Below are positions 1 to 64,000 of a stretch of DNA of 64,000 bases, piece after piece. Numbering within the stretch: position 1 is the stretch's first letter; each line of letters begins with the position of its first letter. The position numbers and the translations under genes are program-made. A model generated the notes under the pieces. It worked only from the letters and a program-made list of their open reading frames with translations. It did no database searches and had not been told where the DNA came from. This stretch comes from Amoebophrya sp. A120 (taxonomy: Eukaryota; Protista; Dinoflagellata): positions 2,327,923 through 2,391,922 of the forward strand of contig CAJINV010000014.1 in the NCBI GenBank assembly GCA_905178155.1. The letters are read 5' to 3'.

Positions 1-1505
1 TTGATCTGCAATTCGTGATTACTTTCGTCCCTCGAAGATGTCGTGGTCTGGTTCGTCTGCGTTCTTGTGTGGTCAAGAACTTGTTCTTGTTGACTCTGAT
101 CATGAGTGTGTCTTTGAAGATTGCTTGTTGTCGCTGTTCGTGTTCCTCGTCCTCCTCCTGTCTCTATCGCTCTATAACCCGGAGGAACATACTCGTCAAA
201 ATCGTGCTCGCTATCGAGTTCCGAGATTGCGGAGAGGTTCGACGTCTGACGGCGCATCAACTCCCTCTCGTGCTTGGAGGGAGAGGGTGAAGACGCAGCA
301 GGAGGAGTATCTGGCTGATAAGTATGATTAGCTCCACCTATCGGCGCGGTGGTGGAACCTTCTGGCCTGCTCCTCGCAGAGGAGCTGCTCGCACCGGACG
401 AACGGCCTGTAGATTGTGCTGACATCGGTTCTTGCAGATTAATATGGTCCATTGCGGCCTCCCCTTCGCCACTGGGAGATAATCTATGCGGCTGCGGTGA
501 TGCTGGCGCTGCGCCGGTATTTGTATTTCCGATAATTTTTCCGTCCCTGTCCCGGTCCCTCCCGCCCCCGTACATTACATATTTTTCGTACCTGTCATTC
601 GCCACCATGAGATAGTTTTGCGGCTTCAAGTCGAAGTGCACGATCCCGTACTCGTGAATCAGAGCCACAGAATCCACCATCTGCGCCCAGCACCGGATCA
701 CCTCCTCCAAAGGCATGCCGCCCCCGTACATCTTCGTGTCCAGCAAGCCCTTTTCGTTCTCCACGATGACCGGGCGGAGGAACGACGACTGGTAGGCCAG
801 GAAGTCGCACTCCGCGTACTCTAACAGGATGAAAAGCTGCCCCTTGTCCGCGATCGCGTGCGAATCATGGCAGCGGATGACGTGTTTTCGCCCCTGGGGC
901 GTGTCGCGGAATTTTTTCAGTAGGTTCACTTCCTCCTGAAAAATCGCCATGTGCATGGGGGTTTTCGCGGAAACCACTTTCAGTGCGTATTGCTTGTTGT
1001 CCCTTTTCACTTCATACACTTCCGCGGATCCGCCCTTGCCCATCAACTTCCCACACACAAAGCTGCCGTCGGACAGCTTCACGTTGGATAAGTCGTCGTT
1101 TATGGGCGGATAGTTTTGGTAGGAGCCGTTATGTACAACTACTCCATCGGGATGTTGTTGAACACGGGGGCTGCTTATCGCAGATTTGTTTTTTCTCTTG
1201 TTCAGCTGCTGGCTTTTCTGTAGCTGATGCCCTTTTGTCTCGGCAAACTCTCTCGCGCCACCTCCTCTACTACTACGTGCTACTGGCCCTCGTTGCTGGT
1301 TATCAACATGTTGTTGGCCGCTGGCGAATGCAGAAGGCATGATGTGCGGCGCTGTCGGCGGGGGGACGATATTCTGAATGTTGTTTCCAGAGGTTTTCCT
1401 TTCCTGGTGACCCCTTTGCTGACCGTCTTGTTGTCGCTGTTGATAAGGTTCCACAGCTGGTGGTGCCCGATTAGCGGACGACCGGGCACGCTGAAAACGG
1501 GACAT
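1..1505 (-). CDS. MPS1: Mps1/TTK-like protein kinase, 3'-partial (runs off window start)
   Basis: Not in the ORF track because no stop lies inside the window. Manual translation from ATG 1505 gives GKGGSAEVYEV...YALKVV...FQEEVNLLKK...LLEYAECDF...CWAQMVDSVALIHEYGIVHFDLKPQNYL, which resembles the Mps1 pattern [36 protein letters not shown]. The frame is open to base 1. An upstream exon is possible. Confidence 0.75.
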   Translation of the reverse strand, partial: MSRFQRARSSANRAPPAVEPYQQRQQDGQQRGHQERKTSGNNIQNIVPPPTAPHIMPSAFASGQQHVDNQQRGPVARSSRGGGAREFAETKGHQLQKSQQLNKRKNKSAISSPRVQQHPDGVVVHNGSYQNYPPINDDLSNVKLSDGSFVCGKLMGKGGSAEVYEVKRDNKQYALKVVSAKTPMHMAIFQEEVNLLKKFRDTPQGRKHVIRCHDSHAIADKGQLFILLEYAECDFLAYQSSFLRPVIVENEKGLLDTKMYGGGMPLEEVIRCWAQMVDSVALIHEYGIVHFDLKPQNYLMVANDRYEKYVMYGGGRDRDRDGKIIGNTNTGAAPASPQPHRLSPSGEGEAAMDHINLQEPMSAQSTGRSSGASSSSARSRPEGSTTAPIGGANHTYQPDTPPAASSPSPSKHERELMRRQTSNLSAISELDSEHDFDEYVPPGYRAIETGGGRGTRTATTSNLQRHTHDQSQQEQVLDHTRTQTNQTTTSSRDESNHELQI

Positions 1506-3111
1506 TTTCTTTTTTTTCTGACCCGCCGTGGCAATACTTGTACTCGGCTGCTCGTTACACTATGTATCAGTATCTCTTCTTTTTTAAAACTTCATATCAT
1601 CATGCTCCTCAAAGAAATTCCATTTTGTTAAGTTTTTGTCTAGGAACATAGATATAAGCAAAAACAAAAATCATATATTCGACGATATTTCATCAGCTGT
1701 AGCATCAGCATGTACAAACACAAAGGCGACCAACAAGGCAGCAAGAAAATAGGAGTAGAAGCCTAGTAAGTTATGGTGCGTGGTCTGCTTCACATTTTTT
1801 ACCGCCCACAAAATCATTGATGCTCAACGTTGATCGACATTTCGTTATCCTTCGTGACATCCAATTTTGTATGAATTTGTGTTGCGGATCATCATTAGTA
1901 CGTAGAAGCACATCTTTACAATCCGGAGAGCTAGATGAATGTGAACCAGAGATCTCCGCATGAAGATTGTTCCTCGTAGTTGCCGACCTTCTTGTCAAGA
2001 ACTTCAACTTTATTGTTATGTCACAAGATCCAACTACACACGTCTTTTGTCTACCGAAACTTTCACGCGGTACAGCCAGCCCGCCAAAGACCGACCTCGA
2101 TGTTACCAGAAAATGAATCTTCCATTTTTTCAATTGATGCACGACCGAAAACGAGAAATGTAGATGTAGAGGGCACGTTCTTGATTTTTTTCGGATTTTC
2201 ACACGATCTTGTTATCTTTTCTTCCTGCTCGTCTGCACTAGTAAGTAGCATATGCATATGCATAGGGACAGGGTGGGAGCCAGCCACCTGTGCTAAAAAT
2301 ATGGCAACAGACTTGCAGGAAAAAATTGCGTCGAGAATTGCAAGTGCCAATATCGTTCAGTTTCAGTTTTTCATCCGAGATCACGACTTCGATGAGGCAT
2401 ACTCCTGATATCCAAACCGAGGCTGCGCTCGCAGGGCTTCACAGCACAAATAGCATACCGAAACCGATGGAATAAAGCACATAATTTGTGCGGCTCCGAT
2501 GTGGCTCTAGGTCCACTTTCACAGGCAATGGGAACAGTTTGAAGCTAGAGTAGCTTCATGCAGTATGCAACATGCAATCGCAATGGCATGGGCCTAATAA
2601 CATATTCGAACTCGTCTGCTTTCTGTTCCCGTTAAGTCAACGCATTTCATCCAAACATTGGTGCAAAAACAAATGGCAATGGCCATGGCGACAGCGCGCA
2701 TGCATAATGCATTACTTGTGACATTGAATTGACAAAAAGATTTTGCTCTTTTCCCGGAGGTGGGTAGACATTGTATAGTTTCTTGACCATGATGAAATTT
2801 CAAATCGACTAAAATTGCAGGAGATGCAAAAAAGTCTACTTGCGAGATTTGTATAGGCAAAAATGGTTTTTATTTGGTTAAGGTTAAGCAGGTAATGAAG
2901 ATTGTTCTTGTTGACCCGAAAATTTTACAAATTCGATTGAAACAGCATGCGATATGACTCTACCAAACTTTCAAATTATTGTACATGATTTTGATTTGAA
3001 TGACAGTGGCAACAGCGTTACTTGGTTAGTAGGTTGAAATATTTACAGAGCACCCTTGGCTCCTCGTCTAGATTCATTTGGCAATCATTTTGCAACATAC
3101 CGCCCCTCACC

Positions 3112-6100
3112 TCACAACCCGCGGATCTGCCTTTTGCGATCGAATTCCGAAAAGAGGTGGTTCAGGGAGCTCCCCGTGCTGTTCATTTGTGCCATCATGT
3201 GCGCACCCTCGTGATTATCAACACTGTTTCCCCGTCTCTCCGCTTTCGCGGCGGCCTTGCGCGCCTTCAGCACCTGTCTCGCGCTGCCCTCCATGCGTCT
3301 CCTGTCCGGCGACATTGATCTGGCGTACCACTGCTTGTACGGGGCTTGCCCGATGTCCATTCGCGGTAACGACTCGTGCTTTGCCGGGTAGGCCGTGACG
3401 CGCTTGTGGTCCACCATCTTCTGCGTCTCCGCCATGGAGCGCCAGAACGACGCTCGTTCCAGGTCCCTCGCTTCGTCCGCCAAGTAGGACATGACCTCCA
3501 TCTTCACGGAGATCAGCCGGAGCGGTAAGCGGGCCTGGTTCCACTCCTCCTCGGTGATGTGCAGAATATCCCGCAGCCCACGGAGGGACAACAGCGCGCA
3601 CGCTTTCACGATCATGCGCTTGATCTTTTTCGCCTCGGTCTTCTCCTGTGCGGACTTGAAGATCTCTTCGTTCTTTTTGGGCACGTGCAGGTTGTCGAAC
3701 GACCTGGTATATTTTTATGTGGGTAATATCAACCATCAAGTTGTAAGGTCATCATCATACATGATGCGCAACAAGAATGCAAACGTAATATTTTTGTCTC
3801 TTTTACGACCACCTACGTACTTCATCTAAGCCTAAGGGCACCAGAAATTTGAGTTTATTTATATTTTTAGAAGAAGTTTTTCTTATTATGTATGTAAGTA
3901 CCTAAACGGCAGCGAGTGTGTTTTCTGTCTGTCGATCATGTCCTCCAGGAAGTTCAACATAATCACTGACTCGTTCGTCTTTTCGTGGTACAGCATATTC
4001 TTTACGTCGGATACTATCGGGTTCTTCTCGATGTCCATGAAAAATCCTCGCTTCACTTTGCCCATATCGTACAGCCAATTTTCGCGGTCCGGGATCGTCT
4101 TTTCGTGCGATTTATGCATTGCAAAAGTATCGTACTAGTATAAATTGCATGACAAATTTTATCAGGAAGAAAATTGGAATTTGTAATGCAGATTCGGGTA
4201 GGAAACCAGATTTGTCATGCATGTCTGCAATTCCTACGTGTACGATACTTCTGCAGTGGATAAGATTCGATTAACGTGTTGTTGATCAGGGTCCCGTCGA
4301 TGAATTTCGGTTTGCTCATGTCGATATCAAATGTAAAAGTGTCTGGGTCTGGAAGAATGCAACTTGTGATGCTGCATTTGGATTTCAGAAAAATCTGTAT
4401 TGCATGAGTACCAAAAGGAATGTAATTTTTGCTACGCGGAGAGGGCATTTGTCATGCGGAATAGGCATCAAGATTAGAAGCTCTCAAAGAATCTGTGTTG
4501 CTAGGGCATGCATCACAGGCATCAGGTTTCATGCAAAACGTGCATGACAGGTGTCAGAATCTTCCAGACCCAGACATTTTTACAGTTGATAGTCGATCTC
4601 GGACTCTAGCGGTAGTCGCGGCTTCCACGCCTTGATTTTCTCCAAGGGGTCGACTTTCTTTTTGGTGACGAATTCAAAGAAATCATCGGACTCATCTTCA
4701 TCGTCGTGCTCGACGACTTTCTGCACCTCGGTCTCCACATCGTCAAACATGGGGTGGTCATATTCCGACGGACGGGATTTCCGGTATTCTAGAGGTTTCA
4801 CTAACGGGTCGAAGGGAACCTTTTCCGCCATTTTCCTGCTACCACAGGGGTAAGGGTTCACGTTGTCGGCCCAAATTGTTACGGGACCGAGAAGGGTGCG
4901 GCGACCTGAAAAAATGAGTATGAGTATCGTTTGTGGGATAGTTTTTTCAGAAATGTTGGAAACTTCTACATCAAGATGGAAAAAAAACAAAGGATTGGAG
5001 TTGCAGTACTACAAAAATTCAGTTTATCTAACAATAGCGATTGCTATGCGGCGCACTAGCAGTGCTAGTCGTGCTGTGTAAATCAATCAACGAAAAAATA
5101 TACGTGGGTGCTTATGCGCCGGCACCCCTTGCGTTGAGCTGTCCGTGGCCATACTGATGCCTGTGCCTTTCCTCGAAAGCGGCGACCCAGTTTTGATGGT
5201 CACCCTGGCCCCCGCCAGCGTCTGACTCACTGTTACTTCCTCGGTTGGTGGTCTGTCTGGGGACGACCCCATACGGCCTTCCCCGGTCGTGATATTCTGC
5301 GTGCTGCTCGACCGCGACTGGACCATGGCGTTGTGGTGGTGCGAAGATCCTACAAGGTCCGGGTCCAAGAACTCTTTCGACGCGCCCCGACTTCCGATCG
5401 ACCCACCGGGGCTGAGGTCGTTTTGGTGAAAGGTTTGGGATCGGGTTTCGTGGGGTGAGGGGGCGGAGGAAGTCTTTTTGGTGCCGTGAATTTCGTCGGA
5501 AATTTGGGAGGAAATGTCTCGGGACATATTCTGCTCCAAAGGCACTTCCATTAAAGCCTGTGCCGACTTGCCCAATGCTGTTTTGCGGGTTTTTTCTTAT
5601 TTGCATCATCACGGTTGTAGAGATGAAAAATGAAAATGAAAACTTCAACAACTTTTGGCACAATTATAACGCAATTATCCTGTACATGGAGAAAACTCTG
5701 TGACGAGGACGTTCTTTGGATTCGTACAGGTACTATCGCTAACAAGATCAAGATCGGATCAAGAAAATCAACATGCATTTCTTGCCTCAAGAAGCTCCTG
5801 TCACGACAGGAGAGGACTCTAACAAAATACCGCTGATCGGCCTCCCTTCCACGGTGTAAAGTGGCAGCGTTTTCGTGGCGTCCCAATCTGCCGAGCTTCT
5901 CCTGCCGCGCGTCAAGGTCTCCAAAGTGTCTTCTTCCGCTAGTTTCGATCTTTCCTCGGCGGAATTTGATCTCCGGTAGGACTGGCCGTTTTTGTTCAGA
6001 AAATGGGCCGAGTTGTAGCTGAACACCTTCTTGTTCTGTGCGTCTGTAGTGGAGGATTAGATTGTACTGTTTTTTGACAGACAATAGAGAAGGTCAAGAT

Positions 6101-7679
6101 ACAACGCGTGTCTGCAGCCATGTCTGACTACTTTTTATCAGCACCACTGCCAATTTGACCCCTTGCGCAAAGAACTGGCACGCGGCACATCCGGGTATGA
6201 TCTCAAGTGAATTTTAAAAAAAACAAAAACCGAATGTAATTTATCACAATTTTTTGAAAAATAAATACAGATCTGCGCCATTCTATCTTCGTGTTCCCCG
6301 TCTTCCATCTGCCTTCCGACCTTCGTGTTCCTCTCTTTCGTCTGCGACAAGTACACCGAGTTAAACACGGACCCCTGTTGCCCGTGGACAAACACCAGAT
6401 CCGTGTTCAGGTCTTCCTGTTCCTCCTGCCGCTTGTACCCCTGTCTCGACCGGTGTTTCGCCTCGGTTAATGCCTGCTCCATGTCGGGGAGCCGGATCGG
6501 ACACGTGCCGTGGGCGGTGGCGTAGGCGGTTTTCCGCAAGTCGAATATGGGGCTCTCAAGCGTTACATTCTCAATTGTTACATGAATTCGTCATGCAAAA
6601 GCACCATCATCATCCACGCGATCAAGCTGCTTCGCATGACAAATTTGCCTAGGGCTAAACAACACCTAAATTGTGCTGAATTTGTAATGCTACAGGCGCA
6701 ATCTTTCACTTTTGCTTTTCCCATTCTTGCATCACAAATCCATCATGTAAAAGTTGAGAATGTAACATTTGAGAACGCCATATCGAAGAATCTGCGGTTC
6801 GAATCCGCGTACAAATCGATGTCGCGGAGGAGATTCGACAGAATGTCGTTGTACACGCAGGTCACGTCGGATAACTTCAGCGACATATGCAATGCAAAGG
6901 CATCGTACTCTAGTGTAAATTGCATGACAGGTTTTTTCAAGATAAAAAATGCAATTTGTAATGCTGATTTACCTTACTTGCTGGATCTGTCACGCAAGAC
7001 GGCGATTTGCACGAGTACCATACTTTTGCACAGGATACGACAACTTCTGCAGCAACTCGTTCTGCCGCATGTACCACAGCTTCGCGTCCAACGTGTTTAC
7101 CGTCGTGCTATGCGACACGAAATTCCGGTTTCGAACCAACCCGTTGTTCACCTGATTGTGGATTTTCGCGTCGAACATAATCTGCCCCGTTTGGCTCGCG
7201 GGGTGTAAAACCGTATTCGGCGGGACTTTGGTACCGCCGGAACTGGTTTGCTCGATTTTGGTTCTCCTAGATGAAACGTGCAGTCCGGGGATGGAGAGCA
7301 TGCCCTCCTCGGCGGAACTGGCATTCTCGGACTCGGTTAACGTCAACCCGGTCTTCGTTTTCAAAGTTGGGGTCTTCAGGGCCGGCTTCTTGTGGAAATT
7401 GACGTGGTCACTGGTCAGCCGGTGGTCGGCGAGCGTAACGTCGACAAGGGACTTCAAATATTCCGTTCGGTTTTCGCCCGTTTTCTTCAGGCTCGTGAGC
7501 AAGTCGGAGGTTTTTTCCCGGGTTGGGGAAGCGTCGAAGGATTCCAGTACCTCCCGGTCGTTTGCCGGATCCGCCGTGACGGGCAGCCCGGGGGAAAGGT
7601 CGCGCTCACCCCACATGCTCGTAGTTTTCCTATTCCGGTCGGAGGATTCTACTTGTTCACCTCCGTCGTGAAGACCCAT
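3112..7679 (-). CDS. Multi-exon hypothetical protein (about 9 exons; 4 GT-AG introns and 4 TIR introns)
   Basis: Minus-strand ORF pieces join in frame across GT-AG introns (6044-6268, 5578-5830, 4906-5103, about 3704-3901) and across four TIR elements (junctions QKLS|LK, RRFFD|LRK, SEID|MSK, LIES|HEK). No family recognised; start codon uncertain. Confidence 0.7.
4113..4262. mobile_element. TIR intron/introner, family A (150 bp)
   Basis: Ends tatgcattgcaaaagtatcgtac ... gtacgatacttctgcagtggata; flanking repeat cgatt/agatt (1 mismatch). Removal restores the frame. Confidence 0.9.
4325..4591. mobile_element. TIR intron/introner, family B (267 bp)
   Basis: Ends tatcaaatgtaaaagtgtctgggtctggaaga ... 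tcttccagacccagacatttttacagttgata; direct repeat gtcga. Frame restored (EID|MSK). Confidence 0.92.
6546..6782. mobile_element. TIR intron/introner, family C (237 bp)
   Basis: Ends tatggggctctcaagcgttacattctcaa ... ttgagaatgtaacatttgagaacgccata; direct repeat tcgaa. Frame restored (FFD|LRK). Confidence 0.92.
6886..7037. mobile_element. TIR intron/introner, family A (152 bp)
   Basis: Ends tatgcaatgcaaaggcatcgtac ... gtaccatacttttgcacaggata; direct repeat cgaca. Frame restored. Confidence 0.9.
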
Positions 7680-9372
7680 GATTCTGGTGGAGATGATGGC
7701 CTATCGATAGGAAGTGAAGCAGAATATGAATACGTACACGAAAATCTTCGCCCGAAGTTCTTATAAAAATCCGAAGTACTGACCACCCTTCTTCTGTTGT
7801 TTTGCAGTCCAGTCCCCGATTTCAAAAAAAAAGGCCTCGTGAGGCTTGCTGGTGTTGGTGAATATTCAGGGGGAATGGAGGTAGTGCGTTGAATTCAACG
7901 AGCAGCTTGATGACGCACTTGTTTTTCAACAACAAGAGCGGGCCGGGGTCTACAAGTTAGACTTACGACAGTGGGTTACTAGGGTAATGCAATAATGCTC
8001 GTACGTTTATCTACTTTATCTTCAACTTGTAAAAACGGAACGTGCTGGATGAAGTAACGCCAACGCGGAGGGAAGTTGTATACCGTATTGGAAACCTGAG
8101 GGCGGGATTCAAACGATTATGACTGGTGACGTGTGCAAACGAAACGATAAGGACATGGTCGCGAATAATGAAGACGAAATGAACTTCTACGCGACGACCT
8201 GCTAAGCTGTGTCTTTTCGTGTGTACCAGTACCCCGCAACGATGTTGTTCAAAAAAAGCAGATTTCTAAGTACACGACAGGTATTATTCTCTCGCTCAAC
8301 CGACTACTTTGTGTCCTTTTTCTCGCTCAAGAAAACCGATTTCCGCGGAAAAAAACGAAGAAAAACCGAAAAGTTCCAATGAGTTTTTGTTTTCAAGCTC
8401 TACTTGCGGACGATGAAGACGACTCATGTTGCATGTTGCATTTATCATGTTGGAAAAATCTGTGACCGACCAGCTACTCATTTGTCAGTGGCAAGAAGAC
8501 GGGCCAGAAGCTGTACACAGGTTCTACTTCTTCTTTCCAATATCGAGTACTACATACTGAAACTGATGGAGATGGACCCCAAGAACGCCCTATCTAGTAC
8601 TTACAAGAGCAGATGGCTGCGAACATCACAACCGTGTCGCTCCCCGAACCGACGGCCGTTTTATGCATAGAGCAGACGACGTCGGCGACGGGCTCTCCTT
8701 GCGAGAAGATTTTTTTTTGTTTCTTTCGCCCTTGACGCGATCGATGTAAAACCACATCGTCCACGCCAACGACGTTTTTTCCAAGACAAATCATGCACGT
8801 CGAAAAAGTTTCTGTTAATACAACTCATTCATGTAGTTTCACTTTTTTTTTGCTTAACCATGGCGAAAATGTTCATCCAACTTCAACTCCAATCGATCTC
8901 CATGATCCAAGTGTGGAATGCAAAATGGATCCTCCTCGAAAAGAGTGTAGTTGTTTATGCTTTTTGTTTTCCACAGCCACAGCGGCCTAAGCCTTTGATA
9001 AAAATGTAAAAAGTGCGTTTGTGTATGTGTGAAGTTCGAAAATCCAATGCTTGTGTTTTGCTTTTCATTTTCTTGTGTTGTAGAGCGCACACATAAAAAC
9101 TGTAATTACTCATTTACTACATATGTCCTGCCACTTCCTCTTTCAGAAGTCAAATCATCAAACAATAGGGTTTTCTTCTTTTTCGAGGAGTATCCTCCTG
9201 AAAAAATGAACCATCAAAATTTCAGGATCATGTCGTCGTCGACGTAATTCACCAGCATATGGTGCCCCTCAAAATTTTTTACCCATCTGTAACGTGTTCT
9301 CCACACGACCAGTGCCGCGGGTGCTGCGTCTTTCGTTTCATCTTCCATTTTCTTTTTCACATTGACTTACTT

Positions 9373-9762
9373 TTACACATCATACTCGTCATCCGAGGAA
9401 TCGACAAAGCGCCCGCGTCCACCACGCCCCGACCCCGCCGCAACCGTTTTCCCGTTGTTCTGAACCACGTGGACCGGTCCGCCCACGGCGTTGGCCCGGC
9501 GGTTGCCGTAGTGCACGCCCAACAGCGGCGGGGCGTAGCAGCAGCAGACGTAGCACCCGAAGAGGCCGTAGCCGACACCGGTGACCGCGGCGATCCAACC
9601 CACAATCGCGAGCACGGAGCACCCCTCATAGTTGGTCACCACACACTCGGCACAGAAAAACTTCGAGCAGCAGCCCGGTTCGGTACGCTTGTCGCACCCG
9701 AAGGTACCAATCGCGTTGTTGTTGTCACGGCACGCAACCTCGTTGTCCTGGTGACCCGACAT
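9373..9762 (-). CDS. Small Cys-rich protein with one predicted transmembrane helix
   Basis: 129-aa ATG ORF on the gene strand. Cys-rich N-terminus (GCDK...GCCSKFFCAEC), hydrophobic SVLAIVGWIAAVTGVGYGLFGCYVCCC, acidic C-terminus. Confidence 0.5.
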   Translation of the reverse strand: MSGHQDNEVACRDNNNAIGTFGCDKRTEPGCCSKFFCAECVVTNYEGCSVLAIVGWIAAVTGVGYGLFGCYVCCCYAPPLLGVHYGNRRANAVGGPVHVVQNNGKTVAAGSGRGGRGRFVDSSDDEYDV

Positions 9763-10147
9763 TTTGGCGATTCGGTTTTGGTAGTTTTTGTAGTACTAAA
9801 AACTTCGTATATGCGGTTGAGAAAGGGTAGAAGTTGTGTTGATTCCTCGTCGAAAGACAAAGAAGGTAGGAGTTTTCGCGGCCGTGTGTGATATTAATTC
9901 GAAGATTTTATTTGTTTTGCAACAGATGCAAAAGCAAAATACAGCGCTGGGGATATCAATTGGAATACGAAGTAGACACTTGATGCGGTGCTGTATCTTC
10001 GCAGACGGGACATGTAATAGAATTGCCTAGTATCGTTGACGATGATGGTGCATGGAAATGCCTAGTCTGATTCGTTTGATCCAACCGATGATCTGCCAGG
10101 ATCTCCATTCGTTCCCATTTGCTCCGCTGAGTGCTATCCTTTTGAAG

Positions 10148-13100
10148 GAGGAGGAGGAGGAAACCTCTATAGTAAGCTTCTATCTACTAGTCTATTACTT
10201 TCTTAAGCTTAACTATAGGACATAGTTCTGGTATCGACAAGCCGAGCTGGAAATAGATCGGTAAAGGTGGGCAAATAGTCCTTCCGGGTGTGCAAAACCT
10301 AGGACTTCAGTGCCACCCATTGTCTTCCTTTTTCCGCTCGAGGCCCGATACCGAGTCTGTACTGCGATCGCCCCACCCGACCCAGCTGCTGCATGCTCAG
10401 TGGCTCTCTGGACCTGTTTGTATCTGGACACGTATACTGGAGAGTTTCGGGTTTGTGGCGCTGGAGCGACAACCGGTTGGTGACCTAAGGCCCGTACCCG
10501 GAGTGCCCAGACGCCACACCTGTTCGACGAGAGGATGTGAGCCACTGCGCGAGGACGTAGTAATGAGGGGCAACCGCAACAGAGTTACCTGTAGGCTGAA
10601 GCCCGCAGCGAGGGTTCGTCGATCCCCCCGCTGTTGTGGTGAACGAGTACAAAGAGTTCTACCTGCGCCCGGCCGGGGCCATCGGCGTAGGTTGCACTTG
10701 GTTTTGCAACCAGCAAGAGTGTGTTTTTGAGTTTTGATATCCGGATTTCCTCGCAGGACACGAAGCACTCATAACGAAACTACGAAAGAACAGAAGTGGC
10801 ACCTCCTCCGGACAGACGCAGGCGCCGCTCCTCTAGTAGAAGTCTTACGCGGGCTGCGTCTGCCACGACCTGCTTTGTGTTTTGGGTGCTGCGCTTCCGT
10901 GTAGTACTTCTTTCTTTATTTTTTTTTTTTTCTTGCGCTCTATTTTTACGCGACGGGACCTAGAAATTTTGAGTGGGCATCAGCTGTACTCTTCTTTGCG
11001 ATTTTTGTCCTTTTCTTCTGTGACGATGGTGCCCGTATTTGGCGTCTTCGTACTTTTCGGTGTGGAAACTCAGACGGAAAACTTCTCTGTGTGTTCGTAC
11101 TCCCGCTGCGGCCATCCCGGATGCCGTGCGTCACCAGTGTGATTGGAAATGCGTAGTTCCGCTCCTCCCGCACCAACACCCTACGCACCCCGCTCATGTG
11201 ACGCACTTTCTCCTTCCTGCTCGCTGCTACGTTGGAGCTTTTTACTGAGGTGTAACTGTTTCATTTTTGTTTTTTATATTTTTGTTTCTTCGTTTTGAAC
11301 GTGAGCTGCTATGGTGTGAAAGATGTTTGCGCGTGTCCTGACTGACTGGTCTTAACTGAATGAAGCCTACTTAGAAGAGTACTACTGGAAGACTACATGA
11401 ACATAAAATATCTAGCGCGATCAAGTAACTATGCTATTCCGTACTCTTTACTTCGGTCCGGGAAACCTTCGCACCTTTCCGAACTTCGGTAGGGAATTAC
11501 CTCCCCCGACTGCCCCAACACCGGGGGGTTTCTTCGTCTGCTGCAAATCGCTCCGAATCTCGTAGCTCTGTGTCGCCTTTTTCGCCAGACCGGCAAACAG
11601 GTGCACATCTTCGGGTTGCACTCGTAGCAGGCGCTCCCGCCTTGATTCGCCTCCTCTTCCTAGACCATGTCCACCCACGGCACTAGCCTCGCTAGCGCCT
11701 TGTGATTCGGCACGACCGAGTCCAATTTCAACTGCTCTTTTTCTTCTTTCGGCTGCTCCGATGTGTCCCGCTGCACGTTCTCCCGGATCGCTTTGCGTAG
11801 CGATTCTGGTAGTATTCCCGGTTGGTTTTCAGATGTCGTTTCAAGATAGGTCAGCACTTTGCGTGTCATTTGCGTGCTTTTTAGTATTTCGCATCGCTGT
11901 TTCATACTCGTTATTTTTGGCAGGCCGAAGCACTTCTCTCTTGCTTCTACAAAATCTGCTTGCTGGCATTCATACAAAAGGTGGTCGGTGGTCGGCAAAG
12001 CTTTCTTATCACAGTATTGGCATTTCATGCCTGTTAGGTGCGGCCTTTTTGTGTTGTGTTCGAGCTTTCCCATTCCTAGGAATCCTTTTTTCGCTGTCCC
12101 CATCCATAATGCAAACATAATAGCGTCTATATACTGCGGACGCTTTTCTTCTGTTTTGTATTCCCGCATGCAAAAAGCTCGCCGCTTCAGGTATGGGTGA
12201 CATTTTGTGCTGCCTAGAAGCTTGCTTTTCGTTCTTTCCTGTACTAGTCGGCGGAGCAGGTTCACTGTCGCGTCCTTTTTGTAGAAGGGCCTCTGTAGTT
12301 CTTTTCCCTTGTTGTGGTCTAGGCCTCTTGTGGCCATCGCGTCTGCAAAATCATTATAGTAGTTCGCCAGATGTGAGGGCGTCCACCTGAAGACGAACTC
12401 GCACCCTGGCGCAGAAACTTTTTCAAGCTCTTCCAGCTCTCGCACGAGCTTGATTGTCATGACATTACTCCGGTCCCGGAAAGCCTTCATCGCCTGCAGG
12501 AGCCCGTTGTTGTCAACGAAGAAAACGTGCTTGGTTATTGTCTTCAGCCACTGTGGATCGGAGTGGGCCCGTAACGTTTTGACGTGGTTCAGCAGGCCGT
12601 AGCACTCCCCGTCAAACGAGTCCGGGTCTGTCGTCTCCTCTGGATCACCTATTTCTGACTCAATGCAACAACAACTTACCACGATCGGCGCAGGGCGTCG
12701 CCCCTGCTGTGCGGTGCGGTGCCAAGAGGCACCGCCCCCGCTCCCTCGTTCGAACTTTGCTCCCCCGTCCGTGTACGACGCCACCGTCTGCTTCTCGCGC
12801 AATAGGGAGCGCGTTACCTGTTCGTTCTTTTGCGAGATTTCAAGTCTTACCTTATCTTTCTCCTCACGATCATCCAGCCTGCCTGGATCTGGTACATCAA
12901 AATCTGCGGCAACCTGACGCATCGGCAGCACCGTAATCCTATTCACACCCCTCCAGTATTGCCGCCCTACCTGTAAGCTTTTTGCTGCTTGTGCTAAGTC
13001 GCGATACTCATCACTCAGTGCTATTCTATTCATTCTGCATGACCAGGCTTCGTTGCACCGCCCCCAGAGCGGGTTTTCGTGTGTTGTAGTTGCGCAGATC

Positions 13101-13535
13101 GGGTCCTCCAAGTCCCACGTTGCAAAAATGTCTGGTAGCTCGTCTAGCTCGTTCTCGCTCCCCTCCTGTGTCTGGGGAGCGACCTGCTGCCCCTCGCCTG
13201 CTGCTGCGACCGCTGGGGAGGATTCCGACAAGGGGGGGACGGGGGGAAACGCTTCCGCGTCCCGTGACATCTCTGGCGAAGGTCGCGCGGGCGGAGTGTC
13301 CTCCTCGTCTAGGTAGAAGGGCCACAAGTCCAGAGCGGCGCCTTTGTAAAACACCATAAGAGCGTCTGTTAGTATGTTATCGATAGGGCTCGCGAGGCCC
13401 GTGGCGCTGTACATCAGGAAGTTGCTGCAGTTCCGCGGGATATTCAGACGCTGTTTTATCTGAGACGCAAAAGTCTTTGCTACTTCTTTCTTTGCTGAAG
13501 TCGTGAAAAAAGGAAACGGCACGACTGAGATCGAC
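10148..13535 (-). mobile_element. 5'-truncated non-LTR retrotransposon (RNase H-containing)
   Basis: Flanked by an identical 19-bp repeat gagtgctatccttttgaag (10129-10147 and 13536-13554). It has a (CCT)n 3' tail at 10148-10160, an RNase H + CCHC ORF, and about 1.5 kb of 3' UTR. Confidence 0.88.
11660..13522 (-). CDS. C-terminal part of retrotransposon pol-like ORF: RNase HI domain and CCHC zinc finger
   Basis: SYTDGG...SFDGECYGL...FFVDNNGL...FRWTPSH...YNDFADAMA gives the RNase H D-E-D-H-D pattern; CQYC-x8-HLLYEC is a zinc knuckle. The RT core is absent, consistent with 5' truncation. Confidence 0.85.
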   Translation of the reverse strand: MPFPFFTTSAKKEVAKTFASQIKQRLNIPRNCSNFLMYSATGLASPIDNILTDALMVFYKGAALDLWPFYLDEEDTPPARPSPEMSRDAEAFPPVPPLSESSPAVAAAGEGQQVAPQTQEGSENELDELPDIFATWDLEDPICATTTHENPLWGRCNEAWSCRMNRIALSDEYRDLAQAAKSLQVGRQYWRGVNRITVLPMRQVAADFDVPDPGRLDDREEKDKVRLEISQKNEQVTRSLLREKQTVASYTDGGAKFERGSGGGASWHRTAQQGRRPAPIVVSCCCIESEIGDPEETTDPDSFDGECYGLLNHVKTLRAHSDPQWLKTITKHVFFVDNNGLLQAMKAFRDRSNVMTIKLVRELEELEKVSAPGCEFVFRWTPSHLANYYNDFADAMATRGLDHNKGKELQRPFYKKDATVNLLRRLVQERTKSKLLGSTKCHPYLKRRAFCMREYKTEEKRPQYIDAIMFALWMGTAKKGFLGMGKLEHNTKRPHLTGMKCQYCDKKALPTTDHLLYECQQADFVEAREKCFGLPKITSMKQRCEILKSTQMTRKVLTYLETTSENQPGILPESLRKAIRENVQRDTSEQPKEEKEQLKLDSVVPNHKALARLVPWVDMV

Positions 13536-13732
13536 GAGTGCTATCCTTTTGAAGATGATCTTGGAAGCGTCGGGATCGCATTTTGTCCGAGCGTGTCTTT
13601 TTGTACGTATTTCTTTGCGTTGACATCATGATTTTTTTTATGTGGATCATCATGACAAACCAATAATATAAATATTTACTACGATGATCATCTTGTTGTA
13701 CATGATCGCACTACCTCCATTGCGTCTGGTTA

Positions 13733-13800
13733 CCTCCTTGTCACATGCACGCCTCCTTGTCACATGGTACATTGATCGCACTAGCTCCTTGTCACATGCA
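13733..13800. repeat. Three short imperfect direct repeats (ctccttgtcacatg)
   Basis: The motif is seen three times in intergenic DNA. Confidence 0.6.
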
Positions 13801-14821
13801 CAGTGCCGCATCTCTTGGCCTTGGGCCGTCGCCGTTGTGATCTTTGCATTAGCATTATTGTTCTGCTCTGTTCATCTTCCCGCTCGTTGCATGATTATAC
13901 ACGAGTCATAGTGTGTAGGGGATGTTTCATCAAGGACATCATGACGCACGTCTTGTTTCATGAAGGACAGCACCATACACGCTTCCCATTGCGTGTTGGA
14001 CACCATGCACCACGATGACGACGAGCCATCTCCCTGCTCCCATCAGCTCAACAAAGAAATCACCATGTGCGCTTGTTACAGAGTGAGCAATCAAACCTCA
14101 AACAAATGCGTTTTGCTTTTGGTTGATGGCGTTTCTATGTATATTAATTAATATTTGATAAGTGCCACTTCTTCGCTTTCTTTCTTTTGAAGGCAGCTAC
14201 AAGAATTTTGAACCTACTGCCACGAGAATTTCTTCTCAATTCAGTTGGCAGCGGCGGTCACTGCAAATAACTAGAAAGCATCAAGCCAAAACTCACCTAA
14301 GCGGGTAAGTTCATGCTGAGTGTTGTATCATCTGTGCCTGCTCCTGCAAATGTTTGTTTGTCTCTGTTCATGCGTCAAGGTGGGAACGCGTTTAGTCATC
14401 TTTTTTCCTAGCGCTACTTCAATAAAACTCCGCTGTTGAGACTTTACCCCGCTGAAAAAAAGAACTGGCACTTGTGGACCTGCTTCAAAAATGGAACTAC
14501 CCCGTCGCTACAAAGCTCCTGGCACTAAGTGCTAAAAAGTCTTATTTTTTTAATAGTCTTTTTGTTTTTCTTTGTCTTTCCGCCTCGACGCCAAAATCTA
14601 GAAGATCATTGTACACAGTTAGAATGGAATAGAAATAAAAATAATAAATGAAAAACGAGATATATAGCAAAACCAAAACACGTGATGGCCTGCCGCGTTT
14701 CCCACCACTGCAGCTACCGGCAAACAACGGCTGGTGGCTTTAAGCCATCAACAAACAATATGTAACAAAGCGCGAGCACTGCTGCTACAACGTTGACGCT
14801 CTACGTATTATAGCAACTACT

Positions 14822-16690
14822 TCACACTCCACGCGACCCCCAGCAGGTCAGCCTGATCTCACTGCTCGCCCGGACCGGCAGTGTGCAGTAGTCCAGCGAC
14901 AAAGCCCGGGTCTCGATCGACTCCCGCTCCGTCCCCATGTTGGTGATGTCGGCAACCGCCGTGTGATAGACGCTAAATGTCGAAAACAGCAAAGTTTCCG
15001 CGAACTCCATGCCCGGCCGGACGTACCACTTCATATTGTCGGCTTGCCCCTGGGAAAGTTCGTCCTCGTTCAAGAACCTTTGGGAGTACGCGCCTGTCGC
15101 GTTGAGCGGAATGGAGGACAGGTCCAGAACCGCGAGCGGGTACTTGATCGCGAACGGCTTCGACAAATCCTTATCAGCAGGCCTTGTTACGTTCATCCAC
15201 AAGTTGTAAGCGTCATGCACTCTGACGCGGGACCAGAAGCATCCCCACTTCGCGATCGTGTGTTCCGCCAGCAGATTTCCGTCCAGCAGTTTGGTAAAAA
15301 AAGCCGTGACCTTGGACCAGTACGGGGATATTGGCTGCGCCGCGGGGTCAAAGACCCAAGCGGGCAGCGTGGAGTTTGCACCGCCTGCTCTGCTGAAGAT
15401 TCTCCGGAAGAGCGTTTTCAACTCCTGCACAAAATCCGCCGCGGTTTGCGAAGTGGGCAAAGTGCCCTTCTCCCAGCGTCCCAAAAGCGTCAAGTACCCA
15501 ACAAGAATGATTCTGTCGGTAGATTGTGACTTTGCGTCGCCGCTGACCACCTGCGGGGACACGACATATTTCGTCACGTGCTCGAGGTCCGAATCGGTCA
15601 AGTTGCAAGTTGCCTTTGCGACATCGTTCACAAGATCGCCCGATTCTAGTAGTGGACTCAGCAACGGTGCCTGCAGTCCGGACGCCAGCAAAATGGATAA
15701 ATATCCCAGCACGGAGAATTTTCCGCCGTAGCTCATGTTGGGCAGGTCCGGCAACAGTTTCCAAACCGGCTTCACCTCCTCCGAAAGGCCCTGCATGGTC
15801 ACATCGGTGTGCACGAAGGTCAACGGAACCATCCCATTGTCGACCGCGGGGGCCCCGGTCTTCGCGCTGCCGGAGCGGTGCCGACTGTCCACGATCACAG
15901 TGGCGCGCTTCAAGTTCGCGGCTGCGACCGCAGTTTGCAGCTTGTCAAACAAAGCCTTGAAACTCTTTCGATTCGCGGCCGCGTCCTTCTCCAAGCTCGC
16001 ACTCGGTGATTGCCACCCATTGATTCCATTGGTTTGGTCCAAGTTCGCGATTTTTGCAGCGTGCGCCAACTGCTTGTTCCAGATTTTGTGCGACAGATTT
16101 GTCTCCTCCAGGTTTAGACTCGGGGCACTGGACGTCAACTTTTCGACGATTTTCTGAGTAACCAGAGCGCGCCACGTGGTCGAGTCGGGTAGCGTGTGCA
16201 ACTTGTCGGCCGGCCAATTCTCCAGCAATTTCCGAAACGAGGCTGCCTGCTGAGGAGCTCCTCCCGCCGGGTCTTGTTGTTGGCTGAAGTCCTCCGGCTG
16301 AATAAAGGCGCAACCCTTCGCTTGGTACTGGCTCACCGCCTGCCTTCTTTTTTCCTCATCCAGCAAGCTGAACGGCTGCCCGTTCAGCGTCATGCTGGTC
16401 ATACGCTGGGTCTTTGGGTCGTAAACCGGGTTGTTGTTCTCATCAAATTTGCCTGAGTTCTTCAAATTAATCTGCGCCCGCTCCTGCTGGCCCGCGAGGT
16501 TGTTCCAGTCCGGCTCGGCTTCCTTATTCCAGACGAAGAGGTAGAGAAGCAGGGGGGCTAATCCTAGAACGAGAACCACAGAAACTACGACGATAATCGT
16601 CGTGATCAAACAACAACTCTTCTTCTTCTTCTTCTCCTCCTCAGCCCTTTGGAGGCTGGAATCCTCAGTAGGATGTAGGATTACGGCCAA
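14822..16690 (-). CDS. CmcJ/NvfI/AsaB-like Fe(II)/2-oxoglutarate oxygenase with N-terminal signal-anchor
   Basis: Motifs in order: FVHTD (HxD), YNLWMNV, YPLAVLD, KWYVRPGMEFAETLLF, VYHTAV, RESIETRAL. N-terminal KKKKK is followed by a hydrophobic helix. The ORF has no ATG before the helix, so an upstream exon is likely. Confidence 0.7.
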   Translation of the reverse strand: MAVILHPTEDSSLQRAEEEKKKKKSCCLITTIIVVVSVVLVLGLAPLLLYLFVWNKEAEPDWNNLAGQQERAQINLKNSGKFDENNNPVYDPKTQRMTSMTLNGQPFSLLDEEKRRQAVSQYQAKGCAFIQPEDFSQQQDPAGGAPQQAASFRKLLENWPADKLHTLPDSTTWRALVTQKIVEKLTSSAPSLNLEETNLSHKIWNKQLAHAAKIANLDQTNGINGWQSPSASLEKDAAANRKSFKALFDKLQTAVAAANLKRATVIVDSRHRSGSAKTGAPAVDNGMVPLTFVHTDVTMQGLSEEVKPVWKLLPDLPNMSYGGKFSVLGYLSILLASGLQAPLLSPLLESGDLVNDVAKATCNLTDSDLEHVTKYVVSPQVVSGDAKSQSTDRIILVGYLTLLGRWEKGTLPTSQTAADFVQELKTLFRRIFSRAGGANSTLPAWVFDPAAQPISPYWSKVTAFFTKLLDGNLLAEHTIAKWGCFWSRVRVHDAYNLWMNVTRPADKDLSKPFAIKYPLAVLDLSSIPLNATGAYSQRFLNEDELSQGQADNMKWYVRPGMEFAETLLFSTFSVYHTAVADITNMGTERESIETRALSLDYCTLPVRASSEIRLTCWGSRGV

Positions 16691-18669
16691 CTGCGCGCTG
16701 ACTGATGTCAGGCGAGTTGTGCGATTACCACAAGAGAGAAGGAACGGGCTACGAGTTTATCTTGAGCGATAACTAGGAAAGAAAACGCCGGGGGATCGGA
16801 TCCGACACATCTGCAACACGTCACGAGCGTGAGCAGGGAGGAGCACGATGCTCAAAGTAATTCTTGTCCTTTTTTCCTTCCTATTTCATGGCTTTGAAGT
16901 GCGTGACTGTTCAAGTTCTTACAACGCGACGCACGTACGCAGTGATCTCGTTTCACATCTCTGACAACGCGTTTCTTTCACAGCTCTTGCACTCGCTTAA
17001 ACTCGGCGTTTGTGTCATCTTTGTTTGTGCTAACTCTTCTGAGTAAGGTGGCGAACACAGTTACATAGGATAGACCAGAGGCTCGCGCTCTCCTTGTTGT
17101 TCATAGTGCCCGGGGGGCCCAGCCGGTTGCTGGTGGGCATAGACGACCTGGTTGCCTGGATGGACGGACATTTTTGTGCTTTTTGAGAGCCGGTAGGGTG
17201 AAGAGATACAGAATGTGAATGTGAATGAAATGGGTAGCCAACAAATAAACTGTCAACAAAACCAAAACTGAAAACTCGAATTGAGTTCGTCGTACAAACC
17301 AGCAGGATAAAAATGACGTAGGCGATCAAAGCAGTTGCTTCAAAACAAAAAACAAAAAGTACGTATTTGCTTCTAATTCTCAAATAACAGTGCTGAAAAT
17401 GCTCGTCAAAACCTTCAACTTGGGGTTGGCTGATGCTTCAAGAATGTACCAAAAAATGACTTTCACGTGGTGTTTCTTTTATGTAAAATGCGTGTTCGTA
17501 TTTCGTTATCCTTATCGTCGTTGCAGTGCGCAACTTATTTCATTCTGTCATCATTTGTTATTTGACATGATAGATCCTGGCGGTCGTTACGCCTGCAATT
17601 TATTAGATGATCTCGTCAACACATAGCTCTGGTGCAGGTGCTTCTGGCGTCATGATCATGAAGGTGCATTTCATTTTTAACAAAGGAACTTTTTACAAAG
17701 AGTCGTACGCACCATGGATTGGGGAGGGGGTGCGCATACTGGCATTTTTGAAGATCAGTAGTAGAGCAAATCGCACTTGCAGAAGGAGCAGAGGACAGGC
17801 ATGTAACACCGATGAAGATCATGATCATTTGTGACCTTACACTTCTTCGCGAAGGCGTCAACAACGAATGTTTCGCCGCATTGGCAAGGAATAACTCTGC
17901 TCCTCGGAAGGAAGAAACGTTTTCCGTGCTTCTGCTTCTCAATAATTACCACGCAACCTATTTTCCACCTGATCCAAATCTTCCTCTATCTCCACCAAAT
18001 CGAGATCTCTATTTGTGATTATCAAGATCTACATTTTGATTTGATTTGGTCATATTTAATATCTATTATGCCATAGGCATGCGCAGGCGTCATTCCGTCA
18101 CGATAAAGAGGACGCGACCGCAGCGAGTGAGTATTTGTTTCCGCAGATCCAGATGTTCTTGCCTGTCTTCAAAACTACAACCGAGAACTGCTCATTGATA
18201 GCACACGCATTCCAAAACTTGGTTGCTACTAGTACCGATACGATACTGTCAGATTCTGAACGGTAGGTACGAACACCAAGAACAAGAGTCGCAACTGCTT
18301 GACTGTGGGAAAACGTCCAATACCAAGCGAAAGAGAGAACCGATGCCGACCGAACGCCTCGGCATGATACGAAAACGGAGTTTAATAACTACGGTGTCCA
18401 TGATGTATCGACAATCACATTCTGCATCTGTAATTTGGAGGTTCCTCTGCTTCTACTAGCCGTATGTAGCGATTCTCGTAGTAGTTTCTCAAAAAAAAAA
18501 CTAACTTCTACTACACGACACTAAGCACCGTAATTGAGGTTCCAATATCGCTCATGACCAGCAGCATCTTCAAATCAAAATCACAAAAATTCCATCCAGG
18601 GCTGGTTCTCGGTCGAATGATGAAGATACTAATCGTGATCATCATCTTCACATTAAATTATAACTCCGT

Positions 18670-21600
18670 TTATGCAAACAAACTGCTATTCAACAACGAC
18701 TTTCTCTCCACACTGGTGCTGCACTTTTCGTTTTCTTGCACAAGCTTCAAGTGGTCGTTACTCAAACTGTTCGGCGGCCGCTCCACACATCGCGTCCGTC
18801 GGCTGAAAGGGTCTGACACGCGATCGCTAATTTGTTGGTCCCGAATTATATTGTGCTTGTGACAACTCGAGTTGTCGTGGTCAACGCCCGCGAGGGACGT
18901 TCTTGCCCGTGGAGGTGGGAAGAAGTTTGACCTTGTGAAGTTGTGGTAGCTGCTTGGTAGAGCAGGAACGACTGCAGCACTTCCACCAGGAGTCGCCGTT
19001 CTGATGCTGATACTATCTTGCAACGAGCCGCGCATCGTTGTTGTACTAGAAGCCGGTATTGACACGGACGCGGGCGTCACCACCGCGGGCGCCGCTGTGA
19101 AGATCGGAGTGCTCTTTCCAGGCACTGGCCGTGCTAGTCCTAGTGCTGCACTTTCTTGGTGTTGTTGTGGATGGTGCGAGAGGACCCTATCACTTTTGCC
19201 GGGACGAGTTGATGCTTGGTCGTAGCCACGCCTGTAAGCATTCGTATTGTAGTTCTCTGTGTCGTGGTTGAAATGCACCTTGGCCGCCGCTGCACTTTGA
19301 CGGCTCAAAATCTCATCAAAATTTCCGCTGGAGATGCTCCATTCCTCACTAGCGCTGTTCCTGTCTAAAGTATTTGTCATGCTTGCTGCCCCGGAAGCTC
19401 CAGCAGGCGGTAAAGCATTTTCATCAGACTGCGACAGATCCTTCTGCCCAGCTCGTAGTTGGTGTGCAGCTGGTTGTACCCCCGGAGGTCTCGCGACTTC
19501 CCGATCTCTCAAGTCCATGTGCAGCTCGCGGCCGAAAAGATTTTTCTGTTTTTTCAAGTTCATCGAGGAATTTAGTGTAGTACTCTCCTTGGTACTGATG
19601 TTTGTGTCTGCAAGAACGACGACATCTCCGACTCGACCCTGTCCTGGTATTAAAATCTGCTGTCTTGCCGTGGCGGTCCAGTTCGGTGGCTGCGGGAGGT
19701 GGTCTCTCGCCAGTGGTGTCGCACTGAGAATGCTACTGTGCTCCTCTACATCCAAGGTATAGCGTCCAGTTGTGCAGCCGGTGGGAAAAGATCTGTCAGG
19801 AAGTAGCTTCGGCCTGCTGCGAGAAGCCGCGGGAGCAGGACCTTGACCTTGTCCGTAATTCGAATTCCCCCGTGCAGGTTCTGGTAGGTGGAAAGTCTCA
19901 CTGGAGTTGTCGGCCAAACTAGACATCGAAATCTCACTCTTCGGGGAAGATTGACAGGACGAAGGTAGCCGCACGATGGGATAATCTTCATACAGCCCCT
20001 GCTGTTCACCGCGTCTGGTTTTCTTGTCACCAGCTGCAGCTGCCAATATCAAATTCGAGGGATTCTTATGTGGCGGTCTTGTTCGCTGTCTCGCCACCGG
20101 GGCGCCGGTTGCGGGTCGTTGTGCACTTCTAGTAGTTGTAGATGAAATTACACCAACGCCAGCAACTCCCGATGGAACAGACAAATGTGCTGGTCCCCTT
20201 CTCGGGCTCGGCTTGAACGGGGGCAGCACCGCGGGCGAGCCCTGCAACCGCTCACTATCGTCGAGCTTCTGCGGTTCCTTGGTCAGCTTCTTTCTGCTGT
20301 TTGTTGCGTCAGAGGTGGAGGAGGAGGACGTCGACGCTGTGGGGTTATTTACATCGCCGTTTCGAAGATTCGTGGTTCTGCCATCCAGGGTGAGTGAACC
20401 TAAAACTGCTGTTCCGTAAGTGTTTGGCGGCCTCGCTGGCGTGAGGATTAGCGCTGGCGGGGGTTGGAGGACAGGGGTTGTGTTGGCTTCTTTTTGACGA
20501 TGGTATCGTTGTGATGTACCGCCTTGTGCAGTAGAACCATCTAGACTACTACCCGGACGATGCTGCAGATTGCCACTCGAGTTCGATTTGTTGAGCTGGA
20601 GCATCTCATTGAAATTGCTCGACGTAACACTGTCCAGGGAGTAGTGGCCCTGGCCGCGACCTCCAGGGGCAAGAATTTGGGAAGATGAAGAAATCATCAC
20701 ACCTCCTTGTTCGTTGACGCGCAATTCCGGCACACCAAACCCATGTCCACCAGAAGATGAAACAGGTGGTGAGTTGCTCAAGCTGGTTGCGCTGTGGGAC
20801 GTCGTGTGGTTGTAGTCTTCGTGCGTACTCTCCTCCGCAGTGGTGTGCTGGTTTGAGTCGTGGTATACAGGAAAGTCGTCGTGGTTGGTACAGTTCTTAG
20901 AGGAATTTGCTGGCGGGAACACGACGAGGTGATCCCGTTCGACGTCGTGCTGTCGTGTTTCTTCGTTGGCGTTGTTCCCTGACTTATTCGCCCCCGAACT
21001 AGCAGAACACAACATGCCGGACACGCCTGACGACAGTGCCGATGCCGTGGACAGAGACCGCATCTGCGCTCTGGAAGACTCAATCTCCTTCAGTAATTGC
21101 TCTAACTCTTCCACCCGCAAACTGGTACGTGCAAAGGTGGAGTCCATATTGCCAAAATTGTTGTCAACGCTAGGTACAGCACCAAGTGCAGCAGATGTTG
21201 TGCAAGTAAGATCACGATCACCTCCCTGATGGTCGCGATCTTCGCCAGCACGTATCCCCGGAAACAGCCTCTTCAGTACCGTCAAAATATCAAGTGTAAA
21301 AATGTCTGGGTCTGGAAGATTCTGACACTTGGCATGCACGTTTTGCATGAGCCATGATGTCTGTGATGCATACTCTAGCAATACAGATTTTTTGAGGGCT
21401 TTCTGATGCTTCTTCCGCATGACAAATGCCTTCTCAGCGTAGCAAAAATTGCATTTCCTTTAGTACTGATGCAATACAGATTTTCTTGGAATCCAAATGC
21501 AGCATCACAAGTTGCATTCTTCCAGACTCAGACATTTTTACATTTGATACAAAAATGCCTTCTGTAACTCTCGGTTTTTCAAATGTTCTGTATCCACCTT

Positions 21601-24600
21601 TGACTTTAGATTTTGCATCTCGGAGTGGAGCTGGTGTTCCACTGACTTGAACTCAGACGCAAGGGAGGCGAGCGCGACTTGAATCTTCTCTTCGATCACG
21701 CTGTGTTGATCATCCGCTGCAGAACTTGTGTCCTCCTCTTCCCCGGCAGCCGATGTCGATCCCGCCCTACTTCGCCCACTTCTGCACGACCGCTGCTGCC
21801 CAGCAGTTCTTGGATGAAAGCTGTTTTCGATGTACCCGAAGAGCCGCTCTCTCGCTTTCTGGTCCAGCGACAGGGACAGGTCTTGCAAGATCGAGGCGTT
21901 CGCGCTCCCCGCCAGGAGGTCAATCGTGCGTCGCTGGATGTTGTTGGAGGAATCTGGCGCAAAAACGTCTTGCCGGTTTTGATCGTGGTCAGAGGAAAGA
22001 ACTTGTGCTGCGGTAGAAGCAGGATTACGACATCTTCCGGGAACCCCGACTACATCTTGCTTGCTCACCACCATCCTCGCTTGTACGGAGCTTGCTTGCT
22101 TCGGTGAAGAACCATTGGACCGCAATTCCATCTCTGCATCGTGATCGTGATCTCCATGTAGTAGATTTTTGCTGCCTGATGTGCTAGAAGTACAAGAATC
22201 CCCCGGGGGGGCCTGCTCCTCCCCCTCGAGCTGATGCTGATGGATTCGCTTTCTCATTCTCGTACCAAACTGCCTGCTGCTCGCGTACAACTTGTCTACG
22301 GGATGGTAATCGAAATTCTTTGTTGCGTGCGTTGTTCCACCTGCACCTCCCCCGCCGAATTCCGCGGACATCAGCTTATGCAAATCATCCACCGAGTACC
22401 TTCTCGAGTTGTTCAAAACTGAAGAGTTGTAACTGGAGGCCCGTGTGTGCGTTGGCGTAGATTTTCTTGAGGATTTCCGCGAATCTGTGAACTTCGTTGG
22501 CTATCGTGGGAAAAAAGTGTTATAGTTACACACTCTGATGGGAGATAAGCAAGACAGAGAAGCTCTGTCATGCAGGAAATGTTTGCCAACCTGATTTCAT
22601 TCGTGTTTTCCCTTGTAGTCTGCGCATCACAGGTTTTCTTTGCCATGTCGAGCACCTTTGTGATGCAGAACCTCCAACAAATGTGTAACTGTAACACTTT
22701 TTTCTTGTGATATTGGCGGGACGAGGTCTACTTCTGGTTGTTGTACGGAAGATGATGCCGCTGGAGCTGCAGCTTTCTGGTCGTACAACTCCTGTAGTCC
22801 GGTCTTATTCGTGCTGTCGTGCTGACTCGACGTGCTAAAAGTACTATCCCGGTGCAGCTGGAAATGCTCCTCTTGTTGAACCTTATTTTTCAACGGGAGA
22901 CCACTGTCCGCGTAGTACGGCGTCTTACTCGCTGTGCTGGAGAGTCGGAGGAAGTTAGTAGACGCTGCACCTTTATCATTTTCAACACCGACCACCTGTG
23001 GCTTTGCATTCTTGCAAGACCCAGGAAAAAACGAAATCGACGCTTGCACTTTCACAAATTCACCAGTGTTCTTCTTGTTCTTCGGCTGGTTGCAGCTGTG
23101 TCTGGCTTCTTGTTCAACTACAGTGTTAGTCTGCTCTTGCATCACGACGTCATCCGAGAATGTGCATGATGTGGCAGGAACTTTCGACGCTTTTCTACGA
23201 CTTTGACTTTCCTGGACAAGGACAGTCTCGTTATAGCAACTGTCCTTTTCGAAGAACTCTTCGTCTTCCAAGCTTGCTGCCTGCGGCGACTCCAATCGGA
23301 AATTTTCCTCGAGCATCATAACATCACCGCGACGATCGTCAGTGGTTGCATCTTGTTCGTCCCTGCGAACTACAGATGTTGAAACTAAATCCGACTTTGC
23401 TGACCACGTTCCTGAGCAAATCGCGACGACCTGGTGGCTGGAACGCGACAGATTCGACGACCGGACGGAGGCTGATCCATTGGATCGGGAGCGGCCACGA
23501 GAAGTTATTTGCTCTTCATCCTTTCGCGGCTGCGGAATGCGCAACTCCTGGGCCAACGGCAACATCCCAGTACGATGATCCAACCTTCTGCAATTCGGAA
23601 TCCAGTCTTGCCACTGCAGCCCCTGTCTGGGCATGGTGGTCAAAATTCGTGACACCTTCCACTTCTTTTTGTCCACATCATCCCGGATTAAAGCTGCTAG
23701 CATGCAACAGCCCTCTTCCGCCTTCAAGGCGATCGTCGCGGAAGTGATTGTTTCCTGCTTCTTTTGCAAGACGAGGCCGTCCACCAGAGTAGGTAGTTTC
23801 GGCGTTCTGACTCCTGTCGCGGAAGCAGTACAACTGCAACTATTATTGTGCACCATCTTCCTTAGGAAAAACTGCAGTTTGGTCGCGGGATCAAACGACG
23901 TTTCCTTTGGGCTATCTCCTCCGCGCAAAAACCTCCCTGCTCTCGAGGAGGAAGACGCTGATCTGCTCCTGGTCTTCTTGCCCCTCCCGAACAAAGAACT
24001 ACGTCCGCTCCCACCCGGGATTCGATTGGCCGCGAAGAGCAAGATGTCCACTTCCGGTTGTTCTTTCAACAAGCGGGATAAGTCAATTTGGATGCGGTGG
24101 TGGTCTTTCATTTCCGTGGCTCGTCCACTTGTATTTGTACAACCTGGCATAGTTCTTCTCGCACCCTCTTGGTGTTCTTGCAACCCTTCGAGAAGAAGTA
24201 GATCCTCGTCGTCGTCAACCAACGCAGCATCATCTTCGTCTGCACGACCGGCTGCATGATCATCGGGGCCGAAAACCCGATTGAACAAGCTGCAGGTGCT
24301 AGACGTAGATTTGCAAGTCGAGGAGAGCATAGTAGAGCTGCTGTTAATATTTCGGTTGTTGTTCGCGAGGTTTGTTCGACTTGAGGTTGATGACGCAGGG
24401 GTGACATCAGAGGAAAAAATCTGCTGCAATTGATCATGCCGACTGTTGTGATCCTCATTGGAGTTGTGGGAGGACGACGACCCAACTGCGGCGCCGTAGA
24501 AATTTCTTGCCAACCTGCTTGTGCTTGTCCCTCGTCCCCTTGGCATCCGCGTAGTTGTCCTCGCGCCAGCCGGTTGCAACGAGGGCGCACGGCTGCTCGA

Positions 24601-24882
24601 GCCATGTTGCCCTGCATTCGTCCGGCCCTGTTTCGTCCGGTAATTTTTCAGGATGGTCCCGAACACCGGCGCGTTCCAATTTGGTCGCGATGGATTTGGA
24701 TGCGAAGTATTAAATGGCTCAATAAAACCCTCCTCGTCAAGAACATCGTCTTCGTCCTCGATACTGCTCACACTAGCGACCACCAGCTGCTTCGCCCCGA
24801 CCACTAGGCCGCAGTGAAACGCGAAACCCGGCTCCGTGTGCAGGGACGCGGTGAGAGGGGTGGAAGTCGAGGTGGAGGACAT
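18670..24882 (-). CDS. Large low-complexity protein with coiled coils and a possible split TerD-like domain
   Basis: ORFs 21538-22416 and 18670-21420 join across the family B element (KAFL|TVLKR). The join to ORF 22627-24882 through a probable intron is unresolved. RIQIDLSRL..EVDILLFAAN and CCMLAALIRD..KWKV weakly resemble TerD. Confidence 0.55.
21288..21549. mobile_element. TIR intron/introner, family B, reverse orientation (262 bp)
   Basis: Ends tatcaagtgtaaaaatgtctgggtctggaaga ... tcttccagactcagacatttttacatttgata; direct repeat caaaa. The body is the reverse complement of 4325-4591. Confidence 0.92.
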
Positions 24883-26077
24883 TGTGATGGATTCAGATTT
24901 TTCTCTTGTTTGGTGCCGAAGCTGCTCTCAAGTCGTGGAGATAAATCAATATTCGATGATACTTTGCTCACTTCACAAACTATGTGTATGTGGAAGATAG
25001 ACCACCACCTCCGGAGGCATCGGTAGGTAGTCGAGCGCCTTGTACAATCGCCGTTATTTGCTTCTGCTGCTCATGCTTGTTTCTTGCATGCCCCAATTTT
25101 GACTGACAACTCGACCGCAACCTGCTGGCTCTGCTCTTCTCGGTGTGCGGTTATTCAGATCGGCCGAACACATACACATAGAGAAGCGTTTTGAATTTTG
25201 TTGTTCTACTCAAAACGAAAAAAAGCAGGGCTCGTTATTTCTAGTACTCTCAACGACGTATGCGAAATGATTCAGACTGAAACAGCAACGCACGCCAGCA
25301 CGACAGAGGAAATCTGGCCTCAGAGGACGTTCTTCTTCCAGCAGTACTGCCGTGTGCGAACAGCTTGTCACGTGACAACCCGCGATGCTCCTGCGTCCAA
25401 ACTCCGGGAAGAGGAAGGCGTCATCAAGCACCAGCTGGTATTTGTTTTTGCATTTTTGCCTTCCTCAGACATCATACAAAATTGAATTCGGTCCCGAGAC
25501 GCGGAGGTTTCGAGTATTCCACAAACGGTTTCTTGATGCCAGACCTCTACTCTAGTTGTACAGCGTCGCACGGTGGCATCACGCCGCACCGGTAGTGGGC
25601 CTTCATCTTGCTTCTCGCCGACGAGGTAGACTGTGACCGTGAAGAAAAAAAAATATTTTGTACAGTGGATGTGTACGTGTAGTACTAGTAGTAGTAGGTG
25701 TGGTGCATTACAAAAAATTTTTGCAACAAGGTGCGTGAGCAAATACATCCCAGGTGACGGTCACCAGGACCGGGCACGCCGGATTAATCGATAGAGTCGG
25801 AAGTGACTCAAACTAACAAGAGCAATTAAATAAGTGTATGCTAAAACATAAACAGGCACAAACACAAATCATATCGAATACCAATAATCATACATGCTCG
25901 TCAAGGGTGTGCTCTACTATATCTTTGTGCTGGTTGTCACTACCAAGAAGCGCAGATATACTTCGGCTATTCAGAAGATTTCTTCAAAAGCCCTGCTCCT
26001 CTTGACAACCAATATAGTACAACGCCTATCGACAGGCTCCTCGCGCCGGAGAAGATTTGATACAGTCGATACGCTCC

Positions 26078-27503
26078 TTAGAACAAATCGATGATAAAAT
26101 CCCCCACATCGCCCGCGAAGTCGCCTAACTCGTCGATGACGAACTCAGCTCCGTCCCCAATCGTGCCCGCGGCGTCGACCGCGAAATCGCCGACATCTCC
26201 TACCGCATCGGTTGCGAACGCACCTACGTCCTGTGCAGCATCCGCAGCAAACGCACCTACATCTTTTGCGGCGTCCGTGGCAAACGCACCCACGTCCTGC
26301 GCAGCATTCGCGGCAAACGCACCTGCGTCTTGCGCAACGTCCGTAGCGGCCGCGCCGACATCCTGCGCGGCGTCCGCCGCAAAGGCGCCAACGTCTCCTG
26401 CCGCGTCCGCAGCACCAGCAACCACGCCGTCCAGTTGACCTGTACAGAAGTTGGGGAGAGTTCTACTACTTTATTGGTGGACAACGACAACACAACTGGA
26501 AATCTGAATTTCATCATTTTCATCAAATTTACTTAGATAGCTAGCTACCATTCTGCGCCATGACTCCCAGGGCCACACCACCCCCGATTACTGCCGCGGC
26601 GCCAACGCCCGCAGCCGCGCCGACTGCGACTCCTTTCCCGTAGCCCGGGCCAGATTGTCCACCACTCTTGTTGACGTCACCTCCACCCGCACCGTTATTG
26701 GAGTTAGCCAGCGCTGGCTGCGAGCCGCCAGCTGCAGTGCCTGGCTGCGCGACAATCTTCGGTCCCAGTGGAGGAACGGGAACGAGCAAGGTAGCGCCCG
26801 GTCGAGCGTTTGGCGGGACGGTTACCTGTCGTCATTATTTTTAATATCTTGTGCTTGTCATGCGTGCGCGTGCCCATGAAGAAACAACATCACAATGATG
26901 TCCTCCGTCAGTAGTTGTAGTAGAAAACATCGGAAAAGTTAAAGGTAAAGCGTACAACAATTATACCTGCATCATGACAGCTTTGTTATGCGGGTGCGGC
27001 ACGTGAAGCACGTCCCCTCCACGGGCGGTTGTCGGAACTGTGACGCAGATCGTGGGGCCTGGCGGCACGACCGGACGGTCCGGCGGCCGCAGGTTTGGCG
27101 GCGCTCGAATTTGGCGGCGCTTACCCGAAGCGAGATTTACCTAGTTGTTGATGGTGGTCTGATGTGGTCGCGGTGATTTTATTCATTCATTTTTTTTGTG
27201 AGGAGCATACAACTCTGTCGCAGCACCAGCTCCGAGCACTATTATCAATTTTTTTTTTTCCTTCCACCGACAGACTCTACTTCGTGCAACATATGATTTT
27301 GCAAGTTCGTATGATGATCATCAAACATCATTCGACAGTACCTGGTTCATCGTTCCAAAGTTGTATTCGTAGCTCTGCCCTCGCAGCTGGTATCTGCAGT
27401 TCTTCATGCCGCTCATGTAAGCGCGGGTCAGAAAAGCATTCTCCTCGTCGCTGTAGTCCCGCCATTGGCCGGAGAGCTTGATTTGAAACTTGAACTTTCC
27501 CAT
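26078..27503 (-). CDS. WWE-domain protein with a hydrophobic segment and C-terminal 11-aa repeats
   Basis: Four exons with GT-AG introns (27503-27342, 27140-26967, 26825-26549, 26439-26078). WRDYSDEENAFLTRAY...YEYNFGTMNQ|VNLASGKRRQIR fits WWE; the tail is (DVGAFAADAAQ)n. Confidence 0.8.
26100..26420 (-). repeat. Coding tandem repeat, 33-bp unit (11 aa, DVGAFAADAAQ-like)
   Basis: About 8-9 degenerate units are visible in ORF 26078-26425. Confidence 0.85.
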
Positions 27504-28556
27504 TTATTTTGACTTAGATAAAGTTAGTAAAGTATCTATCAGTCTCAGACAGTCGCCTACTTTTCGAAGCTAAAAATGAAATTAGGAGAAGACTACAGAA
27601 AGTGTGCTAATTAGAACTGCTCTGGACTAAGGACGAAGATACAACGTAGCACCTTCTCCACTTCGTCCGGGAGCAACGTGCGCGCTCGCGTACTTAACAA
27701 TAAGAATGGTAAAGGTCAAACTCCGCCAAAATCGAATTTGATTTCAATGCTTTTCCGCAGCTTTGCAAAAAGGGAAAGGGTTTGAATAGGTAAGTATTAG
27801 GGCACCACTTTACCAAAACTGTGCATTTTTTGGAACGGCATCAAACAAAAGGAAAAGAACAGCACACTCATGAGATTGGGCATGGTTCAGACGAGCGTTG
27901 CACTTCTATTGCTAGCAAAAGCACGTGCGCAAATGTAAAACCGATTTGCATGAACTTCGGAAGAAATCCTCACTACAACTCAGAAAAAGAGCGCAGCTTG
28001 TTCTTGCTACAACATTATGCTCTAGCTCTTTGTTCTCTCAGTAAAATCTATCTCTCTCACAGTACAGGTTCGTTGTGGCTAGAGCTACCACCATTACGGA
28101 AAAACCTTCTAGGACAACCGAAGAACTGTCTGCAGCAGAAAGTGACATCTCGTTCTAGGCGACCGATCATGGACGACAGCTACATGTACTTAAAATTTTA
28201 GCGGAGTAACAAAATAAAACAAAAAGAACAAGAGCTCGCTGAGAGCTCACGCCTGTATTCTTGCTGCTTGCTTCTATTTTGCAAAAGCGGATCATGTGCA
28301 GAAAAGTTAAGCTGCTCTCGTCACATGCGATTGGTCGTCGTAGAGATGAAAAAAATGTAGCATGAGAAATAAATGTTGTCGCGGTTTTGTTCATCGTCGA
28401 AGGTATACCGGTATTGTGAAGGTCCACGTTCAAACATTTTGAGAAAGAGCAATATATTTATATTCGTGGTCCCACGTAGCCTCCTCGACAAAGTCGAAAA
28501 ATAAATCAGCTTGTATAAAACTTTCTTTCCGAACAACGAAGAAGCTCGACGAATGA

Positions 28557-31500
28557 TCATTCGCTGTCCGTCATGGGTTCGCCGTCCATGGGCCCTAGGG
28601 TTGGATCATCGAGTCTGTCCGCCAAGTCCGTTTCTCTTTCCTCCCTCTTCCCATAGTTTCCGCTGTCCCGCTTCCTGCGACGCGTTTCCTTAACGACGTT
28701 TTCGTAATGATCGAGGATTTTGTCATTTTGGTCGTACTTCTTATCGTAATCCCGTCTGTAGCGATCATCTTGTTCCCCCCGGTCACCGCCGCGATTCCGG
28801 CTTTCATAGAGATCTTGGTACCGCTCACGGTCGCGCGCGTCCCGCTGCTCCCGCTGTTCACGCTCCCTCTCACGTCTGTCTGCCCTTGAGATAGTTGTCC
28901 CAGTTCCTGCGCCACTTGTGGTTGTTCCATGGAAGTCGTAACTAGCGTAAGCGTCCTCGTCTTCCTCCTCATTAGTCGCTTCGGGGGTGGACTTTTCGTT
29001 GTGGTTGCTGTAATAGTCGTTGTTGTAGGCGGCTCCGCTCTCGTAGGTTTCAGCATGATCATCTCTGTTGCTCCTGTTTCTAGCACTATACTGATCCCGA
29101 TCGCGCCTGTTGTAGCGATTTGAGTTGTATCTCCTGTCGTCGTCGTTTTGGTCATCGTCGGACATAGCCTGTCCGTCGAGATCTTCATGTGAGGCGTTAT
29201 CATGATCTCCATTGTCGTCTGCACGCCAGCGGTCTTGACCACGTCTGCGACGATGATCTCTTTTTCGGGAGTCGTTGCCGCGACGGTAATTCTTGTAGTC
29301 TTCCTGGTCATCTTCGTTGTAGTATTTCTCGCCGTTTTTAGCTGCATATAAATCTTCCGAAGAAACACTCTGCAGCCGCTGCAACTTTTCCTCGTGCTCG
29401 TAATCTTCATCATCCCTTGGGGACGATGACTCGCCGTCTCTTCGCCGCCGCTTCCTATTGCGACTTGTTCCAGCAGCGACCTCCTCTTGCGAAAAGTCGT
29501 CTTCAACACCATCTTCTGCGCTTTCCCGTGGCGATGCTGAGGCAGCAGATCTATCCTGAGATCTTTTCCTTCGCTTCTCCACTTTATTTTTCTTCTTTTT
29601 ATTCTTTTCGTCGCTCTGTACTTCCGTTTTCCACAAATTTTCATGCAGTTTCCGCCTTTCCGCACGCATTTTCTCCATGTCAGCCTCCCGCCCGCAGTAC
29701 CCCTCCCAGGCCTTTGCCTTCTGAATAGCCGCCTGCCGTTTTTCTTCCTTTTGGATCTCCCGCCACTTTTTGTTATCCACTTTCTGATTCGACACGAACA
29801 ACTTGTGCAAAATCGTCGCGTACTCATCGTGTTCCTCGTTCATTTTCCGCAGTTTCTCACACTGACACCAGTTGTCCCTCTCCGCCTGCTTCGCCAAGAC
29901 GCGGTGGAGCTCTTTCGACAAGGGGATGCCGTCCAAGTTCCCGTAAACCGGCTTGTTTTTCTCGTGGAAGTCCCTTGTCGCGGCGGTTCTCGCGATGGAA
30001 ATCCCCACCGCGACCACAGGCTTCGCGACCGCGACGGCAGTGGCCACTGGGACACCAGCTGCTGCTGTGCCAGATGAAGATGTCGAGACAGGAACTGGAA
30101 CCGCGGCGCCAGATGAAACCGTACCGCTCGCAGTTCTTTGCTTTTCCGGAAGCAGGTTGATGTCCTCTTCTTCGTCTTCCTCCTTCTCGTCGAAAGTGTA
30201 CTCGTTGCCGTTCGAAATTAAGTATTCAAACATCGCCAGCTGCTCCACAAGAAACTCCTGTCCAGTCGTCATTTCGCGGTCTTTTGCAGCGGCTTTCTCC
30301 TTCTCTATGCATTGCAAAAGTATCGTACTAGTATAAATTGCATCACAAATTTTGTCAAGAAAAAAAATGGAATTTGTAATGCTGATTTACCTAAAAAGGG
30401 ATATTTGTCATGCATGATAGCAATTACTACGAGTACGATACTTTTGCACAGGATATTCTCGGACTGGTGTTTATTCTTTTTCACCTTAGCCGCGGCTCCT
30501 TCCGGCTCTTCTGCTTTGGGGTTTTTGCACAGCAGCCCCCTCTCCCGGCAGAGTTTCTCCAGTTGGGAGAAATGCTCAAACTTCGCCCACTCCTTGCGCT
30601 TCTGAGACATGCGCGAGCACTCCTTGTAGTCGGAGATGGAGATTTCCCTTGAGAAACTCAACAAAAACGTCGCTTTCAAACCCTGTAAAAACATCGGGGA
30701 GAATAAACACGATTCCTGCCAGGCGGCGAGAATCCGGCAAATCCGGCCGGCGAAGTACTGCTGAGGGAATCGCTTGTTGTCGTTTGTTAACGAAGAGGTG
30801 GAGGTACTAGTGGACTGCGTCTTGAAGTAATCCTGGGCACTGAACATGTTGAACCCACTAGCTGCACCAGATAAATTTGTGTCGATTTCGTTTCGGTTTC
30901 CTTCTTTCTTGTTTCTCTTCTTTATCTTTTCATCATTCCCCGAAGAAGTTGTACTAGGGTTGCACTGCGTGTACAGAATCTTCCCGTACACCCAAAACAT
31001 CTCCGGTAGATGTTGTTCCAGTTCTTTCCGGTAGCACCAAGCCCTCGGTTGGGATAGGGAGGACGCGTTCTGTAACAAATCTGAGATCAGGTACATCCTG
31101 GCGATCGCGGAGTCGATATGGCGTTCTCAACCGTTACACTCTCAACTGTTACATGATTTGTCATGCAAAATTACCTTCAGAGTCGACACCATCAAGCTGC
31201 TTCGTATGACAAATTCTCAGAGGGCCGAGCAGGCTGATAATCGGTGCCAAATCTGTCATGCAAGACGCGCAAGATTCCCCCTATCACTTTTACCATTCTT
31301 GCATCACAAATTTATGTAACAGCTGAGAATGTAACAGTAACAGTTGAGAACGCCATAGTCGACCAGAAACCGGTTGTATTCGAACATGGCAGAGTCCTTC
31401 ACTTCTTCAAATTTCTCGAATTCTTGCTTATCGCAGAGAAACTCCGCCGTCGCCTGCTTGGCGGAATTCGCGAATCGCTCCATCAGAATCGCCATGGCGC

Positions 31501-34048
31501 CGTAGATCGACTTCCGGGTCATTTTGAGTTGGCCGATGAGCTGCTCGAGCTCCTTTTTCCCTTCCTCGTCGAGGGGCTCCTGGCCCGCGACCTTCCGGGT
31601 CGACTGCTGATTCGACCACTTTGTATCCAACTGCTCTCTGATGTTCATGGTTTTCATCTGGTTCTGCACGGTACTATTACCAGCTTGGTCAAGAAGAGAA
31701 GAATCAGGCCCACCACGTAGAACGCCGGTGACGATGCCGCTCGCAGCCGCCGCAAGCGCCTCTTCCTTGCTGGTGAACACCGATTTTTTTTCCTCCAAAA
31801 TTTCCTCCTCCGTGCCATTTTCCGTCCGCCGTCGCTTCCGCCGGTAGGCGCCGGCCTCCTGGGGTATCGCGTAGTAAAACGCCTCGGGGATTTTCGGGGG
31901 GATAAACACCGGGCCGTTCCGCACCATCTGGAACGGCTCCGTGCGCCAGCGGGTCCTTTCGTCGCCCTGGGTATAGGCGTACACCCGCCACTTGTAGTAA
32001 AGGGCTTCCTTCTCAGCATAGTTTGGGTCTCTCGGGTCCAGAAGAAAGTCGGCATTGACGAGGGAGGTAGTAGTTGTAGTAGCGGCTGAGATAGATGAAG
32101 AGGCGGTCTTAGTTTTTTTCGCAGGTGAATTCTCGTTCATCTTTTTGCGCTTCTTTTTACTCGAAGATTTCTTTGCGGTTATGGGAGAAACATCTTCCCC
32201 ATCCCCTCCTGCTTCATCTTCGCCTGAGGACTCTGATGACTTTTCTTCTTTGCCATGATCAACCTCCTTGATGTCCTCGTCGGCCTCCGAGTCTGATAAG
32301 TTCTTCTGGTTCTGTTTGTGGTCATCCTCATCGTCATCATCATTCTCCTGTCGCTCATGCAGCTTTATCGCAGCATGACTACTACTTTCCGCGAAGTTCA
32401 GAATGCCCTCTTTCACGTCCTGCCGGATCTGCTCTTCAAATGTATACCCGCATTTTGCTACGTACTGCGCCACAATGTCGATGAACCGGTGCTGTTCCTT
32501 CGTTTTCGGCACCTCTATCGTGATTTTCTCGCGGCTTTCCTGCTCCTTGGTCTTTTGCTTCATCTCCTCGAGCAGGATGTCAAGGTCCTTCTTCTTCTGG
32601 TCCTTTTTGCTCATCGTGTTTTTCTGCTGGTAACGGCTGGCCAGATTCTGCAGCTTGTCGTCGAAATTGAGTGCAGGTTTAGGTTCAGCTGGCGTCGGCT
32701 TTTCATTTTTCATCGTTTGTTCACCCGAAAAATTATTGTCGCTTTGCTGCACGTGTTGTAACTCCGGAAGATTTTCTTGCTGCAGCGCTTGCATTTGTTG
32801 ATTGATTTTCTGCTGGAGGATCTGTTGCTGCATTTGCACCATCTGCATCTGCTGAAAAAAGATATTCCCTGAAAATTAACCATCCCCATCCAATTTGTCA
32901 TGCAAAACATACATAAAATCATGTGTTTGTCATGCAAAAAGTGGATGGGGATGGGTAATTTTCAGGGAATAAAAGATCACCCCGTCGTATTGATTCGTGC
33001 CTGCACCGGCACCGGCGGGCGGGGTGGGAAAGCCTGGTAGCGTAGTACCGCTCATTGTCGTGTTTTGGTCGTTTTGTCCCATTATCAGAGACTGATTCAT
33101 GAAGTTACTCGCAGCGGTGAAGGGAGCGGCTTTCGGCTGCAGAGAAGGTTGGAACAGTGCATTTTTTACTTTTGGAGGTGGTTCTGCTTGTGCTCCTTCC
33201 GACTTCACCGTATGATCTGCTCCTGCAGTCGCGCGGCCATTCGCCGGCGGGGGTTTCTTGCGCTCGTGATGTTTCTCTTCGTCTATGTCGTCGTAGTCAA
33301 CAGACTTTTGTGGGTCTGCTCGCCGACCAGAGTCTGTCCGTCCGTCTTCCTGTTCCTTGGAGCGGTCTCTACTCCTCTTTCCACCTCTTGAATCCGCCCG
33401 TCGCCGCTGCCGCTCATTCTCACGGAGGTCACGGGTGCGCTCGCGCGGTTTTCGTTCTTCCCGACCCCGAGAGAAGTCCTCATTCATGGGAAGATCAACA
33501 TCTTCTACTGCTCTGGTACTTCTTCGCTGCCGATCGCACGCTCCTGTCGTGTTTGTTGTAGTTCTCGCCCGTGAGTCTGCTCCTCGCTTGTTCTCCACCG
33601 TCCTTCTAGCACGAGGAGCATCTCTACTGTCTTTGATATCCCGTGCGGATCTTAGTGGAAGCTTCTCGTCCCTCCCCGAGGACCCAGAGTCGGCCCGTTT
33701 CGACGCTTGTTTCTGTTTGTCTTTCTGAAGCCGCGCGATCCTGCCCTCCTTCTTCCGGTCGTCCTCTCCAGACGAGGTCGTAGAAAGTCTTGTTGCGCGG
33801 GTAGTGGTTTTATTTGTCGTGGGCTTAATATCCCTACTGTTGCTCGCAGGAGCCCCCGGTGCTCTCGCCGCTCTTCTGCTGTCCTCGCGCTCGCGGCTGC
33901 GCTGCTCCCGGTGCTGCCGCCGGGACCGGGCATCTTCATGATTCTTCGTGCTCTTTGCAGCAGCTCCCTTGTCGCGAGAGTCTTCCCGTCGCGCGGGGGC
34001 TGCTCCGCGACCGCCACGGGGGCGAGATTGTTCGGCGCGGGATTTCAT
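28557..34048 (-). CDS. U2SURP: U2 snRNP-associated SURP-motif protein (SR140/RRC1-like)
   Basis: SURP RFIDIVAQYVAKCGYTFEEQI; YYKWRVYAYTQGDERTRWRTEPFQMVRNGPVFIPP; CID-like LKMTRKSIYGAM...ARMYLISDLLQNAS; NLDGIPL; RS/RD-rich termini. Four ORFs join in frame across three TIR elements. Confidence 0.88.
30306..30455. mobile_element. TIR intron/introner, family A (150 bp)
   Basis: Ends tatgcattgcaaaagtatcgtact ... agtacgatacttttgcacaggata; direct repeat ttctc. Frame restored (QSE|KEK). Confidence 0.92.
31117..31357. mobile_element. TIR intron/introner, family C (241 bp)
   Basis: Ends tatggcgttctcaac ... gttgagaacgccata; direct repeat gtcga. Frame restored (FLVD|SAIARMYLISD) inside the CID-like domain. 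Confidence 0.92.
32863..32971. mobile_element. TIR intron/introner, family D (109 bp)
   Basis: 30-bp TIR tattccctgaaaattaaccatccccatcca / tggatggggatgggtaattttcagggaata; direct repeat aaaga. Frame restored (GVIF|FQQMQM). Confidence 0.92.
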
Positions 34049-34900
34049 GCTTGCACGTCATGCGCCGCTGACTCACGAATATATGGCGCGTGGTGGAACA
34101 AGGTAAGAACTAATGGTGACTGAGCCCTGACGGGATTTTCGGGCACCTACAAACTCTGGGCAGGAGGGTCGGGATAAGTATATCATGGGTCATTGTTTGC
34201 GCTTGGGTTCCTGTGTATGCGTCAAGCTCAAGTATCGCTACACGCTACCATGTCATATTTTTTTTTTTGGAGCGAACGTCAATGTTATGTCGCCACCTCG
34301 AGGGAGGTTTGTCTGTGTGCCTGTCATGTAGAAAACAAAATAGTACGCCAGGAGAAAAAATACACTTGTAACTACTGCCGCAGACAAAGTGAAACACTAT
34401 TTGTTGCCTTGAGCTACCTTGATCTTGATCTTTGTTCGATAAAAATGCAGGCAGAGATCCGGAAAAGAGTGCTCGTCGGAGATCTTCAAAAAGGCTGGTG
34501 CAAAAATTTTGATACATCATCCGTTGGTCTGCCTCTGCGCTTGTGCAGTGTGATCATATGATCAGCACATTGATAATAATACCTATCCGCGGAACAAAAT
34601 GCTAGTGCAACTGCTGGAGAGCCTTCGTCGTCAACTTAATCATTGTCGCTCGTAGACAGCGACGCGAAAGCTTTCCATTTTTCTCAAATTCTGAAACTCT
34701 CCTGTATTCTCAACAAATTGACCATCACTACAGTCGTGAAGATCCACTTTGTCTTCTTCTTCTATTGCTGCTACGACTAAGTTCTTTTTAGATACTAGCA
34801 GCGTCTGCGACGGATCAACATTTTGGTGCGTAGGTATCTTCTTGTTGGTTCTGTCCCTTTCGACGCTGGTGCTACAACCAGCACTATCTCCAGAACCTGT

Positions 34901-37900
34901 CTAATCCTTCTTCCCAGCCATCCCGCCCGCGGCCATGGCCCTGGATAAACGCCACCTGGTCTCCTTACACGCACACAGTTCCGCGTTTCCCAGGAACACC
35001 AGAACCACGAAGATTGGAACTAGGTACGTGACCATGCCGAACAATGGGAGATAGAAGTAGAAGTTCCACAGGAGAAACACGACCGACCCCAAGCCGGTGA
35101 GAAAGAAAAGCGCGGTCTTGCTGTGGGTAAGCAGGGAGAGGTTCCACCTGAAGGGAGTTTTTTTGCGTTGGGTATCATGCGAGATTTGTATCCTCTCCGC
35201 CAAAACAGTAAGTTTGTAGCACAGGAGTCAATCATGCAGACTTCTGCATCAATAAACGCGTACTAACATCTTGTTCTACCTTGTCACCATGGCCAGGCAC
35301 ATCACCCCGAAGAGGAAGCAAACGAGTGACACGAAAATGGTTGGCAGCAAGTGATTTGGCCTTTTTTCCGGTTTTCGAAACATGTGCTCGATCGGTTCCA
35401 CCGCGGCAAAATATTTAAACTCCGAGGTCGCCAGCGCGTTGTGCAGACTGCTGTCCTTCCGCAGCTCTTCCCCCTGCTTCGGCAACTTGCTGTTCGTGAT
35501 CGTCATCTCGCTCGGTTGGGAGAAGACGAATTCGATCGTGCCGATTTTTTCCTCGATCGCGTTCTTGATCCGCTTATCCCCGACGATAATGGAAAGTTCA
35601 TAGAATCCGTCGTAGGCGAGCATGCATTTCTTCGAGCTCAACGCGCAGCTGAGCTCGAAACTAGTCTGGTCCTCCTCCTGTTTCGCGTTCAGCCACACGG
35701 TCTGGGTGAGGGGAAGGCCGAGGGGCCTTTTCGCGCCGGACTTTTCCTCTAGGTACTTCAAGAGGAGGGCAACCTGGAGGGTGGTAAATAAGATCCGTTC
35801 TTTTTCTCTTGATGTACTTATGTAGACGTACTTTATTCAGGATCAGGATTGCAGAATGAAAACGAAGCTGAAGAACCTTCCACATGAGCAAGACCTTGAC
35901 TCCTCAATGGAAAATACAGTGCGCCGCACCTCGTCCAGGAGGCAAACAACATCAACATATGACGTGTAGTACTAACCTGCTGCGGCTTGACCGATTTCCC
36001 AGTTGTCCCTACGTCACTGACCGTCATATCTAAATACAAGCTCATCGTGTCGTCCAGTCTCAAGTCCGCCTGCAGCTTCTTCCCGTCCTCCAAGGAAAAA
36101 GCCGTCTCTGCCTGGTGCTTCTTCGTGCCGACATCCAAAGTCAAAGCCATGATCTTCGCCGTGTAGGGATTATCGGCCAACTGTCGCTTCAGTTCCTTCT
36201 TCTTCGCTGGTGTCGGAGGTCTTGCTGGCTTGTTTTTCGCTTTTTCTTTCTTCTTTGAAGTTGTAGTGGTGGTAGTTTTGGATTTTGTAGTCGTGGTTGA
36301 TGTAGTGGTTGAACTTCTAGTTGTTGTACTCGTAGTACTACTACTCGCCGTTGCCTTTGGTGTGTAGGACAGTTCGAAAGTTGCTGCCTTGCCCGTTTTA
36401 CTAGAACCGACTTTGAACTTCGCGGTCGCGCCTTTGTCGGTAGGTGCGGTGGCCTGAAGATTTTATGTATGGGTGCCGCGAGCAAGATGATGAACAACAT
36501 AAAAATGCGCAAGAAGAGTAAACCTAAACCATGACATAATTTTTCTGGTTGCACCTTGATCTTCGCCTCGTACAGCGTCCCGTCCGAGCCCTTCGATGAA
36601 CTCAGCTTCGTCTCTTTCCCATCTTCAACCAGAAAAACGCTCTCCAAATTCGCGCCAAAAAAGTCCGAGGCTTTCAGTTCCAAGCTCTTCTCGTTACTGC
36701 TCACAACTTTTGCGACCACGACATCTGCAGCGGACAAATCCAAAATTCCAGACGCAGCAGCGCTTTTCAAGGCAAAGAGGGCGAAGGCCTGACGATTTGT
36801 TTCACATAGACATAGAGCAGACCCGGTTTCAGGTTATGCTTCAACATGTCCGTCTGTTTCTCGTCAGCACTTGCGGTGGAGAGAAACTTTTATGCAGCGG
36901 CAAAACAACAAATACGCCCATAATTTTCCTACTTACTTTCCGTACCCTGTGCGCCGGTCCTGCTTTCTCCATTCCGTGCTTCACGTTCGTGAGGAATTTT
37001 TTTTTCGATTCCGCAGTGTCCTGCAAAAACGTTTTCCGCAGCGTCGCGAGCACCGCCTTTTTCGAACCGCCGAGCCATACAGTATCTTCCCCCTTGTCCA
37101 TGGCGGCGAGGAGGTCCGAAAGCGCGACCATCAGGGTGAAAACCGAGTACGCTTCGACGTACTTGTTTCCCGCGTCAAAAAGCGCCTGGGGCTCGGGTAG
37201 TTCTTCCTTGTTCTTCGCAAACTTCTTGCCGAAAAACTTTTCGTTTGCCTTCTCGAGGAGGTCCTTCGGAATGTCAGCGGCCTCCTTCCCGCGGAAATCC
37301 TTTGCCATGGCCAGTGCGGTAAGGATCAAAGCGCTCCCCGGGGCGGCGGACTTCCTCTGGTCTTCGGCCAAGACGGATTTCAGAAGAGCGAGGTACCTGG
37401 ATTCAGTTTCAGATGAAAGTATCTAGTTCATTTGAATCGAAATACTGCAAGAAATGCGTTTGATGATCAATTATGTCCACCGCGATAGAAGATCAACACA
37501 ACTGCAGGTACAGCTACAAGAACAAATTGAAGTCATCTATACACGACCTGGACCATCTACATCTACTTCCATATCAAAAATACTTTTTCTTCTTCGACTT
37601 TGCTTTTGGTGCCGCGGACAAACCGCGGATTGCGTAGTACTGCTCCAATTTGGACGCGTTCTCGTCCGTCAATAACACATCCAGCGCCTTCAGACTCGGA
37701 AAATTCGCCTTTTCCCGGTCCACACATTTCGTCTTCCCATCATTCAAGTCCTGCTGCGCCAGCAGGTAGAACATGGTCTCTCTCGCGACCTCGTCTGCGG
37801 GCGTGGCGCCAGTGGTTGCGTTGATTTGGATTGCTTTTTCGTCGGCCAACTGAGCACAGAGCGCTTGTTGAGAGAGCGGGAGTTTCGTTTGTTTCTTGTC

Positions 37901-38341
37901 TTCCTGCTGAAAAATCTGCTGAAATTTCCGGTAAAAAAAGACATCGCCGGCGGTAGCCATTTTCTTCGCGTCGGAATGGAGAAAACCGTCGGTTTTGTCG
38001 AAGAGGATGGAGGACTCTGAATACATAGGCTCGGACACGACGATCGCGTCGGATGGTGAAGCAGGTTGTGCTGCGGTTGCGGTGTGGTGGAGCAGGAGAG
38101 TGGAGGAACACGTGGCTGCCGTCGAGAGAAACACTGCTCGAGTCGCTCTGTAGCGCAAGCGGTTTCTTCTGGCGACTGCGCGGCGGCTCTCTGAGTAGGA
38201 AAGTAATGTTGGGCCGACCGGCGGCGCGTCCGATCGTCCTGCACTCGGTGAGACTTGCCGACCATGATCACCGACACTTGCTTCACTGCCCGACATCCTT
38301 GCGCTACGTTCGGGTGAGCAGCTACGCTGTAGGCTGTCCAT
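34901..38341 (-). CDS. RPN2: Ribophorin II (oligosaccharyltransferase subunit 2/SWP1), multi-exon
   Basis: C-terminal YELSIIVGD..IKN..., EPIEHMFRKPEKRPN followed by three hydrophobic helices, typical of RPN2. Thr/Ser-rich insertion at about 36250-36360. Exon boundaries only partly resolved. Confidence 0.8.
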
Positions 38342-38999
38342 CCGAAATGGAAATAAACCACTTCCAATTTATTACTCTGCTAATCGTAAAGCAATTACAA
38401 TTTCCTGCAACCATAAGCTGTTTCACCGGGCGCTCTCGATCACAGATGAAGAACGAAATCCGGATCAATACCAAGGAGGAGGAGATGAATCTTGCTCCGT
38501 GGAATAAACAGAGTTGTGATCTTCATCTTCCAAACAAACAGCACACACTCCACAAAGTGATGAAACTGGACCGCAAAAAGGCCTGGCGAGGAACAATAGC
38601 CAAATGCGTATGTCTACATGGCCGCAAATTTCGATCCTCCTGCAAATAAAAAAAAAACAAACAAAATCGTGGTGGGGCTGTCAAACAAAAATGAAACTAA
38701 CAAATGTACGACGAAAGGCAAATGCCAGCGACTGCAAGAAAGGACTTCAGTTCATCTTTCACTGAACAATATGGCCCTGGCCATGCATGCTGCCGATGCG
38801 GAAAGTCCCAACGTTGCAGCCGGGGTGTTTCGATGGAGGAGGAACGACTGTGCTCTGACTGGCCGAGCAATCATCGGCCCCCGAATCAATCTCCGGGAGC
38901 TAGAAGACGAAGGTCGAGGAGCTAACAACAGGCCACCGCTGCCTGGCCACCCAGATCCCTTGTTGCGGCGCGCCAATGATCACGCCAAGGAACCAAGTA

Positions 39000-41880
39000 A
39001 CTAAGAGAAGGCATGAAGGCATGCGGCGCGGGCTCCGAAACACACTCACGCCGCGCCATAGGAGGCCGCGCGCAAATCCACACCGAGGAAACAAGGGGCC
39101 GCCCCGCCGGCGGGGCGCGCTGGCTGTGGCTGGGCGGGGAGGGCGCGATGGCGGCCGGGCTGGGCCGGGCGTGCCACCGACCTGGAAAGAATGAATGGGC
39201 AAGGGGCCGGCCCCAACCAAGCCGCCCCGCTTGAATTTACTACGAACGCCGCCTGCCGGCGCGCTGGCTGGGCTGGACCGGCCCGGCCGGCTGCCCCGTC
39301 TTCCTGCCCGGGGCGGGGCGGGCGCTGTCGGCGCCCCTGATGTCTAGGCAATCGCCGCCGCGCGCGGGCTTCCTGGGCCTTCGGGGCCCGGGCGTCCGGG
39401 GGGCCCATATCGAGATCGATCGCCCGACTGGGAGGCCTTTGGCAATCAAGGGGCGCGCCTTTGGCGATGCGATGGGGCTGCAATTTCCGCGCCCAAACTT
39501 GTCTTACTCCCCGGGCCTGCCCGGCCGCCTCCATCAGGGCCCCACCGGCAGCGGAAGCAAACGGGCCCACGAACGGCCTCTATTTGGACGGCCATCGCCC
39601 CCCGAGCGACGGACCGGGCGGGCCCCCGGGGGCCAAAGCAATAGCCTGCGCGCACTGCTTCCGCGCAGGCACCGACGGCACGCGCTGCGGCCGCGAAGAC
39701 GCGCGCTCTCTATGTACCTACTCCCTCCGACACACTTCGCCCCTTCACAGGCCACGAGGGCGGGCCCGGCCTCAGGCGGGAAACACCCGGGCGGCCTCTG
39801 CTTCTAAAAAAATTCTAATTTTCCCGGCTTTTCAAAATTTCCCTGGCCCCAAACCCCCTACCTAAATAACAACCCTCGCCCCACATCGCAGGACGCCGCA
39901 TCGGCTGCACAATAACAAAGAACCCGGAGGCAGCCACCCCGGCATCATGATGACCGCACACACCCTCCGTTGCAGAGCCCACACAACCACCAGATCTGAG
40001 AAGGTACTGCCACAAACGACAACCCCAAGCGCCCCAACCCGATTCCAAAGACACATCACCCCAAGGCCTTTACCGAAGAAACAAAATCCCGAGCCCTGGC
40101 CCACGAGCGAAAATTAGACTGCAGGTCGCGCCGCCAGTTCCGAAGCGAATTCTAGAAGCCACCTCCACAGGTGGCGCCTAGCTTTCGCTTCTGCAGATGG
40201 CTTCTAAAAAACCTTCTAAAAAACCTTCTAATTTTCGCTTCTAAAGTGACCTTCTAAAATGACCTTCTAAAACCGACCTTCTAAAATGGCTTCTAAAATG
40301 GCTTCTAAAAAGCCATTTCTAGAAGCTTCTAATTCGTTCTTCTAAAATTCTTCTAATTCTCATCCCGAACCCAGGAAAATCCCGGACCCTGCCCGGCTTC
40401 TAATAATCTTCTAAAATGGCCGATAGCGCGAAATCCCGTGGGAAATTCGCGTTTTCGGGTTTTAGAAGATCCATGACCGGGATTTTGGCGTCCGGATTTT
40501 CCAATTTTAGAAGCCGAAAAATACATCTTGCCGAACTTCTATTTTAGAAGATCGGCAAGATTTCCCACCCTGAAGTGTCTGATTGTAGGCGACACTGGGA
40601 GATGATGGTCGACATGTGTCAGCCATCATGTCCTGCCTGTGAAGTATGGTCTTGCGTCCCAATAGAGACACAGACCACCACGACATCGGAAAACGAGACG
40701 ACAACACGAAAGAGTGTGTGTCATTTCGGATTCAAAAAAGGTAATGGCCTAACATCTTCAAGCCCAGAGCTCAACAAATAACCAGCAACCTAAACCCAAC
40801 CAGAAGCCAACGAGAGCCCCACCAAACTGGGCGGCCCTCTTTACCCCGGAAACGGCCCAAATTTTTAAATTTTAAAACCCCGGAACCCGCAGAAGGCGTC
40901 GGGCCCACGCAAATCCTGACCCTGAAACAAGCGAACCACGAAAAGACAAGGGCGACGCGGGCAAATGGGTGGGCGACCACGCTCGGCAACCCAAGGGCGG
41001 GGACGGGCGGGGCCGGCAGCAGAGGGAGACCGGAATTTTTTTCAAACCGGGAAAATTAGCAGGGTTTTAGAAGAAAATCCCGCCCGGGGCGTCACCGCCT
41101 GACCGGCCCCAGAACTGCCGGCGCCGGAGGACGGGCCAGGAAACACCGGGGCCCTGGCGGTGTGCCGTGGCGGTCGGGTCCATCGCGGGTCGATGGGGTT
41201 GGCGCCGGCGCACTGCGGCGCCCGTCCGGATTTCTGAAGTTAGTCCGTCGGCACGAGTGGGCTTCCTGGCGAAGAGGCTCACGCCGCGTCGAATCTACCC
41301 AAGGCAGGGAAGAAAAGACCGGCGCCCCGCGCGTCGCAGGACAGCACCGCTCTGCCGGCCCTTCGCCAGCATGCTCCAGGAGAAAAGCGGCGCGGCAGCT
41401 ATTACCTTTTAACGCGCACCCGGCCAACTGCACCGGCCCAAACGCTTCCAGCGCGCCAAAGGTAAGCGCGGCGCTCTCGGGCGTGGCGACACTCATCGAG
41501 CGCGGGGCCGGCCCCCTGCCAGCTGGGGCCCGGCCGCGCGCTTGCCACCAGGACGAAGCGACGCCGCCCGGACATAGAAAACCTCGCCCCGCTTCCACCG
41601 GGCCGGCGGCGCATATGGCCGCGGATCTTTTTGCGCCGCGGCGCTTTTCTCGCGCGCTCGCTGCTTGCCCTAACTGCCAGACAGGCAAAGCAAAGCCCCG
41701 CGCCGCTTGGCTCTGCTACACTTGCCGGAACGCCATCCGCTCACCCGATCGGTGTACCAGTACCCTTGGAAGGCAAACGTCAGCGACGGAATACTTAAAA
41801 GGCCCGCGGCCGCAAGAGACGAAACAACAACAGCCGCAGGAAAGCAAGGGCTGTCTGCAGAAGTGACTGAACACAGAAGA
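39000..41880. repeat. GC-rich degenerate long inverted repeat centred near 40438
   Basis: Central hairpin atcttctaaaa...cgcgaaatccc|gggaaattcgcg...ttttagaagat. Symmetric matches cttctaaaa..ctaattttcccgg (39801-39827) with ccgggaaaattag..ttttagaag (41047-41073), plus tcaggcgg/ccgcctga and cccgggcgg/ccgcccggg. Outer limits are estimated from composition. Confidence 0.6.
40147..40550. repeat. Array of CTTCTAAAA-like units that switches strand at the palindrome centre
   Basis: More than a dozen cttcta(a/g)a units at 40147-40416, then ttttagaag copies at about 40460-40550. Confidence 0.8.
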
Positions 41881-43022
41881 TCATGCCTCCGCTGGCTTTT
41901 CGAACGCGGCAAGACGAAGCGATGAAAATTTCGAGCGTCTTCTTTTCTTTTCGTTAGTGTTCCTCTATGGCTTTCTTGTTGCTCTGGGCACTGCTGGAAC
42001 ACCGCCATCGGTGTTCCAGTGCTTCTGTTTCCGTCAGCTTGACGAGGATGCACAGTTGAGTTGTATCTCCTTCGACTCTTGCTTCATCATCGTCCACGAC
42101 AGGCAGCTGCACAGGTCACATTAGTTGCAACCGGAGCAGAGGCTTGTCGTCCGATGGTCGATACGCATGAAATAGTTCGCTTCTTCGTTTAGTGAGGCGT
42201 AGTTCTTCAAATAAAACACATACTACGGGGACAGCAACAGTTTTAGCTCTTTCTTCGTTTCATTTAAGGTGAGACTCCATTGGAAATCTTGCTTCGTTCT
42301 AGCTTCATCTGATGTATTAGTTTCATTGGATTTAAACTTGTTGTCGCGAAAGAAATTCGACTTTGACATTTTAAGTGCTGCATAGGAAAGCGATAGAAAG
42401 ACAACTAGCAATAGCAAGGCGAGTTGTAAGCTCAGCTTCAGAGGTTCTGACATACTACACGTAAAAACTGTTCTTCAAATAAAACGACATGGACATCATG
42501 ATTTTTCAGGCATTAAAAAGGAAAAACGCGAGCATTGCATTTTTTGATAAGCAGTAAAATGATAGAGATCAGCACTTACGCTGCTACTTGCGAGTGCGGG
42601 ATCCCACATCTCATAGGAACGCTGCACCTGCAGTGCGTTTGGTGGAAAAGCATTCGAATCAAACAAATCTTGTGTACAGTTCTGCGATGAAAATTTAGGA
42701 TAACGCGTCTTGAGGATCAATACTGATCAATTAGTACAGCTACAGCACGATACACTGCATTTTTCTATAGTAAAATGATTTCTCGATGATGAATTGGATT
42801 AACATTAAGCTATTGACCTGCAATAACAATGGAAAATGGAAAATACAAATAGATTCTCTACAACTTGCTTCTGCACCGACACAAAAGTACGGTACACAAT
42901 CGTCGTGCACAAAGCTTTCTTGCGTGTGCTAATGCAAGTAGTGCGCTCTGTGATGAAAATACGATAGTTGAGTTGTACCTACTAACACTACTTACACAAC
43001 ACCCCAAAACCTCCTCTCTACT

Positions 43023-46000
43023 TCACCCTCTCTTCGGGCTACTGACGTGATATCGTGGGCAGTTCTGTGTGGAGGTCCCTGAAGACAGTGGTAGCGGTTT
43101 GCTCTTGCTAAACACCTCATCTTCTCCACCCGGCTGGCTGTTGTAGTTTGTGTTTCCGCTTGAGGACGAAGACGAGTTCGCAGCTTTTTCATGTTGTTCT
43201 ACCAATTCCACCCGCCCTGGTTCTCGTAGCTCACTACAACCACCTCCTTCAAGAAGAAGTCCTGAGTCCGCTTCCTGTGCGTCGGAAAAATCTTCCTCGT
43301 CCGGGGAGTCGACCTTCGTCCGCTTGCTCGGCCTCTTCTCCGCGTACGACATCTGACGACGTAACTTCGTGCTGGACCTGGCCTTCGGGTTGCTGCTACT
43401 TTGCTGCTGATACTGTCTGTGTTGCTGCTGCTGTTCCAGAGGCGGCGACATCAAATCCAGATCTCTGTTTTGATCCCCAATAATTCCCTGCTTCCCTAGA
43501 TAGGGGTCACCACACGCGCCAACAGACGAACTTCTGCAGTCTTCAAAATCTTCCCCGGCTAAAGACGGTGAAGTCCGATCGTCGATAGTGCGCTGCCGAT
43601 GGTCCTTTGCCGACGAGATCATATGAGTGCTGTCTACTTCTTCGTCATCCGTCTTAGCGCTCATCGTTATCTCCTCAATCGACCTCGTCGTGTTGTAACT
43701 CGACTCCGCATTGCTCGTTTTGCTGCTACTCGACGTGTTTGTCAAGTCAATCGCAGCTCCACGGTTATTTTCACTAGAAGAAGCTCCGGATGATGATGAG
43801 TTTGCAGAATTACAATTAGTGTTGCTCGAAAGGAGGACTCCCCCAGCGTTGTTCCCATGATGTGGACCTCCAAGCGTCAAATTGATCTGATTGCCATTGT
43901 TATCGTACAAAACGGGCGACGCGATACTGGGCGAAGAATCTTGGTGAAATTCTGCCACAGCTCTCTGGAACGCGTTCACTGTGTTGGTTGGGATTGAGTT
44001 CTGCTGCAATTTCGAAAGTTTCTTCTTTTTATCCGAAGGGACTTTGACGTTTTGCTTCTTGCTCTGCAAAGTTCCGCTGGCCGTGAGGTGTTGATTGCGA
44101 AGATTCGAGGACGTTGCACTGCTTCCACCCCCGGATGATTTTTTCAACTTCGCGGAAAGTAGCCGGCGGTTACTGGAAGCTGCAGAAGAAGACGCAGAAG
44201 AATTTGCGATGGTGTGCGTCGTGCCAGAGTAGGCACAATGATCCAACGCGATCTTCTTCTCACTGGCTAATTTCTTCACTTTGGTCCGAGTCGATGTGGA
44301 TGTCGTCGTGTTAGCAGTGGAGATTGCCGGTGCGCCGGCGGATGTGGTCGTGGAAGAAGAAGTTGTCGTGCCTTTAATGCTTGTGGATGCTGAAGAAGCA
44401 CCAGCAGAAGAAGCTCCGCTCTTATTTTTCAACACTGCTGCTGTCGCTAGTACTGGTTGAGCAAGCACCTTCTTGTCATCTCCCGCGGTTCCTGTTCCAC
44501 CACATCCTGGTGCATTTGACAACTCTACTATCGCAGCCGCGTCTCCGTGTTGATCAACTTCGTCAACCCCTGTGAGCACCATACAGCTTCCGTCGTCGGT
44601 CTGAACAGCTGGTAGGTTGTTCACCAACGCGGTCTGTTCGACGATGTTGCTCTTGTCAAACAACGTAGCCGCAGACGCACCAGCCGCGGAGCTCGAAATT
44701 GATGAGGATCCACTTGGAGATGCCCCAGGAGCACCCGCGGCCATCTTCGTCACTCTTCCCGCACTATGAAACACCCGCGGCGCGCCTGGACTGCTCACCG
44801 TCGGCTGGACTGGGTTCAGCGTCATGGCTTGACCGGTGATAACGAATTCTTCCGCGTTTCCTGCGTTCGGTGTCGCTCCGGTTGGACTAGGACTCTGGTT
44901 CGGACTACAGGACTTGAAAGACGGCGCGCAGGATGAGCTGGAGGACCCAGTGCTGGGAGAAACCGAAGGGGAGGGGTTCGCGGAGCCTGGATGAGGAACA
45001 CCAGCAGAAGTTGTTGTGTTAGCATTTGATGATCCACCAGTTCGGCGCGCAGTAGATCTGGAGCTGCTGGTGGTGGTGCCCCCTGTAGCTGCACTGGAGT
45101 CGAACACCCGCACGTGAGGCAAAAACGATGACTGTTGCAGCTGCTGCCCTCCGGGCTCAGAGAACCGACTGTGAAGGTGATGTTTCTCTGCTTGTAGTTG
45201 GCCACTGTTATTTTTCCCGCCGCTACAACTTCCACTTCCGGAAAAACCTCTACTCGGACTGGCGCGGTTAAATACCGGCGGACTCGGGTTGCTCATGTCA
45301 TGATCGATACGATCACCGGAAAAGTTGATCCTGTTCTTTGTGCCGGCAGCTGCTGATTGCGATTGCAAGCCCCCACCAGACGAGAAAACCGAACCACCGT
45401 CACGCCGGGCTTTCTGGTGCTGGCTGTCGCGAGAACCTACTTCTTGGTTCAGCATCTTATTCGAAGCAGAAGCGGACGAAGCAGACGCTGGTGATGCGCC
45501 TGGGGTCGCTTGCGAAAACACACCACTTGCGTAATGTCTAGCAGAGCCAAAGGCAGAAGAAGCTTTAGCAGGTTCATGTTGATTTCCGTCCCCCCGAGAG
45601 CCTCGTCCTGGTGGAAGAAGCTGGCGCGGCTCCTCGTCTTCCATGCTGACATTGTGATCCACGAGGAGTGAACTGACATCCGCCTCCGCCACTGCATCCC
45701 CTTCCTCGCAAACACTTCCTTTAGAATTTGACCTGTGCTGTCCGCGCGAGGTGCTGCGAAACAGATGTACCTGGTCCTGCTTTTCTAAAGAGGAAGATCG
45801 TTTGGAAGTTGATGCTCCAAGAAAGCCCCCACCGCTATTGCTGTGATTCGACGTCCCTTTCCCACTCAGAGGAAAAGACCCCTTGTGCAGCTTCAAAGAA
45901 CTGGATGAACTCGGGCACGACTTGAGACCACTATCATGAGCGCCGTCGGGGGAAACCACCGGAGTGGAATTTTGCTCGAACATGTCGGCCAAGTTACGTC

Positions 46001-49000
46001 TCGGCGGCGGTCGGTGGTGGTTCGTCTGCATCAAGCCCTGCAGAAACTTGGACTTTTTCTTGGATTTGGAGAGAAGAGAAGAAGGGGAAGACGGGGACGG
46101 GGAAGCGGGTGGCGGTGGCAACCCGAGCTCGTCTGCGAGAGCTGGGGGCGCAGCCGCAGCAGCCGGCTGCTGCTCCTCCTGCTCGTGGGCAGTTTCACCA
46201 TCCCCAAGAATTCCATCTGGTGGTGGTACTGAACAACCCTTCTCGTCAACATTACGTGCGTCACGGTCCTCTCCTATGAGGTTCACGTCGCTTGCAGTAC
46301 GTGGGTGATCCGCGTCTTGGCTGAATACCGCGCCGGTGGCCTGTTCTTCTACTTCTCCCGTCTGCAGGGTCGTGCATTGTTCTCCGCCTTCGGCCTCCGT
46401 CAGCATGTGCTGGTCCTCCACTACATCGGCTGGAGGTGCGGCGACTGCGATTAGAGACTCGGCGTCAATGCCACTTGTGTTGCCACCCTCCTGAACGAGC
46501 AGCGAAGATTCGTCCGGCGCACCCCCACCCTCTCCAATCATCACCTCCTCCTCTCCCTCTCCGCGGGGATCGAACCCGCACCGATTCGGCTGCAACGATG
46601 AGCACGTCTGCGGATGGGCAAAAGAGGACTCCAGCATTCTCAGGTCTGACCTTCCGTGGATCGAACTGCTGTTGCCTCCTGTGCTTGGCGGGTCTTGAAT
46701 TCTCCTGCTACCGCGGCCGTCGTGGTGGTCTCCTGGTACCCCTAGTACCTCCGATGAATTCTTGCTGTTGAAGAACGTCTTTCGACGTCGCATTTGGGAA
46801 GAATTGAAGTCGACCCTCGGCGTGATCTCCTCCTCCAGGTGGTCAAGAACTCCGTGATGGCCCAGATGAAGAGTCGTTGTTGTATTTCCACCGGGGTCAT
46901 CAGCATCTGAACTACCAGCACAACTGCCGGATGACACCGTTTGGAGTTGGTCTATCAGCTGCAGCGTCGATAGATCTTCGGTCACGTCAGCGTCGGTTGT
47001 GCTCACCTCCGCAAATCCCATCTGCACGTCTTGCTCGCTGCAGCGTTGGTCGCTGCTGCTCATTTGGTTTTGGTTTCGCGGCTCTCGTCCCAGTTCGTCG
47101 AAGCTCAAGTTGTCTGATGTGCACAATTGGTGGAGCCCACTACCACTGCCTCCCCCTGAAACAAGATCGATGAACTGCCCGGAGGCTGGCGTGGAGGAAG
47201 CGCCGATGCTAGACGAGAGATTCGCCGTCGTTGGGACGTTGGACGAAGAGAGTAACGACGAAGCCTCATGATAGAACTCTACTGCGACACCTCGTTGGGA
47301 TTGATTTCCAGCGAGAAGCACCGATGTAGAAGCTGTGCCAGACTGGTCCGGATGCTGCTGCTCCTGTTGGTGCTGCGCGAGTTGTTGCAAATAACCCTGC
47401 AACTGTTGCCGCAGCTGCATTGCCTCCCGTTTCCAGAATTCCTTTTCCTGCTCAGCAGGCACGCCGCCGTCCGCAGATTTGATGTGATCGACCAAATACA
47501 GAGCATCGGTGGCATTTGGCCGCTGGCTCGGCTCTGTGGCCAGCATGGTGGAAAGGACGTTCAGAAGATCGGTCGAAAGTTGTGGCATTTCGGAAGACAG
47601 AGTCGTCGCCGTCGGCTGCTGGTCCCGCAAGGCGTGCCACTGCTCGCCGGCGCGCGGAGGTTCCTGATAACATGATTAATACATTGCAAATTGAGCAGTC
47701 ACACAACGGTAGTGTTTCTTCGTTTGTTCCTTTCGCCTCGTCACACACGGCAAGCAATCCATTCCAGCCAACAGCAAACCAAGTACTAGGTGTATCTGAC
47801 TTACCTGCCCACATCCCAGTTCGTACATTGTAACCCCAAGACTGAAGATGTCACAGCGGTCCGTCACCATGCCCCGCAACGCCTCTTTGGCGACATAACG
47901 GCAGTCCCCTTCATCCACTGTGGACGTTTTCTGCAATTTCGAGGAAAAACTGACAAGCTCGCCAGACGCTGACAGCTGAAAGTTAGACTCGAACTCGCAG
48001 GCGAGCCCCAAATCCGCAATTTTCCAAATTCCAGAGAAGCTGCGCAACAGGTTCTCAGGCTTGACGTCCAGGTGGGATAGGTTATTGCTGTGCATTGCTC
48101 GCAGCCCGGAGAGGGTTGCGTGAGCGACCTGTGGAAGAAAGAATGAGCCTCACTCAAAATTTATTAGCTGGGGCTTTCCGTTTCGCGAAACAAGAAAAAC
48201 ATCTACATCGCCTTTGCATGTGAAATGAAAAACTAAAAACGAGATTCAGATCTAGATAGACTGTCGTAAAAACTTATAATTGCATATGGATATGGTGCAA
48301 AATCAAAATAGAAATTTAGGTAGATCACTGTAGCCGGAGCGTCGAACTGCGAACTTTAGTATGCTTGACCTGTCGATTTAGTATGCTTGACCTGTCGTAA
48401 GAACTTATACCTCCAAAATCTCGCCTTCCGAAAAGCATGCGGCGTTGGTCACAGCCGCGTCTCCTGTTTGCACTGCTAGCCGTCGCTTTTCCACTACCAC
48501 ATCATGTAAACTGCAGTCGCACAACTCCGTTTGCAAGTAGAGTCTCCGGCTCTGCACCCAGCAACCATAGTACCGCACGATGTGCGAGCTCTCGACGTTG
48601 TGGAGGGCTCTCGCAAGGTTCTGGGCTTCCCTGAAGGCAGTATGTGTGGGTGGTTTGTAGGAAGGCTTTTTCATATTCGAGCTTGTGTAGTTATTTTGTC
48701 CCAGAGAACTCGCCGCATTCGCCGCCGTGTTCACGTCGTCTAGCCAATGCTCGGGTAGTTTCGTCTTCAACTGCTTCACTGCGTACTCGCAACCGTCCAG
48801 CTTGTGCGTTGCCCGATACACGGTGGAAAAGTTACCTTTTTAGAGTGCAGTGCCAGTGAAAGGTCTGCGCCTTAAATCGAAAACGAGATTACACACATGA
48901 AACATCGCGCTGACGTGTCCTATGATGGCATCAACACAACTACTTCATCGAGAGCACTACAGTTTTGAAATGCAGAAGTCGTGTTAGTTAGTGTTACCTT

Positions 49001-50792
49001 TTCCGACAACGCTGATATTCACGAAGTTATTTTCCATAAAGTCGTCATCCGCCCGCCCCGCACCGCCGCCCTGTCCCGCAATACAGCCTTTCTCTCGATT
49101 CCGGATCCCCCGAAACGCCCCACTGCCCGCATCGTCCGCCCCGTCCAGTTTCCCGGTGGAAAAAGTTCTCCTCTGCAGCATCCGGGACACGAACCCAGAA
49201 TCCGGGGTTGTGCCATTGAAAGTGGTACCATTTGGCCCGTGATTCTGGTGCGGTGTGACCTGGTGGTTACCCCCATGGACTGCTCCGGGCGTCGCGAGGA
49301 CCTGGTGATGCTGATGAGGTGTCGTAATGTTCAGGTGGCCGTGGTACGATGGCGTCTGTAGTTGGAAAGAAAGATGACCACCACCGGAAGGGGGTCCCGC
49401 AGAGCCCGACCGGTGTAAATGGGCGCTGCTAGTACTGTGTGGCGTCGGGATATTGTGGGCGGCATGCTGGTGAGAGGAATGCGAATTGCCGTGCGGAGTT
49501 CCGATGAAGCTGCTGGAATGCTGTAGCTGCTGGGAATGCGAGCTGCCGGCGGGCGTCCTCTGCACGAGCGTGTCAGCCCTGATTGATGTTTTGGAAAATT
49601 TGCGAGCTGACAAAGGATTAGGATTTTGGTCGTGGCTATTTGTTTTCGTATCCACTTCAGGGACGTTCTTGCTGTGGTTGCAGCTTTTGCTACCGCTTCT
49701 ATTCCTAATGGGGGGCAGAGTGTTTTGTTTGCGTGGTTGCTGGTCGTGCTGCGAGCCGCGCGCGGTCGTTCCTCTGGGAGAGGGAGCGCGCTTCGCGTTC
49801 TGCTTTGCAATCGATCGTGTGCTGCTGGTCGCACCACTAACCGCAGCAGCGGCGATATTAGCACTCGGAGGTCTATTGTGCCCCGCGGCCGCGGTTAATG
49901 TACCGCATCGCGTCCGCTCACCCTCACGCAAGTTGCGGCTGGTACTTGAATTAGAATTGACGGTCGGTTGAGGTTGTACAGCTTCCGGAATTCTTGGCGG
50001 ACGGAGTGGCGGAGCGCCAGGAGTTCGCGCTCCTTGCCCACACCTCCTCTTATTCACCGACGACGATTGCGCCCTGGATGTGGAGTGGGGGTTTTTCGAG
50101 GCCAACATTGCGTGCCCCTTATTCGAGTTATTGTTATTCACCCTACCTCGAGGAGAGGGGTTCGCTGAGTGCTGCGATGAGCCTGCAACCGAGCTGCAAG
50201 AGCTATTGGCAGGCTTTCTGACAACGTTCATCTTCCCCGCACGAGCCACGACCTCTGCACCTCCTCCAGTGGCGGCGGTCGGAGCAGCTGCGTTTTTTCT
50301 TTTCTCCTTGCTCGTGTATCGATGAGGCGTGCTGGAACTAAAGACCGGCCCGGAGCTGTTGCTGCGACGTCTTAGAAGCGGTTGCGATCTGTCATCTTCT
50401 ACGTCTTGCATCTTGTCTTTTTCCTGCAGCTCCTCCAGAACCATTTTGGCAGAACGGTTTGGGTTTCCCCGCGCGAGAATCGCGTTGGAGCAAGAGCGCG
50501 CACGGGAAGTGGCTCCTGTGCCAGTCGTGGTACGAGTTGCGGAAGATGGGCGCGTTCCCCGGGCGTCAAGCGAAGTCACAGCACTATTTGCTTTTGATGC
50601 CCCAACGGCTGCACCGTGTAGTTGTGCAGTGTTCGTTTTAGTTCTCGCCGCGGATGAGTTTTGTCGACTTTTGACACTGCTCGTCGTGGTCTTTGCCACA
50701 TTTTTCTCCGTCGGTTTTCCTGGAAAACAACCAGCTGGCTGCGGCGGAGCGCCGCCAAGCGCTCGACCCCTGCTGGGAGCGGAGCTTGACAT
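43023..50792 (-). CDS. WEE1: Wee1-family kinase with very long low-complexity extensions
   Basis: GT-AG introns 48836-48997, 48129-48410 and 47664-47804 join VGK|GNFSTVYRATHKLDGCEYAVK, HIVRYYGCW, HLDVKPEN, KIADLG, EGDCRY, DIFSLG and PRAGEQWHALR, all Wee1 hallmarks. Confidence 0.92.
48355..48397. repeat. 22-bp tandem duplication within a Wee1 intron
   Basis: tttagtatgcttgacctgtcg(a) occurs twice in tandem. Confidence 0.8.
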
Positions 50793-51399
50793 TTGGCTTT
50801 AGTACTTGGTAGCAGCCATCAGGGAATCGGGGATGCCGATTGTTGTTTTGTTTCGATTTTGGTTACACTTTCATCTTCCTGAAGACACCTGTAACTCATC
50901 ATGTTTCTATTTGTGGCCCGCTTCTCATTCTGATTTCATGTACACCTTTCCGCGCTTGCATGGGCAGATGCAGATGCAGAAGCAGATGAACGGAGCGGAG
51001 CGGAGCAACCTGAGAGCAACTCAAACACGACCAGAAACGTCGTGTATGTGATTCAACAAAAATCTGAAGGAAGTGACCACGTACTACATCAAAAGCACAG
51101 AGTGAAATTCTAGATCCTTTTAATTTTCGTGGTCGAAATCATGTCGACCTGATGAACAAAATAGAACAACATACGTCCAAAAGAACACCGAAAGCGCAGT
51201 GAGTTGTCCTCTTGCATTCTCATGCCAGATCAGTTGCGTCTTCCTAGTGGAAGGCCGCAAAAGGACCGCAGACAGCGGCAGACTAAAACTAAAAGCAACT
51301 AGAAGTAGCACGACCATCAAGCCGCGCCGTGACGTTAACCTTAACACTTGCTAAACCTAGAAGAGGAGTCCCTGAGTTTCGAACAAGCAAAAAAAAATT

Positions 51400-52401
51400 C
51401 TACAAATTTCCATACCAGCTGACCGTGGGCGTGATCCGATTTCTTCCCCGGCTCTTCGGTGGCGCTGGCGGATACATCGGTGTCATGATTTGTCGGCGAT
51501 GCATGACGAAGTTCCCGCAACTTCCCTGAGAGTCTTGATCCAGTTCGATCGCAAAACTGTCATTGTGCTCGTTATGGTCCACAGAGCCAACCGTAGAAGT
51601 CTCGATCGGCGGCGGTCTCGGCTTGTTATTCTTCTTACTCGAGGAGGTTTTCTTTTTGTTATTTTGACTAGAAGCGTCACCATTGCCTGCGGTACAACTC
51701 TTCTGCTCGTTGTAGGCGGTTAACGTGTCAATCGGCACGCCGAGGACAGAGTCGATCTTCTGCAAGGTTTTGCTCTTGTTTCCCTTCCCTTTTGATGCTT
51801 TCGACGTCGTCGCGCTTTTCGCAGATGATGATGAGGAGCCAGCGGAACCTGCGGAACAAGTCGTCGCTGCTTTGATCGTTGCGCTCGCGCTGCCCTTGTT
51901 TTTTCCCTTGCTTCCGCTCTGCTTCTTGTTTCCGGATGATGAAGGCGGTGGTGCAACTGGAGCGGGCTGCACTTGTTGCTCGGCGACGCTGTCTAGCTCT
52001 TCCTGGGAAAAGAGTAGCCGTGTTGAGAAAGGAGCAGCGCCGTGATGGTCCTCGTGTGCTCCAGGCCGGTCCGTTCGCTCTAAGGGGTCCTGGGGCGGCT
52101 CGACATCATCAGGCACTTCTTGTTCCTGAGAGTTGTCCTCCGATGACATCGTCGTGTCATGGCGCTGGTCTCGTCGGTCTTCTTGCAGCTGTGCAGCAGA
52201 AGCCACGTGGTCATCAAGTAGACGCAGCTCAAACTCTGCCGAAAATGAACCACCTTCGATGTCCCCGCTGTCTTGGTCAACGCCGTCCACTGAAGACATA
52301 GTTTCGGATCCAGGTCCAACCAACGCCCCATGTCTTCGCAACCCCCTGGTAGAAGGAGGGTGCCTGTGGTCTGCTAGGGCAGGCTTGCTTGCTGGCATCA
52401 C
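51400..52401 (-). CDS. Low-complexity ORF, probably the first exon of the Wee1 gene
   Basis: A donor TG|gtatgg at 51415 and an acceptor aaag|C at 50797 would join in frame (VS-C-QMSSS). Otherwise it is a separate hypothetical gene. Confidence 0.55.
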   Translation of the reverse strand: MMPASKPALADHRHPPSTRGLRRHGALVGPGSETMSSVDGVDQDSGDIEGGSFSAEFELRLLDDHVASAAQLQEDRRDQRHDTTMSSEDNSQEQEVPDDVEPPQDPLERTDRPGAHEDHHGAAPFSTRLLFSQEELDSVAEQQVQPAPVAPPPSSSGNKKQSGSKGKNKGSASATIKAATTCSAGSAGSSSSSAKSATTSKASKGKGNKSKTLQKIDSVLGVPIDTLTAYNEQKSCTAGNGDASSQNNKKKTSSSKKNNKPRPPPIETSTVGSVDHNEHNDSFAIELDQDSQGSCGNFVMHRRQIMTPMYPPAPPKSRGRNRITPTVSWYGNL

Positions 52402-53339
52402 GATCTACGCCAGCGGCTCCTTACTCAAACAGAGGGCGGAACAATGCAGGCAGAGGTAGCGACAGCAAGCGGGGCATCTGCGAGAGCAAGAAGCAAACGA
52501 TCGTAGCCCATGTAACGCCCTAACTTGGCGTCAACTTCCGTCTTCGTTCTTCTGCTTCTCATCATTTGAGCATGACTGCCGCAAAGCAACGTGCCACTAT
52601 CGTCAAAATACAAAAAAAAAACGCACTCCAACCACTCTTTCACTTCATGTTTATTTGCGTGATTGTTCTCGTGATGCACTTGCACTTGATCTTGGCCTCC
52701 TTAGCTTCTGGCTTTGAATTTGCAGGACAAGAGCGCTGAATCAAGATGGTCTCTCATAAAAAATGCGAATATTACCGGTGCGCTCTTGATAAAATGCTCG
52801 CTAGTAATTCCACCTCTTAAGAAAACGCTGTCGCTCGCCATGCCTCTCCGAACTGTCTCACAACTTTGGCTCACACAAATCACGAGTGAATGACTTGACC
52901 AAACGTTCTACACTTCTTCTTCGCCACGAGCCATAAAACCAAAACGGGACACTCACACTTCTTCGCTGCCTTTTGTTGTTGTTGGTTCGAGCAACCTCTC
53001 TTTTGGACGTTCCTCTTGTTGCTGAAATTCAAATTTGCCACAGCAAGATAAAGAACGCCACATGCTGTCGCTGCTGCACGTATTTCTATTCTACATCAAC
53101 AAAGATACATCGACTTTGCTCTCGCTCGCTATTTCCACCTCCGGCTCCTCTCAAGCAAACGCAACGCAAGCGATAATCTAAGTAGTAACGCGCGGCTTTC
53201 TGGGTGCGTGCAGTCTCGAATCGTATTCACAGCGGCAACCGCGTGGCGCTTCCCCTTCCTCTCGAGTACTACAATTCGCACGACGAGCAAGCAACAACAC
53301 ATACACAAGCCCATGTCAATGATAAAGCTCAAAAACCTA

Positions 53340-54920
53340 AATCACAGCGGCGCTCTATCTCTAAGTCTAATCGTACTAGAAGCTGAATAATATAACCGAT
53401 AAGAGCGGCGCGCGTGCGGCGTGTGCGAATTTATATCGTGCTAGCTCGCTACCTGCATCAAAACGCGGCGCCCGTCCCTGCGGCGAGAGCGCGGGCGGCA
53501 GGCAAGGGCTGGCTGCAACACTGACCGGCCCGCCGGGGGCCGGGCAAAGGCCCGCGCGCCGATGTGGGTCTGCCCATGCAACGGCGTCTGCCAAGTAGGG
53601 TGCCACCATACCCACCCGCGCCGTGCGAACGCACGGACGAGGGGCGGGCGCCGGCCGGGTGCCAGCGCTGGCTTCGCTCAATCAGTCAGAGAGAGTCAGC
53701 AGGCGGGGCCCACACGCTGGACACGAGCACCAAGGGCCCACCGGGGTAACCTACCAGCGAACGAAAAAAGCAAGACACACAAGGCCGCGGGGAAGGGCCA
53801 GGGCCGGGCGGGGCGCAGCTCGGGACCAGTGGCCCAGCGGTCGCTCGGACCGGGTACGCAGGCGATGCGCTCTTCCTCACCCGGCAAAACCCGCGCGCCC
53901 CGCCCTCTTCGCTGTCGCAGCGGGCACAGTGCGCCCCCCCCACTTCTGCCCGCCAAATTATTGCCGCGGCTTTTCGCGGAGGGCCGGGAGGGGCAGGGCC
54001 GGCGCGCCTGCGGCACGCAGAAAACAGGGGGGCGCACGCGGGCGCCGGGCCGGCGGGCCGGGCGGCCTTCGGCGCGCCGGCCTGCTAGCTTTCGGAGCAC
54101 GGGGGGCCGGCCCACCACCATCTTGCTACGGCCGGGCAGCGCAGTCCGGCGCGCCTTCCCTTTTCCCTTCTACCGACGCGCTGCCGCCCCCCCGCGCGCT
54201 ACACGGGCGACGACCATCCAACCAAGCCTGCCCGGGCAGGCCGGCGGCCGGTCTCTTCCCGGTCCCACTTTCGCCGGGGCAATACAGACGCCGCGAAGGG
54301 GCCCCACCGAGCAGCGCCCTCCGCCCCGCGCGCACAATTCGCCCGGGCATGCGTGGCAGAAATCGCCGCGCGCCCCCCTCCCGCCCGGTCCATCCAAATT
54401 GCGCCCCCCGGCCCCCCTCATCCGTATTACGAACCCCCCGCCCGTCAACCAAGCACAAACAAAATGGATCGGGCGCAAAAAGTCGGCCCCCACAACGAGC
54501 GCCACAGTGCCCCGCTTCGCGTCCGCCAAAAGTGCGGCCAGTGTTTCGGAATTCCACGAAGCGGAGGGAGGCCCTCGCCGGGCTCGGCGCTTTTCACGCG
54601 CCTGGCTAGTGCGGCCGTCCTGGCTCTGGCGCAGGCCCGGGGTCGCAGAAGGTTGGGCAAGGTGTGGGCCTTGCCAATTCCGGACAGGGCCGGCGCCCTC
54701 CGCCGGAGCGCAGCGACCAATCAACTAAAGCAACAGCCTCTGCAAGTTGTGCGGTCGTTCAAGTACTAACTCGGCCACTTTTGATGCGGCTCCACCAGAT
54801 GGAAGAACACTGCCACGAATAAAGCGCGACTAGCATCAAACCGCATGCATTTTAGCGCTCCTAGTTCGCCGGGGTATTATAGGAGCTTACTCCTTAGTTG
54901 TAGCGTCTTAGCGCCCAGTC
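53340..54920. repeat. Second GC-rich degenerate inverted repeat, centre about 54100
   Basis: Symmetric matches gcatcaaaa (53455-53463) with ttttgatgc (54779-54787), tgctag/ctagca, and ggcaaaggccc/gggccttgcc. Sharp GC rise relative to the flanks. Confidence 0.45.
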
Positions 54921-55859
54921 ACAACAAACCTGCGGCCTTTTTAACAACAACATATTTGAAGATCGTTTCTTCACTTGGCTGCTGCTTGTTTTTACAACCG
55001 TACTCGCTGAACATATTCTCGCCCACCTCAGGAGGATTCAACACATGTCTTTCGCTGCAATTCAACAATCTAGGTACCAGGGGTAGGCGATAGCTGTTCT
55101 AAATCTCATTCAGTAATTACTTGACGTTGACTTTGATTCTTGGACAAATAAAGGTAGCATAATTCCTGCACTGGATTCTGGTAATTTATTCGGGCTCATG
55201 TCGTGACTACCACTCGTACCAAAGACGATGATGATGATTGATGAAACCCAACGGTGTTTGTTTTTCGCAAACAGTTCCAGTTGCGTGGTGGTCATTGTTA
55301 TTTAAACAAGATAAAGGGGTCTTGCTCTTGCATTTTGAACGTTACTACTGTTTTGCAAAGGTTGTAGCAAGTTCGTTTTGAAATTGAAATCGGAAAACAA
55401 AAAGAGCTCGAAAACTTCGGGAAAAGAAAATCGAAAATGCGACTAATTCCTTTGAAGACACTTCTTCATAAGCATACTCGAGGACTCCTTAGCGTCCCGA
55501 ATAGCAGCATACCTGTGCACCCGTGAATTTCGGCTTTTTGAATTCATGCGCGATAAACGCTTTCACTCAACAAATGGTTTAAAAGGTCTCGGTGAAACTC
55601 ACTGAATCACAATCATCAAGATGTTGAAGTCCAGTGTAATAGAAATAGTCTTCATTTTGACGAATAAAAATAAAGATAAACAAGAAAAACAATCGGATCA
55701 TACCACGATAGCGCAGTACTACCTTCATGGAAAAATTGCCAACAATTGTCTAGTACAACTGCGAAGTCGTTCTGATACTGGAACTACAGCAGGTATAACC
55801 TCAAATTCAACAAGTATTCAAAATTTTCTTTTTCTTTTAGTCCTTATCCAACTCTTATT

Positions 55860-58800
55860 TTACACAGATTCCGTGTCCAAGCTTCCCTTTTCCTGCTCAC
55901 TCTCCCCCTCGCCAGCTTCTATCTGCTGCTCCTCCTCCTCCTCCGCCTCTTCTTCTTCGTGCTCATGCTCACCCTCATCCAGCACCCCGCCGTCTCCTGG
56001 AACAACATCATCCGCAGCTGCCTCCACCTCTACCACCGCAGAAGTACTACCAGCCCCGGGTTGCGGCACCACAGCCCCCCGCCCACTCGGGCTCGCCGCT
56101 CCGGTGGAAACGGACGTGACAGATATTCTCTGCACGTTCGGCATCGCGGTAATCAACACCGGATCCGGGAGAGGCTGTGCCACGATTGCGACACCACCCT
56201 TAGGGGATTTAATCCCGCCCGGCGGGACCTCGACTTCCTCCGGCTCTTCCTCCTTCTTCTCCTCTTCCGCATCCTCTTCGGCGGCTACCTTTTTGCCCCA
56301 GGGCATCTTCGCGGACAGGGGCGAGCTGTTCGCCAGCGCCTCGGCGGCCCGGGCGGACCACTCCTCGTGCTTGGCGAGAATGGCGTCGTCCATGTCAAAG
56401 ATGTTGATCAACCCGAAGGGTCGCACGAACTTCTGCCACAACCCCAGAATGGCCGCGAAAATCGCGGTGTAACCGGCCAGGGCGCCGATCAGAGCGAGTA
56501 ACCCCGCGAGGGACATTATCCTGAGTAAAAACGTACCCACACCAGAGTTGTGATGCAAATCTGCATGCCAAAAAAGTTTGTCATGCGGAGCGCCACGAGA
56601 GGCATTTTCTCGCCATCTTTTGGAACTTGTGATGCTATAATCTGCATGATATGCTAGATCTCTGATGCTGCTGAACTCCTACCGAAACAGGATTACACTA
56701 CGAGGAGAAATTCGTCATGCCAAATGACCAAAGCTGGCTGATTTGTCTAGCAGAGTTCCCATCTTGACTCTGGTCGTGTGGGGACGTTTTTACAAATGAT
56801 AGACATGTTGGGGATTTCTTTAAACCGGATCGACGCGTGGTCGATTTCGAAAACCAGCCTGACCGAGCATTTCGACTTCATGGTGTGGTCCGCCTGGCCG
56901 TACGAGATGTCAAGCGCGCCAATGTTGGACACCCACCGGTCCAGGATGATAGAACCGTCATACTTGTGCTCCAGATAGATCGGGGAGACGGACCAAACCT
57001 GAAGGAATTGTTCGTTTCAATTTGTATGTTTTCGTTTTGTCCATTTGCGGATCATCTTGGTTCAAATTGCCAATCGAAAATCGGTTCTGACGTCTTGCAT
57101 GTCATGCGTTCTTCAAAAAGATTTTTCCGGGACCGTAACAGCTGCTTCCACTTATCCACATGAAACAGATGATGAACTACTATTCTATACCAGCCTAATT
57201 TGGATCGCTCTTTGCGGCAGAATCGCGATCCTGCCGTCCTCGGAGCTGGTCAACCCGCGTAAAGCTGCCGACAAGTCAATCGTCTGCGACTCCAAATTTG
57301 TGAACAACTTCTCCAGCTTCTCATCGTGATCACTAGGCGGCCAGTACTCCGGCTCCGTGTTCTCTAACACATCCTTCGTCTTCTCGCGGTCGACCGTCAT
57401 GTGAATCGAGGGCAGAAACATGGGAGCGTTGGCCGGAATGCCCTGCGCGCACCCATTTACCGTGTTCATGCACTTCGCTTTCCCCCTGACGATATGGATT
57501 GCAAAAGTGTCTGGGTCTGGAAGAGTGCAGGAGTTTGTCATGCATATTTTGCATGCCCCATGAGGTCTGTGATGCATGCCCTAGCATCAGAGATTTTGCG
57601 AGGGCTTTCTGATGCTCATACCGCATGAGAAATGCCCTCTCCGCGTGCCACAAATCATACCTCTTTTGCTGTTCATGCAATACAGATTTTATGTAGAGTC
57701 CAAAGGTAGCATCACAAGTTCCAATCTTCCAGACCCAGACATTTTTGCAATTCATATACGAGGGGCTCCGCGGCCCAGAGCCGCATCTGCCCGTCCACGT
57801 AATCGGTTATGGCGTTCTCAAATGTTACACTCTCAACTGTTACATGAATTTCTAATGCAAGAATGGGAAAAGTGAAAGGGGGGAAGTTGCGCCTTTTGCA
57901 TTACAGGTTTGGCGCAGATTCTAATGCTATCTAGCGCGTCAAAAACTTGTCATGCGAAGAAGGCCTGATCGTGTGAAGAATGTTAGCGCTTTTGCATGAC
58001 AAATCATGTAACAGTTGAGAATGTAACGTTTGAGAACCCCATATCGGTGGACCCGGACATGTAGGCCTTTTCCACGTCGAGAAACTTCTTGTCGAACGTC
58101 AAAGAGAAGATGGTTTCCAAATCCAGCCCCCACTCCGGTTTGGTCGACGCGAACCCTGCGTCCCCCCGCTCCTCGGGCAATCGCCAGTGCCCCGTAAGGG
58201 GGCCTTTGATCTCGTATTGGAAGGTGTTGGTGGGCAGGAACTCCTCCAGGTAGAACATCCGGTACTTTCCCTCCGAAATGTCCTTCATGTTCTTCGCAGA
58301 CAGAGCCATGTTGTTCTTCCCGCCGGCCTGAAGCTTTCTCCGACCACCACCACCACCGGCACCACCACCACCTCCGCTGGTGCCGTTGACAAACGTGAAG
58401 GGGGTGTTTTGGCAGTTCATCGTGCGAAAGTTGTCGCTGTGTTCAAACGTCCAGGAGGCCCAGCCGCCGCCTTCCACGGACCGATCTTGGGAATAGATGT
58501 TGACCAGCTTTTCGTTCGCCACGATCCGGTTCGGACAGAGGGGCAGAGCGCCATTGGCTTGTTGAATCTGGACCCTCTTCGGCATGACGAAGAGCCCCAC
58601 CTCGACTATGGGGTTCTCAAGCGTTACATTCTCAACTGTTACATGATTTGTCATGCAAAATGACTATTACCCTCCAGACGATCAAGCTGCTTTGCATGAC
58701 AAATTCTCGGAGGGCTAAATAGCACTGAAATCCGCACCAAACCTGTAATGCAAGACGCGCAAGGTTCTCCCTCTCGCCTGTGCTAGTGTTGCATTACAAA

Positions 58801-61800
58801 TTCATGTAACGGTTGAGAATGTAACGTTTGAGAACGCCATATCGACCTCGAGCACGTTCGGCGAAGTGAAAGTCTCCGTCATATCAAAGAAAAAAAGTTC
58901 GTCACGATCACTCATGCGCATTCTTGCAATACAAAATTGTTTGTCATGCGTAAAAATGCATCACAGCCAAACTTTATTAGGGATTTCCCTAGTGTTTCTG
59001 CAACACAAGGAAAGTTTGTGATGCTGAGAAAATTTGTAATGCAAAACCTGCAAGTTAGTGACTGTGACAAACTTTTTTCTCTCCATACGTCACGGTTTCC
59101 TTGTAGCGGTCTTTCGGGAGGTAAACGGAGGACTTGTCGCGGAAAAGATTCACCGCGGTAATGGTTTGGACCACATAGGAAATTACCTGAATGAGAAGCG
59201 TTTTGGTGCTAGCGATTTGCCTCTGATACAACAAGGCAAATACATGCAGACGAGAGCGCGAGCGAGACAGCGAAGTGGTCGCTCCAATATGACATATTTT
59301 TGTTTTAGAACAAGCATCACTCGTAACATGTCAGCACTAGTAGTACCTTCTTTGCCGGCATTTTCTGCGCCACGCTCGCCGCAAACGCGGACACGGCTTC
59401 CGCGACCGTATCGGCTCCGGAGACCACCTTTGTAGTGTGCACTTTGTCGTAGAACCCCAAATCCGTGAGTTGCTGTTGCGACAACGACGGCAGTGCGCAC
59501 TGCGGCACCTGGTCGATCTTCGCGTTTGGGGGCCACTTCGTGTTGTCCGACCAGTCTAGCGTCCCGGCCGGGCAGGTAATGGTCGTCGTACGCGTGGTCG
59601 CGTTGCTGCTGTTACTGCTGTTGGTACTACTCGTCAGTTGCCGTCTCCGCTCCCCCGTTAACTCGTCCACGTACCATTGGCTATTTTCTTCCTGTTCGGA
59701 GAAGATCAAAAACCGCCTTTCGTATTCCTCGCTCCCGGGTAGCGCGGTGGCGAAATCCAAAGGGTCGTTCTGGACGGTGTTCGCCCCGGCACTGTACAGC
59801 TCCTCCGTCAGTTCCCCGTTTTGCCCATACAGATTCATGATGGATCCGCCTTCAGGAAGAATCATGTGACTGTACTGCTCCCGTAAGACGTCATTCGGGT
59901 GCTTTTCCTTAATTGCTCCTGCAGCCGAAGAAGTCCCGTCGAATGGTGCAGAACTATCCTCATTGTCGCCTTCCATCTTTTTTCTGTCCTCGAATTCCTT
60001 GACTGCGGACAGGTGATCCGACCCCCGGATCGCGTCGAGTCTCCTCCATTCCAGCGCCTCCGGGGAAATCTCGTGGTAGTCTGGGATGTCTTCCTGCAGC
60101 TTGCGGATCGAGTGCTCGCTGTGGCCGTGGATCTTCATCAGTTTGATCCAGTCCTCGTCGTTAAAGACGTCGTTTTTCAGCGTCTCCGCCATGGTCGACG
60201 CGTCCATTGAGTGCGGCGTGGATTGTAATCTGTCTCGGGTAACCACCTCGTGCATCCAGGGGAATTTTTCCTTCAATCGCAAAAAGATCATCTCCTCCTC
60301 TTCCGACATGTAGTGCGGCTCTAATAATCGTCTTCTCCTCTCTTCGGATGTTTCCTCTTCCATCTTTTTCTGCTGTTCTAGGAATCTTTTGTTCGTTTCT
60401 TTCTTCGCTTCTCTCCTCTCCTTCCGGAGGTTTTCAAAATAAGCGATCTTTTCGTTCAACAACTCCGCTTCCTTTTTGTAATCCTCCTTCTCCTTATCTG
60501 TCCACTCCTTCTTTCTTGCCTTTTCCAGCAGCCCACTATCGGTCAAGCTGGCCTTCAGCCGGATCGCCTGGCCGATGGATTCTAGATCCTTCCGGTATTT
60601 GAAATTGTTTTCCGATACGCGGCGCGTCGTCCTGGGCCACATGGAGGTTGCGCCGTAGCCGGAAGAGTAGCTGGGCCCCATCATGCCAGGCATATTGGTC
60701 GAGGTTTCGTAGTAATTATTGTTGTCATTCCAGCTTCCGTGACCGCTGGCCATCCCATCATCGGGCGGGCCGGTCGTGCCGTACATGTTGTCATCGTTCC
60801 AAGTTCCGTGGTTGTTGGTCGTCCCACTTCCGGTTGACATACCAGGCATCGGGGTCTTCCAGTTCGGCGTGTGGACCGGTGGGCTGGTGCTAGCGTGGTC
60901 CCAGTTTCCCGTGTTTCCCGTGCTGGGTGGCGATGTCGTGTGCATCGGATCTGTCGTGCCGTAGGTCGGCTGGTAGTAGCCGGGCCGCGACGTGGTCTGC
61001 TGGTAGGGATCGTAGTACGGATCGTGCTGACCGCCATACGGGTCATAGGGGTCGTGCTGCCCGCCGTACGGGTCATAGGGGTCGTGGTAACCACCATACG
61101 GGTCGTGCATGTCCACGTCGTTGTACCCCGCGACCGTCATCCCCGCATCTTGCATCATGTCCATGGCCATCAGCATGGCCGGATCCACATACCCGCTTCC
61201 CGACCCCGTGGCGGACCCCATCTGCGTCACCATGGCCGCCATGGCGTTGGTGTCCGGCATTTTCGTTTCCGTCTTGACCGCCACCGTTACCGCGGTGGCG
61301 GCGATCGCAATAGTTCCCACGAATCTCAACTCGTTCTGCAGGTTCTTCAGCAAGTTGGCCGAGGACACCGTGGCCATTTGCGTTCCGAAGTTGTCGGCCT
61401 CCTGTTTGTCCTTCTTCGCAATCTCGAAATCGACCTGGACGGAGGTCGCGGCGAGTCGCCGTTTCGCCGCGTTTTTGTGGTGGTGGTAGGGCTTTTGCTC
61501 CCGGAAGGGGACTTTGCGCTCCTTGTTTTTCTCTTTCAGCATCTCCAACTCGCGCCTGCTATATCAAATGTAAAAGTGTCTGGGTCTGGAAGAATGCAAC
61601 TTGTCATGCTAAATCTGAAGCATGCAAAAATCTGTGTTGCATGATTACCAAAAGTCGTCCAGTTTTGACCAAGTCGGGAGGGAGTTTCTCATGCAGGATA
61701 GGCATGAGAGAGATTGCGCAGAATCTGTCATGCTAGGTCCTGCATTCCAGGCTTCATGGGTCATGGAAAAGCTGCATGACAAACCGCGCATTCTTCCAGA

Positions 61801-64000
61801 CCCAGACATTTTTACATTTGATATGCTAGATCCGACCACGAAGTTCTTGATCTCCACCTCGTACGGTGCGACGGAATACGTATCGGCCAGGGCGATATGG
61901 AATGCAAAGAGGTCTGGGTCTGGAAGAGTCATGCTGTTTTTGCATGACACAGAAGGTCTGGCATGGATGCTCTAGCATCACAGGTTTCGAGAAGCTTCCG
62001 CATCCGCAATGCCGAATCCGCATGACAAATCACCCACTTTGGTGACAGAAAGTGGGCAGCTTTTGCTACCTATGCATGAGAGATTTTTCTGCGTTCTGAA
62101 ATGCGCATCGCAAGTTTGTATTCTTCCAGACCCAGACATATTTGCAATCCATAGGCGAACCGAAAGGAGTCCACCACTTCTGGATCATCCAACAACTGCG
62201 CTCCGGTGGTTCCGGCCGGCAAGTCCATCGCCAGCGTCACATTCGCCTTCACCACTGGCGTGGTCTGCACCGTTTGCCCGCCGAAACTCACCTTCCCGCC
62301 GGTACAGTGTATGGGACTCTCAAACGTTACACTCTCAACTGTTACATGAAATTTGTATTGTAATGCAAGAATGGCAAAAGTGAAAGGGAAAACATTGCGC
62401 CTTTTGCATTACAGGTGTGGAGCAGATTATAATGCTATCTAGCGCATCGAGAAGTTGTCATGCGGAGAAGGCTTGATCGTGTTAAGAGTGGTAGTGTTTT
62501 TGCATGACAAATCATGTAACAGTTGAGAATGTAACATTTGAGAACGCCATACAGTGGGGCGGCGGGTTTTCGGAGTAGCACATGGGGTCCACGGACTCCG
62601 CGTTTATGCATTGCAAAAGCATCGCTCTCGTACTAATTGCAGATATGCATGACAAATCGCCTTTCTTAGCATTAGCTACAACAGCATTACAAATTCCATT
62701 TGTAATGCTAAGCTAATCATTATTTGCAATGCAATTTATACTAGTACGATGCTTTTGCACAGGATAGCGTTTTCCAACAGCAAATGCATCATGTCGTGGG
62801 ACTGTTCCATGATCGCGGTGTCCACGTACAGTTTCGCTTTTTCCAACGCTTTGGATTGGTACGCCGCGGCGGTGGACTCGGACACGCCCAGGGTTTCCAC
62901 CTGCGTCTGTCGTATTTAAAAACATCCCCACCCCATGATTGTAATGCAAATCTGCATGCTGAGAGTGTTTTTCATGCGGAGCCCAATCAGAAGCGTTTTC
63001 TATTCGCGTTTTGAAATTTGTCACGCTCCAATCAGCATGGTATGCTGGATCTTTGATGCTGCTGAACTACCTCAAACACCACCACACTACGAGTCCAAAT
63101 TTGTCATGCAAAACATCCAAAACTTGTGGATTTGTCTAGCCGATTCCCCATCTTGACTATGGGGTGGGGACGTTTTTACATAGGATAGCGTCCCGACCTC
63201 CCGGTTCTTTTGCAGAGGCGAGTCGATCTCGATCACCTCCCACAGGTACTTCAAGTGCTCCGGCGCTTTCAGCATGGTCCCGTTGAAGGAGCCATCCGCG
63301 GACTGGTACGCGTTTTGGGGGATGGAGGTTGGAATGCCGGTCAGATACTGGCAATACGCGTACTTTGCCGGCTGCGACTTCACCTGCCCACACGTCGGCG
63401 GGAGCTCGCCCTCGGCGAGTTCCGGCACCTTCACCACCCGGTCGTTGCCGAACGGGCAGTTGATGTTCACCTGCACGGTCACTTCCGGGTTGTCCAGCAC
63501 CGTTTCCACGTACTGTTGCGGAATCCCCCGGTCCCCCATGCAATCCCAATCCACCCGGCCGCAGTTACAGTCACACACCCCGTCCGACCACTGCTCCGGC
63601 GAGCACGTCCAGCTGGTCACCTGGTCGTCGCCGAGCTCCCCCGTGTTCGGATCAATAATCGGGAACAGCCACTGGTAGGCGCGCTTGATGGTCCGCACCT
63701 CCATCGGCGTCGTCTTCGTCTGGTCGGAACTGGAGGCCCGGATCAGAATCCGCATGTTGCTGTTTTTCGGCACTTTTTCCGTGTCGGAGAAGCCCCCGGC
63801 GTTGACCACCAGTAGCCCATCGTGTAACCCGTCGCAGAAAATACTGGAGCGACCGGTGGTGGTGTAATCGGTCCCGTCGATCGAAACCCCCGGCTTGCCG
63901 GTGGAGCTGTAGTCGCACCAGGGCCGCTCCTTCATGATCTCCGCCTTCGCGGGGTCGGTGCCAAACTGCACACGGAGCGGGGTTTCGTCGAAGTTTTCCT
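55860..64000 (-). CDS. 3' part of a giant membrane/surface protein (Cys-rich module, RRL motifs, YDPYGG repeats, C-terminal TM helix); 5'-partial
   Basis: Thirteen exon pieces join in one frame across 10 TIR elements and 2 GT-AG introns (59187-59346, 56999-57190). CSPEQWSDGVCDCNCGRVDWDC; TM LAGLLALIGALAGYTAIFAAILGLW; acidic tail. Confidence 0.85.
56517..56801. mobile_element. TIR intron/introner, family E (285 bp)
   Basis: Ends tatcctgagtaaaaacgtacccacac ... gtgtggggacgtttttacaaatgata; direct repeat gacat. Frame restored (IPNMS|LAG). Confidence 0.9.
57493..57756. mobile_element. TIR intron/introner, family B' (264 bp)
   Basis: Ends tatggattgcaaaagtgtctgggtctggaaga ... tcttccagacccagacatttttgcaattcata; repeat gacga/tacga. 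Frame restored (EPLV|RGK). Confidence 0.9.
57808..58043. mobile_element. TIR intron/introner, family C, reverse orientation (236 bp)
   Basis: Ends tatggcgttctcaaatgttacactctcaactgttacatga ... tcatgtaacagttgagaatgtaacgtttgagaaccccata; direct repeat tcggt. Confidence 0.92.
58607..58841. mobile_element. TIR intron/introner, family C (235 bp)
   Basis: Ends tatggggttctcaagcgttacattctcaac ... gttgagaatgtaacgtttgagaacgccata; direct repeat tcgac. Frame restored (LEV|EVGL). Confidence 0.92.
58882..59087. mobile_element. TIR intron/introner, family F (206 bp)
   Basis: Ends tatcaaagaaaaaaagttcgtcacgatcact ... agtgactgtgacaaacttttttctctccata; direct repeat cgtca. Frame restored (ETVT|ETF). Confidence 0.88.
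61000..61110 (-). repeat. Coding tandem repeat (HDPYDPYGGQ)n, 30-bp unit
   Basis: Seen in ORF 59317-61548 as DPYGGYHDPYDPYGGQHDPYDPYGGQHDPYYDPY. Confidence 0.85.
61562..61823. mobile_element. TIR intron/introner, family B (262 bp)
   Basis: Ends tatcaaatgtaaaagtgtctgggtctggaagaatgc ... gcattcttccagacccagacatttttacatttgata; direct repeat tgcta. Frame restored (GSS|RREL). Confidence 0.92.
61896..62153. mobile_element. TIR intron/introner, family B' (258 bp)
   Basis: Ends tatggaatgcaaagaggtctgggtctggaaga ... tcttccagacccagacatatttgcaatccata; direct repeat ggcga. Frame restored (RFA|LAD). Confidence 0.9.
62310..62551. mobile_element. TIR intron/introner, family C, reverse orientation (242 bp)
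   Basis: Ends tatgggactctcaaacgttacactctcaactg ... cagttgagaatgtaacatttgagaacgccata; direct repeat cagtg. Frame restored (PPHC|TGG). Confidence 0.92.
62605..62766. mobile_element. TIR intron/introner, family A with inverted body (162 bp)
   Basis: Ends tatgcattgcaaaagcatcg ... cgatgcttttgcacaggata; direct repeat gcgtt. Frame restored (LENA|ESV). Confidence 0.9.
62908..63187. mobile_element. TIR intron/introner, family E (280 bp; left end TGT instead of TAT)
   Basis: Ends tgtcgtatttaaaaacatccccaccccat ... atggggtggggacgtttttacataggata; direct repeat gcgtc. Frame restored (VGT|QVE). Confidence 0.9.

Follow-up and report, generated by a model that had tools for sequence, protein, structure and literature searches.

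How does a gene that is interrupted many times by short inverted-repeat elements give an intact message, when the ends of these elements hold no canonical splice site? The question arises from a 64-kb stretch of DNA (64,000 nucleotides, here called the window). By a de novo scan of the window for inverted ends with flanking repeats, 19 terminal inverted repeat (TIR) elements of 109-285 bp were found between 4113 and 63187, whereas each of 10 shuffles of the window gave 0 such structures. The original prediction had counted 18, one fewer. An exact 5-bp repeat together with at least 18/25 arm matches was found for 17 elements among 48 candidate pairs, and the remaining 31 pairs had an arm score of 13 or less. 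The flanking 5-bp direct repeat, predicted for all elements, is exact in 17/19 and matches at four of five bases in the elements 4113 and 57493 (each element is called by its first position).

The lengths and the TAT...ATA termini were found with the predicted values, including the single exception, i.e., TGT on the plus strand at 62908. The inverted repeat starts with TAT in 37 of the 38 element ends. An A is placed at arm positions 11, 12, 13, and 14 in 28, 27, 38, and 33 of the 38 ends, and the arms of family C have only two As in this run. The arms were expected to be roughly 20-40 bp; they start at 21 nt but reach 58 nt among those listed. The GC content of the elements is 31-47%. Remnants beyond the 19 copies were not found by BLAST in the window, Rfam gave 0 matches over the window, and the pattern scan of viral contigs gave 0 elements. 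Bins in the elements had a summed depth of 10^4-10^5, against about 42 in exons.

The elements were assigned to seven groups, i.e., four multi-copy families (4+5+5+2, families A to D) and three singletons, rather than to the predicted six or so. In transcript orientation, each of the four family A copies (4113, 6886, 30306, and 62605) begins with TATCC, and its 3' end reads TATGC. Since 62605 nevertheless has its body in the opposite orientation to the other three, the family A bodies, judged from the sequence, may flip between their arms. Family C shows an arm-internal 15-bp tandem duplication, e.g., at 31125-31153 and 57816-57844. Two further features were considered and dropped. A general bias of TATC at the 5' end and TATG at the 3' end (4 vs 1 among the window elements, 20 vs 11 among the other-assembly loci listed) was not significant, and a CG preference at the target was seen in 12/19 elements of the window but in 36/124 of a larger set, against a background of 0.33.

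All 19 elements are inside four long minus-strand frames; as frames of this kind make up about 64% of the remaining DNA, the rough chance of such a placement is 2e-4. Host gene A (3115..7679, 955 aa) holds four elements, i.e., 4113..4262 (family A, 150 bp), 4325..4591 (family B, 267 bp), 6546..6782 (family C, 237 bp), and 6886..7037 (family A, 152 bp); its scanned exons gave no Pfam match above the cut-off. Host gene B (18673..24882, 1909 aa) holds 21288..21549 (family B, 262 bp) and 22502..22712 (211 bp, a singleton in the window), both assigned by frame only. Host gene C (28557..34048, 1658 aa) holds 30306..30455 (family A, 150 bp), 31117..31357 (family C, 241 bp), and 32863..32971 (109 bp, a singleton in the window), assigned by frame and by absence from a public protein. 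Of host gene D, the window has the 3' part (55863..63998, at least 1768 aa), and the gene extends past the window. It holds ten elements, i.e., 56517..56801 (family D, 285 bp), 57493..57756 (family B, 264 bp), 57808..58043 (family C, 236 bp), 58607..58841 (family C, 235 bp), 58882..59087 (206 bp, a singleton in the window), 61562..61823 (family B, 262 bp), 61896..62153 (family B, 258 bp), 62310..62551 (family C, 242 bp), 62605..62766 (family A, 162 bp), and 62908..63187 (family D, 280 bp), the last with ACA and not ATA at its transcript 3' end. The crowding in gene D stands beside long frames that hold no element, i.e., 43026-47675 (1550 codons) and 14825-16756 (644 codons).

Deleting an element with 5 nt gave one long minus-strand frame in 19/19 cases, as predicted, and retention of any single element placed a stop inside that element (19/19). 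Sliding the junction through the repeat on the transcribed strand gave GT-AG, GC-AG, or AT-AC in no register of any element. The ends of canonical U2 or U12 introns, i.e., GT/GC-AG or AT-AC, were thus found in 0/19. Of the four host genes, two gave confirmed ordinary introns of the kind expected beside the elements. Four are in gene A (3704..3901, starting GTAC, and 4906..5103, 5578..5830, and 6044..6268, starting GTAT) and two in gene D (56999..57190, GTAT, and 59187..59346, GTAC), all on the minus strand. These six RNA-confirmed introns are all strictly GT-AG.

One element had been placed in a conserved U2SURP CID-like region. In gene C, which is U2SURP/SR140-like, a Surp module was found above the Pfam cut-off, and the junction of element 31117 falls at residue 858, within the CID-like stretch. 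The CID assignment itself comes from language-model features only, at a high score (0.91); a CID was absent from the Pfam results, PDB searches with the region gave 0 matches, and an RRM was not detected by Pfam. A search with one exon of gene C gave a single public protein, P0001 of Amoebophrya sp. A120, to which the element-free translation of the gene is identical over 1658/1658 residues. Therefore, the public annotation already treats its three copies as introns. This U2SURP-like splicing-factor gene itself needs three elements removed.

The level of removal was approached with contigs from runs X1 (DNA-like) and X3, X5, and X6 (RNA-like, the RNA label being a guess). Eleven runs were listed, and RNA is stated in the record of none of the RNA holders. 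X3 and X5 are one sample, X3, X5, and X6 are one study, and all RNA evidence consists of cDNA contigs. X1 is one DNA sample, possibly the source of the window itself, and contigs drop rare forms. The RNA comparison covered 14 of the 19 elements (regions 3000-8000 and 55500-64000). In all 14, the element plus 5 nt was exactly missing from the RNA-like contigs, which bears out the predicted precise removal as introns. In 55500-64000, one X3 contig (12,093 nt, depth 366.6) and one X6 contig each skip the ten elements and the two GT-AG introns of gene D. The six gaps of the X3 contig correspond to element plus 5 nt without a single base of difference (5186 = 5186), and the X6 coordinates agree. 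In 3000-8000, four element joints (4108>4264, 4319>4592, 6540>6783, and 6880>7038) and the four GT-AG joints are present in X3, X5, and X6, and X1 has depth 0 at each. X1 retains the ordinary introns and in this has the behaviour of DNA. At ten listed boundaries in 55500-64000, the X1 contigs continue from exon to element with no differences, unbroken at depth 38-45. Since the elements are kept in X1 and gone from the RNA-like contigs, they are removed on RNA.

The alternative in the original prediction, i.e., that the elements are cut from DNA at some life stage in the manner of ciliate IES and pointers and that transcripts come from element-free DNA, fails on this comparison and is scarcely credible. 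It would suit the transposon-like ends, the flanking repeat, and a shared internal motif that is strand-symmetric, as DNA-binding sites are, and the DNA data are one sample. However, X1 showed depth 0 at 4/4 element joints where element-free DNA should appear, its exon-to-element contigs are intact, and an exact repeat is kept in most of the copies listed from another assembly. Amoebophrya is not known to possess a separate germline nucleus, and exact removal from its DNA would therefore mean that the elements are lost for ever.

A different objection is that the elements stay in the mRNA and that reverse transcriptase skips over them, the genes being dead or the ribosome hopping between matching codons. 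A hairpin with direct repeats is the geometry of a known artefact, which amounts to 25-30% and up to >90% of reads in the accessible text of PMC8240250, and the RNA data are all cDNA. Such a jump would also keep the downstream repeat copy, as is seen at both mismatched repeats; for a hop, any 5-nt repeat includes a complete codon, and neither mismatch changes the amino acid. Against this, a single contig lacks ten elements together, and this in two samples. Inside 6886 there is no cover in X3, X5, or X6, and inside 6546 none in X3, compared with an exon depth of 302. Although 2-10 stop-carrying inserts interrupt each of them, frames of 955-1909 codons have stayed intact, which also speaks against the dead host genes that had been named as a possible refutation. 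These points are limited by the loss of rare forms in contigs and by extra RNA-like depth over 4113 and 4325, which could come from other copies or from retention and does not separate the two. A skip by reverse transcriptase or a ribosomal hop is judged very improbable. In the raw RNA run X9, from another sample, the window exons had no cover; an 88-nt family B end (61561-61648) was found there fused to foreign sequence on both sides, with 66 and 130 reads. This truncated copy seems to stay in a transcript and is possibly a natural splicing-dead mutant.

The suspected kinship with reported Amoebophrya elements was supported by the gene C protein and by anatomy. In the accessible text of Farhat 2021 (PMC7789003), non-canonical introns make up >60% of A120 introns with a mean of about 240 nt, and the inverted repeats consist of TAT, seven variable bases, and then at least three A. 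The boundary direct repeats are given there as 3-5 nt, and as 5 bp in the legend of Fig. S19. The window elements share with this class the A120 genome (by gene C identity), non-GT-AG ends in 19/19, repeats, families, RNA-supported removal, and intermixed GT-AG introns. No class-level difference from that text was found; the elements cover 6.6% of the window, against 17% of the assembly. The number of copies given in the text is 29,850. It is almost certain that the elements are the published A120 introner elements and that they are removed at the RNA level. The element class is already known in A120, and as the public annotation also splices three copies, the finding itself is not new. Relative to the same text, whose figures may show register or motif, the new points are the register from mismatched repeats, the orientation count, the internal motif, and the polarity. 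The text leaves the exact intron border open. A search of the literature, with subscription papers and the Farhat 2021 figures outside its scope, gave no paper in which the chemistry of excision is resolved. The matter is of weight because A120 has tens of thousands of introns without splice dinucleotides, and in the literature found nobody has shown the agent that removes them.

More copies were obtained by a pattern scan of one other assembly, which gave at least 140 loci; 142 copies were defined by arms alone among the matches listed. In these 142, the repeat was an exact 5-bp repeat in 124, matched at 4/5 in 11, and had 3 or fewer matches in 7, which are probably mis-bounded and were excluded from the mismatch counts. 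None of the listed loci matched the window exons. By codon usage, a strand caller that was right in 70/73 confident test sites oriented 91 copies. Among the strand-called copies listed, GT-AG was possible in 4/80, AT-AC in 4, and GC-AG in 1, which is about the chance level in the repeat. The absence of any possible canonical site thus holds for the window, 19/19, but does not extend to the class as a whole. The low GT-AG count indicates that there is no selection on the repeat for providing splice sites.

The place of the cut can be read from the mismatched repeats. In both window cases, i.e., 4113 (CGATT/AGATT on the plus strand) and 57493 (GACGA/TACGA on the plus strand), the difference is at the fifth base in transcript orientation and at a synonymous third codon position. 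For 4113, the joint is 4108>4264 and both mismatched bases were confirmed in X1 contigs; for 57493, the last base of the RNA piece is G57488, and T57757 is outside the listed X1 pieces. In 2/2 the mRNA kept the fifth base of the downstream copy. Therefore, the intron takes with it the base that precedes TAT, and the cut comes before the fifth base of the upstream copy. Register 5, i.e., removal of the element with the whole downstream repeat, is ruled out, and registers 0-4 remain. At register 4 the intron would start with N-TAT, to be compared with the GTAT and GTAC starts of the ordinary introns, and the acceptor dinucleotides are arbitrary. The introns may thus start with N-UAU, resembling the GUAY donors of the host. 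The A25 elements, which start with TTA-purine-purine in the accessible text of PMC7789003, could then be regarded as having a donor whose first G is altered too.

When the two window mismatches were taken together with the 11 listed elsewhere, 7/13 were at repeat position 5 (p 0.007, uncorrected); outside the window the count was 5/11 (p 0.05), with a confident strand call in only 2 of those 5. Synonymous mismatches, an excess of which would point to coding constraint on both copies, were 8/13, against about 0.36 expected (p 0.054). Single-mismatch repeats, such as these 11 of the 142 copies listed, report the cut position, and thousands of such repeats are to be expected in the RNA and DNA reads that already exist.

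All families of elements share one internal motif. The sequence GCATGACA is present in 19/19 elements, and TGTVATGC has 58 matches in 4.2 kb of elements, compared with 4 in the other 59.8 kb of the window. It was found in 141/142 of the other copies listed, with a peak 30-45 nt inside the ends, and occurs equally on both strands (183 vs 182 in 105 copies listed). A role as branch point, for which the reverse reads GCAUNACA, was dropped because of this lack of strand bias, and a transposase site would fit the symmetry better. The four matches outside elements are at 57100, 26856, 25705, and 19375; the one at 57100 is within a GT-AG intron and is perhaps a decayed element or chance.

Integrase-type transposases typically leave 5-bp duplications and have TGT-like ends. 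The window elements resemble integrase-type (Ginger-like) TIR transposons in the 5-bp duplication and the TGT-like end, and differ in being short and without an ORF. They are also MITE-like in their terminal inverted repeats, short length, many copies, and fixed 5-bp duplication, exact in 124/142 copies listed. It is likely that they spread as non-autonomous DNA transposons. The transposase would bind the symmetric TGTVATGC motif and make the duplication by a 5-bp stagger. The accessible text of PMC12130899 reports introner families of A120 that have inverted ends and ORFs resembling integrases, and the element described there is without Ginger termini and duplications. MITE-derived introners with canonical ends are known from Micromonas, Aureococcus, and Symbiodinium (PMC9860276 and PMC11282704, as far as their accessible texts go). 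The likeness to these is in the inverted ends, the target-site duplication, and the restoration of the pre-insertion message by removal. By the same texts, however, those introners carry or co-opt GY/AG from the duplication, whereas the present class shows no such enrichment (GT-AG-capable in 4/80 copies listed).

Which machine removes the elements from the transcript is approached by orientation, stem, and polarity. In gene D, 58607 is opposite to 57808 and 62310 (family C), and 61562 is opposite to 57493 and 61896 (family B); copies of both families in both orientations are removed from one transcript. Among the copies listed from the other assembly, family B is oriented 35 with and 35 against the transcript. 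This orientation independence would suit a separate non-spliceosomal RNA system, i.e., an endonuclease with a ligase or a second RNP, which reads the TAT/ATA stem and rejoins the message inside the 5-nt repeat. In line with the structure-guided removal that had been proposed, RNA stems were predicted in 19/19 elements (z -3.7 to -13.8), and the first pair had a value of 0.85 or more in 14/19. However, the pairing shows no sign of RNA-level selection, as G-U and A-C are equally common (22:23 in the window, 63:76 in the other-assembly copies listed), and arm conservation may be at the DNA level. Moreover, in 62605 and 62908 the three terminal pairs are mostly open in prediction, yet both elements are removed exactly.

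A directional signal was found in family B, in which arm positions 4-9 come closer to the consensus at the transcript 5' end (34 vs 11 of 74, p 0.0008; two further thresholds gave much the same), a range chosen post hoc, with position 4 alone giving 20 vs 11 (p 0.15). Positions 11-32 of family B arms showed no 5'/3' bias (35 vs 30), and a control by contig strand gave 42 vs 29 of 110 (p 0.15). The polarity fits a directional reader of the 5' end. With the NUAU/GUAY likeness it suits a donor reader better than a separate stem-reading system. Taken together, the lack of a preferred orientation, the internal motif common to all families, and the polarity at the 5' end narrow the candidate machines.

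A modified major spliceosome is favoured as the remover, and is given about an even chance. In its favour are the resemblance to host donors, the polarity at the 5' end, the lack of U1, and the precedent in Fritillaria. In the accessible text of PMC7789003, nearly all spliceosomal proteins were found in Amoebophrya, and U1 snRNA was not found. Under this explanation, pairing of the arms in the transcript would place the two repeat copies next to each other. The 5' cut would fall between repeat bases 4 and 5, where the intron start N-UAU would be read as a GUAY donor with its G relaxed. The 3' cut would be set by position, four bases past AUA, and not by an AG. Against a modified spliceosome stand the absence of AG in any register, the lack of a strand-specific branch signal, and the strict GT-AG ends of the ordinary introns (6/6); a spliceosome that is generally relaxed need not preserve such strict introns. 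No strand-biased motif was found for a branch point or pyrimidine tract, and the symmetric arms could supply both orientations.

The same three observations keep a separate RNA system near the modified spliceosome, and it is put at somewhat below an even chance. Canonical dinucleotides are found in no register, and the ordinary introns stay strict beside elements removed in either direction. The removal of euglenid non-conventional introns as circles (PMC11282704 and PMC12501133, in the parts accessible) also speaks for such a system. Its most specific form, i.e., a second non-spliceosomal machine that cuts any TAT...ATA element in either orientation inside the 5-nt duplication, is possible but rather doubtful. 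If it is true, one TGTVATGC-marked transposon superfamily inserts anywhere in coding DNA at no cost.

Both readings have a known counterpart. According to the accessible text of the same two papers, euglenid non-conventional introns have non-canonical ends, a terminal stem, a junction repeat, and coexisting GT-AG introns, as the window elements do. The euglenid signature there, 5'-N3CDG...CH'GN5-6|R, differs, because no CDG is placed at intron positions 4-6 of the window elements in any register. These also have long family-specific arms and an invariant TAT, unlike euglenid introns as far as those texts describe them. The introns of Fritillaria borealis (PMC13326754, accessible part) are similar in transposon origin, escape from GT-AG, and a candidate altered major spliceosome. 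Their ends are mostly fixed (AG-AC and AG-AT, in the accessible text of PMC11282704), unlike the window elements, which are without fixed dinucleotides at both ends in any register.

The minus strand carries all genes with evidence in the window, like the co-oriented blocks described in the accessible text of Farhat 2021 (PMC7789003). Beside the host genes, a protein kinase (3-1559) and a ribophorin II-like piece (35279-35836) were found on this strand. Two intergenic stretches, without an Rfam match, are GC-rich, i.e., 38900-41800 (61%) and 53400-54750 (71%), and are possibly regulatory or structural. In the first of them, TTCTAA-containing units form an array at 40201-40310, and 39762-39842/41032-41110 is an inverted pair of 81 bp.

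Follow-up and report, generated by a model that had tools for sequence, protein, structure and literature searches.

A helically phased motif array shared by TAT…ATA introners of Amoebophrya sp. A120, a likely DNA site for their mobilization

Nearly all TAT…ATA introners analyzed here from Amoebophrya sp. A120, a parasite of marine algae, carry an array of one short motif, TGTVATGC (V = A, C, or G), whose copies occur in two orientations and keep helical phase. We consider this array likely to be the double-stranded DNA site of one putative shared mobilizing protein, which is probably a DDE transposase of integrase-like type or its accessory DNA-binding subunit. Some two thirds of the introns in A120 are of non-canonical type; their spread and their excision have each been described as open questions (PMC7789003). 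These "introners" are reported to have TIRs starting with TAT, 7 nt, and AAA, direct repeats at their borders, and a mean length of ≈240 nt (PMC7789003); Farhat et al. (2021) gave the direct repeats as 3 to 5 nt, detected no A120 transposase, and rejected transposase as the general means of mobilization (PMC7789003, section 16). The elements described below share the TAT-N7-AAA TIRs, direct border repeats, and multi-copy families of that account, whereas the internal motif, its phasing, and a uniform 5-bp TSD are absent from its passages describing the introners. The helical phasing of the motif copies to each other and to the element end is new here.

In the window, by which we mean the whole 64-kb stretch of DNA, we identified 19 TIR elements with TAT…ATA ends and a combined length of 4,209 bp (4.2 kb). 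The 5-bp TSD is exact (5/5) in 17 of the 19 and matches at 4/5 positions in 2. Excising an element together with 5 nt restores the reading frame in 19/19 cases, and excising it with 6 nt breaks the frame in 19/19. For the elements at 4113, 4325, 6546, and 6886, the junction peptides are found in annotated protein P0001 (4/4), and two of these junctions (6546 and 6886) align gap-free to the homolog P0002. On these indirect grounds the window elements are candidate introns of a non-canonical type, which would be removed from the mRNA. TAT begins 37 of the 38 element ends, the exception being a TGT, and the TAT-N7-AAA pattern is present at 26 of the 38 as well as at 743 of 886 ends in a contig set (contigs among the matches listed); the AAA is incomplete at family C ends. 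Ends of the introners in strain A25 begin with TTA. The contig set was drawn from 125 loci from a metagenome scan, among the matches listed, with 8 loci from other contig series left out, in which we saw 0 to 2 motif copies and no called element. Its elements were called blind to the motif by a caller that required TAT ends, so the set is uninformative on TGT-type ends.

The letters used for families were assigned in this analysis; an earlier, sequence-only reading of the window, which had listed families A, B, B′, C, D, E, and F, gave no per-letter coordinates. B′ proved to be a subtype of B, and C′ is family C inverted, which brings the window to 7 families, counting G, an overlooked family to which F is related. 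Family A elements lie at 4113..4262 (cores 4147(−), 4182(+), and 4213(+); TSD CGATT/AGATT), 6886..7037 (cores 6922(−) and 6957(+); TSD CGACA), 30306..30455 (cores 30340(−), 30375(+), and 30406(+); TSD TTCTC), and 62605..62766, where the interior is inverted relative to the outer ends (cores 62647(−), 62684(−), and 62701(+); TSD GCGTT). Family B is found at 4325..4591 (cores 4365(+), 4450(+), 4510(−), and 4542(−); TSD GTCGA), at 21288..21549, inverted relative to the 4325 copy (cores 21362(+), 21417(−), and 21502(−); TSD CAAAA), and at 61562..61823 (cores 61602(+), 61726(+), and 61774(−); TSD TGCTA), and its B′ subtype at 57493..57756 (cores 57536(+), 57568(+), and 57709(−); TSD GACGA/TACGA) and 61896..62153 (cores 61942(−), 61975(−), and 62020(−); TSD GGCGA). 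Family C occupies 6546..6782 (cores 6634(−), 6683(+), and 6729(−); TSD TCGAA), 31117..31357 (cores 31159(+), 31254(+), and 31301(−); TSD GTCGA), and 58607..58841 (cores 58649(+), 58694(−), 58744(+), and 58791(−); TSD TCGAC), with inverted copies at 57808..58043 (cores 57898(−), 57948(+), and 57994(−); TSD TCGGT) and 62310..62551 (cores 62359(+), 62406(−), 62456(+), and 62502(−); TSD CAGTG). Family D is represented by 56517..56801 (cores 56549(+), 56579(+), and 56628(+); TSD GACAT) and 62908..63187, whose left end is the TGT (cores 62940(+) and 63102(+); TSD GCGTC). The 109-bp family E element at 32863..32971 has two same-strand cores 32 bp apart (32896(+) and 32928(+); TSD AAAGA), the family F element lies at 58882..59087 (cores 58942(+), 58958(−), 59017(+), and 59035(+); TSD CGTCA), and the family G element at 22502..22712 (cores 22566(+), 22624(−), and 22659(+); TSD TTGGC). 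No Rfam match in the window reached gathering score.

The sequence-only reading had proposed (T)TGT[C/A/G]ATGC as recurrent in all its families and called for a formal test of enrichment, which bore the proposal out. The window contains 62 copies of TGTVATGC (36 on the + strand, 26 on the −), compared with a mean of 5.8 and a maximum of 13 in 100 dinucleotide shuffles of the window. All 19 elements hold two to four exact copies, together 58 of the 62 (13.8/kb), and the other four, in the remaining 59,791 bp, are at chance level (0.07/kb); TGTTATGC occurs 0 times inside window elements. A de novo search with one copy per family ranked TGTNATGC first as the top gapped 8-mer, with at least two copies in 7/7 window families, and the best of 200 shuffles in the same search reached 3 families. 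The proposed form holds as the core of a wider site, with the consensus YY-T(G/c)T-V-(A/t)-TGC-(A/t/g) over 74 sites in 14 family consensuses. Of three copies thought to stray outside elements, those at 22565 and 22657 fall inside the family G element, and the third, at 26856..26863 (+), is truly outside, in a minus-strand GT-AG-type intron candidate (26826-26966) with a 4/5 TSD-like border. A second GT-AG-type candidate on the minus strand (56999-57190) contains the copy at 57100..57107 (+); the other two copies, at 19375..19382 (+) within a long minus-strand ORF and at 25705..25712 (−), are what chance would give.

Beyond the window, at least one exact copy is present in 428 of 443 motif-blind elements of the independent contig set (contigs among the matches listed), including 70 of 78 members of 7 families that the window lacks. 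The motif occurs in 14/14 multi-copy families recognized among 462 elements in all. Its density falls from 12.1/kb in called elements to 11.2/kb in homologs that escaped calling and 0.25/kb elsewhere. Matches in viral contigs were attributed to chance: the 81 loci matching a direct motif-pair pattern lacked any TIR plus TSD scoring above 11, and the 10 loci matching a family-B TIR word each had a single arm and at most one motif copy.

The motif copies are phased to each other at ≈10.4 to 10.5 bp, with copies in the same orientation separated by whole turns and those in opposite orientation by half turns. A score set beforehand (period 10.5 bp, opposite pairs shifted by half a turn) gave a cos of 0.56 in the 7 new families; its null was 0.01 ± 0.11, and 0 of 1500 random placements reached the observed value. 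A free period scan over 153 pairs from 14 families peaked at 10.4 bp with an offset of 5.2; in the new families only, 10.4 was tied with 16.4, and adjacent pairs alone favor a 16.4-bp lattice (0.70) over 10.5 (0.59). For 7 collapsed clusters, cos was 0.53 to 0.75 at 10.5 bp, 0.19 to 0.47 at a 16-bp lattice, and about −0.1 at 11 bp. Spacing from the termini, singled out earlier as worth checking, is also regular: the first inward-facing site lies 32-33, 40-44, or 52-55 bp from the element end, and subfamilies shift it by about one turn (40-42 versus 33 in family B; 55 versus 44 in family 3). For outward-facing sites, phasing relative to the end is weak (R 0.30-0.44) and lacks significance in the new families, and 31-33-bp intervals take 3-8-bp indels at about the same per-base rate as other intervals. 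The terminus itself reads weakly as a motif copy, the matrix scoring best at offset 0 with a mean of −8 versus −15 to −24.

The motif is conserved while lineages propagate and nearly neutral in aged copies. On internal branches, which represent propagating lineages, the core is substituted at 0.32 of the rate of other positions and V at 1.08; V to T changes make up 8 of 93 on internal branches versus 42 of 194 on terminal ones. Neutral decay among descendants, the outcome named beforehand as counting against a shared signal, is therefore not what propagating lineages show. Old degenerate copies, where conservation was also to be sought, decay near neutrally: in aged ORF-flanked copies, changes have been added to the core at 0.85 (0.62-1.14) of the rate at other positions, with point estimates among aged copies of 0.78 to 0.86, which argues that the motif columns are not hypomutable. 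A clock based on TIR damage permits up to ≈40% purifying selection after insertion. We found 6 aged copies that were non-exonic.

Taken together, the enrichment, the occurrence in 14/14 families, the 0.32 rate, and the phasing support the earlier suggestion that the motif is a shared cis-signal read by a single trans-acting factor. That suggestion had left a choice between a transposase site and an excision signal, and the evidence favors the former, at the level of DNA. Protomers of the putative mobilizing protein would sit on a single helix face, each TAT end having them at a distance of 3, 4, or 5 turns, and would bring the two ends of the 110-320-bp element into synapsis by bending or bridging it; the TSD would then arise from a 5-bp staggered cut in the target. 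Copies losing sites or phase would stop propagating, and unlike families would in this way retain the same array. Excision from the RNA, which would take out the element together with one TSD copy, would have a separate determinant, probably the terminal hairpin. Neither the four long elements inspected nor a long-range end search revealed an ORF of transposase length.

Mu and CACTA elements have subterminal arrays of transposase-binding sites. Arrays of this kind are also described for piggyBat/piggyBac, Tol2, Ac, Tag1, and Tn7, where multiple short sites are thought to aid synapsis by avidity (PMC11707139). The introners resemble them in having several short motif copies inside the ends, here putatively bound, that are conserved in mobile lineages. 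They differ in that the array spans the entire 110-320-bp element and is common to families whose TIRs differ, phased to helix and end, in elements that appear to be removed as introns. Ginger1 and Ginger2 termini are TGT…ACA, unlike the TAT…ATA ends here, just one of which is TGT in the window. The TSD is 4 bp in Ginger1 and 4-5 bp in Ginger2, a range that includes the 5 bp seen here (PMC10045372). IS3EU/GingerRoot elements have TA…TA termini like those of the introners and an integrase-related DDE transposase, a plausible enzyme class here too; their TSD is usually 6 bp rather than 5, GingerRoot TIRs measure 100-150 bp rather than ≈30-45, and the descriptions of these elements in the two sources mention no subterminal motif (PMC10045372, PMC6839031). 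Among A120 introners, which Gozashti et al. (2025) assigned to several TE classes, family 38 is ≈810 bp long with coding remnants and is listed as "Ginger, 5-bp TSD, TA/TA termini"; its integrase-related ORFs are akin to Copia/Gypsy elements, with TIRs (PMC12130899). Compared by description alone, family 38 shares the 5-bp TSD and TA/TA termini with the window elements and is the best candidate relative of the mobilizer.

Published views either reject transposase mobilization (PMC7789003) or invoke many TE classes (PMC12130899), whereas the motif, end chemistry, and helical grammar that 14 families have in common point to a single machine for all of them. The array could serve as bait for purifying this machine, as a signature for an autonomous partner, and as a source of design rules for test substrates. 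It also sets the transposition signal apart from the splicing signal, the search for which narrows to the terminal hairpin and TSD.

The motif might instead be recognized as DNA by a host protein, chromatin-associated or coupled to transcription, which flags these introns for repression or co-transcriptional excision; transposons would exploit it, and selection would act on every inserted copy. We regard this as unlikely, although strand symmetry and helical phasing are compatible with it, as are the aged-copy ratios below 1 and the lack of an A120 transposase in Farhat et al. (PMC7789003). GT-AG-type intron candidates without TIRs speak to it in both directions: 17 of 139 carry 19 motif copies (null 2.4, maximum 8), and pairs at 31-34 and 46-47 bp survive in TIR-less DNA, but 122 hold no copy, and TSD-like borders occur in 10 of the 17 motif-bearing candidates versus 28 of the 122 motif-free ones (Fisher p = 0.007), as expected of relic insertions. 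Decay in aged ORF-flanked copies is moreover far above the internal-branch rate, 9 of 227 ORF-interrupting elements lack an exact copy, and the phase is linked to the transposon end. It is also improbable, in our estimation, that one trans-encoded, possibly host, protein with sequence-specific DNA binding recognizes the helically phased array in tens of thousands of introners, acting in their mobilization and also in their co-transcriptional recognition as introns that lack a splice-site consensus; if so, introns would be defined in DNA, and the phased pairs left in TIR-less GT-AG introns would be explained as well.

The reverse complement of the motif resembles the branch consensus yUnAy. An RNA signal for the excision machinery could consist of a branch-point-like word (GCAUNAC) or a helix of opposite copies, with both orientations allowing splicing either way. 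Opposite copies do pair in some predicted folds, and 14 of the 19 copies in GT-AG candidates read GCATBACA in the RNA (p = 0.06), several of them 22-33 nt upstream of AG. However, the motif shows no strand bias (360 versus 310 copies, no biased family), and 26 ORF-interrupting elements lack the RNA-sense word, just as 26 lack its complement. V does not covary between opposite sites (1044 observed versus 1060 expected, of 2707), and the period is 10.4-10.5, not 11. The base preceding the putative branch A is A in just 11 of 1306 cases, yet −2 U and +1 C both vary, and ATNAC is not enriched near the 3′ ends of motif-free GT-AG candidates. A U2-type branch point, with one strand, a fixed 3′ distance, and an invariant −2 U and branch A, does not fit. 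Because strand bias and covariation are lacking and aged exon-interrupting copies decay near neutrally, an RNA-level excision signal is disfavored and, to our minds, very improbable; the motif is most likely a double-stranded DNA site rather than a splicing signal. A polarity of family A ends along the transcript strand, 4/4 in the window, was gone in the larger set (22 versus 24).

The families had been called otherwise unrelated, which overstates the case: TAT ends, A-tract, and 5-bp TSD are common to all of them, and homology beyond motif and spacing links 9 of 91 consensus pairs (e.g. F-G, akin over their full length; C-family 10-family 5; A-family 13), reducing the independent observations to about 7 clusters. 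That kinship, and adjacent distances that suit a 16-bp lattice, would fit descent of all families from a single element whose interior repeated a 16/31-bp unit, with motif and spacing now functionless relics, but we think this highly unlikely given that the core changes so slowly on internal branches, that V is free while T is purged, and that 82 of the 91 pairs fail to beat all shuffles preserving motif and spacing. As history, common descent is likely, yet it leaves the conservation unexplained. Site order and orientation differ between families with the phase kept, and sites persist while spacers differ; by eye, the spacers between 31-33-bp direct pairs look dissimilar.

The octamer TGTVATGC (V = A, C or G; the other seven positions are the core) had been picked out in a sequence-only reading as a word shared by all introner families, and its enrichment is borne out: the window holds 62 copies against a shuffle mean of 5.8 and a maximum of 13, with 58 inside 4,209 bp of elements and 4 inside the remaining 59,791 bp. 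De novo motif search with one copy per family ranks the same word first. The elements were found by an inverted-repeat search made without use of the motif, which recovered 19, from 109 to 285 bp long, in this eukaryotic DNA of 51% G+C with minus-strand genes. Each carries two to four exact motif copies, and TGTTATGC is absent from the interior of all 19. The earlier list of families was revised: its B' is part of B, the elements labelled C' are inverted C, and the element at 22502-22712 (family G) had been overlooked.

According to the excerpted text of PMC7789003 (Farhat et al. 2021), A120 has non-canonical introns, and repeated "introner elements" make up many of these; their inverted repeats open with TAT, seven variable bases and then AAA. 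A 5-bp target duplication (TSD) flanks 19 of 19 window elements, exact in 17 and with one mismatch in two. At all 19, excising the element plus one TSD leaves a longer junction-crossing frame than excising 3, 4, 6 or 7 extra bases. The annotated protein that spans window junctions (P0001) contains all four testable junction peptides, two of which align without gaps to a homolog of 39% identity. Exact removal of the element plus one TSD is thus predicted from the indirect evidence of frames and junction peptides. The exon at 7044-7700 matches an "unnamed protein product [Amoebophrya sp. A120]" with 100% identity across 97% of its length (2 matches among 1089 candidates). Two copies are irregular. 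In the family A copy at 62605-62766 the interior is reversed with respect to the outermost 10 bp, which are asymmetric, as recombination between the two arms of the terminal inverted repeats (TIRs) could produce, and one D element begins, at 62908-62910, with TGT instead of TAT; its TSD is perfect and the frame is still restored when it is removed.

Four predictions were written down ahead of the analysis of an independent contig set. Scanning a metagenome collection with both family-B arms gave at least 129 stretches, stored as 125 loci; eight loci without an element, from other contig series, were left out, and the 117 loci of the JACKZZ01 series (~629 kb de-duplicated) share no DNA longer than 400 bp with the window apart from element clusters. 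A motif-blind caller (TAT…ATA ends, TIR score, TSD matching at no fewer than four of five positions; no calls in 223 kb of resampled sequence) found 443 elements among the matches listed, skewed to family B (193 of 443) because the set was fetched by family-B arms. Together with the 19 from the window these form 14 multi-copy families and 13 singletons, seven of the 14 families being new relative to the window. At least one exact motif copy is present in 428 of the 443 contig elements and at least two in 391; in the seven new families the corresponding figures are 70 and 54 of 78. The V position is C in 655 cases, G in 369, A in 271 and T in 11.

The helical pitch is 10.5 bp for B-DNA and 11 for A-form RNA. 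In most families, copies in the same orientation sit 30-33 bp from one another and the sequences between them look unalike; opposite-orientation copies cluster at distances of 14-17, 34-37, 45-50, 55-60 and 65-70 bp. Within the window, a 10.5-bp period with a half-turn offset, picked after viewing the data, is indistinguishable from a 16-bp lattice. Scored at a fixed 10.5 bp, the seven new families reach a cosine of 0.56 (null 0.01 ± 0.11), equalled by none of 1500 random placements, whereas the window's 15.9-bp lattice scores 0.40 and 11 bp 0.11; a free period scan of these families leaves 10.4 and 16.4 tied. Over all 153 pairs the best period is 10.4 with an offset of 5.2 (0.51, versus 0.42 for 15.9), and on the 58 adjacent pairs alone 16.4 is better (0.70 versus 0.59). 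When one family is taken per cluster of related families, all 24 choices give 0.53-0.75 at 10.5, 0.19-0.47 on 16-bp lattices and about -0.1 at 11 bp.

Spacing from the termini, also raised by the sequence-only reading, is ordered as well: the first site points inward in 19 of 28 consensus ends, at 32-33 (7), 40-44 (9) or 52-55 bp (3). For inward sites no more than 80 bp from an end in the new families, R is 0.76 at 10.5, the two ends of one family not being independent. Subfamilies shift by about one turn, with 31 family-B ends having a site at 33 versus 40-42 bp and family 3 at 44 or 55. Counting against phasing, outward sites show weak phase to the element end, and indels of 3-8 bp in the 31-33 bp intervals are as frequent per base as elsewhere. 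By per-copy counts, which are not events, the element alignments (loci L082-L206) contain unusually many 3-nt insertions (319, versus 262 of 2 nt and 84 of 4 nt); 3-nt deletions are not over-frequent (42).

The motif array is probably a set of binding sites in double-stranded DNA for a single mobilising protein that would help the ends to synapse. Such a protein would sit on a single face of the helix, an integral number of turns from the TAT ends, and the bound array would help a very short element bring its ends together. The TSD length (5 bp) and the TA…TA ends, common to the families, suggest an integrase-like DDE enzyme; the candidate protein may just as well be an accessory or a host factor, and no autonomous element was found among the long elements seen. 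In PMC12130899 (Gozashti et al. 2025), as excerpted, family 38 of A120 is listed as "Ginger, 5-bp TSD, TA/TA termini" and has ORFs resembling those of Copia/Gypsy. IS3EU/GingerRoot elements, as described in extracts of PMC10045372 and PMC6839031, have TA…TA ends like those here, but we do not class our elements with them because their TSD is usually 6 bp rather than 5. Arrays of subterminal binding sites are a familiar feature of other transposons (extract of PMC11707139). Neither an internal motif nor phasing is mentioned in the extracts of PMC7789003, PMC12130899, PMC10045372, PMC6839031 and PMC11707139, nor was a paper on either among the full-text matches listed, a scope that leaves out subscription papers and theses. 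A motif search of 12 of the 14 supplementary files of PMC12130899, with cells covered to 400 characters, gave 0 matches, and PMC12166617 does not mention Amoebophrya. Introners are already known; with no mention found, the internal motif and its phasing are a real feature that is apparently new.

The motif might instead be bound by a chromatin- or transcription-coupled host protein, a reading kept alive by motif pairs that outlast the TIRs. In non-ORF DNA beyond elements and their homologs, the motif tops 1680 same-letter words (41 copies versus a median of 4) and is often paired at 31-34 or 46-47 bp; its phase score there is not significant (0.18 ± 0.13). Among GT-AG intron candidates from a heuristic, noisy caller, 17 of 139 hold 19 copies (null 2.4, maximum 8). 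TSD-like borders mark 10 of these 17 versus 28 of the 122 others, as expected of an element that inserted at xxAG|G, turned into a canonical intron and shed its ends. Apparent GT-AG introns without TIR or family homology bear the motif at window positions 26826-26966 and 56999-57190, and direct pairs 32-34 bp apart occur in such apparent introns of the contig set at L085:2220, L092:3382, L102:2396, L124:7347, L132:19310 and L152:5611. Several of these introns have TSD-like borders of the xxAG|G form, which suggests introners turned canonical.

The families had been described as unrelated, which holds for most: with motif and ends masked, interiors of different-family window pairs lie near shuffle level (mean z 0.34, n = 144; z >3 in 7 pairs). 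It fails for 9 of 91 consensus pairs, which are homologous beyond the motif and exceed all 200 shuffles preserving each motif copy and spacing (C with family 10, C with family 5, F with G, A with family 13, plus weaker links), and the linked families reduce to about seven clusters. Among families 5, 6 (C) and 10, family 5 has a C-like interior and a different, C-rich TIR resembling those of families 3 and 8, which suggests that TIRs may be swapped between families. A deep common origin is plausible.

Selection on the individual intron was separated from selection during propagation by an age clock, namely damage in conserved TIR columns, with 158 decayed homologs added. Substitution trees cover the seven largest families, 416 copies in all. 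With sites taken from the consensus, a choice slightly biased towards conserved columns, the substitution rate of the core relative to the rest of the interior is 0.32 on internal branches and 0.49 on terminal ones, and that of V is 1.07-1.08. On internal branches, changes from V to T number 8 of 93, versus ~28 expected by hand from the background table; on terminal branches they number 42 of 194, versus ~65 expected in the same way. Conservation in old copies, another point of the earlier reading, gives a core/other ratio of 0.86 (0.61-1.22) for added changes; aged copies with open frames on both flanks give 0.85 (0.62-1.14; 182 young, 107 aged), a setting in which assembly errors would mimic neutrality. 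The aged-copy ratio rules out constraint of the internal-branch strength and spans neutrality, leaving room for modest selection.

A signal read in RNA is disfavoured: among the 227 of 443 contig elements with a callable gene strand, the RNA-sense word occurs 360 times versus 310 for its complement, 26 elements miss one orientation and 26 the other, and no family shows insertion-direction bias. Opposite sites show no covariation at V (of 2707, 1044 observed versus 1060 expected), motif-free intron candidates have no excess of branch-like words towards their 3' ends, and Rfam gives no match in the window. Nine of the 227 have no exact motif copy, and near-matches persist.

The 1.1-kb contig element L089:505-1608 has an intact TIR and TSD, with ~800 bp of G+C-rich repeat DNA in place of the right-hand motif array; its removal restores the flanking frame despite the replaced array, and it offers a natural test case of the need for the motif. 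A ~120-bp hairpin is nested inside a family-7 introner at L087:1804-2235, and an A-like introner at L112:18646-19571 holds a nested insertion of ~700 bp in which ACAGATGAC recurs in either orientation. In the window, 39772-41102 is G+C-rich, with 71-bp inverted arms and an inner TTCTA(A/G)AA array, forward on the left and reversed on the right; this may be a further foldback-type element, with a repeat of its own. At 53400-54770 lies a second intergenic block that is G+C-rich and repeat-like; TAT…ATA elements and motif copies are both absent from it. The minus strand of 11660-13540 carries a 626-codon ORF with an RNase H-like tail, read by eye, typical of non-LTR retroelements.
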